Source of the DNA: Ginglymostoma cirratum
Lineage: Eukaryota
Direction: 5' to 3'
NCBI GenBank assembly: GCA_024137785.1
Contig: JAHRHZ010000069.1
Span: 8,350,093 to 8,414,092 of the forward strand
DNA length: 64,000 nt
The notes beneath the pieces were generated by a model that saw only the letters and a program-made list of their open reading frames with translations, was not told the origin of the DNA and made no database searches. Numbering within the stretch: position 1 is the first letter of the stretch; every line of letters starts with the position of its first letter. Below are positions 1 through 64,000 of this stretch, piece by piece. Made by a program: the position numbers and the translations under genes.

Positions 1-489
1 TGGTCTCATTCTGGTTACCATTTGCTCTATGGCTGCGTCATAAAACTTCAGTGCTCCAATAAACGTTTTACTAAATTCTGTTCCATTAAAGTAGCAATAA
101 TACAGGACACACTATCCATAAGAATCCAAATTTTTGGGACAGTTTTACAACAAATTTAATGGCCAGGTTGCATTGTGTGCAGCAGAAATAATGGCAATTT
201 AGTTTGAAAGTACACTGAATGTAGGGCTCTTGCCTAATCTGCTGCGCATTAGCAAAGTCCAAACTAAGAGATCCCCTTTTTGAGACCCTGATTTCATGGC
301 TATGTTACTATGAAGAGGTTCCAAATTAACCATAAAAACAAGCAAAAGTGAACGATTTGTAGCAGCGATCCCACTTGACTTTTCTTACAGTCCTGTTGTT
401 GCTGTACAGCACCGAGGTGGGTGGCAGCCCAGGAACATTCACTCTGTCTTAATTGTCCGCACCATTGAGAGTCCAGAGGGGGAAAAAGA

Positions 490-1020
490 CTTGCTTTCCT
501 ATGCTGTCCTTCATAAGCTTTGTATCGCCCAAAGCACTTTACAATTAATTAACTGTTGTCACTTGAAAGTGCAGAAAACATGGGCGGACAAATCAAGCAC
601 AACAATACCACCATTAATCGTGATGAAATAACTGATCAAGTTAAATGGTCAGGGATGAATGTTTCCAATGACATCAGGACGAATGTTCCCTCTGCGCTGC
701 ACAGTTGCTCTCAGACTGTGAGAGCTGACACATTCTCTTCCAATTTCTCCAGCCACTGACCTCAGACGGCATTTATGCAGTAGCTGGAGATATTAGACAG
801 AACATAGACCAGGATAATTCCCTTTCTATTCCTGGAAATTTCACCGTGGAATCTTTCACATCCACTTGAGAGGACAGACAAGGCATTGGCTTAAATGTTG
901 AATCCGAATGGTGGCACACTGCAACACTCCCGCAGTGGGCCACTAGAAGGATAGTGTGTAAATTTTGTCCTCAAGTCCCAGAGTGGTACTTGAACACACA
1001 TCCTTCTGACCTCAAACTGA
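490..1020 (-). mobile_element. Decayed Deu-domain SINE (SacSINE1/AmnSINE-like)
   Basis: Characteristic reverse-orientation motifs: cccaaagcactttaca; aatctttcacatccacttgagaggacagac...ttaaatgttgaatccgaa; ctcaagtccca gagtggtacttgaac (tRNA-derived head). Confidence 0.65.
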
Positions 1021-1699
1021 CAAAAAAAAACAGAAAAAAAAAAAAAAAACTTATTCCATGGAGGGGAGAAATACAATTGGAGGGAATGAAACCAAAAAAT
1101 TACAACTATGCAACAAAGGATTCAATGGAATTGACAAAATAACAATTGAAATTAAATATTTATACACAGCATAGAATTATTCTTCATTCTCTCAAGGGAA
1201 AGTGGGAACGGTTAGCTAAACATTACATTTGTTCACTCATCAATAGGCTAGTGCAATGCACTCCTGATCACAGTGGTATAAAAGCAAAAAGGATTACTAA
1301 ATAACGTAATGGTTAATGCAATTCTCCACAAGCAATAAAATTGTTCACTTTTCACATTTGTAAGACTTAAATGTGACAACTGCAGCAACACATTGGGCTC
1401 AACATTGGTTGTTTGGAGAGTTCTCAGACTTGGGCTCAACTCCAGCCCAGACTAACGAGAAAGTCTCCCATCTATTGTGTGTCAAGCTCCAAAGTGGCAG
1501 CATTGACAGTGTTGGCTCACTGTTTAGTCTGCACTGACCCACTGCATACTCTATAATGCACTTGGGTGTTTTCTGTATGTTAGCTTATGTAATATATATC
1601 ATGGCACATTAGGGTCTTGTCGAGCTAATGTCTTGAAGTGTTTAAACACCAACCATTTACATGGCTCATAATCACAGAATTACACACAGAGCCCAGACC

Positions 1700-4600
1700 G
1701 TATACCATAGAACTATACAGCACAGAAACAGGCCGTTCGACCCATGATGTTGTGCTGAACATGACAGCAAGTTAAACTAACCCCTTCTGCCTGCGATTGT
1801 CCATATCTCTCCATTTCTTGCACGCTCATATGCTAATCTCAAAGTCCCTTAAATGCCCCTATCGTATTTGCCCCCATCACCGCCCCTGGCAGCGTGTTCC
1901 AGACTCCCACCACTGTGTGGAGGAAAAACTTGCCCCTCATCATCTCTGAACTCCCTCACGCCCACCTTAAATACATGCCCCCTAATTTTGGGCATTTCAA
2001 CTCTGGGGTGGCGGGGGGGGGGCGGAATTCTGATCAACTGTCTATGCATCTCAATTTTATAGACTTCGATCAAGTCTCCCCTCAGCCTCCACTGCTCCAG
2101 AGAAACCAACCAGAGTTTTTCTAGCCTCTCCTTATAGTTCATATCCTCTAATCCAGGCAGCATTCTGGTAAACCTCTTCTGCACCCTCTCCAAAGCTTCC
2201 ACATCCTTCTTGTAATGTGGTGACCAGAAATGAATGGAATACTCGAGGTACAGCCTAAGTCTTATAAAAGCTCCAACATGTCATCCTGACTCTTGTACTC
2301 AATTCCCCAACCAAGGCAAGCATTCCAAACACCTCCTTCACCACCCTATCTACGTGCGTGACCATTTTCAGGGAGCTCTAACCTTGAGCCCCAAGATCCC
2401 TCTGTACAATCAATGCTATTAAAAGTCCTACCATTAACTGAATACTTTCCCTTTACATTTGATCTTCCAAAGTGCAGGACTTCACACTTGCACGCCTTAA
2501 ACTCCATCTGCCATTTCTCTGCCCATGTTGCAACTAATCTATATCCCACTGTATCCTTTGACAACCTTCTACACCATCCACAGCTCCACTGATCTTTGTG
2601 TTGTCTACGGACTTACTAACCCACCCTTCTACATTTTCTTCAAAGCCAAATCACAAACAGCAGAGGTCCCAGTATGGATCCCTGCAGAACACCACTAGCT
2701 ATGGACCTCCAGCCTGAAAAAGACCGTTCCAACATTATCCTCTGCCTTCTATGGGCAAGCAAATTCTGAATCTACATAGTCAAGTCACTGTGGATCCCAT
2801 GCATCTTAATCTTCTGGATGAGCTGACCATGGGAGACCTTATTGAAAGCCTTACTAATATCAGTGTAGACAACATCCACTGGTCTATCCTTATCTACCAC
2901 TTTTGTTGTGAAGTATTGTACACTACTATTGAATTGGAAAGCAGGAAGTTAGAATTTGCTTTTAAAAATGATAGGGGTGGGGAAGAGTGCATAGCCCCTT
3001 CAAGAAGTGATGTGCTTTTCTAAGCTTGCATATTTAGATAAGTGTGTCTGTAAGTAGCTGGAGATGTCCAGCCGGTTCTGAAATTGAAACATGTATCAAT
3101 TGGCTGTGTGATTGGACACCTTCGGCTTGTTTTGATGTTTTGGCAATGAGCTGGAATCAGCCAATTAGTTTAAAACAAGCACTTAGCAATTGAAAGCCAA
3201 TTGAATTTAAATCTTATTGTTTTGACAATCTCAAGAAAATTGACAGATCAATAGGGGTATATAAGAAGGAGGCCTTTGAAAATTTGTGTAAGAGCAAACT
3301 GCCATCTGAAAAGTAAAGTAAACGTCCAGTCCTCAGAAATCTCTAAGCTCTCTCAGAAAGCACCATGTATTCACTTCGAGCTAAAAGTCCTCACAGAAGA
3401 ATTCACACAGAAAACATCCCTGACAGAAGGATCAGCAGAAGAAAGGCATTTAATGGCTGGAGAGACAATGGAGAATGCAGAACATTCCAGAAGACGCACC
3501 TTGTATGGAATTTGAGAGTCTAAGTTTTAATTTAGTTTTAATGCGTGGGTTTATTTCAGTGGGATTAATGTTTATTGGAACAGTATACTAGTAGAATTTT
3601 GTTCAATCTGGGAATAGTTCGTAGTTAAGGGGGGAATTGTTCCATCGGTTAGTAGTTCTGTTAATTTGTTCATTGTTAGGATTAGGTAACTGAATTGTTA
3701 CTTATAAAGTGAATATTAGGGATTTTCTTTGATTTAACCACTCCTTTTTAACAGATTAGATGAAGTGAGGTGAGCTTCTCTGGGTGTTTCCGGTTTCTTT
3801 ATTAGAAGGGGATCTCTACTCCCACCGTGACAGACCGGGGGCTTGTGTTTCAATTTTTATTATCAGAAGTGTTTGACTTTGCCTTCGCCTTCACAACACC
3901 TTTGTCACCTCCTCAAAATTCAATCAAGTTAGTAAGACATGACCTGCCCCGCACAAAGCCATGCTTCTCCAAAGGTGCATAAATCCAATCCCTAAATTCT
4001 CCCCAGTACCTTCCCAACCACAGATTTGAGACTCATCAGTCTATAGTTTCCTGGATTATCCCTATTTCCCTTCAATAGAGGAATAACATTAGCTACTCAC
4101 CAGTCCTCTGGGACCTCTCCAGTGGCTCATGAGGATATAAAAGGTCTTGGTCAAGGCCCTAGCAATCGCTGCTCTTGCCTCTCTCAGTAACCTGGGGTAG
4201 ATACCATCAGGTCCTGGAGACTTATCCACTTTAATGCTCTTCAAGGGACCCAACGCCACTTCTTTCTTGATTCAAAATGCCCTAGAGTATTAGCTTGCTT
4301 CACACAAATTTCACTATCCTCCATATCCTTTTCCTGGGTGAATGCTGACACAAAGCACTCATTTAGGATTTCACCCACATCTTCTGCCCCCAAGCAGAAG
4401 TTCCCTCCTTTATCTTTGAGTGGTCCTACCTTTTCCCTAGTATTCCTCGTTTTTAAATGTATCTGTAGAATGCCTTGGGATTCTCTTTAACCATACTTAC
4501 CAAGATCATTTCATGGCCCCTTCCTGTTCTCCTAATTCCCTGCTTTCCTTACATTCCTCCCAGGCCCTATCTGATTTTAGCTACCTGAACCTTACATATG

Positions 4601-5590
4601 CTTCTTTTTCTCCTTTAGATTAAATTCATAATCTCCCTCATTTTCCAAGGGTCTCCTATGTTGCCATCCTTGACCTTCTTCCTTACTGGAACATGCCAGT
4701 CCTGAACTCTCATCAGGTCATTAAACAATTCCCACGTCAAATGTGAACTTGCCTGATAACAGCTCCTCCCATTAACATGCCCTAGCTCCTGCTCAATACT
4801 GACACAATTTGCCCTCCCTCAATTTAGTACCTGCCACAATGTCCTGATTTACCCTTGTTCATAGCTCTGTTAAAACTTAAGCAGTTGTGATCATTGTTAC
4901 CAAAATGCTCTCCCACTGAAATGTCAGTCACCTGGCCAGGCTCATTAGCCAGTACAAGGTCCAGTACGGCCACTCCTCTATTTGGACTATCCACAGACTA
5001 TTTCAAGAAACCCTCCCAGATGCATTTAACAAATTCTGCCTTGAAAGCCTTTTGCTCTAAGGGAATCCCAGTCAACATTGGGGAAGTTAAAATCACCAAC
5101 TATGACAACTTTTTATTGCATCTTTCCATAATATGCCTACATATTTGTTCCTCAACATCTCAGTGTCTGTCAGGGGCACCTACAGCATATTTCTAATCAG
5201 AATGATTCTATCCATCTCATTTTTGGGCTCTACCCATACTGCTTTAGTGGATGAGCTCCTCCAGCGTGTCCTCTTTGATAGATGTAACTCCTCCACCTCT
5301 TATCTTCCTCTCTATCTCATCTAAAACAATGAAACCCTGGATAGTTGAACAGCCAGTCCTGTCCCCCTCTCAACCAAGTCTCTATAATGGCCACAATATC
5401 ATAGGTCCACATATTGAGCTAGGCTCTAAGCTCATCAGCTTTAGCTTTAATACTCGTTGTGTTGAAATAACTTCAGCCCTTTACCTGTCTCTGTCTGTCC
5501 TTTCTGATTTACTGGTCCTCACCTGTACCATCTCCTCAATCTCTCCACTTGTTGCTCTGGTTCCCAGCTCCCCGCCACACTCGTTTAAAC
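1700..5590 (-). mobile_element. Degenerate CR1-clade LINE (most of ORF2 plus 3' tail), interrupted by a solo LTR at 2904-3898
   Basis: Minus-strand ORFs LERVQKRFTRMLPGL...RLRGDLIEVYKI and WAEKWQMEF...KCEVLHFG are CR1 ORF2 C-terminal motifs. The 3' tail is near 1700 and endonuclease-side sequence lies toward 5000-5470. Confidence 0.9.
2904..3898 (+). mobile_element. Solo LTR (995 bp) nested in CR1
   Basis: Termini TGTTGTGAAG...CTTCACAACA form a perfect 10-bp inverted repeat (TG..CA). Flanks are ACTTT/CCTTT (5-bp TSD, 1 mismatch). Internal TATA-like GTATATAAG near 3257. CR1 sequence is contiguous across it. Confidence 0.75.
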
Positions 5591-6239
5591 CTTCCCATAT
5601 ATGTATATGCACCTGTACACATACAGAGAACTAACTAACCGAAAACACCATTCTATTACATAGCAAACGTAACTGCAAGTGAGATCGGTAACTTTATACC
5701 AGAGTACCATGTCATGTGACTGTCTTAAAAAGGGACAATGCCTGTGTAGTCTGCAATCTACATTATAATACAATAGTTTACAAGAACAGAGGCATAGCTG
5801 TAGATTTACATTGCAAAATAAATGTAAGTAGATATTGTGCTGGAGAAGAGGCAAGCTATCTAGCTTCTTAAAAAAAAAAGACAGCAGCAGAGGAAGAGCT
5901 CCATCGTCATGTTTAGCTCTGAGTGCACTGAAGTAGGAAACAGACCGATGCCAAAACCCTAGAAAGGTGGAATCACTTACCAGATTGCTATGGGTGCAAT
6001 AAGTCACAGGTCTGTGGAAGCTGGACAAACCTGGGGCCTCCATTAAAATATACCATAAAATAGGGCGGCCTAGGATGATTAGGTTCAATTCCTGAGCTCC
6101 ACTGAGATCAACTCTGGTGAAAATAGAGGGTACAGTTTGGATTTCATGTCCAGGATTTGCAGTCTTTCATTGCTGCATTTTCAGCAATCCCATAATCTAA
6201 TATAACCGACACCAACCCTCCTTAGGTGAGCAACACACT

Positions 6240-7700
6240 AGGTGTTGCTTTTGCTAGAAGTAAAAAAAATGAATGTTAATTTAAATTGGACTTGCTACTG
6301 CAATGGAGAGAAATTAGACGGTGACAATTCCCAACATGAAAGTGGATACCTGCTGGCTCCCGCTCACCTCGTTCTCCTCCATCTTTGTCAGAGTTGCCCA
6401 ATATCTCAGGGAATGCTCCATGGGCACTGACATCCTGCAAACCCATTGATAGAGGCAGATATCGGAAACCTAGCAGCTTCAGCAAATCATTTAGGGCACA
6501 TTGTGGACTAACTGGCATTCAGTTCACCGCTTCAGTGCTGCACTTTGGAGGATACAGTCAGCTTACAGTGCCATGTTGCTGCCAGTCCACTCACTACACA
6601 GGGATGGGCATGCATATCCTGCATCAGAATATAGTACATGTCAAGGCTCTCAGCTTGCTCACTCAGTACTCACTGACTCTCCGACTACTCGGATGCTGAC
6701 AGCATCTCTGCACTGTCTTTATACGCATTAACTGAAAGACTCATCATACTTCAGTCTCACCTTGATTCTTAATACAGTCAAAGCCTGGCCACTTATCCTG
6801 TTTGCCAGCGTTAGTCAGTCAAGGAAGTGGAAACATTGCGAGACAGCTACCTGTGAGGTCAATTTCACACCTACAGTATATGCAAGCAGTTCATGCTGAA
6901 TTGACATCAACCAAATGACCACATCTCAAAGTCCAAAGGGAAGTGGTCCTCAGTCAAGGGAGACTATCAGCCATCAGGAGGTTCTGGTACAGTTAGTCAA
7001 GGAGAATCGTCCACTATCAGGCCAGGGGCTAGGGGTCAGGGAGTTCTATATCATTACATGCCAGGGAGGGCGCCCTGGCCAGTTCTGCACATCCAATGCA
7101 ACCAGACAGGGGATAAGTGCCAGGTCAGTCAGTCGGGAGAAACAAAGATCAGTCAAGGATCTAGTCACTCATTGGGGGCTGAACTTCCAAGTTAGCCAAT
7201 GGGCCAGAAAGTACGTCAGTCAGTCAGTCAGTCAGTCAGTCAGTCAGTCAGTCAGTCTCAAAGTGGCAAGATGCTATGCTACACTGGGAACTGGGAAAAG
7301 AATAGCACTCCCTTAGTTAGGGTTCAAACATGCTATTGCACGAAGGATGGGTAGCAAGTGTAGCTGGTAATCTGGTATCCTAACCACAGCTACAATCAGA
7401 AAGGTAATGCTGTAAAGCGGCAATACATTTAGCAATGAGAGCTTCTATTTGGAAAGAAATGTCAACAGTGCCCCGGAAGCTTTAAATTTCTAGTTCCCTT
7501 CCCCATACGTGTACAGCAAATGGCTGGTGGCACTTGATCCAGACCTTATGTCAGCAGCTGCAGCAGGAATCTCAGAAGGTCTGACAGTGGCGAGCACTTT
7601 TATTGCAGCTAAGTGCACGTGAGCAGCACCATAGGAGGTGTGATGCTTACATAATAGGGTGAGCAACAAAATCGCATGGGATAACTCACGAGAACTCAGA
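6240..7700 (+). mobile_element. Possible highly decayed PIF/Harbinger DNA transposon remnant
   Basis: 6394-6435 reads, with two 1-nt frameshifts, LPNIQGMLHGTDI, similar to the Harbinger FPNV.GAIDGTHI motif. 6970-7170 reads EVLVQLVKE...VKDL, loosely Myb/SANT-like. Weak. Confidence 0.3.
7215..7257. repeat. (GTCA)10 microsatellite
   Basis: Directly visible perfect tetranucleotide array. Confidence 0.95.
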
Positions 7701-10700
7701 AATCCTCCAAAAAAACCCTTCTCAATTCAATATGTCGCTGACTTTTGGTAAAAGTCAGCTCAAAGAGTAATACAAGGAGGATTCAAAGAGAGAAAGAAGA
7801 AAACAAGGGATCGGAGCAAAGCAGGCATCTAAGCATCAGCTCAGAGTCTTCGGTCACTGCAAGGAATACAAATGACATGGTGTGTTAAAGGGCAGCATGA
7901 GATGAATCAAAGTGAAAGCAAGGAACAGGGAACTTTGGAATAGGGCAAGGAAGTGCTGTTGAAGGAATAGGTCAAAAGAAGGTCAAATTCATGAGACAGA
8001 GGAAGCAATAGTTGGATGAACACAAAATTGTGGGGATATTAATGACCGAGGATGGTCCCAAAAGAGAAGGGGTAAAATTTAAACTAGGTAATAGACAGGG
8101 AGATGACAGTTAACTCCAGAAAATAAAAACTAGAGCAGAAAAGGAAAATAATGGAAAATATGTTGACAGGGAATGAGATAAACTAAGTTCTGTTGAAGAT
8201 GGGCACAGACCTACTCAGGAGCAGGTATTTCTGCAGGAGCATTTGAATTAGTCAAAGACAGAACACTGGAAATATGAAAATAAAACATGAAAATACAGAA
8301 TAGCTCAAGCAGGAAAATAGTTTACACAGCTAGGTGTTCCAGATTAGGTGTTATTGTTACAACTTCTACATTAACTTGTAATAAAAAGGCCATTTGACTC
8401 AATTTACTGTATCAAAGCGTACACAAGACAAATTTTATTTTACTCATCTTTGTCTGACTTCAATCCTATTTGCCTGAAACTATTCATGGGTAGCATGCAC
8501 CACATTCTAACTATTCTCTGACTAAAGATTTTTTTCCTGAATTCTTATCTAATTTTTGATTAATTAGAGTCTTGACCTCCTCAACTTGCAGCAATACTGC
8601 TACAAGTACCCTATCCAATCCTTCTCTGATTTTCAAAGCCTCCTAGAAGTAGGTGGTCATCATCAATTTGCTCTTTTGAGAATGCAGTGACCTAGTTTGT
8701 TTAGTCTTTTCTGATATCATGCATTTATGAATCTTGTTACCACCCTCTCTATTGCCTGCACCCCTTTGTGAGATGGAGATTTGGACTATAAATGATACTC
8801 CTAGGTAGTCTGACTGAGTCACAGCTAATGGGAACAAGACAGGGGGAAAAAAAAAAACATGTTCTTTACCAATTAAACTTAGAAAAGGAATAACTAATTC
8901 ATCTTCTGTGCAATATGTGCAAAAAACAAAAAAAAAAGTCAGTCCACAAATAAAAACAAACATTTTGTTTACAAACTTTTGATTGGCGAACAATAAAAAC
9001 TTCCCTGCACAAGTTCATTCACCTGGTTTGAAATTCTAGAAAGGTCGTGACAATCGCATCTATCAAAACTATTATACTATTGCACAGTAAAGTTCATACA
9101 TTAATTAATCGACACTGCCCAAGTTTATACCTCAATTGGCCCTCAGGTTCCACTTTGTTGCTGTCATATTTGGAGTGAAGTGCCAATATTTGTATGTGTG
9201 CTTCTGGGCTTTTAAGCATCTAGAGGAGAAGGTCGAACATATAATACCGAAAATATACTGTTAGTCCCACTCTGCTCTGCAGAGATGCAGTTTCTAAATG
9301 ATCACTTTCATCCAAAAGACCCTTCTTGAAGATTATATCTGGACTTGACCTTAGATCACTGGGTATCCCTGGTTTGCCAGAACACAAGAATAAATTTCAC
9401 AGAACATTCAAGCAGTTCTGAAACAGTACTGCAGTGGAGATGTCGATGGTTGCCACTTCTAAAGATCATTCTGGCGTGCAATGTTTGCATTAGCTTAATG
9501 AATTGACCCTCATGTGAAATTGACCTGAAACTGATGAAAAGATCATCGCCAAAGCAAACATAAGGGAAGCACTGAAAGCTATTGATGGTGCATTATGCTA
9601 ATAACAAAGCACAAAAAGGGAATTCTGTTTTGAACGTCCTCTTGCAACAGAATATGTCTCCTTAAATTACGATGAAGCTGACTGCAACGTTCACTGATTT
9701 ATGACATTTAGATGACTAAATGGAAATGACTTTGAGTGTTACTTCAAGTCTCTTTGGTAAACTAAACTCTATTGACTTAATTATACATTGTAATGTTAAT
9801 GGTGCCTGTGAGCAAAGAAATATTGGAAATCGAAATGTCAATTTGCTTACAAAATCTACCTGTAGATGAGAACAAGTTCAGAGATTATAAGCAGTCTTGA
9901 ATTTATTCAAAGTGATTTATTATTTCTACTCTATGTACCTAATAAATCATTCTCTGATCTAACTAGATCCTTGTTTTACCATTCTGAAACACTTGCACAT
10001 TTGCCAAAAGACTTTAACTTGCACGTCAATTCAACGAACATGGCAGGAAGAGGGTCAAATGGGTCCTGGATCTGACATGTTTCCAATGAGCGTCCAAGTC
10101 CGGTAGTGGACTCAGGTGCAATTTTACTTTGATACCACTTTGTCACGACTTCAAATTTTCTCTGCAGTAAGACACATGAAAAAGTGTCAGATTGTATACA
10201 GCTAAAAACCTAAGTGTGCGTACAACCTCCCGCACTCCCACCCCTTTGATACTACTGGTCAGTGGTGCTGGATTATCCCTCTGTGATTGGCTCTCTGGTA
10301 CAGCATCTTAATGACATGGACAGAGTGGTAGTCCAGCCCCAGTCATGATGTTTTCACAGACTTTCTTGCCTTTCTCCTTGAAGCTTTTCACAATGGATAA
10401 CATTTGTCAGCTGCACATTCTCTCTCATTTAAGACAGACCTGCTACTTCTCGAGTTGCTGACACTACATTAAGAAAAATGTTTTCCCCAAGGCTCTCTAT
10501 CTACTGTCAGCCATGTTCTGTGGCAGTCCATCGGCCATTTTCATTCCATTATGGGCCGCCATCAGTCATTTTGTGCTACATAATTATGGACAGCCCTAAC
10601 ATGGGTTGGGTAAGGGAGTTGGAAATTAAAATAGTGGGACTTTTTCTTGAAAAAGGATAATAGGATCACATACATCCCTACTGAAATCCGCTTCAGAACC

Positions 10701-11319
10701 ATTTAACTAGACCCACTCCCTAACACTTTCCACATTACAATTCAAACAAAGTCTTTGCCAAATCTGTCTGTCTGTCTTCTGAAAGTTACTATTGAATCCA
10801 AACTATTATTTCAGGCAGAACATTATAGATAATAAGATCACATACAAAAAAAAAGGTTTTATTCACCCTGTTTGTCATGTCAGTTTTTTAAAATCTGTGC
10901 TGCAGCACGACAATGCTGTTTCAATAACAGAGGAGCAGATTCAAGGCTGTGAAGCACAGTAACAATTCAGAGACAAATGACAGCACGGAAAGGTGAAGTC
11001 ACACATCACATATCTTTGGGAGGGCCTATAAAGATGCAACTTCCCTACGGGGGCTGGGAACAGTGATCGATCAAAAAAAAAAAAACCTGTTGTTCCTATA
11101 GTTCCTGCTAATGCAAGCTTGGAAGCGACTGTGAAGTCCCACAAAACAGATATTGTGGCCACCCTCAAATTATAAGTTTTCATCTGATATTTAGAGGAGA
11201 GATCAAAATATTTTAATGATAAACAGCACAAATTGGAAATATCACAGGACATATTTGTACTTAAATTAAGTATTACCTCAAATTAAGCTTTATGTTGCAT
11301 TACATTCAAGATATATGAC

Positions 11320-11690
11320 TAACAAAAGCACCTCTGCACATCCCGAAATCTTCAGGCCAGGAATAACTCTTATGGAAAATCATTCTGGTCACATCGGCAA
11401 ACGTGGCAGCGGATCTAAATGCATCAATGGCTCTCAGGCAACAAATGAATGAAAGAATCTCTCTGTTGTAATGGTTAAGTAGGGCATGTTACCCAAACCA
11501 CCAGGCTGCTCTCCATTCTTTAGAGAGCATTTTAAGGTCTTAAACACCTACCTAAGCAGATGGTTAAGTGTTCCATCCAGATGGCAACATCCCTGAAAGT
11601 ACAGCTTTTACTCTGCACTGCATAGAAGTGACATAGCGTACTCAAGATCTTGGTAGGCCACAATTTCAGACTCAAAAGCAAATCAGCTAA
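11320..11690 (-). mobile_element. Decayed Deu-domain SINE
   Basis: catcccgaaatcttca...aaacgtggcagc...gatggttaagtgttccatccagatggcaacatcc...tactcaagatc resembles the copy at 490-1020. Confidence 0.5.
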
Positions 11691-12539
11691 CACCTTGGAG
11701 CTGCGGACTATACTGAGCAATCAGAATCAGTGGCAGCCATCTTAGCCCGGGCGATGTGGCTGAGTGACTACTCCAGTGGTAAACAATACAAGTTGAGCTA
11801 TGACATCTCAAGAATTGCAGCTCAGGGACTATTTCACTGAACCTGAGGAACCCAGAATTAATGCAAGGTAACTGCAGTCACCAAGGTCAGGTATTGATAC
11901 ATACTTTAGGCTCATGTAGGGGAGTTCTAGAAAGATACCTGCAATATCCCACAAAATACTGTCAACTTGTGGTCAGCCTTCCTAATATCAACTTTTTATG
12001 CTCAACATTCATTGCTGTCTGATTATGCCTCAGCAAATCATTTGGGGTTTTCTCATGTTAAAACCGCTACATAAAAACATGTTGCTGTTTTACTTTAAAA
12101 GTGGAACTTTGACCATAGAGGAAGGAGGACTTACAAAAGAGGTGTTTGTTTCTCTTGGAAGAACATAACATGGTAATTCAGAATCTGTAAATGTCTCCAA
12201 AATCAGCAATGAGACATCTCACTTTCTTCTGTGACTTCTAATACCAAATGATACTGACTTTTCATGTCAGCTGTTTTTGTACGCCAGTTGTTATTTTGAT
12301 AAAATGGAGATACTTTTTTCGTGTACAAGATACAAGTTTTCATGAAATCCATGGGCATAGAAGATTCTGATTGGACAGGTCCAAGGATTAACTTTACTTC
12401 ATTTCCAAGGTCAAGAGTCATCTTGTCCTCTATAAGAGAGAAAATTTTGGAATTCAGAACTCATCTAAAAAGTTAGACATATTTCATGACTGTGTGCCCA
12501 TTAAGGATTTAGCTTCAAAGCTGATCAATTCAATTACAG

Positions 12540-12880
12540 GTTCTCTTGTGCAGTTTAAACAATGGAATCAACATCCACCTCCAAAAACTCCTCCCACTCT
12601 GGTTGCAGTATATAAGCTGTCCTGGGAACACGATGCAACAACTCACTACTACCGCATCTGCCAGTTCCATAATGACTAACAAGAAAATCAACAATGTCAT
12701 GGGAACTAACTCCAAGTTTGTTGTCAGCCCACAACCCTCTTGAATCATACGTCTACAGTCACTGGGTAACAATTCTCAAATTCCCTGTCTGACACTACTG
12801 CATAAGCGAGATCACAGTAAGAATAACAGAAGTTCAAGGCACCAACCCAACACCCATTACCTCAAAGCACAATACAGGTA
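12540..12880 (+). mobile_element. Decayed LINE 3' fragment (CR1/L2 group)
   Basis: aacatccacctcc...tgcagtatataagctg...gggaact...cagtcactgggt..aattctc..aattccct pattern typical of shark LINE 3' ends. Confidence 0.45.
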
Positions 12881-13529
12881 ACAATGTGATGATCCGAACA
12901 GCCTCCTTCGCAATCCATCATTTTGTTAATAATCTTAACTCATGAACTCTAGTAACAATAATTCTTGGGATTTATTTGGAGTATCATTTGAAATTTTGAA
13001 CTCTTGCAACACAAATTTCCTCTTGGCTTGTTATGCTCTAGTCTCTCCTCATCTCAAACCTCTTAGTCCTCACCTGATACCCTTATGGAAATCAGCCGCT
13101 CAAAATTTCAGAATATTTTAGTTGTAACATGATCAAATATTTCTTTTTAAAACAAATTTAATGTTATCTTTCTGATTTTTTTACTACTTATCAAAGCTAG
13201 GATTCTATACATTTATTTTTTGGCTTGATCAGTGTCAGAGAATAGCAGAAAGACTTCTGCATTCAGATGGATAAATCCTTTAACATCAGAGTACACGTTT
13301 TACCATTCAATTCAATACCATTCAAACTGTTCTTTCCTTGGCTACCTTAATTTCAGAAAGTTACAATATCCACATTTCAAAATGGAAGACAAAGTTTTAA
13401 CAGTAAGGGGATGTGATAGAGTCGGAGAGTAAAATTACAGTAAGCATAGAAACTGGGCCACAAAAGCTTTTAGAAACCTGTGAAGAGAGAAAAAAAAATT
13501 GCAAAGGATCTATGTTTGTCTTTATTGTC

Positions 13530-15225
13530 AGAAACCAAGAAAATTATGATACAGAACAAGGAAATGGCTGAAGAGATGAACTTATACTTTGGCTCTGCCT
13601 TCACAAAAGAGGGCACAAATAACCTCCCAGAAGTGTGAGAGAACCAAGGCTCTAGTGAGACGGGGCAGAATTGATGGAAGTCAGCATTAAGGAGAAAATG
13701 GTTCTAGGGAAGTTCATTATGTCAAAGACGACAAAAAAAAACATCAACAGGGCCAGGTAATCTACACCCTGGAATACTTTAAGCAATTAGTCCTGGAAAT
13801 ATTGAATGCATTGAACGGTTATCTTGAAAAATTCTATAGACTCTAAGACAGTTCCTACAGATGGAAGAACGGCAACGTTAACCCTAGTAGTTAAAAAAAG
13901 GGGTTGCGGTGAAACAGCGTGAATTACAGACCAATTAGTTTAACATCGGTAGTTGGGAAAATGTTACACAGTCTTCATAAAAGATGTGATAACAACATCG
14001 GGAAAGCATTCGTGGGATTGCACAAAGCCAGCATTGGGCTATGAAAGATGAACAATGCTTAACACATCTAATGGCGTTTTTGGGAATGTAATTAATAGAA
14101 TAGACAAAGGAGAATCCGTGGATGCAGCATATTTGGATTTTCAGAAGGCTTTTGGGTAAGGTCCCTTGCAGGAGGGACATGGACAAAATTAAAGCAAGTG
14201 GGACGGAGGTAATATATTGGGAAGGATCAAGAATTGGTTGGCAGGCAGGAAACACATGGATCATTTTTCTGATGATACATATAAACACACAAATGACCTG
14301 GATGAGGTAATCAAAAGCAATATTCCCAAGGTTCCTGAGACCAGAAAACTGGGCAGCTTTGCAAGTTGTGAGGAGGGTACAAGGAGGCTTCAAGGTGACT
14401 GAGGGAATTAGAATGAGTGGAAAAACAATGACAGATACAGGACGATGTGGTTGAATGAGATGTTATACACTTCAGCATGAAAACAGAAAGGCAGAGTATT
14501 GTTTAAATGGTGATATATTGGAAAATGTGGATGGACAAAGGAATCTGGGTGCCCTTGTACGTCACTCAATAAAATTGGACAAGCTGATGCAGCAGCAGCT
14601 AGGAAGGCAAATGGCATAGTAGCTTTCATTGCAAGAGGATTCGAGAGGGAGGTCTTACTATACTTATACAGGACTTGAGACCACACCTGGAGTACTGTAT
14701 ACAGGTTGATCTCCCCACCTAAGAAAGAGTATACTTGCCATAAAGAGACTGCAGTGGAGGTTCATTAGGCTGATAGCGGGGATGGGGATGTCCTATTTGC
14801 ACAGATTAGTTCAACGAGGCTTATACTCACTTGAATTTCGATGGTAGAGAGGGGATTTGAAACAAACTGTTAAAATTATAACAAGGCTGAAGAAAATAGA
14901 AGCAGAGAGAATGTTTTCACTCTCTGGGAGTCTAGAATCAGACTCCCCGGTCTCACAATATGGGGTAAACTGTTTAGGATGAGACGAGGAAACATTTCCT
15001 CTTTCAAAATTAAAGATTACTGAACTTGTTGAATTCTACCATTGAAAGCTGTGGAGGCCAAGTCAGTGAATACATTCCAGAAAGAGACAGATAAGTATTT
15101 AGATTTTAAAAGGATCAAGGGGATGGGAGAAAGAGCAGGAATATGGCAGCGAAAGAGGATCAGCTGTGACCATATTGAACAGCAGAGCAGACTCAAGAGG
15201 ACAAATTGCCTACTCCTAGTTTCTA
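13530..15225 (+). mobile_element. Degenerate CR1 LINE, RT half of ORF2 plus 3' tail
   Basis: RT motifs with many disablements: aattacagaccaattagtttaacatcggtagttgggaaa (NYRPISLTSVVGK), gatgcagcatatttggattttcagaaggct (D..YLDFQKAF), agaccacacctggagtactgt (RPHLEYC). CR1 tail at 15120-15225. Confidence 0.9.
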
Positions 15226-15584
15226 CAAAATTCCATCTGACATCTAATTGTTTGATCAAACCTGCTTCTTTCCGAAGTCCCTTCTGCTTCATTGACACAC
15301 CTTTTTATCTCAAATATAAACTGATATTATGATTCCTGTATCCAAGTGCAGATTTTTTATATATATTTACAATACCAAATGTCAGCTGAGGAACAGCATT
15401 GCTAACATTGCTCCAGTCTGAAAAACATCTGTAAGATGCACTCTCCATGTGCTGTTGTTTTAACCAGCTTCAAATGGGGATTTTATTTAAAATCGGAAGC
15501 TTGAAGAAATGCCTCATAAGTAAACTATATAAACATGAGCAGCAGATTCTTTATCAATAATACTATTTCAAAGTTGTCCATTAA

Positions 15585-15960
15585 ACTTGTATGGCATCTT
15601 TCACATCCTCAGCAGGGCTTAAGATGGTTTATAGTTGATCCTTTTACAAGTGCTGTCACTTGTTATGGAGACAAAGACAAAATTTGAGCACTGCAACGTT
15701 CGAGGGACAACAAATTGGATAAATGATAGCATCATCTACTTTTGATCAATATTGGGCTAGGGACTGTTTCTTTTGGTCAAAGTATTGGGACACTTGTACG
15801 CTTCGTCAAATTATGCAAAAGTAATATTTTAAATCTGTCCAAATCGATAGGCAATTCATGCAAAAAGTACACAGTCAGCAAAAAAAAAAAAAAGCTGTCC
15901 CTCAAGCGTCGGCCTAAATGAACATGGTCATGCCCTACAGAGGGGTTTGAACCCATTAGT
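15585..15960 (-). mobile_element. Highly decayed Deu-domain SINE
   Basis: Partial motif similarity to the other Deu-SINE copies (tgtcacttgttatg; gggtttgaaccc). Confidence 0.4.
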
Positions 15961-16615
15961 CCATAAGTTGTTGCATCAAATCCTTCAAGGGTTTGTGCTA
16001 ATCTTGACCACTAACATTTTGTATTTGAAGATGCAAATTTAAAAAGAAAGAATAGGACGAGACTGGCTTTCCAGAAGAGCAAAAGAAACATTAATTTATA
16101 AACAAAAAGGTAACAAAATAAAATTTCAAAAGGGAATTTTGGTTACTCCAAATATTTAAAACGTATCCCAAAATAACGAAGAAAAATTTCAACCACCACA
16201 CATTCATCATCTTGCATTTGGGATGATTACTTCAGTATTTTGTCAATATTAATCGCATTGTACTTTGCTTCGGCGTGCGTTACTAAAGAAACCTTAAGTT
16301 AGTTTTGACACTTCTAGGATTGTACCGAATCAAAGATTTAAATGTTCAAAGTCAAACTCATTCACTGAATAAACCTTTGACCTTCCCACAATTAGCACTA
16401 TTGCTAGCTAAATAAACCCGATTCACTATTGAAGTTACAATATTCACACTAAATCCAGCCAATTGACAAGAATAATAATTCCTTGCTGCCAATTCCACTT
16501 AAATTACATTCCTTATAGCCAACTATGCTGCATTATTCTACTTAACTACAAACTCTCTACAGCCTTTAACATGGTTAACCATACAATTCCCCCTCCAAGT
16601 CATTCCATTATGTTA

Positions 16616-16765
16616 TAATGGTGTGGAGCTGGAGGAACACAGCAGGCCAGGCAGCATCAGAGGAGCAGGAAAGCTGATGTTTTGGGCCTGGACCTTCCTT
16701 CTACTGTGTTACTCCAGCTCCACACTATGTTATCTCAGACTCCAGCATCAGCAGTTCTTACTATC
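16616..16765. mobile_element. Penelope-like palindromic mini-element, family A (centre deleted)
   Basis: Inverted arms gtgtggagctgg..aacacag / ctgtgtt..ccagctccacac. 16-bp TSD TCATTCCATTAYGTTA at 16600-16615 and 16766-16781. Confidence 0.8.
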
Positions 16766-18164
16766 TCATTCCATTACGTTACCCTTTCTCGATTACTTTC
16801 AAAAAAAAAAAAAAAAAAAATCTGAATCTGATTCCACTTAGCCAGGTTACCTAACACTTTCCCCCCGCCCAAGACCTGCTATCTGAATGCTGGAGACTAT
16901 TTGCTTTACTTCATTTCTTGAATCTTCCACTTCATGTTATGTGACCACTTATCCACCTATCAGGACAGAATGAGCCAGGACTTAATTCGGGTTTAAATAT
17001 CAGGAAAACAAAAGCTGACCAAGTGCAAGGACTGAATGTTACTATTCCAGTTCATGGTAATACTGGACAAAATCAATGCTTAATGTAAGGCCTACCCTTG
17101 GATTTATCAAGCCTTCTTTCTCTTTTATCATGGAGGTCAGTCACTGAACACATTCACAACAGGCTGCCAACGTACTTTTCACAAAAGACAAATATTTCGT
17201 TGCACAAAGTTAAAACTAATGAACATTCTACATTTATCTAAAAGCTATTTGAAATTCCAAATACTGGAAAGAAAAAAGTTCAAGACTTTTATTGCACAAA
17301 CCTTATAGACACCCAAACTAGTCTCCATGCTAAAACTCACTGTTTAGCTGGCACAACTGTAGCCTGTTTTCTCTTGGCAATTTTCTGCCTTCACCTCATC
17401 TTATTTCCCAAGACCCTTGAACAAGCTGCTAACTCAGCTCACTCAGTACTGGACATGGGTTCCTTCAACCCATGTCTCCATCAGCCTTGTCAGTTGTTTC
17501 TCCTCTCAGACACGTATTCAGCCTCCTGCTTCTGGAGACTGCTTTCAAACAAATCCAAACTTCACCCAGCCCTGAAAGATTGTGTGATAATAACTACACC
17601 TGTTATTAAGGAACTCTTTTTGACTGAATTGGTTTCAGTCTTGTCCGGTATTCCCTTAGCTGGGATCAATAATCATATTTCAGAGTGAAACGTGATGTGA
17701 TAGATCGTAAGTTTTATTTTTGCCATTTAATTATCACAGGAGGGAAAAAGAGAAGAAAAAATGCCATGTATAAACCAGATCGTTTAGAAAGATAGGTACA
17801 AATACTTTACTCACAACATTCCTCTATGGACACAACCTCAGTGAAGTATCACTTCCACAGGTTGTTTCCTCGCTCAATTGATGAGGTCACAAGCATTTAC
17901 TTTTTGTGATTTTCTGCATATTCAAATATGTTTCCCCCCCACACCCCCATCTCTCCTAGAGGTATGCAGACAGAAGCTAACTCACTGACTTTTCTAATTG
18001 ACCGCTGAGGGGGGAAAAAAAAAAAATGGCATTCTCTAATCACTTTGGCCAGGATCTTTTATTCATAAATTAACCTGCTTCTGACCTTCATTTCAGTCGG
18101 TTGGAAAAGCTTAAATTAACAATTCTCTTACCACGTAGCTTATCCAGTCGTTCAGCTTAAGTCA

Positions 18165-18360
18165 CATGGTTAGCTCAATTGACTGGATGACTGGTTTGTG
18201 ATGCAGAGTGAGGCCAACAGCGTCTGTTCAAGTCCTGCATCATTTGCTGTTACCAGCAAGGACCGTCCTTCTCAACCTATCCCCTCACTTGAGGCATGGT
18301 GGCCTTCAGGTTAAACCTCCAATACTGGTCTCTCTCTAGGACTATGGCGACTTTACTTTT
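18165..18360 (+). mobile_element. tRNA-derived SINE, copy 1
   Basis: A-box-like ggttagctcaattg, B-box-like gttcaagtcc; homologous to 18980-19240. Confidence 0.7.
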
Positions 18361-18979
18361 CCATCCATTCCACTGATGGCGGCTAAATTAAAAAACAGCA
18401 TATCAAAAATCTCTTACTTGATGGAAAAAAAAAGCAATAAACACTACTTTGAAAACTACAGTTATAAAACACTTATTTACTAATGGAGTGAGCTGTGCTA
18501 CTGAAACTACCCAAATTACACTGCAGGATTGACATGAAAATGATGCGGATTTAACTGCTTCATAGTCACAGCCACAACTTTACGCTGAATTACATGGATC
18601 ATCTGTACAGGCAATCGGATCAAACACTTAAACGACAATTGAAATATCTGATCAGGATTCTCTTATTTTGGTCAAACCCAATATGACAGATCGGTGTCAA
18701 GTAAAACCTGAACGAAAATGTCTCTCATTTCTTGGAACTCTATGTCATGGAGAATCTGAGTGCTCACAGATCAATGTTAGAGAAAGTCTTTTGACCACAC
18801 AGCGCAAGTTAATTTGCAACCCACCTGTAAAATTAGCACGTGGAGTTAAATTTTGTTTACATAATCGGATCATACAACCAAGTCACCAGGACCACCGTTA
18901 AAATAAATGGATGGCCATCACGACACTAGTAGCAGTAAAATTGCTAATTATGCCAAATGCATTTCAATAAATGAACAGG

Positions 18980-19164
18980 CTGTTTAGCCCAGTTGGCTAG
19001 ATGTATGGTTTACCAAGCAGAATGATGCCAACAGCGTGGGTTCAATTCCCATCGCCAGCTGAGGTCACCACGAAGGACACTCCCTCTCAACCTCTCTCCT
19101 TTCCTGTGGTGTGGTAGCCTTCAGGTTAAATCATCACTAGTCGTCTCTCTCTCTCTCTCTCGCG

Positions 19165-19204
<40 letters not shown>

Positions 19205-19240
19205 ACAGCAGCCCCATGATGTGGTAAGGCTATGGTAAAA
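18980..19240 (+). mobile_element. tRNA-derived SINE, copy 2, with an expanded internal microsatellite
   Basis: tagcccagttgg...gggttcaattccc...ccttcaggttaaa shared with copy 1. Confidence 0.7.
19144..19200. repeat. Compound microsatellite (TC)n(CG)6(CA)14
   Basis: Directly visible. Confidence 0.95.
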
Positions 19241-20737
19241 ACAATTGGACATGTACAGAGGCTGACGACAACAATGGATGAACTGTCTGGCAGCAGTTAA
19301 TTTGTTTTCAACTAAATCTGTATCTATTTCGCGCGAATACTTGGCACACAATTTCCCATTACCCTTCAAGCTTATCCAAGCAGGACAAGGGTCTGAGAGA
19401 GGTACAGAATCTCCAATAAGACAGGACCTCCTAATTTCCTATCCCTGCTACAACTGTAAAGAACTCCTCTTAAAGAATACAAGTTTAGGAATTTACAACA
19501 TCAGGCCTTTGGTTGGTAATGAATGCAACTTTGACAGCTGTAAGAAGCAGAAAGAAGTTACTCAATAAAAACTCAAACTTATATACCACTGTTTAATTGG
19601 ACAAGCTTTTTTTTTAACACATTCAGTTATCAGCCATTTCGCGGCCTCCCACGATTCGAGTATTCTTACGATAACATTGAGTATTTGGATGGTACACTGC
19701 ATTAGGACGCTGGACTGGAACCTGTAGAACTGGTATTGATGGGACACTACGTGAGATGCAAATTGACAATTCTCATCTTAGGAGACCTCAAAGCTAAACC
19801 AAAAAAAAAAAAGTCCTTGACTAACAGTCCAAGAATTACCCATAAAACATATTCAAGTACCATATTTTAAGTTAGATTTCACTAAATGCATTTTATTTCA
19901 CAGATCTACATGTGACAGAGCTGTAATAGCCTATCCATTCAGTAAACTGTACACTTGTGGGGGAATTGCAAACATATGCCCGTAGATGAACTGTGACAAT
20001 CAAATCTCCCAAACGGATATCGTGTTCAATTCATCAGGGAAAGAGACTAACACCATTGGACAAGGGACCATTTCAAAATGGAAAGGAAGTTGTACAAAAT
20101 ATTAATGGGACATCTGGGCAGTGTCATACAACAGACATGAAGTAGCTCTGAATAATGAGGTATGTAAGGAACAAAATCCTTTACTGCACCAAGGAATCTC
20201 ATCAATTACACTTAATTATATCCATCTGCAGTAGTTGCCAAACTGCTGTATTTCCTAAAGCTGTTATTGATTTTTTTAGCTATGTTAATACCTGTCAAAG
20301 CAGACATTGTACATAAAAAGGAGACAGAATGTGTTTTGTTGTCACAGTATCTCACTTGCTTCAGCTGCTAACTCCAGAATAAAAGTTACACAACTGAAAG
20401 TTAACATAAACGAATGGCAGTATCACCCACAAACAGGCAAGGCTATATCTCACCTTTGCACTGTCCATTTTCTCCCATGTCACTAAGCTGATACCATCTG
20501 CCACCTTGATTTGGCTGCTCTTTCATGTGCAAGACAGGAACAAAAAAAAAGTGCAAATTCCTCACAAATGTGTCTGTGTGTACTATGTTCATGTGGACAA
20601 TTGTTCAGTCTTCACTAAAGAGTTGCTGCACTAGAGTAGGATCTTATTACAAAAGGAAGGTCACTCCAGCACATTGGGTTTGTGCTGATCTTGGAAAGCA
20701 TGTCGGGGATGTGCTGGTGTTGAACTGACATAGACAA

Positions 20738-20900
20738 GGTCAGAAAAATCACATGATACCAGGTTATAGCCCAACAGGTTTATTTGAAAACACAAGCTTT
20801 TGGAGCCCTACTAACACCTGAAGGAGGAGCAAGGTTCCGAAAACTTGTGTTTTCAAATAAACTTGCTGAACTATAGGCTGGTGTTGTGTGATTTCTGATC
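20738..20900. mobile_element. Penelope-like palindromic mini-element, family C
   Basis: Inverted arms aaatcaca..ccaggttatag...gtttatttgaaaacacaag / cttgtgttttcaaataaac...ctata..ctggtg..gtgattt. Central decayed hammerhead CTGAAGG-A-GGAGC-AAG-GTTCC-GAAAA at 20818-20843. Confidence 0.75.
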
Positions 20901-21035
20901 TTTGAAAAAATTGTTTCCTTCATCCCGGTTCCCTGTTTTCCTTCTAATTAAGATGTTGCATATTAAGTATATATAGATGGGAGCCAATAGTGGCCAACTA
21001 CTTGCACGTCCTGATACAAAAACCGGGTCATGGAA

Positions 21036-21350
21036 ATGACCATGAAGTATCAGATGGAATCCGATGGAGATGGTCTTGCAGAAAAAGGCAGTGCATCTTC
21101 AAGAATAACACCAGACCAAGACAGCGCCTGTAGAAGAGGCTGCCTCACCAAGGTAGTCAGAGATCTGATCTGTGACATGTGATTTTGCTCCCTTTGAAAG
21201 TTATGCAATGGAATTGCTGAAGGTCTTGAAAAACATGCATGCACTCAAATTCAAAGAGTTGGTGCATACATCTTTGCTAAGAGAGACAAACTCAGCAACA
21301 TGCCTGTAGTAGCAAAAAAGACAAATGTTGCCATTAAGAAAAAAAGTTAA
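21036..21350 (+). pseudogene. RPL36: Processed pseudogene of 60S ribosomal protein L36, antisense in the GRM intron
   Basis: Frame-shifted translation MTMKYQM..DGLAEKG...RRGCLTKVVRDLICDM / FAPFESYAMELLKVLKNMHALKF / RVGAYIFAKRDKLSNMPVVAKKTNVAIKKKS* aligns end-to-end with eL36 (MA.RYPMAVGLNKG...RRGRLTK...[55 protein letters not shown]). Intronless, with frameshifts. Confidence 0.85.
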
Positions 21351-24049
21351 AAGCAGATGATTATTGACACTACAGCGTGTGTTGTAGTGCCATGAGCTAT
21401 ACACTTGCAATGTCTCACTTTGTGACTAAATCTAAAGCTGACTAAAGATCAACTTCTGGCAACCTCCTTGTTCAACTTGTCAGTTTAACATTTTATTGCC
21501 TTTCAATTCTAGATCTAATCCCAGTTATGTGAATTTGGTGAAGCCATTCAACTTACTGACAAACTGAATATCCAGGCTTCAACATAAACAATGCAAAGGA
21601 AGCTCATTAGACAGGGGAAATATGAACCCAGCTGGTGGATTTGCTACGCTGGAGCTTGAAGTGGTAAAAACGAAATGAAAAGTTTATCATTTTGATATTT
21701 AAACTATCCATATATTGATGCAGTTCAAAGAGGTCTTACGCCAAAGGCCACACATGCAGGTTGTCAGATTTTCAGGATGCCCGCTGAAATGATTGTTGTC
21801 AGTTCCAAGCTCAGACACCACTTTCATTGCAACCCAATTGCACCAGTGAGTGAAAAGAAGCAACAAAAACCTAGCCTCCCACTACACCTTGATGTTATTC
21901 AGTTTAGAGAACATGGTACTTTTAAAGGAGTGTGCAAAACCCTTACTAGTAAAGTTACTAAGTTGTTCTGCAGTAAAGCAGGTATACATCATAAAGCTAT
22001 TGGCCAGACATTGAGAAACTCCATGCAAGCCATGAGATCTCATTGGCCTCTGTTAGAAAATTGATTCTGTGATGCTGTAACTGCATACCAATCATGGTAT
22101 GGATTCAGTTTATCATCAAATTGCAGCTGGAAATGTCATATCTGAAAATCATACTTTTCAGAGATGTGTTTGGTGCAGGCACTAGACCCTGCTACAGTGC
22201 CAGATCCCAAAACAACCTATTGTGTCCCCTCACAAATCAAAAACACAGGATGAATCAATATCGACAACTTTTAATCTACTCAGCAAGCCTAATCCATAAG
22301 TTAAAATTGAAAATAATCAGCCATTCCAGAAGTTCCACTAACAACCAAATCTTCTTTTTGATCTAATTACGATACACTAGAATGTAAAATGAGTATAACC
22401 AGGAATTTCTTCAAGTCTAAAAATTCAAGTCTTAATTCATTTAACAGCCATTTAAATCTACAATAAATGAGGTTTTATACATTTTATCACCAGTCATTTT
22501 TTACACCAAAATCTGAAGGAACATTCTGTACACTAGGTTCCAGTAAGAATAATCTTGGAAACACTTCAAATTTAAAAAGCAAATGAATGGCTTTCTTTCC
22601 TGCAACACCTGTAAACACAGCTTACATTATTAAGCTGCCCCCAAGCGTCCAATAGCAAAATTCCAAATGAACTAGTTATTCTATGTTACAAAAAGACCTA
22701 CTTCCACACTAGCATATTGGAGGTTGCCCATTCTAAACAAAGTGATGAGTTTTAAAGAACTGTTCACAATATTTGGTCAGACCACAGTCATTGCCAGTCT
22801 TTAGTTGTACTGATAAAGGTGGACTTCTTTCTAGAATAACCCCTGGAGAAATCACATCATGTACCTCAGAATTACGCAGCATAGGAGATGACCATTGGCT
22901 CCTTTATGCTCAACAGACTATGTGAAAGGGCTATCCAGTTAACCTCACTCCCTTGCTTTCTTCTCCATTTCCCTAACTTGGCATTTACATTTAAATGTCC
23001 AATTCTTCATCTTAGAATAAAACTGATAAATTAATGTGCACCTGACCACTAAAGACTGTTGAGTTTGATGAATCATGTAAAGGTTAGTCCACCATTGTAT
23101 TTTATTACAGGCAACATAAGAAAGTTTGCTTTGGATTCTAACGAAGTTTCTTTAAGAACTTTAAAGAAAAAAAAAAGAGACCAGAGAAAATAAGTTCAGT
23201 GTAATGTGTTGCTGAGGAGGGTGGATGCGTAGTTGGGTGGTGAAACTCAAAGAGAGGCAGGAATCATTTAACTGACTTCTAAAGGAACATCCATTCACGG
23301 GCTGAATAGCAACAACATGAATTGTATTATGCTCGATTCCTGGTGTCCACATTCTAAGGGATGTCAATGCAAAAGTCCAATATCAGCTTGACATTGCCAT
23401 GTACCCAGCTAGCACTGAGCTTTACAGTGGTGCTTGCCTATATAATGACTCTGAACCACTTACTGTGGACTGCCATAGACATCGGTAAAAAAGTGTTTTT
23501 TTCCTTTTATGTCTTTTGCAATTTAGCTCTGGGAATATATTCCAAGGTTTCTGTTCTTTTCTTGAGGAAAAAGAAAACTAATTCTTACAAATAACCACAC
23601 GAGAGCATTTTCTATTGAAAATGTTGCATTCATAGTAAACGTTTCTTTCTTTAGGGAAGAGCCACCATGTGACAGACTTTTATTTCTGTAGTCTCTTTCA
23701 TGGTTTACTGTTTGTTGTCTCCCAGGAGGAGACTATAGGTTTGCTTGATTCAGTACACAAAGTTCTCAGTGAGTGGACTTTCCACACTATCAGATAACGA
23801 CAGTGTGTCAAGTGGGCGATGGACGAAAACATGGTAGGGGATCAAAATTATTGGACCAGGTAGAAATAAGGAAACCAAGATTGCGTAAAAAGGAAAAAAC
23901 AGCCGCAATTTTCACAATCCCAGGATGCTTCACAACCAATTAAGCACTTTCGAGGTGTCTTCACTGTTGCAAGACAGAAAGGAGCAAGTTGCTAGATACA
24001 GCTGATCATTGGACAAGCCCAAGGCGTAGAGGAGGGGAAGCTTTTATAA

Positions 24050-24530
24050 CATGTTCAAAAGTTCAACTCCTGAACACATCCTAGAATGGAGTTCAGAAAA
24101 GTAGGTGCAAAAAGCTCAACAGAATTCATGAAGGATGACTTAAAGAAACTTCAATAATATTCTACGCTTCAACATAGGAAGTAGCTTTTCAACTGACATG
24201 TATACATTCCTTCAAAAGTGGGTACATGTCGCTATTCTGGTACTAAAAAGATTCAGCACTCATGGTCAGATTTTGAAGATGCAGCTAAAGGACTTACGAC
24301 CAGAGCAGAAAATAATAGCTCGATCCTACTAATTTATATACAGCAGGTGAAGAAAGAATCTATGGAAGCAGAACCCAACTTAAATGTGTTGAATACATGG
24401 CCATCAATGCACGACAGGAGCTTCACATTTCTTGAAGAAAATTGCACAATAATTGATGATTCATTTCTCCAAATAAAAGATCTCAGAATTCAGAACAATA
24501 TATTTCCTTCTGTGGACACCCATTCTTAGT
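24050..24530 (+). pseudogene. Unidentified fossil coding-like segment
   Basis: 103-aa ORF with protein-like composition, extended upstream in frame through stops (EFMKDDLKKLQ*YSTLQHRK*); no family assigned. Confidence 0.3.
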
Positions 24531-26439
24531 AATCGGGACTCGAGAGGTCAGAAATGACACCAACAAAACAATGTACAGTTCTCTCCATTACTTTAACGAT
24601 ATGCTTCACCAGCAATCTGAGAAGTACACAGTTTCGACTAAACCAGTCTAACCAATCCAGCCTCACCACACAGTCTTTGCATTGATCCTTTTAAAAGGAG
24701 GTCAATAACCCAATGCTAAAATTGTTGCCACTTTGCTTCTGCAGAACTACATCTACTCAGAATTATTTTGCACTGTTCTAAGTAATTTTGTTTTTAATCC
24801 ACCTTGTCTGGATCAAAATCAATAAAATTGAGGCACTGGGAAGCAACAGACTGCTTGCATTCAGCATCAGAAGCATGAATTCTGTCTGAAAGGATATTAA
24901 CATTTTGTGTCTCTGATATATTAACCACTAACAGCAAATAAACAAATGAGAGACCTTGCAATTGGAGACCTTAAAAGTGTGTTTCGGTCTTCAAGATAAA
25001 AGTTCTTAGTGTCTTTAAATGAGTCTGATCAGCCACTCCACTTTCAATCAGGAGGTTCAGTTCCTTCATTCCAACACTGAGATCTTTGCTTATAGGTTTA
25101 CACAAGCAGTTTTGACATCAATACAGACAGAAGAATTTATCGCCGAAAAAGTTGGCTCAAAAAAAGTGTGAGAAAAATATTGCAACGGAAAATTAGACTC
25201 TGGAGACAGGAAGCTCATGCAAGCAAATCTGTGGTAGCTCATCTGCAGATTTAGTTATTATTATTACTAAAAGAAACCGATTACTTCTTGAAACCTACTG
25301 AAAATGCTCATCTTTGTTCCATTTATTTGCATGAGGTTTTCTACTCTGCCTCCCACATTCAGCTTGCTGTGGTGCTGCACTTGTGTCATTATTGATTCTA
25401 ATTTCCCCCATTATTTAGCTAGCTGACAATATTTTCCTAATCCCCTTCTTCCCCAGGGAGATGTATAAATTTCCTTGATAGTAGCAATGTGCATTGGTTG
25501 GATCTGATTGCCCTCACTGACGTCATTCAAACTCAGTGTGAAAGGCTTCCACAAGCATTCACCTCCAATCTTGCAATATGATTTCTACTGAAAAACATTA
25601 CGACATGTAATGGAGTAAGCTAAGAAGACTGTTCTGTTTTCAATAACAGTGTTTGTGCATGTTGAACACAATGAGCATTCATGTTTGAGTTCTCTCTCAT
25701 TTTCAAGTCACACAATTCTTATTTGACTAGCTGTCACGAACATCACAATCTACCGTTTGCAATGCCAAAGGAGCAGAATTTAGTTTGCAACTTCTTCTAA
25801 TGCATCTCTTTTTTAATTTGTTAATAAAAGCTTTAAGTCCAGTCATTTGGTCAAAACAAGGAGGAAATGGTTAACAGTGCATCTCTTCCTCATGCGTAAA
25901 GTAAACTCAAAGTCACCAGTGCCAGACAAAGTCTTTGACAATTTTTATAAATTGAGCTACAAGTCCCAGATGGAGGGCACGTTTTCTTCGGCGGATCTCT
26001 TGTAGGTATTGCAAACATGGCATAACCAATTAATTGGCTAATCAGTTCTCCAGGACAAACTAAGTTACTGTTCAAATTATTGGGTAGTCAACCTCCTAAA
26101 AAACAGGACACGTTTGCCTCAATTTAGTTACAGGTCTAAAATTAGGCCAACAGAACCCATACTGCACAGAAGTGGTGTATGCATACCTTGCCTTTAAGGG
26201 AGTTCATTTTTTTAAAAAAAAAAAGAGACAATTCATTATTGGCTAAGATAGACACAGGGCAAGTAACCAACATACTATCCATTGCAAATTCTAAAATATG
26301 CACCACAGACATGGCAAGCCTTTCACTGTGCAAATCCCTCACCAGTTTCACATTTAGGATCATTCATGCCAGGGTGGAATCAATCCACTTGGATGTACTG
26401 ATGTGCAACATCATAGGCACTACTGGATCAACAAATTGC

Positions 26440-27430
26440 AGGTCTACTGAAACGACTGCTTACTAGTCATAATGCAAGGATCAGACATTGGAGACAACAG
26501 GAACTCTAAGACTATACAAGAAATACTTTGCAGAACTAAATTTGAAAGAAAGTGAAGTGATCCGTTTTTCTGATCTCAGTTCTCTGCCACAGACAGAAAA
26601 CCAATGAAAGCTTAAGAGGAACAGGCTGAACAAGGAGGAGTGAATAAATCCAAACTGGAGAAAAGTATCTCTCCGAGATGGAGAAGTCTTTAGAAGATCT
26701 CTCTGCTCAGTTCACAAAGATGAATGAAGAGCTTAAAGAGGAAGCAATGAACCTCACACTTTATAACCATCAATACAATGCAATGACAACTATTTTAAAG
26801 GAAGAATCTAAAACAACTTACCAGTAAAATAAATCAGTCTCAGCAGAGCAGCTACAGAAACATCAGCTTTAGCACCAAGCAATGCTAGAGGAAAAAAAAA
26901 CCAAAGCATGCTTCTGCGGTTTTGTTAATCTCCACAATAAATAAATTGTGAATCATTTCTGAGACAGTCCTTTTGAAAATAAATGCTAACAATAATGCTC
27001 TATGAAAAAGAACTCAAGCAGAACAAAGAAAACCAACCAAACAATAACTGAAATAGTAAGTGGAAGAGGTATTGACTTTGAAAAGAAGAACAAAAACACT
27101 GAAGGCTAGGCATCAGTCAAGCAGGTTAGGGAGGAGAAAATCTACTTGAACAAAAAGCTTCAACACAGATGCAAATTAGAAAAATACAGGGTTTTACGCC
27201 AAAAGCTGCAAGATTAGCTTGTACCTCTTAAGGAACAGAACAGTAAATTCCAATAAAGGAATGTGCCACTTGAAATAAATGAATCACAGATCTCATTCCT
27301 TTTAAGCGAAAAAAAAACTTGGTTGCAGGTTCATCAGGGTAAGAAAATCCTCAAAAAACCACCACAGTCCATGAAGAAAAGCTTGATATTGCAAATAGAA
27401 ATAACAGACAGACAATGTCATCGATGACAG
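26440..27430 (+). pseudogene. Unidentified decayed coiled-coil coding sequence
   Basis: 26663-26900 reads KYLSEMEKSLEDLSAQFTKMNEELKEEAMNLTLYNHQYNAMTTILKEESKTTYQ*NKSVSAEQLQKHQL*HQAMLEEKK; the purine/GAA-rich strand bias extends about 1 kb. Confidence 0.4.
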
Positions 27431-27731
27431 GGCAATCAATGGCACTTCCATACCAAGTCACTACATATGATCTGGAACACTTCAAATTACTAGTTAGAGA
27501 CATACAATTACTGGCTATTGTAAACAGGTAAACTTTCTGTTGGAAAAAGAACAGGATGTATTGTGTACCTGGCCTATAAGAGAAATTAGCATTACGGAAC
27601 TCAGGTGCATACAATGTTGTGATTCTGCCCGATACCTTTCTGCAGTGCGTAAGCAAGCTGCACACGCTCAGTGAATAGTTGCCTGGCTGTATTATCACAC
27701 CACTGTTTTAAATTACACAACCCACGAAGTT

Positions 27732-27937
27732 AAAAACTGCAGATGCTGAATAATCGGAAACTACTGGAAAAGTTCAACAAGCCTGGCAGCAACTGTGGAG
27801 AGAAATCAGAGTTAACGTCTTGGGTCGAGTAACCCTTCCTTAGTCTGGGTCACTTGACCCGAGATGTTAACTCTGATCTCTCTCCAAGGATGCGATCAAG
27901 GCCTCCTGAGGTTTTCCAGCAGTTTCTGTTTTTGGTG
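27732..27937. mobile_element. Penelope-like palindromic mini-element, family B
   Basis: Inverted arms ggagagaaatcagagttaac..gggtc / gacccg..gttaactctgatctctctcc. Degenerate 12-bp TSD ACCCACGAAGTT (27720-27731) / ACCTATGAAGTT (27938-27949). Confidence 0.8.
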
Positions 27938-28524
27938 ACCTATGAAGTTCATCAATCCCTGATGAGCAACTGATCATTAACAACAACAGAAGGACAACAT
28001 TCAGCCTGTTGCATCATCAAGTGAGTAATTCACCCAGCACCATTCCCCCACGTTTCTCTGTTGCACATAATAATTACATTCCATCTTGAATGCCTCAATT
28101 GAAGCTGTCTCATTATATTCGAGCATCACATTCCAGATCTTAATATATTATTTAGCTTATCTAATTTGAATATACAGGTAATTTTAATTGAGTTTTGGAT
28201 CAAAAGTACTACGTTTGAGAGAGCAACAGCAGCCACTGTTATTTTGGAATAAATTAGCCAGTAACCTCCACAATGCTCACATGTAGTTACACATGCAGAT
28301 TTAAAAATTCCTGTCCTTGCATCTCCATAAGTTGCACTATAACAAAGCCTTACCAGTAGACTCAGCAAAGAAAAAAAATACAAGGATGTGAAAATTCTGG
28401 TTCTTTCCCATTTGTTACTGACCAAATACAGTCAAAGTGTTGAGTGTGAAGGCTGCTGTGGTCCCCGAGAACTAGAGGCTACTGTGCCATTACAGAGTCA
28501 ATGGGCCACAAGTTTAATCTTAGA

Positions 28525-29260
28525 GTCCATAGGACCATAAGAAACAAGAACAGGAGTAGGCTGTTCAGTATCCTGCGCCTGCTTAACCTTTTGATAGGAT
28601 CAAAACTGATCCGACATTCTTTACATCCACTTTCATGCCATTTCCCCATTACTATCAATAGGGGAAAATCGAGAAAGGATTTATCTCAGTCTTAAATGTA
28701 CACAAGGACTCTACACCCACAGCTGTTCGTGGCAAGGAGTTCCAAAGATTCATAACCCTCTCAGAGAAACTATTCTGCTTTATCTCAGTCTTCAATTGGT
28801 GCCCCTTCATTCTGAGGCTATGCCCTCTGGTCTTAGACATTCTCATGGAGAGAGATCCTCTCAGCATTCACCCTGTCAAGCCCCTTAAGAATCCTAAATG
28901 CTTCAACGAGAGCACCTCTCATTCTTATAAATTCCAATGAGTACACACCGAATCGGTTTAATCCTTTGCTCATAAGACAATCCCTCCATACTGAGGATCA
29001 TCCCAGTAAACCTTCTCTGAACTGTCGCCAGTGAAATAGTAACCTTCCTTAAATAAGGGGGCCAAACCTCTTCACAGTATTCCAGATGTGGTCTCACAGG
29101 CACCTTGTAGAGTTGCATTAAGACTTCCCTATTATTATACTCCACCACCTTTGAAATAAGGGCCAATGCTCCTTTAGCTTTCCTGATGACTTGTTGCACC
29201 CACGGGCCATCTTTCTGTTTCATGCACAAGTACAAAATATCTGTTGTGTCTTTTGTGTTC
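28525..29260 (-). mobile_element. CR1 LINE 3' fragment
   Basis: Minus-strand ORFs LYKVPVRPHLEYC...VQRRFT and KTRGHSLRMKG...RVMNLWNSLP, plus CR1 tail. Confidence 0.9.
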
Positions 29261-29269
29261 AGCATCATT

Positions 29270-29590
29270 GGCAACTCTTTGAATAGTACTGCAGATCACA
29301 TCCAAATGCAACAAGATCTGGAGAGCAATCAGGTTTGGGTTGATCAATGACAAAAATAGAAATTGCTGGAAGAGCTCAGCAGGTCTGGCATCATCGATGG
29401 AGAGTGTGTGCAGGTCGAGTGACCCTTCCTCAGAATTGGGTTGCTCAGTGGCCAATAATATTCTTGCCACATAATTATCTGGCAATGGCTACCTCCAATG
29501 GGATTACCACTACACCACTATTAATATTTTGAAACTACTGATGACCAGAAATCCTACTGGACTAACCACATAAGCAGTACGGTTACAAAC
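29270..29590 (+). mobile_element. LINE RT fragment carrying a nested family-B Penelope-like single arm (29350-29435)
   Basis: atgcaacaagatctggagagcaatcaggtttggg (MQQDL..IQ.W) continues after the insert. The insert is flanked by a 15-bp TSD TTGGGTTGATCAATG / TTGGGTTGCTCAGTG (29335-29349, 29436-29450). Confidence 0.7.
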
Positions 29591-32500
29591 ACAAATATAT
29601 GAAAAAAATGGCTTCACAATAAAGAAAACACAAGAATATTTAACTCATCTTTCAAAGTTTTTTTTTTACTAATTAACAATCTCGTTATTGACGCACATAA
29701 CAGTGACAGGTTCTTCAGAATTAATGAGCTTTGATTGAGTAGACAGAACACTCGTCAGTCAATCCCACTACAAAATCAACCCTGCATTTGAGGGCAAGCT
29801 CAGTTTCTATAGTCAGTTCACATAACTGAAGCCATTCATCTCTGCTATCACACTTTTCTCTGCCAGCTTCAAAGCTCTGATATCCTTCCAAAGCAGGACG
29901 TCCAGAATTTGGCCTAGCTGATATCAAGATTTAATATAGCTCCTATTTTATTTGCTACATTTTAATTGGTAAAACCCAAGGCCCTATATGAAATAGTTAT
30001 GAAGTTAATGAGCTGATAGTTTATCATGAGCACTTGACAAATACACATGCAGAGACAGATTTGATCAAAGCGCGGTGCGCTGCATATCCAGAATGAGAAT
30101 AACTGGCTGCTTCTTTCTCCACCCCACCTACATACCGAAGAACAAAGTTTGTCAATGCCATCAATGCCAGAAATTCACCATTGCACAAAATCCAGAAGTG
30201 GTCTGGGCAAAACACAATCAGTTTCTGTCATCTCCAATACAGACTTGGGAGATACACGCCATCTAATTACTTTAGCAATGTCAAAAATCGTTCTTGTAAA
30301 AGCACAAACAGGGAGATCTATGCACTAGAGTCCCATCAAAGCAGACCTTAAGCCGTAAGGCGTTTCTTAAATTTGAAGTGCCCGCAACTGACATTAAAAA
30401 CTAACAACCATACCAATGTACAGGTTGACTTTTCTTATTTTGATCCAATTTAGAACCTCCACCATCATATTCAAATACCTTCACAACCTCACCCGTTTTT
30501 TCTTGTTGTTTCACGTTCCCCTTATCCTGATCAGTCCCACTGTTCCCAGTCTCCCTTCATCCACCTCAACCCAACGTCTGACTTTGTGAATCCTGTTTAA
30601 CCAACCTTTTAGCAAAGCTCCTCAAAAAAAAAGTTAATTTTTCACTTAAATTGTCACAACTCTTACTGTTTTTCACCAATTCTATGTTGCACACTTCCAA
30701 AGTCACCATGGAGACAAATGCTCTCATTTTCATGTGTGGGCCTCTCTCTCTTAGGAAAAACACTTACAATCACAATTTCATTGCTGAACTTGGTTCTAAT
30801 CTGTTCCATCTTTCCTATCTGGACAGCGGCATGCAGCCTTCCGACTTCTCAATGTGTTCGTTCATCTTGGATATGGTTTGATAACATGTATCAGAGGTCT
30901 TCAAAGCACATGAGACAAAGTCAAAGTCAAATGTAGACTTGCCCTCAACAAGATCTGAACCCACACTTGCAACAGCGGTCATTGGGTAGAGATCAAAAAC
31001 ATGAACATAAACATTATTTCTCTCTCCTAGTCATTGGGCCAGAGACAGCATCTGGTCAACTCGAGAGATGGCAGGGATTAAACACTGAGGTGCTGTCTTG
31101 ACTTTTAAACCAAAGAGAAAAAGTGAACAACTTTAATTCGAGAAAAGCACTTCTGAAACACTCTCCATATCTCATGTAGGCCGATTACTAGTCAGCACCA
31201 CCAGTTATGTGGGCGAAGATTGTCAATCCAGCCTTTGACTCAGCTACACAAGGTATAATACAGCTGCATAAAATTAAGAATGCTTTTGAGTATCCTCTCC
31301 TTTGCTGAAAAATTGACAAAATTCAAATGTATCCCAGCATGACCTTAGTTAATATCTTTCAGCACTTCTAAAGACTTAAAACTTCCAAGTTCATGCATAA
31401 ACTCCATTCACAATTTCATCTTTAGTTGACAGATCAAGATCCAATGACTGGATACAGAGGAAATAATTCTTATTACACCAAGAGAGCTCTGTCTTCTATC
31501 AAATCCAAATGAAACACTGTTGGAATGCTCATTATGAGCACTGAGCCGAGACCAAATGTCAACAGTGCAAAATAGCTACAGTTTTGGATGCATTCCAGCA
31601 TTGGCTTCAAGTTTTATTTTACTGCAGTATCTTGTTCAGTGGAAACGGCCTAAATGTATACATGTATAGATTTAAAGTAGCAATGAGGGAGTAGGGGGAG
31701 GTGTGGTGGAGAAAAGGAGACAGTGAAGAGATAGTGGTGGGTTCGAGATACTGGCCTATCTCACTGCGGTGTAAACATGCATTAACGTACCCCTGAGAAT
31801 TCTGAAAGATTGAGCATGTAAAATATTCAAGTTTATTTTCATAAAATCTCTTGCATTTCAAATGATCTTAGCTCCAGTTACCACTGGACAGGTCAGATCC
31901 CCAAACTGAATCTAACTTGATCAATCATATTTTGTTTTTCTAACTTACCGTGGCCATCTTTACCTGAAATACAAGTGCAAAAGGCTGCAAATGTGGTTTT
32001 AGAAATTCGACAAATTCATTCCAGAAGAGAAATAAATGTCAACTAAATCAAACCAAGCTCAATATAGCAGAATTTGAAAGAATTCAAAACAAAATCCCCT
32101 CCAATCTCCAACACCAATGTATAGTTAAATCAAATCCAGAGAAATTCTCCTTCCTTGCCCAATTCCTTTAGATCGATTGATTACTTCCTTTCACATCCTG
32201 TCCTGAGTGCTGTGGACCCTTTCTTTTGACTGTCCTCCTGACGCCTTTCCGACTTTCAACCTCATTTTGCTCCTAAAAGCTTCTTTATCTTTTGACTGAT
32301 CTTTCAGTTCTCGGAGCTGATATCTCTTTAAATGAGTTTACTCTCATTTTGTCTTCTATGTCACAGGAACAGTATCTTGGAATAGTTCACCATGCTAAAG
32401 ATACTATGGAATTGTTTTCTAACTTATTAGTTAGTAACTTGTCCTGCTGAAGGCCACTTTGCATCTTATCACTTGCCAAAGTGCCCTCCTACTCTCTGTG

Positions 32501-32682
32501 TTCCAGAACTTTCCTTGTTACAAGATCCCACAGTAATTCACTTCATATTATGCTCCATACTCAGTGGCGGGGGGGGGAAATGCGGGGGAACGTCTTGAAT
32601 TCACCATAAAACTATTTTTGCTTTTCCTAATTCTCCATACTGTTTAATTGGGAGTTGTTAAAACACCCCATGATTACAATTT

Positions 32683-33236
32683 AAGATAACAAGGTGTAGA
32701 GCTGGATGAACACAGCAGGCCAAGCAGCATCAGAGGAGCAGGAANNNNNNNNNNNNNNNNNNNNNNNNNNNNNNNNNNNNNNNNNNNNNNNNNNNNNNNN
32801 NNNNNNNNNNNNNNNNNNNNNNNNNNNNNNNNNNNNNNNNNNNNNNNNNNNNNNNNNNNNNNNNNNNNNNNNNNNNNNNNNNNNNNNNNNNNNNNNNNNN
32901 NNNNNNNNNNNNNNNNNNNNNNNNNNNNNNNNNNNNNNNNNNNNNNNNNNNNNNNNNNNNNNNNNNNNNNNNNNNNNNNNNNNNNNNNNNNNNNNNNNNN
33001 NNNNNNNNNNNNNNNNNNNNNNNNNNNNNNNNNNNNNNNNNNNNNNNNNNNNNNNNNNNNNNNNNNNNNNNNNNNNNNNNNNNNNNNNNNNNNNNNNNNN
33101 NNNNNNNNNNNNNNNNNNNNNNNNNNNNNNNNNNNNNNNNNNNNTTCCTGCTCCTCTGATGCTGCTTGGCCTGCTGTGTTCATCCAGCTCCACACCTTGT
33201 TATCTCAGATTCTCCAGCATCGGCAGTTCCTACTAT
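32683..33236. mobile_element. Penelope-like palindromic mini-element, family A, centre replaced by a 400-N gap (32745-33144)
   Basis: Near-perfect inverted arms either side of the gap. 15-bp TSD CCATGATTACAATTT / CCATGATTAAGATTT (32668-32682, 33237-33251). Confidence 0.85.
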
Positions 33237-33677
33237 CCATGATTAAGATTTTATATATTAGTCACTCACCATAGATTTCGTTGCATATTTCCTACACTGT
33301 TCTTTTCCACTTTTTGGAGCTCTATAGTGTTCCCCCACCCCCCACATAGGCACGACAGGTTTTTTGTTCAAAATAAACCCATACCCCACCTCTATTTTGC
33401 TACTAGTTTTTCTTTAAATCATCATGTTGTTATCCAAAACTAAAATTCATCTCCAGCTCCCTAAGGCAAGCAAACAAACAAACCTCCAGGAGCTCAGTAA
33501 TCAATAATTACATTCACATACCAATGGAGTTAGGCTCCTTCAGCTGTACAATCTCTTTCGTATGCAAGACTGAAGATTTCAGGTCAATTCTGCTCTTTGG
33601 CCTTTCTCAAGCTCTTCCACGATCAGCTAACACTTTGCACGATTGAAACTTGAACCAGGAAAGTGATACAAGAGCAA

Positions 33678-33772
33678 TAAAAACAAACAGCTGGAAAGCT
33701 CAGCAGGTCTGGCAGCACCCGTGGAGAGAAATCAGAATTAACATTGCGGGTCGAGTGACCTTTCTTCAGAAC
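33678..33772 (-). mobile_element. Family-B Penelope-like single arm
   Basis: ctggaaagctcagcaggtctggcagc..gtggagagaaatcaga..aac..gggtcgagtgacctttcttcaga; the minus strand carries a decayed hammerhead motif. Confidence 0.75.
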
Positions 33773-35689
33773 CATGTGCTATAGAACAGCACCTCAATTG
33801 CTCTGTCAGGGAGCAATGCAACTTAAATTGTAACTGAGAAACAAATAAGATCGCTTAGGATATCCAACTGCATTGAATTTACTGTAGGTGTTTTTCTGGG
33901 AATAGGTAATTTTGCCAAATATTAATTCTATCCAATTACCAACTGGTCCTTGACACATACAAAGACCTGGTCCAGCGTAATTGCTGCATGGTGACGCACG
34001 GGCAACTGCCACACAAAGGCTTTGTGATATTTCAGCTTTTTGACATGCTAGTGAATAAGTACGGATGAGGCAAATGAGCTAGGTCAGTAGCTGGGTTAGT
34101 TTGTGTTGGATGAGATTTGATTGGATCACAGGATGAGGAGGAAGACAGACAGGTGGAGAAGTCTACTTAGTTTGCGACAGGATATAGACAAATTCAGGAG
34201 GATGGAGGAGGCTGGGGTGAGGTGGTGTGGTCAGGTCAGGGCTTGGGATAAACTGGGTCAGTTGTTTTGTTGCCTCAGAGTTAGTGGTTTTAATCAGTCT
34301 AACATTTCCTAGGTATTTATCCAGGCAAATATCCTAAATCAGGATTGTACAAAGTCTGCAACTCACACACAGAGGATTCTCAGGAGCAGGGAAATTATCC
34401 ATTGGAAGTTCAAACTTGCACAGCAAAGGGGATAGATTTGTCCGCTAAGACTTCCACGGGGTCCCAACTTGCATCTGACTATCTCCAGTCTCTGAAGTCC
34501 AGAGTTTGGAACATTTCGGTCCCTGTTGTTCTTATTGTCTCATGACACCTTAGGTTACCACCCTAGATGAGAATTTTCCCACGTTTGTCTGACACAGAAA
34601 CTGCATTGTACATTCAGACAAGCTCTCCTTTTTGTGTGTGTTGACTGAAAAAGACACATTCCTGCATTATGGTTGAAAATTGCAGTAGTGTACTTAATGA
34701 CTACACTTTTCTCCCGAAAAGCTACGACATACAGAATAGAATTTTAAATAGATGGTTCATGCAGCATTCGATCAAACTAATCAATGCTTCACTTATTTAA
34801 CAGACTTAACAATTAGTAAACTAAATTTAAGCTCAACTCCATAAAACATACATTAAACCCAAATCCATTCCAGACCTAAAAAGAGAGTCTCAAAAAGGTG
34901 TTACAAGGACAAATAAAGCAACTGGTGCCTGGCAACAACAAAATGGGGTCAAAATTAAAGGAATTTCACTCCGTGATGAGGGTTACAGCATTCCAGATGT
35001 GTTCTCAGCACAGGAGCTAAAAGAATCTCAAGTTTAGGATTCTTGGCAATTTCAGAGTAGCCATTCTTTAGGGTTGTCAACTGGCATATGTTGACAATCA
35101 TTGCTAAATCTGGTCACTGGATAAGTGACAGATGTAACAGGTTTGACTGATTTATCCTCCTTCTGGCATTAAAGCAGATCACAGCATATGACACTGCCAA
35201 TAGACTAAGATTGATCAATCTAATGAAGACAGAATCAAACCAAGCATGACTCTGCCCTTCACAATTGAGCTCTACAATACTAATAGCACTTACACCTACT
35301 TAGCTATCTCGGTGCCATACATCAAAATGAAGAAATCTGACTGGGTCAAAAGGGAATGCATCCATCTCTATCTTTTTCATACACCACATCAGAGTTCAGA
35401 ACAGTAACGAACAGCCAACAGTCAGCCGGAGTTTCAAGGTGCTCAATGTATAATAAAAGACAAATATAGACTGCGACTTTCATTCATTTCGATTCCAATT
35501 CATTATAGAGGTGCAGCAGTGGTGACCGCGTTCTGGTGTGTCCATAAACCCAAATAATCCGATCTCCAAAATTGGATCAACATGAAAAGAGAGACTTTTA
35601 ATTTTACAAAGGAATACAGAACATTCCGAAAGAATCATGCTAAGTAATAACCTCCTTGCTGTTGAGTCTGCAAGCGCCAGACCAGAAAC

Positions 35690-35985
35690 CTGGAACTGAT
35701 ACTCTTAAGCAGTACTGAGAAAGTGCTGCATCATTGGATTTTTTTTGTGTGTGTAACCATCAAACCAAGGTGCCATTCTACTCACTAGTAAAACGTTCCC
35801 ATGGCGTTATTTGAAGAGGGGCAGGAATTCTTCTTGGCACAATAGCCAATATTTGTCTCAAAAACAATAAATGTGATTTGATCAAAATCACATTCTTCCT
35901 CGTAGACAATATACTCCCCAAGCATTTTACTTGTTAATGAAGCATTTTAGGAAGTCTGCAGTCACAAAAGTTGCCACAAAGTGTA
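35690..35985 (+). mobile_element. Decayed Deu-domain SINE
   Basis: cagtactgagaaagtgctgca...taaaacgttcccatggcgttatttgaagagggcagga...gccaatattt matches the Deu-SINE core in sense orientation. Confidence 0.6.
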
Positions 35986-38900
35986 CATTATTTCTAGAAC
36001 ACAATCAAAAAAATGCAGAAATGAAAGAAGTGTTTCTTTTTTTAAAAAAACCCCAAGGACCGTGGAAGGAATTGCTGCACTTATAAAAATATTATACAAA
36101 TTTATTGTGTTTACATTGCTGCTTTGTTCAAGCAGTGGGGGAGGTGGGGATGTTTGCAGATCACATTAGCACCACAGTGTGCACGCAAAGAGAAATTTGG
36201 CCAGCAACAAGTAGCTGATTTGTTTGTGCAATTGTGACCAGTTCTGGATGCCAAAGGTCAACTTCTGATTGTTCAGCTACCCAAGAACCAATTTGTGGAT
36301 GTGATAGAGAGGGGCTAGAAGGGCAAGTCCATATCTTTTCCACCCCCCCCACAACTTCTCCGTTCTGAAATAAAAAAATTTATCCTGAAGAAAGCCAGTT
36401 ATTTTCTCCTACCTGTTGCCTTTAATCAAGATATTTTGAAGTGAGTGTACCAACCTTTACCTCCTGCAGAGCTGATGGTGGTCTTGGAAAATCAAAGGAA
36501 AAACCCTGTGGATGGATATTATTGAATTGTGGTTTGATATGTGAACGGGAACATGGGAAAATTTGTTGTTTTGTAGCTGTCTCAATGTGCATGTATAAAA
36601 GGTTTTAAAAGGTTAGGGTTTTAACTAATACAGCTATCCGTTGACAGGTCATTGCTGTTGAGTTATGATTAGAGCGTTCTTATTTGTAATAAATAGTATT
36701 GCCTTGTTAAGTACAGAAATCACAGGTTTTTTTTGTTAACTTGATTTCATCAGACCCCCTCCAATCTTGCTGCCCCCTCTAATCCACCCCAGTGTAAGTA
36801 ACCTAAGTATTTCCATATCAATTGTAGCACTGTACATGACATGCACTGACATAATAATTTTGTTCAACACAAAAATCACAGAACTGCATCCCTACTGCAA
36901 CAGTGGATTTTTGCTTATTTTAAAAGAATCAACCACTTCGCTGACATTTTGCTTTAGATCTAATTGGCACAAGTTAGCCAAGACACACAAAAATTGATTG
37001 AAACTGTCTAAACCTTACAGGACACACACGTGACCGATGCCTTCATCTATCGACACTCCAAAAGGCAGTCAGCAGAATGCCAATTCACTGTGAACCCGGA
37101 ATTATTATCCAAATAGCAACAAGGACATGGAAAATAGATTTAAGTTTTTAAAATAGAACAAGATCTTTAATTGCAGACCAAATTGATGAGACAATTCATC
37201 CACTGGGTTTTCAAAGCTTTTCCTGCTTTATCAAAATTAACTTTGTTGATGCAACGTTGTGTCTCTATACACCACTAAAAGCATTACACCTAAAAGCATG
37301 GCTTTATATTTGGGAATAAATTACATTCACAAATTTTGTGATTAGTTACATAGATAGGTTTTATATTAAGAAAGTAATTGAAATGAGTAGTTGGGGAGTT
37401 ACTGATCTGGACATAAGCCCATGGCTTATATTCAGCCATCTGTCCAAACATCCAATCGGTATCTGACACTTAAAATCCATTCTATAGCATGTAATTGAAA
37501 GTCTCCATCTTGAAAACTTGTCAATATAATGAGCAATAAAATGTGGGTAGCATTGATCTTTAACCACTAAGTGACATCAACTCATTAACAAAGTTTGTTA
37601 AATATTTTAATGATGTCCAGGAGGAATGCAACCATCCTCACAATGTTTGCTGCATTTAGATCTTGAATATAACACTGGACTCCAGAACATTGGTTTAAAT
37701 CTTAAATTGAAGGGTGACCCAGTCTTTCAGACACCAAGCAGCAGTCTCAGTTGCTGAGAGCTGTAGAAGGTGGGGAGTTGGAAAAGCAAATTGGGAGAAA
37801 GAGGAAGCAACACAAGTCTCTTTTTTTGTGAGCAGACTTGGACAAAATGTTCATTAATCACTGCTTTTCACGGAGCTCTGAATTTCAAGCATAATCAATG
37901 ATATCCAACAATAAGTAAATGTCAGGTCACTGCACAGAATATCTTGTATGTCAGAAGAATCTTGGCTTTGAAGTGATTCAGACCTCCCTTGGGCAGTGGT
38001 GATGAGCACTGTTGAATCTATATCACCAGAATACAGTTTGAAGCCACATTTACTCTGGCCAAAATAGAACTAAACAGCATGCTTCCATTAGAGTCAAACA
38101 ATGGCACCTGTACAATATGTAAGAAAGCCAAAAAGTAAAAAAAAAACAGGAAAAGTATAAAGTGCATTTGTAGAAAAATAGCTTCATATGGCAAAAGAAC
38201 GTCCAATAACGTACTTTTGTATTTGTAGTGCAGAGAAATGTCCTACAATATTTTGCACTATGGAACCACATTGGGCAAGAGATGACTGCACTGCTTTTCC
38301 CTCATTTAACAGTATATATTTGGACAAAACCAGTTCAACTGTTTCGTTAATAAAACATTTATTTGAAAGATGAAAAAAGGTACAAACTGTACAAGAAAAA
38401 TGTTGAAACTCATGTTTGCTATTTCAACTCGACAGTGGAGAGTTGACAGTTGGGAAGGTTAACCATGTGCATAGTGCAGTTTCCAGGTAACCCTAAATCC
38501 ATCATGCACCCACCTTTCTCTCCCTTCCATCTCATGCAAAACTGATCTTACCTCGGTTCAGATTTGCAAGCATTAGTAGGTACATCATCCATCTGACCAT
38601 TCTTCATCCAAGTGCGTGCAGGCAGGTTATTTGCAGCCAGCTCAGTTCCAGCACTCACCTACATACATTCACACAATGGCGGAGATACTTCCCTAATTCA
38701 CTGTCAGTTATGTAAGACATAGCACCCTGTCAGCAGGAGATCAGGTAGTTCAACCATTTCAGGAAAATAATCTGGCATCTTCTGTATGGCTTGATTCTCT
38801 TGCTGATTTTAAATAAAGGAATTTAATAAATATTTGCAAGTCACAGCTTTTAGAACAGTGAAATTAAAAGATGCCACATTTCATCATTGTGATCAGATTT

Positions 38901-39599
38901 AACTCATTGTACTTTAAAAGTATTTCATTCAACTTAAAAATTAGAAGATATTACAAGAACTCTAACTATTCTATAGTTGCCACAACCCTAAAGAAGGGTA
39001 TTAATCTAACTATGTACCATAATATGGTCAAACCCAAAATATAAAATCATAATAAATTCACATAGCATCAACTTATGTTTCTATTCTCAACCTTTGTCCA
39101 AAATGTTTTGGCCGTCTTAACTGATATTAGTTTGAGTGTACGAATACAACACAAGTCATGCAATACTTTCACAGCATGGGCATTATTACATTGTCTGCAC
39201 CTACGCAAGCTGTGTTTCAATATTCCAGAAAAGTTACAATCCAAGTTCACAAACACCTTCTCCAATATCAGGAGGTAAACTAAATAAGTCAATGTAAAAA
39301 CTGTATCAAGGACATTTACATTCAGGCCAACTGTTCACATAATTGCAGCCGGAAGTAAAATGGGGAAACTATGGATAACAGCTGGTTACTGTTGGTGCCT
39401 CCAGCACTTTGCTGTTGGAAACTGCTTGAGGAATTATTTCCTTTGGGAGGAAAGTTAAGAAACACAGTCTAGTGCCTCTGGAACCAAAGTTATGCAAGTG
39501 TTATGCAAAGTTATGCCATTCCAGAATTCACAAAATTCCCTGGGTAACGCTTAGGGAGCACTCGGCGAGGACGCTCTTCAGAAGGTCAGTGTGAACTTG

Positions 39600-40125
39600 A
39601 TGGGCCTGCTTCTGCACTATAAGGATCCTATGACAATATCAGTGGTGTCACTGTTCAGCCAAGACATTAAACGTTCTGCTCTCGCGTCAAGACATGGTCA
39701 TTTCTATCCCACTGTTTCAACAGAGACGTTTTTCCCTCAATACCCTGACTGGTACTTATCTTGTTTTCATGTTCTCTGCCCAAAAAAAAAGGTACTTGGC
39801 AACCATTCATGGAACCACATTAGAAGGGCTGTGATCTTTCACTAAGGATAGGGTGCCTAGGTAGGCCTTAAACTTGCCTTAGCCGGTCAGGGGGTTGAAT
39901 CCATACGGTCAGCATGAATCCATTCCACACATTAGCTATCTAAGTCGAGCTAACCAATTTATTCTATGTAAAAATAGACCATCTGCTCATTGCCAGTTTG
40001 CTGCTGCTTACAGGCATTTGTTGAATGCAAACCTGCTGCTGCATTTCACACACTGCCAGTACCTTCTTGACCATGCATGCTTTGGGATGTTCCGAGGCCG
40101 TGAAAAGGTACCTCTAAATCAAAGA
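39600..40125 (+). mobile_element. Decayed SINE mosaic (Deu-like body with an opposite-strand tRNA-derived SINE head at about 39860-39955)
   Basis: gacattaaacg...cccactgtttcaa; tttgggatgttccgaggccgtgaaaagg; reverse-strand ggttagctcg...ggattcaaccc. Confidence 0.45.
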
Positions 40126-42899
40126 CTACTTTAATAAAGGCTGTGTTTACAGTGAATGGCACCACAAGGCAAAGCAACCAGCGTGCACATGGAGGAACAC
40201 ACACAACACCACCACCTGGCTATGCAGTGGCATGCTGCCAAGAAAGTTGCATGCGCACCTGTCAAGCACAACTGTGCAGTTTTGCTGCAACCTATATGCA
40301 TTTTCTCCACCCCATCACATGGTAGCACGCATGCTGCTAAAAGAAATAAAGTGGATCCAATATAATCAATTGATTCCATCATTTACTGAATCAGCTTTGC
40401 TTGTCACCTTTTCAAGTGAAGCACCATGGAAGAGACCACTGCACGCAAAAGATGGCATTAGCAGAACACAAGCTGACAAATGCCGAATCCCATTGGCATC
40501 AGCTGAGACCACCAGCCTCATCGGTGGCCATTTTGGTTTTGAGTAATTATTTTACTAAAATTACAAACTTATTATTTCCCACATAAATCTGGCATAGAAT
40601 TGACAGTATAAAAGAGTTGCTAGACAAATTGTTGATGCAAATCCAAAACATAAGAAACGGTCGTAGGCTATTCAACCCCTCAAGCCCATAGCATCAATTT
40701 GAGCATAGCTGTTCTGCAGCTTAATTTTTCCATTGTCCCATACCCTTTGATACAACTGGAAAGAAAGAGAACTAATGCATATAGCACTGAGGCAACTCCT
40801 TCCCTCAGGTGCTGTGAATTTAACTTTATTCATTGCCTAAACAGTCTATGACAGCTGCAGCAACGATGTATGCATTTGGCACAGCAGCAGGATGTTTGGG
40901 AATGGGAGTTTTAACAACCCCAAGTGGAACATCAGCCAAGCAAGCAATTTACCGGCAGCTTTTGCGAACGCTGCAAAGCAATGAAATATATTAGTAAATG
41001 CTACAATCTAAGGGCTTTTTTCTTTTCAAAATCTGTTTTTCAAGCTATGACAGTCCATTTGCCTTACATCTCAAGGTTCCTGCGTTGTTTAAGCTCACAT
41101 TAAGAGACACTTGCAGGCTTTGTCCATTATCAAAAAGCAAATTTGGCCAATCATTTTCTGGGTCATCTGCTGCCACCCTGAAAAGTTAATTTTTTTTCCT
41201 TCAAAAATTGAATAAAAACCATCTGTTATGAAAACCACAGCGAAAAACTTTTGACCTGCCATTCCTTTATGTGGGACATTTAACGTTACTGAAACCCATC
41301 ACTATTCTTTAAACTCAACCCAAACTGAATTAGTTTCGAGTCCATCCACGTGGCAGTCAGAAACGACAGAGCGGAAGTATTCAGATTACACTGCAAACAC
41401 CCGACTCCAGCCCCATGCTTGTGATCTCAGATTCTCCAGCATCTGCAGTACCTTTTATCTCTGTAGAGAGCAATGCTGAAATACCTGTAAGCGCTACAAT
41501 GGCATCGAGGCTGAGCTTCTCGCTGCAAAATGCATGTTGGGGTTATACAAGACTAGTTGATTCAAACTCCAAGTTGCTATTGACACCACACACGCGCGCA
41601 GATACACACATACACTGAAATATTCATGCATTTTATTTTTAATCCAAACCAGCTAGCCTGCAACAGATGGAATTCTGGTTGGAAACAAATGGAACGATGA
41701 CAAATGGATTGGTAATTCTCTTTCACAAAATGAGTGGGGGAAATTAAACTGTCGATTTATGCTCTGGTTAGCAATTCGAAAGCCAGAATGGTTAAGTGGC
41801 GGTTGGAAAAAAACATAACCTCGTTAGAACACAAGGCAACACAATGAAGAATTTAATTTGGAACGTAAATCATGAGATAACTACATATAGCAAGCCAGAA
41901 CAAAAAAAAAAATTCCCTCACGATTGGGATTTTTGTTTGATCCAAATCCATGTATAACCCGGCAGAGGATCCTAGCGACATAGGACGTTAAGCAGAAAAC
42001 GCAACAGGGAAGAGGAGGCCTGTTAAAATCCAAAACCCTCTACTAATCTCTACTGGGGAGAATCAGACTGTGAAGACTGTCACTGTGGAGATTGATTGCG
42101 GAAGATATGGAAAAAGGAGGATACAAAAATCAGCAAGCATTAGAAAAGAAAAAGGGAAACGAAGCATTTTTTTTAAATGAATGCATTCATCAGTCATCCA
42201 GCAAAAAAAAAAATCGTTTTATGACTAAGTTTACAGCTGAATGAAATTCTCTAGGGACCAGCTAAGATTGCATGGTTCAGATGTGATCGAGAGTTAATGC
42301 GAACCTCACCTTGGGTATCATCAGTGCTTTAATTCCCATTGGGGACACAGAACATACCCAGAGAACAGCACCTCACTGCGACACTCAGCAATTAACCCGT
42401 TCAGTACCAGCCAAACGTTGTTGGCATTGAATAGCGAATAACTTCAGTGTGTGCAGCTGAAGAGGCATGGAAGCAATTGGTGCAGACATGACGGTATTAT
42501 GGACTCATGCCGCGTATTGACCAAACTATCCTAGATTTACTTTTTATAAAGGTCTGAAAATCGTTCATTATATCAAGATAGCGATTGATTTGAATTTGGC
42601 AGACAGGCAGATCTGGAGCCTAAAAGCAACGTGAAATTCAGAATCACAGCAGCGTTACAGCTGTTCGGCCCATCGTGCCGAGACCAGCTCATTAAAATGA
42701 TCACGACCTCGTGCCAGTCTCCTGCCTGCCCCATACCGTCCCCCACTATTTGGACCCAAATAATCATCCAATTCCCTCTTCAAAATGTTTAAAATAACGA
42801 GTGTACACCAACGATACACATGGATCAAAGTTTTCTGGAACAGGGCAGCGACACTAGATTTTTCTTCTCCCCCCCCCCCCCCCCCCAAATGCAATTTAC

Positions 42900-45800
42900 A
42901 TCAATGCAGGTCAGTGAGCTGCCTGTTTAAAAAGGAGTAGCGATCTGCATCAGTGTGCTTGATGACATTACTCCTAACTCTACCCTATGTTGCCGGCGCT
43001 CAGTGTGATACAGCTATCCCAGCCTCCCTGCGGGGAATATGGCGAAGCTGTATGTGACACGTGCTTTTTCTTTAAAAAAAAACACAGAGCCCCGGCTCAA
43101 AATTAACCCTGAGAAATTTGGGGGCGGGGATGGAATGGAGGAGAATCCTTCGTTATCCATTTTAACGTGGTGGCGACAGTCCAGAGAGGTCTATCCCCTC
43201 TCTGCATCGGAGGCTTCCGGCTGGCTGAGAACCATCTCGTGTTCGTGATATTTCCCCCATTCCGCTCACAACCCTACCGTGGAAGTAATTTAATGAGAGA
43301 TTATGTCATGCCTCTGTGATTACACGTCTCTTGGACAAGCAAACAAAAAGGGCAAAGAAGCCTACAGATTTTAAAAACAGCGTTTCCAAAAATATCAAGC
43401 CTCCCTCTTCCACGTCCTAGCTGGGGGGGGGGGGGGGGGGGGGCTGTGATCAGAGTTTCATGTTGCTTCATGGCCCCACGCACACACATCTTGATCTGTC
43501 TACGGTGGAACCAATACGCAGCCCAAGTCGCGGGTTATTATTTCTGGCGGTGTTATAATCTCCATTTGGATTCCCTATTCAACGTATGGGCTCTGTTTCT
43601 ATAAATATTGTCATGCACTATTCAACAGATCTCCAGTGCCCATCTAGATCGTGCACCGCTCCCTCACCGGCATTGGGAGGCAGCTCGCAATTAGACCATT
43701 TCGCTGGGCACAGTGTACATTCCTGCTGCTCACTTCACTCGTGAGGAATTCGGCCACTCAGTACAGATGCTGGCCCAGCTCACTGTGCGACAAATCGCCG
43801 ATGAAACCGTCAGCTTGTGGATGCTGTGTCTAAATTTTAAAGCGCAGCTCTTCTCTCCGAGAGTGTAGCCGCAAAGGTTAATAATATCACTTAGCCAGTG
43901 CTCCCGCATACAATTTACCCCTCTCTCTCTTTCTCGGTGCGTCCCCTTTCTTAAAAAAAAAAGGGAGGCAAGTGAATACAGCTGGACACGAGGCGTTCTT
44001 GAGATATGTAAACTCTCTGCCTTCAAGTCAGAGCCAATGTTTTGATTACTTGTTTCTAATCATTTTCGAACACGTTCCTTTATGCACGCACATTACATAA
44101 CGGAAAGCTCTCACAGTTTACAATAGAAAACGGGTACAAATTTGTTTTTAGTTACCAGTAACGCTGCTAAAACAATTAACGAGAAATTGGAGGGGGGTTG
44201 GCGGTGGAAGAGAGATTTAAATTATATAGCGAGTGCGAGGATTATGGATGAACTCCCAAGAAAGAGGCCAGCAGCGTTAAATCTTAATCTGGGTTTCTGC
44301 TTCAGAGCTCACACATTGAGGAGTGCAACCCTGTCAGCAGTCTCAACGTACAGTAAAGCAGGAAGGAGCCCAAGTGTGTGTCTGGGTCTGAGAGAGAGAC
44401 ATGGCTACACGCTCGAATCCCCCTTCCTAAAGGGGGTTGAGAAAGGGCGTTCCTCCTACCTTGAAGAGTCTCAGGATCTTGGCCACCATGATAGACACGG
44501 AGCTGGACGAAGCCCCAATAACGCCAACTATCCTCTCGGGCTTGACAAAGATCGGGGGTTCCCCATTAGTGCACCTCACATCCGTGGTGTCCTTCTGAAT
44601 GTGAGTCTGAACAAAAGTGAGGGACTGCTCTAGAGCGTAGATGTCCTTCGAGCAGGTATCTAGGATGTGAGCCCCCAGCGTAATGTTGGGCAGGAGGTCC
44701 GGATCGCTGTTGATCTGGTCCAGGGCGTAAAGCATCGCCTCCAAGCGATGGATTCCCTTCTCCTTCTTGAGGTCCCCGCAGGGTGTCCCCTTAGGCCCTC
44801 TGGCGTGAACTGGGAAAAGGCCACCCAAGGTGAGCTCTCCTTCGATCCTGATAGAGTGAGTGGTGTAAGGCTCCTGAGCGGTACTCAGCCCGTAACACAC
44901 CGCGACCCAGAACAATCTCCACAAGGCTATCCCTGAGTAGACCATCGTTCACTTCCCTGCTGCTGCTGCTCCCTCTCTCTCGGAGTTGCAATTCCAACTT
45001 CAGTTCTTAAAAAAGGCACCTCTTTTTAAAATGTTGAACACTAAAACCAGCAGTCCTAGCAGGCAGGGCAACCGACTGGGGGAACGGCATACTCCTGGCT
45101 TTGCCTTGAGAAGATGACATAGGTTTCGGAGATCCTCACCACCTCAGTTGCTCGGTTTCCAGTGAGGAGCCCATTGAAAGTTGGACAGTTGTTGAAATAA
45201 CGTGATCCATTCTTAGCTTGGGAAGGAGAGAGGAGGGGAAAGACCCGCCTCCCCCCACCCCTCTCCCCCCCCACCGCCACCAACCCACGCCAAGGCGCCT
45301 GTCACCCACAGCGGTGGGTTTGCATGGAATTTACACCCAGCCCCCTCCTTCCTCTTTTTCTTCCTCCCTCCCCTCTCTCCCTTCCCCGCTTATGGAGCGT
45401 GTGCGATCGGCGTGATTCTGATTACAAGCCGCTCTCTGCAGTAGCCCTCCATCCAGTTCCCCGGTCGCTTCGATTCTACCAGTGAAAAGACTCTCGCACA
45501 ACAGAGTTGGGGGGGGGGGGGGGGGGGGAGGAAAAAGCAAGAGAGAAAAAAACCCACAAAGAATTCAAGTGGCTTCAGCTGAAAGCAATGACGCCGTGTA
45601 CCAACTCCACCCAGTATCACTGCAGTTAGCAAAGCAACAATTCAAGGCGCTTGAGCGTTACGAACCCTGCTCCCGGGGAAAATAGACACCATTAAACCAC
45701 TGATACAGAATAACCTTTCAACAGCCTCCCGAGACATTAGAGGCTCCCCTTGCCCGAAACAGCCCCCTCCCTCCCCAGAACTGTCAGACAAGCATCGTTA

Positions 45801-46560
45801 AGTTTAATTTCAAACACTGCAGGATTACAAAACGTCTTGGTTGCTCGCGCCCCTACCTTACGGCTGTGCATCAGATTGCATTTTGCTTTTTCTTTGGGAG
45901 TTGGGGGGTGGGTGGAAATGTGGTATGCTGGAAGAACGTGTGAGAACAACAGTCCCTCACCTTCATACGGATTGCTTTGGTCTGGAGACTCTCTGGATCG
46001 TGACTGAGGAGTTTCTTTTTTGGACGTCTGTCGAATATTCTTCAAAAACCACCTGCTAACCGAGCACAGCAAGTCATGTGGGATCTCTACAGATTCTTTA
46101 CTGGAGAGTAAACGAGCCGTGTGTGTGTTTTTTTTTTAAGTGTAAATGTCAGAATGACATCCCATCCTCCATCATTTTGTGACAACTTTTTATTAATATG
46201 AAGGACGCTTACATTCGATTCAAACCTCATTCCCGCTCATACACACCCCTATCCCAAACCCATGGCGTGCCCATCTTTCACGTTTTGGTGTTTTCTTTGG
46301 ATCTTCTTTAATTCAATCTCCCTTCCATTCAAACTATTAGCAAATTCTCTCCTGGTCCAGCGCCCGGTTACCGTCTACAGTTTGGGAAGCAGAGATCCCG
46401 ACTGATAAACTTTTAAAAGAGATAAACAAGACAGACTACAGCAGGTAGGGAACATCAGCACAAAGCTACTCCCAAACGACGAGAAACTGATCAACGCTTC
46501 CATGGTGAATTACTCAGTGCCATCCGACTTGAAGGAAACACCACGCAAAAATCAGCAGCT
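42900..46560 (-). promoter_or_regulatory. CpG/GC-enriched promoter, 5' leader and first-intron region of the GRM gene
   Basis: CpG density is visibly higher than in the CpG-depleted flanks. GC-rich tracts at 45240-45530, G/C homopolymers, few repeats. Edges approximate; TSS not determinable. Confidence 0.6.
44460..44945 (-). CDS. GRM6: First coding exon (162 codons: signal peptide + N-terminal Venus-flytrap LB1) of a group III metabotropic glutamate receptor; GRM6 favoured, GRM7 not excluded
   Basis: Translation [13 protein letters not shown]...[22 protein letters not shown]...[34 protein letters not shown]...EQSLTFVQ...RCTNGEPP...[22 protein letters not shown] is clearly a group III mGluR. 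Kozak is strong (ACGATGG). A phase-0 donor AAG|GTAGGA at 44460/44459 sits at the conserved ILRLFx exon end. Paralog call is inference: it shares GP, INSDP, QKD and RCTNGEPP with GRM7 and fish GRM6 but lacks the GRM7-typical EN, PPV, PEK and FQ residues. Confidence 0.93.
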
Positions 46561-47200
46561 CTCCAACAAAGCTTTGTCTGATTGGATTTCCCTGTAGCCA
46601 ATTAACAGTATCTCCTCTTTGTCAATTAAAATGATTACTTCGGCAATCAGGAACATTTGAACCTATCAACCGTAAATGGCCACTTTTCAAAGGGTTCCAC
46701 TTACCAAGTGAAATAACCAATACAAAATATCATTTTGAATACGAGATGACGGCTTTGTTCCTGTAACTTTTCTCCATCTCTGCCTTCATGCTGATAAACT
46801 GTTTTCCCCATTTTTACACTGGTCTGTTGAAAGCTAGTCGCAGTGGTGGATTCTGCCGTGTTTCCTGTATCCCTGTTGTATCTCGCTTTTATCTCAAAGT
46901 TCTGTTAAACATCTTTCAAAAATTAACTTGAAATAGAGCTTTTTTAATACGCCCACGGAATTCCGTTTAACTAGAAGTAAGACGTAAGAAATTGGGGAGG
47001 ATTAAAAGATAGTATTTGCAAAGAAGCCTTACAAATCTAAGACGTAGACATTTAAAATACTCACAGTTTCAAGCAACATAATTTTAGTAACTGGAAATTT
47101 TACTTCGCTGTCAAATAAACCAAACTGTATTGCTCGTACCGGAATAGGGTGTCGCATGACCCGAATTCAAGCCACACATGCCTGGACTGTGTCTATTATC

Positions 47201-47343
47201 TGAGGTCTGAGGAAGGGTCACTGGACCCGAAACGTTAACCCACTTTTCTCCTTCACAGATACTGCCAGACCTGCTGAGCTTTTTCCAGTAACTTTGTTTT
47301 TGTTCCTGATTTACAGCATCCGCAGTTCTTTTGGTTTTTATTT
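47201..47343 (+). mobile_element. Family-B Penelope-like mini-element with intact hammerhead core
   Basis: TSD GTCTATTATC at 47191-47200 and 47347-47356 (13 bp with 1 mismatch); body matches family B. Confidence 0.85.
47203..47240 (+). ncRNA. Minimal type I hammerhead ribozyme motif
   Basis: CUGAGGA (47207-47213), extra A, stem II GGGUC-ACUG-GACCC, GAAA, palindromic ACGU stem III, GUU cleavage triplet. Stem I is weak in this copy; activity untested. Confidence 0.65.
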
Positions 47344-47435
47344 TGCGTCTATTATCACGTCCAGCTGGTTACTTGAAAACACAACAGTTAATAATTAGGA
47401 ACAAACAACTTACCAGTACCTTCACTGATAGCATT

Positions 47436-47822
47436 AAAAACAGAAATTGCTGAAAAAGCTCGTCAGGTCTGGCAGCGTCCGTGGAGAGAAATCAAGTTAA
47501 CGTTTCGGGTTTTACTTTATTAATAGGTTTGGTGGGAGGGTTTAATTGATATTTTACATGTTATATTACCTGATAGTTGAATAGTTTCTGTAACTCTTAA
47601 GTTAGAGATGGTAGCTTTCAATTCTCCCCTAGTAACAAATTTAGAGTCATTTATGTGTCTGCCTCTCTTATTACAAGTCTGGTCACACTTTCCAGACAAA
47701 TTTAAAGTGTCACGGACGCGTTCTGATATATTGCAAGGCAGTTGGAATTTGAAGAGTGGACGCGAAAACGTTAGCTCCGCTGTTCCTTGACAGATGCTGC
47801 CAGACCTGCTGCGGTTTTCCAA
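47436..47822. mobile_element. Two opposed family-B-related arm fragments (47436-47512 and 47765-47822)
   Basis: aaaacagaaattgctg..tcaggtctggcagc..gttaacgtttcggg and aaacgttagctc..cagatgctgccagacctgctg. Confidence 0.7.
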
Positions 47823-48462
47823 CCTCGTTAGCCTATAGTCGGTGACATTACCACATACTACAAGAAGTCTGGAGGTGGGGCTTAAGCCGCGTCTCTTAGC
47901 TCAGAGGTAGGGACACTATCGCCCCCATCGGCGAAACAATAAATTACACGCCGATGTGTGTTGTGTTCTCAAACGCGATTGTCCCGTACTCTTGGTAATT
48001 CAGAGCTTGGAATGACCGTACAGATGTTCAGATTGCAAATGCTTGTTGGTAAAAAGAGACTGAAAGACCAGAAGCTGCAGCTTTTACGATTTGAGCTTAA
48101 TAGAAATGATGTTAGTGACACTCCATAAAATCGCTTGGAGAACGTAAAACGTTAAGATCAATAGGAATTAATTGGATTTCGCGCTAGTGAGAAATTCCCT
48201 TTCAATGTGGTGTCCACATATTCCCCGGTCTCATCAGGAGTGCGAATCTCAGTTGAAATGGTTTGAATTGCGTTCACAAGATCATGAATAATACATCTAT
48301 ATGTTCAGGAGCTGAACTACTGTTTCTTACAATCGTACAAAAATAAGGATGAAATTAGATGAGTTTGTTATTCTCCATGGTCTTTAGAGTGTGAATTTCT
48401 GTTCCCTAAAAGCCACTGGTTGCTGGATCCTTAAATTGATTCCAGGCCTAGTAGAACAGATG

Positions 48463-49221
48463 AGATAACAAGGCGTTGAGCTGGATGAACACAGCAGGCC
48501 AAGCAGCATCAGAGGAGCAGGAAAGCTGACGTTTCTGGTCTGAAACCTCCTTCAGAAGAAGGGTCCAGACCCAAAACATCAGCGTTCCTGCTCCTCTGAT
48601 GCTGCTTGGCCTGCTGTGTTCATCCAGCTCTNNNNNNNNNNNNNNNNNNNNNNNNNNNNNNNNNNNNNNNNNNNNNNNNNNNNNNNNNNNNNNNNNNNNN
48701 NNNNNNNNNNNNNNNNNNNNNNNNNNNNNNNNNNNNNNNNNNNNNNNNNNNNNNNNNNNNNNNNNNNNNNNNNNNNNNNNNNNNNNNNNNNNNNNNNNNN
48801 NNNNNNNNNNNNNNNNNNNNNNNNNNNNNNNNNNNNNNNNNNNNNNNNNNNNNNNNNNNNNNNNNNNNNNNNNNNNNNNNNNNNNNNNNNNNNNNNNNNN
48901 NNNNNNNNNNNNNNNNNNNNNNNNNNNNNNNNNNNNNNNNNNNNNNNNNNNNNNNNNNNNNNNNNNNNNNNNNNNNNNNNNNNNNNNNNNNNNNNNNNNN
49001 NNNNNNNNNNNNNNNNNNNNNNNNNNNNNNNACACAGCAGGCCAAGCAGCATCAGAGGAGCAGGAAAGCTGACGTTTCTGGTCTGAAACCTCCTTCAGAA
49101 GAAGGGTCCAGACCCAAAACATCAGCGTTCCTGCTCCTCTGATGCTGCTTGGCCTGCTGTGTTCATCCAGCTCTACACCTTGTTATCTCAGATTCTCCAG
49201 CATCTGCAGTTCCTACTATCT
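48463..49221. mobile_element. Family-A Penelope-like palindrome, duplicated across a 400-N gap (48632-49031), inserted into a CR1 tail
   Basis: Inverted arms with central tcagaagaagggtccagacccaaaacatc (decayed hammerhead). 15-bp TSD CTAGTAGAAYAGATG (48448-48462, 49222-49236). The CR1 tail continues to about 49350. Confidence 0.85.
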
Positions 49222-50809
49222 CTAGTAGAATAGATGTTTGTTGGACACCAGAGTCTAGGGTTATGATGACAGGATTGGAGATCATAGCCATATCAGGCAT
49301 GATCTAATTGAATGGTGGAGCAGACTTGATGGGCTGAATGGTCGACTCCTAAGCCTGATATAAAAATAAGGCATATATTGAAAAATATACCTACAGCTAA
49401 GGGATGGTCTACTTAACTCATGTTCCCAAACCTTCATCTGTTTATCAATGTACCATTTAATGATAATGATCAGTAGATTTAATTCAAGTTCTCATCTAAC
49501 TATTTTTCCCATGAGCAATTGTTGGGATTTGAAAGTGCTTTGGTTTAGCAATTAAATGCAATGTTGTTCTATCAGGGAAGAACAGAATGCTTCCACCCAT
49601 TAACTCCAGGGAGAACTTTTTTAAAGTGTGTTCATTGTAACTTGTAAATCTCCTTTTATATTTAATGTATTCCATTGTTCTGTGTATGCTAGATCATGGT
49701 TATACCTCAGCTGCTTTGGGTGGGAAAGAGTTAACACAGGCCAGGGCTTATATAATTCTTTTCTAAATGTAAATTATGCTTGTCTTTTTGGTGTTCATGT
49801 CTCTTGCAGAAGTCAAATTATTGCTCGTTGATGGAAGATACATTTTCCTTAGAAATTTGCTCACCAGGTCCCTAATACGGTACATCAATGAAATGGCGTC
49901 ATTCTTGTCAGTCTAAGTTGCTTGATATCTTTTTGTGTGCATCTGACAAGCAAAAGCAATACAAACCTACCCTTTTGGTTATCATCAATTTACGGAGGCA
50001 ATACTGCCATATTTTATTCAGTAGCTCAATAATGATACCAGGATGCCCTCATGTGGATAAAAACAATCAACTCAGTTTAACTTTCCACGAACAAGTTGTA
50101 TAAACTAATATAAAAAGCATACGCTGGTTGGAAGTCTGAAATAAAAACAGAAATGCTGATAACTCATTGACATGAAACAATAATTTTATTTCACTCTCCA
50201 CAGATTTGCAGAGTATTTCCAACATTTTTTTTTTAAAATTAACCCTATAAACTAAGTTGCACACAAAGATTACCCAAAAGTCCTCTGCAGTCTCTGTTAT
50301 TTTCATAGATTTACAAAACAGACTTTGGTTAGGTAAGCATTGCAAAAGATATGGCACTGAGATAAAGATCAGCCATAAATCTTTAAAGCATAGTGAAGGT
50401 GCAGAATGATTCCTGTTAGTATATTGAGAGTTTTACAGTATTTTGTTTTCCTTAGAGGTTGCAAATGTAAGACAAAAGCATTCAGATGATGCTGTGACGT
50501 AAGTGAAATAATACCAATTAAAAATCATATGATAACGTTCTTCAAATGAGATAATTGCCCAAGTTGCCAAGTAGTATGATAATTATCCACACGTTAAATA
50601 AGGAGTGATCATTTATGCAGTCGCAGGCCCAAACTTTGCTGAGAGCAAGAGCAGGTTGTTAATGTCAGCTGACACTGAAAGGCTAATGATTGTGTTGCAA
50701 TCATTGCAACTTTACTGAGCAATATTCAGTAGTTTATTGTCAGGAAATAAACTGCCCAGTTTTAATTTAATGATTTGTGGTTTTTAAAAAAAAGAGTATG
50801 ATCTGGGTT

Positions 50810-51220
50810 TGCATCTGTACCCATTGCAATTTATAAGAATGAGAGACGACCTTTTTGATACATACAAGACACTTAATGGCTTGTCAGGGGAGATGGAGAG
50901 GGGTTGTTTCCGCTTGTGGGAGAGACTAGGACCAAAAAGGATAATCTCAGAATAAAGAGTTACACGTTTATTACAGACATGTGGAGGAATTTCCTCACTC
51001 AGACGACAGTGAATCTGTGGAATTCTTTACCTTAGAGGCTGCCAAGGCTGGCTCGTTAAGTATATTCGAGGCCGAGATAGACAGATTTTTAATCAATAAG
51101 AGCTATAGGGAAAAGGATAGAACGTGGAGTTGAGGTTCATCAGATCAGTCATAACCATTGAATAGCCGAGGAAGTTCAATGAGCTGAATAGCCCATATCC
51201 ATTACTATGTCTTATCGACT
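50810..51220 (+). mobile_element. CR1 LINE 3' end
   Basis: agaatgagagacgacct...gtgaatctgtggaattcttt...atcagatcagtcat..attgaat tail. Confidence 0.8.
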
Positions 51221-51742
51221 TGGATGCAACAGTGCTTTACAATATGCAAAGGCCTTGATGTATAAACTGTTAGGGATTAACACTTTTATTTGTGGAGTAC
51301 TTTGAAATAGTTCAATGTTTTGTCCTTAAAAGGTAGATATTTATTCTAAATTTTGTAAAGCTTTATGTAAATTAATATTGATCCAACACATGTATTACAT
51401 TTGTTAAAAAAGAACATAGAACAGTACAGCACTGTACAGGCCCTACGGCCCACGAGGTTGTGCCGACCTATTATCCTACTAAGATCAATCTACCCCGCAT
51501 ACCTTACATTATACTATCATCCATGTTCTACACCATTTGCATGGTGGCAGTGAACTGAGAGCAGGTAGCAACACATACACTGTCACAAATGTGCAGAGAA
51601 AGAAGATTAATCTGTCTTTAAAATTGACATAAAGGAGCCTTTAAAATGGTTCTCAAAAGTTAGAAGACTTAAATTCCACTGCAGCCAAAGCAGACAACCA
51701 GACTGAATTGACCGCAAAAATGTCATTAGATAATTCAAGGCA

Positions 51743-51958
51743 CAAAAACAGAAATTGCTGGAAAAACTCAGCAGGTCTGGCAGCATCTGTGAACAGAAAT
51801 CAGAACTAACATTTCAGGTCTGATGAAGGGTCACTGGACCTAAAATGTTAGCTCTGATTTCTCTCCACAAATGCTGCCAGACCTGCTGAGTTTTTTCGAC
51901 AATTTTTGCTTTTGTTTCTGGATTCCAGCATCCACAGTTCTTTCAGCCTTTTTTTGAG
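51743..51958. mobile_element. Family-B Penelope-like palindromic mini-element
   Basis: Perfect 12-bp TSD TAATTCAAGGCA (51731-51742, 51959-51970). Inverted arms with centre CTGATGA-A-GGGTC-ACTG-GACCT-AAAAT-GTT. Confidence 0.9.
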
Positions 51959-52064
51959 TAATTCAAGGCATCAGGTCTGGTCATTGAACTCTCAAAAGGT
52001 GTGAAGGCTAATTGGTCAATAGGAGAGTGTAGGGACATCAGGAGGCTTTCCAGCATAACTGACT

Positions 52065-52385
52065 TTGAATCATAGAATTGCTACACTATGGGAACAGGCC
52101 ATTCAGCCCATGAAGTCCACATTGACCCTCCGAACAGCATCCCATTCAGACACACATCCCTGTAACCCTGCATTTCCCACGCTTAACTTACACATCCCTC
52201 AACATTACAGGCAATTTAGCATGGCCAATCCACCTAACCTGCACATATTTGGACTGTGGGAGGGAAGCAGAGCAAACCCACACAGATATAGGGAGAATGT
52301 GCAAACTCCACACAGGCAGTTGCCCAAGTCTGGAATCAAACCTGAGACCCTGGAATTGTGAGGCAGCAGTGCCTGTGCCACCTTT
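52065..52385 (-). mobile_element. HE1-type V-SINE
   Basis: Reverse complement of the tRNA head, V-domain (tgtgtggagtttgcacattctccc) and CR1-like tail; homologous to 58042-58368. Confidence 0.85.
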
Positions 52386-54234
52386 GCTTTCAGGAACAAT
52401 CATTTATTGAAGTAATTATTTGCAGCCATTTTGTTTGCTTGTGATAAAAGCTGGCTGAGGAGAACCATCTCAACACCATGAAAAAGACATCTTAGTACAG
52501 AAAAGAAAGAAGACAATGATGTTCCACTAGCTAAAGGCTCCCTTACTGAATCATGCAATGCAAAAATCTATAGCATAAGGCATAAAATTGAAACAAAGGG
52601 AATATCACTCACCCCTTGAACCTGTTCTGCTTAGCCAACCCATGAGAGTAACTTATGAGTATTTGGTTACTGAAGCCATCACAATATTGAATCTGTCTTG
52701 AAGTTTCAACGCCTTCACTTCAGAAAAGGAAACTTCAAGTCTGCCAAGTCTGCCAAGCCTGCAACAATACTAGATATAAATTACATGGTCACTTTCATAA
52801 AATAATTTTATACTTACTCTAAATCTTTGTACATGTAATTTAGCTAATAATTTCACTATTGTTTTATTTAAGAAACTTTCAGCAATAGTTAAACTAACGT
52901 TTTATCTTGCCTGAAGCACAAAGCCGTGTTGCTGAATATTTTTCACAGAAACACTCAAAAAAGGAGGCTGCATATGAGTTATACAAATTTATAGTGGAGT
53001 CTCACTGACGTCATGCATAGTACATCGTTGTGACAATACTTGCACAGATCTTGTTCTTCTGGTAGAACTTCAACAACCACTGTGACAACAGTTCTTCTTT
53101 CACGTAAAAACAGAATTCCAAATTTCAAAGGCTTACGGAAGCAGAGCAAGTCAAATCATTAAATACGCAACACTGTGGATAAGACTGAGACAGTCAGGAT
53201 ACATAATCTGCAACATAGCACATTATTGCAGTTTGAACACCGATGTCCCCATACATTCCAGAATAAATTCATTATTATTGTACTGTATGACTGTTACATT
53301 TTATGTTGGTAAAGGAAAAGTAAGAATTTTGTGTTTGTATTGTGACTTTCACCATCTTAGGATGTCACAAAGTGCTTTACAGTCAGTATTGTACTTTGGA
53401 AATGTGGTCCCTTTTGTAATGTAGGCAACACAACAATCAGTTTGTGCACAGCAGAATCATCCAAATAGTAAAATGATCTCTCCTGCTCTTCTAAGTACTT
53501 TATGGGATTATTTATAATAGATTTTTGCCGTTCTCTGCGTACTTGACCAGAGTTGCTGGAAGTTGTGATCATTTGAGTTGTTCCCTGCATCTATTACTAT
53601 CCCATTGTGTCCTGTGTCTGAACGCAGGCATGTTTTCTTTTGGAGTTGTGGAATAATTGCAAGAACAATAAAGTAAAAAGATTGTTTTTTCTCAAAACAT
53701 TGTATAGTGGAATTTGTTGCAGAATTTTGAGGGACAATGTGCATCTGTATGTGTGTTTGTTTATTTTGAGAGGTGTTTTACGAAGTTGTCACCAAAGATG
53801 TTTAATTGTGTTCTACTGTCCACAAGAGAATTTAAACAATCAAATTTCTAATCAAAATATTTTGACAAGTATGACTGAATCTTGAGTAACTGCATACTAA
53901 AGAATGGATAGCTCAAAAATATTCCACACACTGTTAATACATTGGCATGGGTAAACGTAGCCATCCAGCCAGAAAAGTGAAAGGTTCTACAGATTTTTTT
54001 GGTAGGCTCCCAGTGTCAAGAGACAAACTCATGCTATTGTTAGAGCATTGGAATACTCAGTCTGACTACTTCAGCTCACTACACATAAAATTATCAAACA
54101 GTATAACTCAGAAGGAAGCCAATTGGCCACTTACATTTGTACTAGCTCTTTCAAAGAGCTACAACTGTAGATGAGAAAAGTGGTGAAGATTATGGAAATG
54201 AAATAGAGCAGTCCAGATATTTAACAAGATCACA

Positions 54235-54830
54235 ATGTCCCAGACACTGCTATTATCATCCTTATGGATGGCTTGTTCTGCCAGTAGCACAGACCCACCA
54301 GACATAACAGGTGTGCATAATCAAGAAGGAGTTGCCATGGGAGTCCTCAGCATTGGCTCTGGACCCCATGAAGTCTCATAGTATCAGGTCAAATATAGGC
54401 GAAGAAACCTCCAGCTTGTTGCCACCTTTCGCACTCCCCTCAGCTGATGAATTGGTGCTTGCCCATATTGAATAACACTTGGAGGAGGCACTGAGGGAAG
54501 CAACAGCACCAAATATCTCTGAATGAAGAACTTCAATGTCAATGACCAAGAGTAGCTCAGTAGCATGACTACTGACTGAACTGACCAGGTCCGAAAGAGC
54601 ACAGCTGCAAGATTGGGAATGCAGAATGTGGTGGAGATGAAGTTCCATCTTTACATTAAGGACACCCAAAATTGTGTCTTGTATCATGACGAGTTAAATC
54701 AGATAGACTTTGAAGAGATGCAGCAACTCAAATCTGAGCACCCATGAGGCACTGCGGGCCATCAGCAGCAAAGATTTACTTAAACACAACCTCAGCTTCA
54801 TGGCCTGGCATAACAACCCCTGGTTCAATG
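54235..54830 (+). mobile_element. LINE AP-endonuclease domain remnant (CR1/L2 group)
   Basis: Decayed reading GPHEVS..QVK.....L....F.-.SADE.VL.HIE.HLEEAL...NFNV..QE is typical of LINE ORF2 endonuclease. Confidence 0.65.
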
Positions 54831-57764
54831 AATGTTGGTCTAACTAACAAAGCCTACATCCCTGAATGAATAGAGCAAACATTATTTGTATTAGCATAAT
54901 GCTCAACAAAGCTTCAGGAGGATTCTAAACATGCATGCACTTAAAGACTGCGCGAGTGCAAATTAACAGAACTGCTGATCCTTGAGTTTAGGAACAGAAG
55001 CAGTCAACAAAATGCTTGGTCTCTGTGAAAGCATAGAGGGCAAAATGTCGATGGGTTTTATCTGTGGTTTCTCTAGTACTTAGCTGAAGAGATGATCAAG
55101 AAATAAATATGCCTATGTGTCTCCCAAAAAAATGGTCAGGAAACATTTTGTGTGCAGCTGGGAGACCTTCTGCACATTTTTGTATAGAGACCTGTGTAAC
55201 ATTTTCCAAATATCCCAAATCAACTACACAACCTGTTAATAGTACTATTTTCGTACTTATATAACTTTTTATTGTCACTCTAACCAGATACCTTGAACTA
55301 CCTTCAACACAACCCAATATTGGGTAGTCATTGAGGGATGATATACTAGCTGCAGGATGATGACTAATGCCAAATGAAAACTCTGTCCCTTTACAAATAA
55401 AAGGACATATGTAGCCTCTTTATAAAGCTCACCTTTACAAGGCAAAAGAATGAGAAGGAGTTGCAACCAGATGGCGGATCACAAAAGGGTAAGTTCCAAA
55501 TAAATAGAGCTGAAAAATATCCTGTCTGGTTTTGTCTTGTATGGTCCTCTTTCAGAGTTTTGTAATTCACATCTGTACTCTTAAACACTTTCTTCATTAA
55601 GTTTAGGCTTTTGTTGCAACTCATGGAGGTATATAAATGCTACTTCTGATACAACATGTCTCAAGTTCAATTTACAAACATTTATCATGAAGAGGTCTGA
55701 ACTACAACCTTTTGTTAGAATTCCCATAGTGTATTATCAGCAGGCTGTATTTCCCTTGAAATTAACACATATATAGTTGGGGAAAAGTTCCCTTCAATCA
55801 ACTGTAATTACCTTTCTAAATAAGAAGGTTTTTAAAGGGGGCCATATGTGGAGATCAGAGTCCTCATCAGCCAATACCTGATTTACAAATCCATTGTCAT
55901 GATGTTGCAGTTACACATGTTTCCAAAAAATTTTTTTTAAGTTGAGTAGGAATCATTCCTATGTAATTATACATCACAATATTTTTAGTGAAAAGCTCAA
56001 TCCCAGACTGCAATCTGACTAATAGATCACATTTATTTTTATTTTAATAGGATGGACTTTCATAAGAACACGTGCAATGTTGCAGATTGGATTTTGACAA
56101 TAAAATAGAGGTTTATTACATAAAAGAAATACAGATAAAATAAAACAAATTATTTACATGTCACACAAGTTGTCTAATTTCAAAACACACATTTAGGGAC
56201 AATATGCCATCAATACCTTTATAGTCCTTAAAGACAAGAGAGAGAAAATTCCCTTCACGATCACAGCCGTAGGATAGACTTTACTGGTGCTTTCAATTCC
56301 TTTCCTTGAAAATCTGATAGTCCTGTGAATACTTAAGGAACAGACTGAGTTTAGACTTTCTTGAAGTACTTTTTTCAAAGTAAATTGTGTATGTAGTTTT
56401 TTTAAAAATAGGAATCGGGGACTATGCCAGTTATATTTTAACATGGTTCATACTCTACAGAGTGAGGCCTCACAGCACATCAACTGGTCTTTCCAAAACT
56501 TATGAATAGGTAATAAGATACTATAATTAGGCATTTGTTAGAAACAAAAATTGATGGATATATTAATTGATTGAACAGTACAAGAGTTTAATAAAGAATG
56601 TGTAGAAATTCAATTGGATCACAGGAATAATATTTCTAGACAGTCTACTGTTTGTGTAAAAATGTATGGAAACCACTAAGGAAATGATTTTCACTACAAC
56701 AATAATCTAAATTTATCCTACAGTGGAAACACTAATTAGCATATTTTTTATAAGTATGTATTAATGTTACATAGCACAATATGAAGTAAGTTTGTAGTTA
56801 CAACTATTACCTTAATAAACTCTTGGAACATTACAGCTTGCTTGAATGTCAGGTCATTAATTCCTACTTGTAAAACTAAATATGTGGCAATGACTGTGTT
56901 GGCTCATGTAATGCATTGCCAAACCTGAGATTGATCAGAAATCTCTTGTGGTGATGCTGACACTGGCTGAAAGTAAAATGAACTAACGTATTCTCATCAT
57001 ATGTCACTCTATACAGAAATCAGTAGAGGGAAATATGTCTTCTTAGGCTAACAAACATACTTTTGAGAACAGTTTTTCTTTAAGAAACTTCCATTCAAAA
57101 GTTGTCTATCAACCCAAAATGTCAAATAGTAACCCTATTTGTCAGTGATTCTAATATAAGAACCCAACACTAATTGTTTTCAGAGATATTTCAGAAGATG
57201 AATTGTCTTCTTAAAGATTCAGAGAAATAGAAAAATCTAAACTAATATGTGCTGATTAAGCAGCAAAGAACTCAATGTGACAAGTCAAATGTCAATCTCA
57301 TTAATGACTAAATTGAACAGAACATAAATTAAAATGCTAATAAATGTAATAACTTATGGGAATTCAGCTAATAAATCAGGTTGGAAGCCTGAGATATATT
57401 GTCTGTTACTTTGCAGTTGACCCATTCCTGTTGTATTTTTATTTTTTTTAATCAACCTGTTCAAGGATGTTATTATACACCTCTGGAGTAGGTGGAACTT
57501 GAAGCCAGTTTTCTTCGTCCGGGGTGGGACCCTGATCCTTTCCTGTTGAATTAAGTATAACAAGCACTTGCGCCTGGAATAGGTGCACAAACGTAAATAG
57601 ATTGGCCATGAGGTGGGAATGTGACCCTAACTCTTAGGTCATTTTCCTGGGCATCCTTTAGCAGAAAGCCAAAACTAGAGAGCATTTGTTTGTACCGCCA
57701 GTGCCTTCGAATCAAGATAGCAAGATAGACATCAAGATTAGAGGATTCACCCGCCAATATCACC

Positions 57765-58400
57765 ATAAGATGTAGGAACAGAACTAGGCCATTCAGTCTA
57801 CTGAATTTGATCCACTTTTCAATGAGATCATGGCTGATCTAATAATCCTCAAGTCTACTTTCACTCCTATTCTCCATAACCTTGGTTCACTCAGTGGTTA
57901 AAAATCAGTATCTCATTCTTGAATATACTTAACAAGCCATCCTCTCTGGCTATCTGAGATAAAGAATTCCACAGATTCACTTCCCTCTGGGGAACGAAAT
58001 TCCTCCTCATCTCTGTCCTAATTGAGCAACACCTTACTTTAGGGCAGCATGGTGGCTCAGTGGTTAGCACTACTGCCTCACAGCTCCAGGGACCCAGATT
58101 CAATTCTACCCTCGGGCAACTGTCTGTGTGGAGTTTGCACATTCTCCCTGTGTCTGCATGGGTTTTCTCCGGACACTCCGGTTTCCTCCCACACTCCAAA
58201 GATGTGCAGGATTGGTGGATTGGCCATGCCAAATTGCCCGTAGTGTACACTCAGGGATGTGTAACTTAGGTGGGTTATAAGGGGATGGGTCTGGGTGGGA
58301 TGCTTCAAGGTTCAGTGTGGACTTGTTGGGCCGAAGGGCCTGTTTGCACACTGTAGGGATTCTATGATACTCTGATATTAAACCCTCTGGTTCTGGCTTG
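57765..58400 (-). mobile_element. CR1 3' tail interrupted by an HE1 SINE
   Basis: ccataagatgtaggaacagaactaggccattcag...gaattccacagattcac; resumes after 58368 (ccctctggttctgg). Confidence 0.75.
58042..58368 (+). mobile_element. HE1-type V-SINE (full length)
   Basis: GGGCAGCATGGTGGCTCAGTGGTTAGCAC A-box, gattcaattc B-box, V-domain, tail ...gggccgaagggcctgttt...gattctatga. Confidence 0.9.
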
Positions 58401-59994
58401 TTATACACATATTGCAAAAATTACATTAACAAGTTATGTAAGTCACAGCTTCTCAATGAACTCTCATTTCATCTTTAAAATGAGCATTAGTGATAGTGGG
58501 TGGCATCAGAATTTTTGCTTCATGTGTCAGGAAATGAGCTCATTTAAAAAACGTTCTCCGAGCAGCAGGATGGTTAAAACATTGAAGATCCTCCTGGGCA
58601 AGCATTAATTCTCGTTCATTTTCTGGCATACGGCCTGTCCTTCGGAGATTTCTTTATGGAAGGTTCATAAAGCTGCAAAATCTGCAAGCAAATTATCACA
58701 GCTGCAAAACTCCTCCAAAGTTTGCAAATGGTGGAAAAGTTTCCAGTGCCCTTTTTTTGCCTGTTTGAGCTTGCACAAAACTCGTCCAAAACAAGAAAAA
58801 TAGAAAACATTGACTTTTTTTCTTGAAAGTAGATGTTCACGAATATATGATAATTAGGAAAAACAAAAATGTATCTAACCCTTTGCATCTGTACTGCCAT
58901 TCACATAGATTATGACTGACCTGCACACTGAGCTCCATTTACTTGCCTTTGTTCTTGCTTGATACACTTAACATTAATTAGTCGCAATGTGTTGGAGATC
59001 TGCCAATGACTTCCACCAAATTGCCTTTTCTGTTTTACTCAGCTAACCAGAGTTTTGCGATGGAATGTAAAGAAAACGTATAGATTACTTAATTGATAAT
59101 TCTTCATTGCAAAATGACAGAATGCATTGAGTAAAGCAGATTGTGCAGTACAGGCAAAACAGATGAACAGCTATGCCTCAGCAGCTATTTGCTTTTCGGT
59201 TGTTATTGGCCGTGCATTGAAAGACACTGGAATCATTTTATTCAATTGTGTTTTAGCTACAGGTGCTTTCAGTGAGTAGAAATAAAGGGTAAATAAACAC
59301 AGCAAGTATGGCTTGCAGTAAAACTCTGGATGTGGCACATTATTGCTGATTAAAAAAAAAACACAGCAGCCCAGAGGTTTTTAGAAGCAGGTGAAGAATG
59401 ACAGAAATGATCTGATTTTCTTGTCCTATACTCAGTGTATACTCAACATACACTCCAGTATTTTAAGCTGCCCTCAATGTTTCAACTCTTGTGCCAGCTT
59501 ATTAATGCTTTACATGATTAAAAAAGATCTCTTTCTCCAAGATTAATCATTGTATGAATCAAGGAGGGTAAACTGGATGGCAAGACCTGAGGCCATTCGA
59601 ACTAAGCAAATTGGTTGGATGGTGAATATGGCTTCTCTGATTACATTGATTAAAGGCTATAATTAAAGCAGACTCATTTTTTGTTAAATGCAGGGAAAAC
59701 ATTGTAAGTAGAAATATAAGTACATTTAGCGTAAATCTGCTGTTATCCCCACTGATATTGCAGGCAATTGATTTTGCGTTTTCACTCAAGTTCTTGTCTG
59801 CATGGATGGAGGCCTATATTCAGCTATCTTTGAACATGTAGCTTCATTGAGACTATTGTCAGCTTTTTGTTGGTTTCTAAGCTGGTACTTTACATTCTTT
59901 CCTTGCCTTGTTCCAAGTCTGCAAATTGACAATCCTGGTTGCCAAACCAGTCCTAAGCACAATAAAAGCATGTGATTTTGTGAACAGAAAATTT

Positions 59995-61035
59995 CTACGT
60001 AAGTCTGTTCAAAACTAAAGAACTGATCATCGACTTCAGAAAGAAGGGAGGAGAATATGCCACATTTACATCAATGGAACTGAGGTTGAGATAGTGATGA
60101 GCATTAAGTTCCTCGGAGTGACAATAACCGACCTGTCCTGGACTTCCCATGTAAATGCAACAGTCAAGAAGGCACAACAAAGCCTCTTCTTCCTCAGGCA
60201 GCTCAGGAAATTTGACATGTCCATAAGGTCCCTCAACAAATTCTACAGATGCACCATTGAAAGCATACTGTCTGGGTGCATAACAGCCTGATATGGCAAC
60301 TGCTCTGACCAGAACTGTAAGAAACTACAGAAGGTGGTGTGCACAGCCCAGACCATCATGGAAGCCAACCTTCCATCCATGGACTCCATTTACATGTCTC
60401 GCTGCAGCAGAAAGGAGGCCAACATCGTCAAAGACGATCCCATCGCACCCTGGTAATGACCTCCTATAACCTCTTTCATCCTCTTCCATCAGGCAGAAGA
60501 TACAGAATAGAGAAGAGAATATCTTGTATTGTCACTTGTACTACAATACGAAAGTATAGGAGTACAGTGAAAAGTTTCTACAATGGCTGCCTTTTAAAGG
60601 CGCCATCTTAATTACAAGTACCTAGGTACAAATCTTACAGATTTTAAAAAAAAAGTGGTCTTACACAAAGAGGATTAAAGGAAAGCATAAACATTACTCA
60701 GGGGTAGATTAAATATAACATGTGGCACCAAGCCCAAGTCCGGCAACTATCCTGCATCTCCAGTCCGCTCCTCACTGGCACTCAACAGCAACCAGGTAAG
60801 TCACGCTGTACCGGGATTCATTCCTCCTGAACACATGCACAAGCAGGTTCAGCAACAACTTCTTTCCGGCCGTAATCAGACTGTTGAATGGACTCTAGCT
60901 TCAAATAATGTAACCTCCAATGTAACCTGTATGCTTCTAAGTCTTTTTGATCTGTACATCCTTTGCTTGCCAAGATCTGCTTGTACAGCTCATAAACAAA
61001 GCTTTTCACTGTATTTTGTTACACGTAACGATAAA
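59995..61035 (+). mobile_element. Rex1/Babar-type LINE 3' fragment with an inverted insert at about 60506-60815
   Basis: KTKELIIDFRK; FLGVTITDLSWTSHVNATVKKAQQSLFFLRQLRKF; FYRCTIESILSGCITA; LPSGRRYR; resumes with ttctttccggccgtaatcagactgttgaa. Confidence 0.85.
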
Positions 61036-62459
61036 ATTCTTGTCTTATCCTTATTAAATGGAGGTATAATGTAAAATATAGATATAGCTGTATGGTTATA
61101 TCAGAAATGTCTATTAGAAATATACCAATGACGGGTTTTAGTTGAAGCAAACCTTCAGGCTGAGAAAAAATGTAATTGATTTCCATGTAACTTAATGAAT
61201 TACTTACTGAGTGTTGATAGCTATGTGACTGAACTAATCTATAGTCATGATTGTTCATTCGCCTTTGAGATCAGGCTTTGAATCCGGTAGGATTTTCTGG
61301 CTTTAAATGTTTTAAGTCAAAAGAGTTTGGGAACTCTAATCAACTTTGGGTGGGTGGGTGGATGACTGCAGATCAAAATTTCAAAGTCCTTTAATTACAG
61401 AGTAAGCATACTTGTCCCTTTATAGCTGAAATCCCACATTTTAACAGTTAGACCCCACTCTGACTATGATACATAAAAACTGCAATGAGCAAAACTGCAA
61501 CAAGTACATTTGTTTCTATGCTTTAGAAAACAGCCATTCAGTTCAATAGATCTATGCAAGCATTTGTGCCCTTACAAGCCTCTTTCAGATACTTTGCTTT
61601 AAAAAAAAAATAAATATTTTAAAAGATTATTTACAAATTGAACATCTTTCAAGATTTTGCTCTCTCCAGTTCACAAAAATAAAATGAACTTTGACTTTCA
61701 TGTCATACTTCAAAGTGAACCTCAAGCTCTGACCCACTGAAGCTGTTACCTAAGAACTGAAACATTTGGGCTGTTCGTTCTGAAGCGTAGGGAGTTTAGA
61801 TATTTTTATGCTTCCAGTTCTGACATTTTATGACACCCCTTAAATCTAGGCCTCCTGGCTCAAAGATAGAGACACTTCCACTGCACCACAAGCATCCGTC
61901 ACAGCAAACTTAGCATTCTGAATCTAATAATAGTTTCTCAGCTCCAGGCCCCAATATTTTCTGACAATTCGGTGTTTGAGTTCAGCTTGGCAATAGTCCA
62001 AGGCGAAGTAGCTATCATTTTGTTTGCCTTGCTAGAATTCCAGGACCGGAGTGACCAACTAACCAGCATTTATAAGCACGTGCAACTTGGACAAATTCGA
62101 TTCTTCTCCCCTATTGTTTCATCCTTTAATTGCTAATGTGATTGCGAACAGGGCATTTTCTACAACTGTGACCTGTTGCAAACAGAAAACATTGTTTTAA
62201 ACACGAGTGATAACTAAAGAAGAAATACTGTTTGTTCCTGATGTGTCGTGCATGAATCATAATTCAGTGATAAGAATAATTCACATTGTTGAATTCACAT
62301 TGCCAGGAATGAAACCATTTGCAACAAGTCGTAAGAGCACAATAATATCTTTCGAGATGGAAGGAGTCAATACTTCTGAGAGGATGCAGAGCAGATGATG
62401 TATGAGATGCAATACCATGGATTTTGGATTTCTGTTCGTTGGAGAAACTGAAGGAGGCA

Positions 62460-63200
62460 TAGTGCTGTCTTAGAGTAGAGGAGGTAAAGGGATTTGATAG
62501 ACATGTTCAAAATCACGAATAGTTATGACAGATTAAAACCCAAAGGATAGAGGAGGATTTGTTTGCTGTGACAGAAGGGTTAGTTTTGATATAACACAGA
62601 TTTAAGATAATTCATAAAAGGACTGGAGACAAAATGAGAAACATTTTTGTGCAGTGAATTGTTATACTCTGGAATTCACTGCCTAAAGGCTGGTGGAAGT
62701 AGGTACATTAAATTTCCAAAAGGGGAATTGGATAAATATTTCAAAAGGTATATAAGACAATGAGAGAAACCTTGAATTAATGGCATTCTGCAGAGGAGAT
62801 CTATTAGAATGGCCATTGGCATGAATGAGTTCAGTAATTTGGAGAGTTGAGAAACTGGAATTTCTTTTGTAATGGGGATATTTAATAAGGTGTTCAGAAT
62901 CACCATAGGTTTTGATAAGAGTAATTACAGAGAAACTGACAGAGATTTAAGACAGCTGACAAAATAGTCAGAGCTAATGTGAGATGAAACTCTAATATGC
63001 AGCAAATTATGACTTGGTATGGGTGGGCACTGTGTGAAAAGGCAATGGAAGCAGATATATTGAGAGTTTCTGAAGTAGCTTGTGATGAATAACTGTAGAG
63101 GAAAAAAATGCAAAGTTTATGGGGAATGGGCAGGAGAATGAAATTAATTAGCCCTACTTTCTATAATAAAAGCTAACATGGGTTGAAAGGCTTTTTTCTT
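62460..63200 (+). mobile_element. Two decayed CR1 3'-end fragments
   Basis: gggatttgatagacatgttcaaaatca...ctctggaattcactgcct, and a second tttaataaggtgttcagaatca...ttatggggaatgggcagga. Confidence 0.55.
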
Positions 63201-64000
63201 ATTTATATATCTTATAATGGTCTTCATTTAAGAACATTTAAAAAATCCCGATTTTTCTGTGTTCTATGCAAGCTAGAGAATTTTATTTTATTCCTACAAA
63301 GAAACAGATGCCAATAACAATTGAAAATAGTAGTTATAAATAAGAAAGAGCAAGAGTAATAAGACAGTATCCATATTTCTCTGTTTAGAAATGGAGAGAT
63401 ATAAGCTGAACTAAGTCATTGTTTATAATCTAGATCAAATGCCAAGCCACATGGTCAAAGAAATGTTTTAAAAAACTCTCGTTCCAAAGCTTGAAGCTTT
63501 AAGGAAAAACATTTCAATTTCGTGAACCATTATTTGTGAGTGCCTTTTTGGCTCTTCAAACCTGAGAAAAGGAAAGATAAATTTCTTTGTTCCTAATATT
63601 GTTATTATAGATAAATTTTGAATGAGCAACTGTAGCTTGAAGTTAAAATGCAGATCAGACTAGTATCTTTAAATATATATTTCTTTTATTTCTCTTTAGC
63701 AACTTGGGTTTTAAATTGTCAACAAATCCTGTTCCATTATATTCAAACAAATTTTAATTACCCCAGGGACAGTGTTTGCTACAAATAAGAAATTCGCTCT
63801 AAGTAGGTTAAAGAAAATAACAATGACAGGAGTTGGAGCCAAGTTTATTTCAGGGTCATTGAAAAATCAAGTTACAGTCTTCAAGTTGATTATTTTCAGA
63901 GAAGACAAAATTTATAGTGTTTGTCCATTGTTTTAATGGAAGTTTTGATGTTTACCATTTCAAATTCTGTCTCAGAAACTGAAAGAATGCTGAACCCTGA

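Follow-up and report, generated by a model that had tools for sequence, protein, structure and literature searches.

The hairpin repeats scattered around an mGluR7-like glutamate receptor gene's first coding exon in the shark Ginglymostoma cirratum are probably dead terminal stubs of Penelope-like elements (PLEs), pieces of roughly 100–140 nt from the terminal repeat (pLTR) that were set into the genome by the reverse transcriptase (RT) and GIY-YIG endonuclease of a parent element. Membership of the PLEs is judged from anatomy: the copies combine a minimal type I hammerhead core, an inverted and 5'-truncated pLTR, a tail on one side only and target-site duplications (TSDs) of variable length, and these features favour the Penelope pLTR reading among those offered by the original prediction. 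The same prediction had proposed families of non-autonomous, palindromic mini-elements, and here our analysis departs from it, since the palindrome is optional, its centre varies and the one-sided tail is the signature of an ordinary PLE insertion. The repeats are likely to represent a known kind of insertion, not a new class of element.

The window, by which we mean the whole stretch of 64,000 nt that was analysed, is vertebrate DNA with 39% GC and two gaps of 400 N. All twelve copies anticipated in it are present, each within a few bases of its predicted position, and they fall into three families (A, n=4; B, n=7; C, n=1) that together make up 2.5% of the window (Table 1). The description of the copies as palindromic is correct for six of the twelve, those with two arms; the other six are single arms or fragments. 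The arms were thought to differ between all families, yet A and B have homologous arms (63% over 79 nt, pairwise E 6e-5); the arm of family C is unrelated to A and B outside the core. Arms of the gap-free hairpins diverge by 9–21%, and the copy at 51743..51958 forms a DNA hairpin of −62.4 kcal/mol (z −12). Both N gaps fall within family A copies (32684 and 48463). At the second of these, positions 48489–48631 and 49032–49174 lie on opposite sides of the gap and are 100% identical, and this copy was likely duplicated across the gap by the assembly.

Table 1. Repeat copies and host exon, in window coordinates
Feature	Position	Strand	Remarks
Family A, two-armed	16616..16765	.	minus arm ~+3 to +84; tailed plus arm +59 to +127; TSD 16600-16615 / 16766-16781
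Family C, two-armed	20739..20899	.	no tail and no TSD in window; core 20818-20846 (+), one core mismatch, 5-bp stem I
Family B, two-armed	27732..27937	.	tail remnant on left (minus) arm; weak 12-nt TSD, 2 mismatches
Family B, single arm	29347..29435	-	internal deletion; begins 2 nt before CUGA; TSD 29335-29346 / 29436-29447
Family A, two-armed	32684..33236	.	centre inside N gap 32745-33144; right arm tailed; exact TSD of 9 bp (~16 with mismatches)
Family B, single arm	33677..33780	-	core at 33769 decayed; TSD no better than background
Family A, tail-only fragment	41418..41462	+	
Frame with first coding exon of mGluR7-like gene	44430..44948	-	host context
Family B, single arm with tail	47201..47346	+	sole perfect minimal core, 47207-47236; stem I only 1 bp; TSD 47191-47200 / 47347-47356
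Family B, fragment	47436..47510	-	spans +19 to +94; no TSD
Family B, decayed fragment	47750..47823	+	no TSD
Family A, two-armed with tail	48463..49221	.	143 nt written twice across N gap 48632-49031; TSD 48448-48462 / 49222-49236
Family B, two-armed	51743..51958	.	42-nt tail; core 51820-51849 (+), one mismatch; TSD 51731-51742 / 51959-51970

Positions within an arm are counted from the C of CUGA as +1, with the values for family A shifted by 2, and junctions were read by eye. Most 3' ends sit at one of two points in each family: +93 and +125–128 in A, and +94–96 and +137–138 in B; the exceptions are three decayed or deleted B arms (+81, +100 and +123) and a single A arm (+84). In five of the six two-armed copies one arm alone carries the tail, an extension of 33–42 nt (about 33–35 nt in A, 42 nt in B); for family C a tail was seen only as loose contig ends in other runs. 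The fold-back junction is different in each of the five two-armed copies where it can be read (~+3/+59, +1/+4, +1/+9, +18/+1 and +14/−5). A core at the centre of the hairpin, as predicted, is true only in part: at 16616 the right arm begins some 59 nt downstream of the core, the sole perfect core belongs to a single-arm copy, and the centre of the copy at 32684 is hidden in a 400-N gap.

Of 16 visible arm starts, 14 lie between about −6 and +19, i.e., at the 5' edge of the ribozyme; three of the 16 belong to old fragments, where later deletion may have shaped the end. Because these starts precede the predicted cleavage site at +30 by about 30 nt, the 5' end is not set by self-cleavage. Their clustering is tighter than random truncation would suggest and remains an oddity of these repeats.

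TSDs above background flank six of the twelve copies, at lengths of 9, 10, 12, 12, 15 and 16 bp, each scoring at least as high as the top 0.4% of 600 boundary pairs drawn at random (length/matched: 16/15 at 16616, 12/11 at 29350, 9/9 at 32684, 10/10 at 47201, 15/14 at 48463 and 12/12 at 51743). Two of the six surround single arms (29347 and 47201). Seven copies had been credited with long duplications of 10–16 bp; the variability of length was confirmed, but the duplications at 27732 and 33678, plausible by eye, are not significant against background. For four of the twelve copies, family C included, no TSD was found.

Hammerhead cores were sought with a minimal descriptor modelled on Cervera 2014 (CUGANGA, bulge, stem II of 4–8 bp, GAAA, NN, UH). 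Across the window this gave a single perfect match (47207); allowing one mismatch brought the number to three (20818, 47207 and 51820), all within elements, compared with a mean of 0.3 and a maximum of 2 in 100 dinucleotide shuffles. In layout, the cores of all three families fit the published consensus for minimal PLE hammerheads, NNN CUGANGAH G..C GAAAN-palindrome-NUH, as drawn in Fig. S3 of PMC4209133. A perfect core is kept by one copy in twelve only; most are decayed, several through CpG-type changes around GAAA. Stem I is 1 bp long at the perfect core and 5 bp in the family C copy, whose core is broken. Stem II was held to be family specific and to show structural covariation, and neither claim is supported. 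Families A and B share a GGGUC-type stem II, B and C differ by two double changes seen by eye, and covariation across eight cores did not rise above shuffled alignments (66 of 500 reached the score; one pair changed on both sides), in an alignment that misplaces the family A stem II and holds two effective sequence types. An Rfam search returned no hammerhead at E up to 1, its 11 matches being generic hairpin models below the gathering score, and monomer folding of four 51-nt cores recovered stem II in all four and the three-way junction in none (z −1.8 to +1.3). The hammerheads of the window copies are likely to be inactive.

The stubs appear to be PLE-made, with the inverted arm arising at insertion, because the copies fit published PLE insertions point for point. 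The minimal type I hammerheads of metazoan PLE pLTRs (Cervera & De la Pena 2014, PMC4209133) agree with the window copies in their core, in the bulged base that precedes stem II, in the closing G-C pair, in the palindromic positions 15.2–16.2 and in a short stem I. A genome has thousands of them, solo or on opposite strands, a likeness to the present case, and short opposite-strand pairs 100–700 bp apart are described. Cartilaginous fish are absent from the rows of Fig. S3 and Table S1 of that paper that were consulted, and the cores in the window differ in being mostly decayed. Endonuclease-positive PLE insertions (Arkhipova 2013, PMC3846280; Craig 2021, PMC8557442; Frangieh 2024, PMC11167929), share the head-to-head inverted arms, one-sided tail of 30–40 nt, two fixed 3' ends and variable TSD. 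Such insertions are described with an inverted pLTR, an optional one-sided tail of 30–40 bp and TSDs of 8–10 bp, this length coming from passages on rotifers (PMC3846280; PMC8557442). By comparison, the window copies retain no ORF sequence, their TSDs reach 16 bp and their 5' ends cluster at the edge of the ribozyme.

The RT and GIY-YIG endonuclease of the parent element would probably write such stubs into AT-rich DNA. PLE biochemistry suggests that the target would be cut with a stagger and that reverse transcription would then begin at one of two internal start sites, leaving a tail or no tail (Frangieh 2024); that study reports cleavage of both target strands by the anole PLE protein, with two internal start sites of reverse transcription that define the tail (PMC11167929). 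From the copies themselves we infer that the cDNA would stop near the 5' edge of the ribozyme, and that the inverted arm would be added anew at each insertion, by a second priming event or by fold-back; how PLEs form their inverted ends is termed unresolved in those parts of the PLE literature that we cite. The hammerhead would be inherited from the parent pLTR, where it may cleave only as a dimer or with the help of protein. In the anole element, ribozyme cleavage needs protein and is dispensable for insertion in vitro (PMC11167929). The 5' boundary may perhaps correspond to a splice acceptor or a start site, as suggested by D. virilis, where the 5' end of helix I is also where an intron stops (intron 416–491, ribozyme position 496, in coordinate systems not proven identical). 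A bolder version, which we consider conceivable but rather doubtful, is that the stubs are a discrete product and not random truncations, the PLE RT starting at an internal site close to the RNA's 5' end and running off at a fixed boundary, be it a splice acceptor or a start site, just before the hammerhead.

The original prediction was right that the window holds no RT or GIY-YIG ORF: neither domain was matched in Pfam by any of its 343 N-free frames of at least 55 aa, and no ORF remnant adjoins any copy within it. A 33-mer of family A had no match in metagenome DNA, and arm translations, in a single frame each for A and B, found nothing in protein searches, all in collections poor in shark sequence. 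With the second A frame there were 2 and 17 matches, comprising 14 short gene models that span the repeat and three unrelated repeat proteins; in these same shark-poor collections, none of the matches has an RT or GIY-YIG domain. A 21-mer of family B matched no viral sequence, one metagenome and one genome; both matches share just 22–23 nt with the window and were dismissed as chance.

The families are highly repeated, because bins that hold elements have a summed contig depth of ~1e4 to 3e6 (with one exception at ~1e3) against 0–50 in most other bins, in all four runs compared, from four organisms, over positions 15500–32744; depth here is not equivalent to copy number. Long contigs about 92–96% alike enter three copies (16616, 20739 and 27732) from unique flank and reach at least 31 nt into them, and one long contig of another organism spans the whole copy at 29347–29435. 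As contigs of other organisms thus join unique flank to these copies, the four insertions are shared with at least one other organism and are old. No empty site was seen among the 15 contig joints listed for this region (15500–32744), 3739 others lying outside the listing. In loose contig ends of other organisms, all three families have an intact CUGANGA start and C also has a tail, at low agreement (0.41–0.57). Translations of family A are 72–90% identical to gene models labelled Rhincodon typus (six records looked up), and whale shark gene models run through family A palindromes, four models giving four different junction peptides (source checked for three of the four). The whale shark genome paper names Penelope among its repeats. 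Several observations count against the PLE reading: no linked RT or GIY-YIG ORF and no Rfam match were found, family C lacks TSD and tail in the window, arm starts are clustered, no empty site is among the listed joints, and TSDs exceed 8–10 bp.

The nearest alternative is that the copies are dedicated non-autonomous PLE mini-elements, short master loci giving rise to an RNA of ~130 nt that is mobilised in trans by PLE protein, as a SINE would be. The clustering of 5' ends at the ribozyme edge, the very high repeat depth and the lack of ORF remnants beside any copy all suit this, and the literature provides a precedent in known PLE-derived non-autonomous elements. However, the five readable palindromes share no junction, the cores are decayed, CpG-type changes included, neither a promoter nor a master copy was identified, and full-length parents would yield the same stubs (PMC4209133), so we regard dedicated mini-elements as improbable. 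Non-LTR retrozymes moving through small circular RNAs, the other affinity first suggested, are much less probable still. As described (Cervera 2020, PMC7229834; Li 2026, bioRxiv 10.64898/2026.07.22.740005), they are likewise non-coding, related to pLTRs, equipped with a type I hammerhead and present in vertebrates, including one chondrichthyan genome, and the window copies match their type I core, low GC and long TSDs. The likeness fails on tandem arrays and the canonical ribozyme: retrozymes consist of head-to-tail tandem units with canonical ribozymes and, in tested cases, circular RNAs, whereas the window copies are dispersed, inverted or single, none of the three rows from Tandem Repeats Finder in this window falls in an element, and the cores are minimal (GAAA-NN-UH) and not of the canonical form with a looped helix III. 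Furthermore, the arms stand head-to-head and the unit ends away from the cleavage site.

Short, high-copy hairpins might equally be expected of MITEs of a cut-and-paste DNA transposon. That reading is contradicted by TSD-flanked single arms, for six of the twelve copies are single arms or fragments and two of these (29347 and 47201) have a TSD of their own; the tail makes the ends asymmetric, TSD length ranges from 9 to 16 bp and is not fixed, and the ribozyme core lies on one defined strand. The original argument against MITEs, from long and variable TSDs, is upheld, and we think this origin very unlikely. A fold-back artefact of sequencing or assembly might be suspected where both N gaps lie within family A copies, one of them duplicated across its gap, but arms that differ by 9–21% in the gap-free hairpins, TSDs flanking whole units and contigs of other organisms that run from unique flank into four insertions leave it scarcely credible.

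Stubs of PLEs, our preferred reading, have consequences for annotation. Such hairpins belong under PLE ends, and not under MITEs or miRNA precursors; short-read assemblies break at them, and they find their way into gene models. These shark families are described in no paper found by our literature search; Repbase and Dfam lay outside it, and families from chondrichthyans may figure in supplements to the 2026 preprint. If the stubs are indeed a discrete product, shark genomes would hold 'strong-stop' insertions in enormous numbers, and the second-strand step of Penelope transposition would be recorded in their ends and junctions. Were the 5' boundary fixed genome-wide, thousands of copies would constitute a natural data set on how PLEs form their inverted ends.

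The copies at coordinates below 44430 probably lie within the first intron of an mGluR7-like gene, the first coding exon of which is encoded on the reverse strand (see table). In the two-armed family A copy at 48463-49221, positions 48489-48631 and 49032-49174 are identical (143 nt, 100%) on either side of a 400-N gap, and this repetition is likely to represent an overlap at the hairpin that was left unmerged. In the single-arm family B copy at 47201-47346 (+), six additional bases (47201-47206) separate the target-site duplication from the hammerhead core; they represent either a small duplication left by a restart or a minute inverted arm.

Other repeats and coding features in the window
Feature	Coordinates	Strand	Evidence
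mGluR7-like gene, first coding exon	44430-44948	-	ANF_receptor, E 2e-19; mGluR7 best PDB match, E 8e-76
SINE-like repeat, two inverted copies	52069-52372; 58067-58368		74% alike
Second tRNA-like SINE, two direct copies	18167-18337; 18981-19152		74% alike
Further repeat, inverted pair	50973-51215; 57765-58016		71% alike over ~250 nt
LINE-like frames and repeats	1849-2280; 28903-29295; 50816-50957	-; -; 	Likeness to LINE ORF2 C-terminal part
PF09004 match	60019-60288	+	E 1e-11

The inverted SINE-like pair resembles the shark HE1 tRNA-derived SINE. Contig depth over the direct tRNA-like pair was high in all four sequencing runs, depth being no measure of copy number. The ORF2-like pieces, for which Pfam returned no match, are presumably of CR1 type, and the PF09004 match probably marks the C-terminal portion of a LINE protein of the Rex1/Babar type and not ALKBH8.

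Translations of family A are present in six public whale shark gene models (P0001, P0004-P0007 and P0013), and hence protein sets are contaminated by this repeat.

Follow-up and report, generated by a model that had tools for sequence, protein, structure and literature searches.

Upstream of a GRM7-like gene of the shark Ginglymostoma cirratum, on the strand opposite to the gene, lies a motif that looks like a minimal hammerhead ribozyme. Is it a working ribozyme that cuts transcripts leaving the promoter region, or one more relic of a mobile element? We analysed it within the whole 64-kb stretch of DNA available around it (hereafter, the window). The answer that we favour, with a probability of roughly 85%, is that the motif at 47.2 kb belongs to a solitary copy, flanked by a target-site duplication (TSD), of an abundant minimal-hammerhead repeat, likely the pseudo-LTR (pLTR) of a Penelope-like element, and that the copy itself is in all likelihood inert. 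Coordinates of all features are collected in Table 1.

Table 1. Features of the 47.2-kb locus and its surroundings (positions in the window)
Feature	Position	Strand	Basis or detail
First coding exon region, GRM7-like gene	44430..44945	-	ANF_receptor; PDB matches
Left target-site duplication	47188..47200	+	13 nt
Exact 7-nt duplicate of 47206-47212, forming the non-family 5' strand of stem I	47199..47205	+	sequence
143-bp insertion, hammerhead-headed high-copy short repeat, likely Penelope pLTR-derived	47201..47343	+	TSD boundaries and family homology
Stem I, 5' strand AGGU (putative family letters AGUU)	47203..47206	+	
Core C3-A9 (CUGAGGA) and extra A between 9 and 10.1	47207..47214	+	CUGAGGA 47207-47213, A47214
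Stem II, 5 bp, 4-nt loop, opening with G10.1-C11.1 (G47215-C47228)	47215..47228	+	
G12-A15.1, palindromic ACGU and GUU triplet	47229..47236	+	sequence; architecture as described in PMC4209133
Stem I, 3' strand AACC (family: U at 47240)	47237..47240	+	
Right target-site duplication	47344..47356	+	13 nt, 1 mismatch vs left
Separate inverted family copy, 5'-truncated, lacking the CUGANGA box	47436..47510	-	
Third family copy, decayed, same strand	47757..47818	+	core 9/11, stem II 2/5

A complete core with a broken stem I

All 11 scored core letters are present in the 47.2-kb copy. Stem II is a perfect 5-bp helix (GGGUC at 47215-47219, loop ACUG, GACCC at 47224-47228), followed by GAAA at 47229-47232 and CGUU at 47233-47236, so that the ACGU palindrome occupies 47232-47235, and both CpGs are kept (47228/9 and 47233/4). 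These features, read directly from the sequence, agree with the first-pass annotation, which had listed all core nucleotides, the perfect stem II and the two CpGs. By analogy with described minimal hammerheads, helix III would form from ACGU only in a dimer, and the cut is predicted at 47236/47237. A search with the minimal-core pattern found a single match in the window, the expected number being 0.01, and 1 of 100 shuffled sequences matched.

Stem I is a different matter. In the register that allows a cut at GUU it consists of U-A, G.A, G-C and A.C, that is, two of four pairs, and the helix I of about 4-5 bp typical of minimal hammerheads of Penelope-like elements is missing from this copy. 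Calling the motif intact, as had been done, was therefore an overstatement, the more so as the core collapses in the predicted fold (see below). The accompanying remark that stem I (GGU/AACC) is imperfect was correct as to the imperfection, but GGU and ACC pair only one base out of register. A scan with Rfam covariance models, which had been proposed as a check, did not back the motif either: no hammerhead model matched at the gathering score or at E-values up to 10. Five sub-threshold matches (E up to 10) were unrelated and were dismissed.

A merely accidental resemblance to a hammerhead is practically refuted, the least credible of the readings considered here: the lack of an Rfam hammerhead match and the non-significant folding z-scores (-0.9 to 0.0) are in its favour, but it has to contend with the excess of the core pattern over expectation, with the presence of all three features that lie outside the search descriptor given in PMC4209133, and with the restoration of a 4-bp stem I by the family letters.

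The insertion and its repeat family

The motif stands at the head of a 143-bp insertion (47201-47343, plus strand) with a 13-nt direct repeat on both sides that contains one mismatch (47188-47200 and 47344-47356), in accordance with the earlier description of a TSD-flanked mini-element. No comparable repeat was found among 300 random boxes drawn (boxes with N were skipped, and slightly fewer were scored). In four sequencing runs, homology to the family has a sharp start at 47206 and runs to 47340-47343. The 7-nt duplicate immediately upstream of the family start likely reflects slippage at the 5' junction, to which two substitutions would be equivalent in letters.

To place the insertion among its relatives, we mapped contigs from 4 of 24 listed public runs on 46800-47700 at an 85% likeness threshold. 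In all four runs contigs pile up on the repeat copies, with 9,512, 26,438, 43,514 and 6,639 family contigs per run, and the summed contig depth, which is not a copy number, is 1e5-1e6 over 47203-47357 vs 0-4 on the unique flank. The insertion is a member of a very abundant short repeat family. Loose contig ends before 47206 finish in CAGT in four of four runs (as the majority; overall agreement is 0.36-0.61, low because flanks differ between copies), and position 47240 is T in 97-99% of the depth in each of the four. The family stem I is thus predicted to be AGUU/AACU with four Watson-Crick pairs, and the family form would have the helix I that the 47.2-kb copy lacks.

Among the joints listed, opposite-strand joints of the family occur at 47206; at least one contig of run X1 and at least four of run X12, thus two of the four runs, have head-to-tail joints from 47342 to 47206. 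No joint among those listed for the four runs represents the empty site; the unique flank is mostly uncovered. Its stretch 46800-46910 is matched by one X1 contig with 0 differences over 111 nt, the rest of the unique flank being uncovered; this match could be either a conserved element or partial cover.

Within the window, blastn with the 143-bp insertion finds nine pieces at seven sites, and a related second family is also present. An inverted-plus-direct pair at 51.74-51.96 kb (51731-51970) carries an exact 12-bp TSD, and at 27.76-27.93 kb there is another pair arranged in the same way. For the second family, TSDs of 15 and 16 bp flank two insertions. In the TSD test of ten sites, 4 of 10 gave only an 8-nt repeat or none at the settings used (27.8 and 33.7 kb being weak), and the sites at 47.5, 47.8 and 41.4 kb gave no repeat. 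The 51731-51970 pair has lost all its CpGs to decay. Both gaps of 400 N interrupt second-family insertions of the inverted-plus-direct type (48448-49236 and 32678-33237); sequence flanking the gap at 48632-49031 is duplicated on either side of it, likely an assembly artefact.

Parentage of the family

Family copies display the anatomy typical of Penelope insertions, namely 5' truncation, inverted-plus-direct repeats and TSDs, and this anatomy matches what PMC8557442, PMC3846280 and PMC8969392 describe for such insertions. The window has 274 N-free frames with a length of at least 60 aa, and a Pfam scan of the longest 115 gave 0 matches to RT or GIY-YIG domains, the only matches being the GRM exon and one ALKBH8_N. 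As no Penelope ORF was found, parentage is inferred from anatomy: the family likely represents a Penelope-like retroelement's 3' end (pseudo-LTR). In neither metagenomes nor viral contigs did the core-pattern scan find a family copy (0 in each). Single body-motif matches in metagenomes and in genomes were rejected as 22-nt chance matches in GC-rich DNA. The ALKBH8_N match is at 60019-60288 (plus strand), and the minus-strand frames 1852-2280 and 28906-29295 have what we take to be a resemblance to LINE ORF2 tails; all three are probably debris of non-LTR retrotransposons.

A possible, if doubtful, alternative is that the family is non-autonomous and resembles a retrozyme or SINE, having an RNA cycle of its own (tandem units, circular RNA), the 47.2-kb locus being a monomer offspring. 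Such an element would still depend on Penelope proteins, so that this account overlaps with the preferred one and differs only in the source RNA. The sharp boundaries shared at 47206 and 47340-47343 and the few head-to-tail joints are in line with it, as is the report of retrozymes in one chondrichthyan and of monomer derivatives in many species (10.64898/2026.07.22.740005). However, the 47.2-kb locus is not tandem, the head-to-tail joints come from 5 contigs in two of the four runs (among joints listed), and 5'-truncated Penelope insertions explain the inverted-plus-direct pairs equally well.

Comparison with known hammerheads

Minimal hammerheads were described in pLTRs of metazoan Penelope-like elements, mostly as single dispersed motifs forming large families (PMC4209133, Cervera and De la Pena 2014), with occurrences in fishes, the coelacanth (about 4,000) and Xenopus (about 9,000). 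The shark motif resembles them, as characterized in that paper, in having a type I core devoid of its own helix III, a single nucleotide separating position 9 from 10.1, the G10.1-C11.1 pair, the palindrome at 15.2-16.2 and a short helix I. The extra A, G10.1-C11.1 and palindrome also support the first-pass assignment to Penelope-type minimal type I hammerheads, as far as PMC4209133 defines them. It differs in that helix I is broken in the 47.2-kb copy and no linked Penelope ORF was found among the 115 window frames scanned; also, helix II has 5 bp here, unlike the 7-8 bp given for the Schistosoma families. Overall, the copy has three of the four testable RNA features of the class; the fourth, helix I, is absent from the copy and predicted for the family.

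Non-LTR retrozymes of animals, as presented in PMC7229834 and 10.64898/2026.07.22.740005, share with our repeat the short non-coding unit, the type I hammerhead and the relation to pLTRs. According to the latter source, their monomer derivatives are common and they are reported in one chondrichthyan. Unlike these elements, which are built of tandem units with a hammerhead in each, the 47.2-kb locus consists of one TSD-flanked unit, and the window contains one full core. The domesticated hammerheads of amniotes (in RECK, CTCL and DTNB; PMC6155905) are likewise located near host genes. They are described there as intronic and conserved across species, whereas the 47.2-kb motif belongs to a repeat with very many copies and lies upstream of, and antisense to, its gene.

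We found no paper specific to shark hammerheads and nothing on hammerhead ribozymes in retroelements of cartilaginous fishes in our literature search, though the species table of 10.64898/2026.07.22.740005 may name the family. The one supplement file of PMC4209133 that was searched has no mention of shark or Callorhinchus. A literature match for Penelope hammerhead and shark was discarded, since "shark" there denotes only a ribozyme shape.

Predicted folding and dimer partners

In the best predicted fold of the 47.2-kb copy stem I is one base out of register and the core is buried. The canonical stem I has a pair probability of 0.0 in all five contexts folded. Stem II has a predicted probability of 0.96-0.98 in short contexts, which falls to 0.17 in 47100-47430 and to 0.0 when the inverted copy is included; the drop to 0.17 is due to upstream sequence, the inverted copy being absent from that context. 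The changes in stem I create five pairs in the shifted register, in which a 3-bp stem I reaches a probability of 0.04-0.10 in short contexts. A cut at UUA in that register was rejected by reasoning, because it leaves a 1-bp helix III.

When the two stem I positions were set to the family letters in silico, the best fold of the 45-nt monomer changed to an open hammerhead shape. The active homodimer was modelled at -6.7 kcal/mol for the native sequence vs -17.5 kcal/mol with the two family letters, a gain of about 11; alternative dimers fold lower in both cases (-29.4 and -32.0 kcal/mol). Since the models leave out tertiary contacts of the core, as well as chaperones, and since the rival dimers have lower energy, only the difference between -6.7 and -17.5 kcal/mol is informative.

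A hammerhead of this kind would also need a partner. The 47.2-kb copy is the only one of the nine pieces in the window with 11/11 core letters and 5/5 stem II pairs, and the window contains no same-strand partner with a full core, the nearest same-strand piece being the decayed copy at 47757-47818, which is not a competent dimer partner. A heterodimer of the 47.2-kb core with the GUU site of the 47.8-kb copy was rejected as well, its stem I duplex reaching no more than -2.6 kcal/mol and carrying a mismatch adjacent to the core. The inverted copy at 47436-47510, about 260 nt downstream of the hammerhead core, includes 15 nt perfectly complementary to 47225-47239, and this duplex is predicted with a probability of 0.95-1.0 in plus-strand RNA reaching 47510. 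In any transcript crossing both, 47225-47301 and 47436-47510 are predicted to form a long inverted duplex (-93.7 kcal/mol) that could be a target of editing or of small-RNA processing.

The neighbouring gene

The exon opened by the ATG at 44945 (minus strand) has mGluR7 as its best PDB match (E-value = 4.5e-74), followed by mGluR8 and mGluR4. The distance from this ATG to the hammerhead at 47203 is 2258 bp, which confirms the earlier placement 2.3 kb upstream of the GRM start codon. Being antisense to the GRM7-like gene, the hammerhead could act only on plus-strand RNA. The exon (44466-44945, minus strand) departs from human mGluR7 at several positions of an otherwise matching stretch: R to H and, in the ILDTCS region, RDT to KDI, then AL to TH, within ASGSS G to S, and N to K near the exon end; these differences could be due to relaxed constraint, lineage change or assembly error.

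CpG retention and the question of selection

The observed/expected CpG ratio is 0.66 for 42.0-48.3 kb vs 0.28 outside. A broad CpG-retaining domain spans 41000-48500 (0.5-0.85 per kb), reaching about 3.5 kb upstream of the start codon; beyond 46 kb its G+C content is merely 39-43%. CpG sites of the family are kept in 4/4 cases in two clearly aligned local copies vs 3/11 elsewhere (p = 0.026), and in 6/6 if a third, ambiguously aligned local copy is included (p = 0.007); with pairs merged into insertion events, the comparison becomes 2/2 vs 0/4 (p = 0.067). Among the run contigs, a set biased towards copies resembling the 47.2-kb one, the ACGU CpG is changed in 10-24% of the depth per position, the stem II CpG is unlisted at a 10% cut-off, and keeping both CpGs is not rare within the family. 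The proposal that this copy escaped CpG decay near the promoter thus holds for the CpG-retaining domain itself, but not for any singularity of the copy. Moreover, the catalytically dead inverted neighbour also keeps its CpGs, which argues for a regional mutation effect rather than for selection on the ribozyme.

Compared with the other copies in the window, the 47.2-kb copy differs at 0/28 columns of the core and stem II vs 15/65 columns of the body (p = 0.003), a distribution that by itself would suggest a selected core. This contrast is inflated, as the alignment missed a gap and mixed subfamilies, and the site was also picked for looking intact. The p-value becomes 0.015-0.033 when 9-11 events are counted; with the run-derived majority as the reference (5 substitutions listed and one inferred insertion over 107 nt), it is 0.24-0.31. 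Our reading is that the copy is probably young, about 95% like its own subfamily, rather than selected.

Does the copy cut?

That a working, co-opted ribozyme cuts plus-strand transcripts diverging from the GRM7-like promoter, through a family partner in trans or a shifted stem I, is very unlikely in our estimation. The features that would commend it are the full core and stem II, unique among the nine copies, the window-only contrast of 0/28 vs 15/65, the divergent orientation within a CpG-rich domain, and the small probability of the shifted 3-bp stem I in short contexts. Against these stand the zero probability of the canonical stem I in every context folded, a shifted register in which helix III shrinks to 1 bp and the palindromic dimer is lost, a core excess that loses significance against the run-derived majority, and the sequestration of the core by the inverted copy. 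Besides, even intact dimers cleave poorly in the experiments of PMC4209133. An elaborated version, in which a young insertion with a selected core would cut divergent promoter RNA in trans with family RNAs, and the inverted copy would serve as a length-dependent off-switch, is unlikelier still.

What is published on related motifs gives a sense of the activity to be expected. Minimal hammerheads require a second copy for helix III, and PMC4209133 reports no detectable cleavage for a single one and only low activity for dimers; in 10.64898/2026.07.22.740005, 8 of 9 tested Xenopus dimer elements are reported to give no product. Dimer cleavage was also studied by Lunse et al., as covered by the review PMC6765202 (see also PMC3138052). 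For the 47.2-kb copy, the loss of half of stem I, the lack of a partner and the antisense neighbour together lead to the prediction that it does not cut. The cleavage of divergent transcripts suggested by the first-pass annotation accordingly finds no support, given two of four stem I pairs, no full-core partner on the same strand and a core sequestered by the inverted copy.

The scenario that we prefer, an inert copy of a Penelope-derived repeat, would run as follows. In source transcripts, tandem units would pair their ACGU palindromes to form helix III, and each unit would cut at its GUU. The Penelope RT/GIY-YIG protein, acting in trans, would copy the short RNA starting at the hammerhead, and the copied piece would have been inserted at 47.2 kb with a 13-bp duplication. 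Slippage at the 5' junction and later substitutions would then have broken stem I, while low methylation in the CpG-rich domain at the GRM7-like promoter and the youth of the copy may have kept the CpGs without selection.

Significance

The 47.2-kb copy is likely an ordinary and probably inert example of the class of minimal hammerheads published in 2014. On this most likely reading it is of little significance, being one more copy in a lineage in which the class is sparsely documented in print. Should the copy cut divergent GRM7 transcripts after all, a ribozyme would have been co-opted at a promoter, and such cases are rare. The family, in which copies are very numerous and tandem units occur occasionally, could serve as a test bed for the question whether Penelope minimal hammerheads cut in vivo, a question for which the 47.2-kb copy itself is a poor representative.
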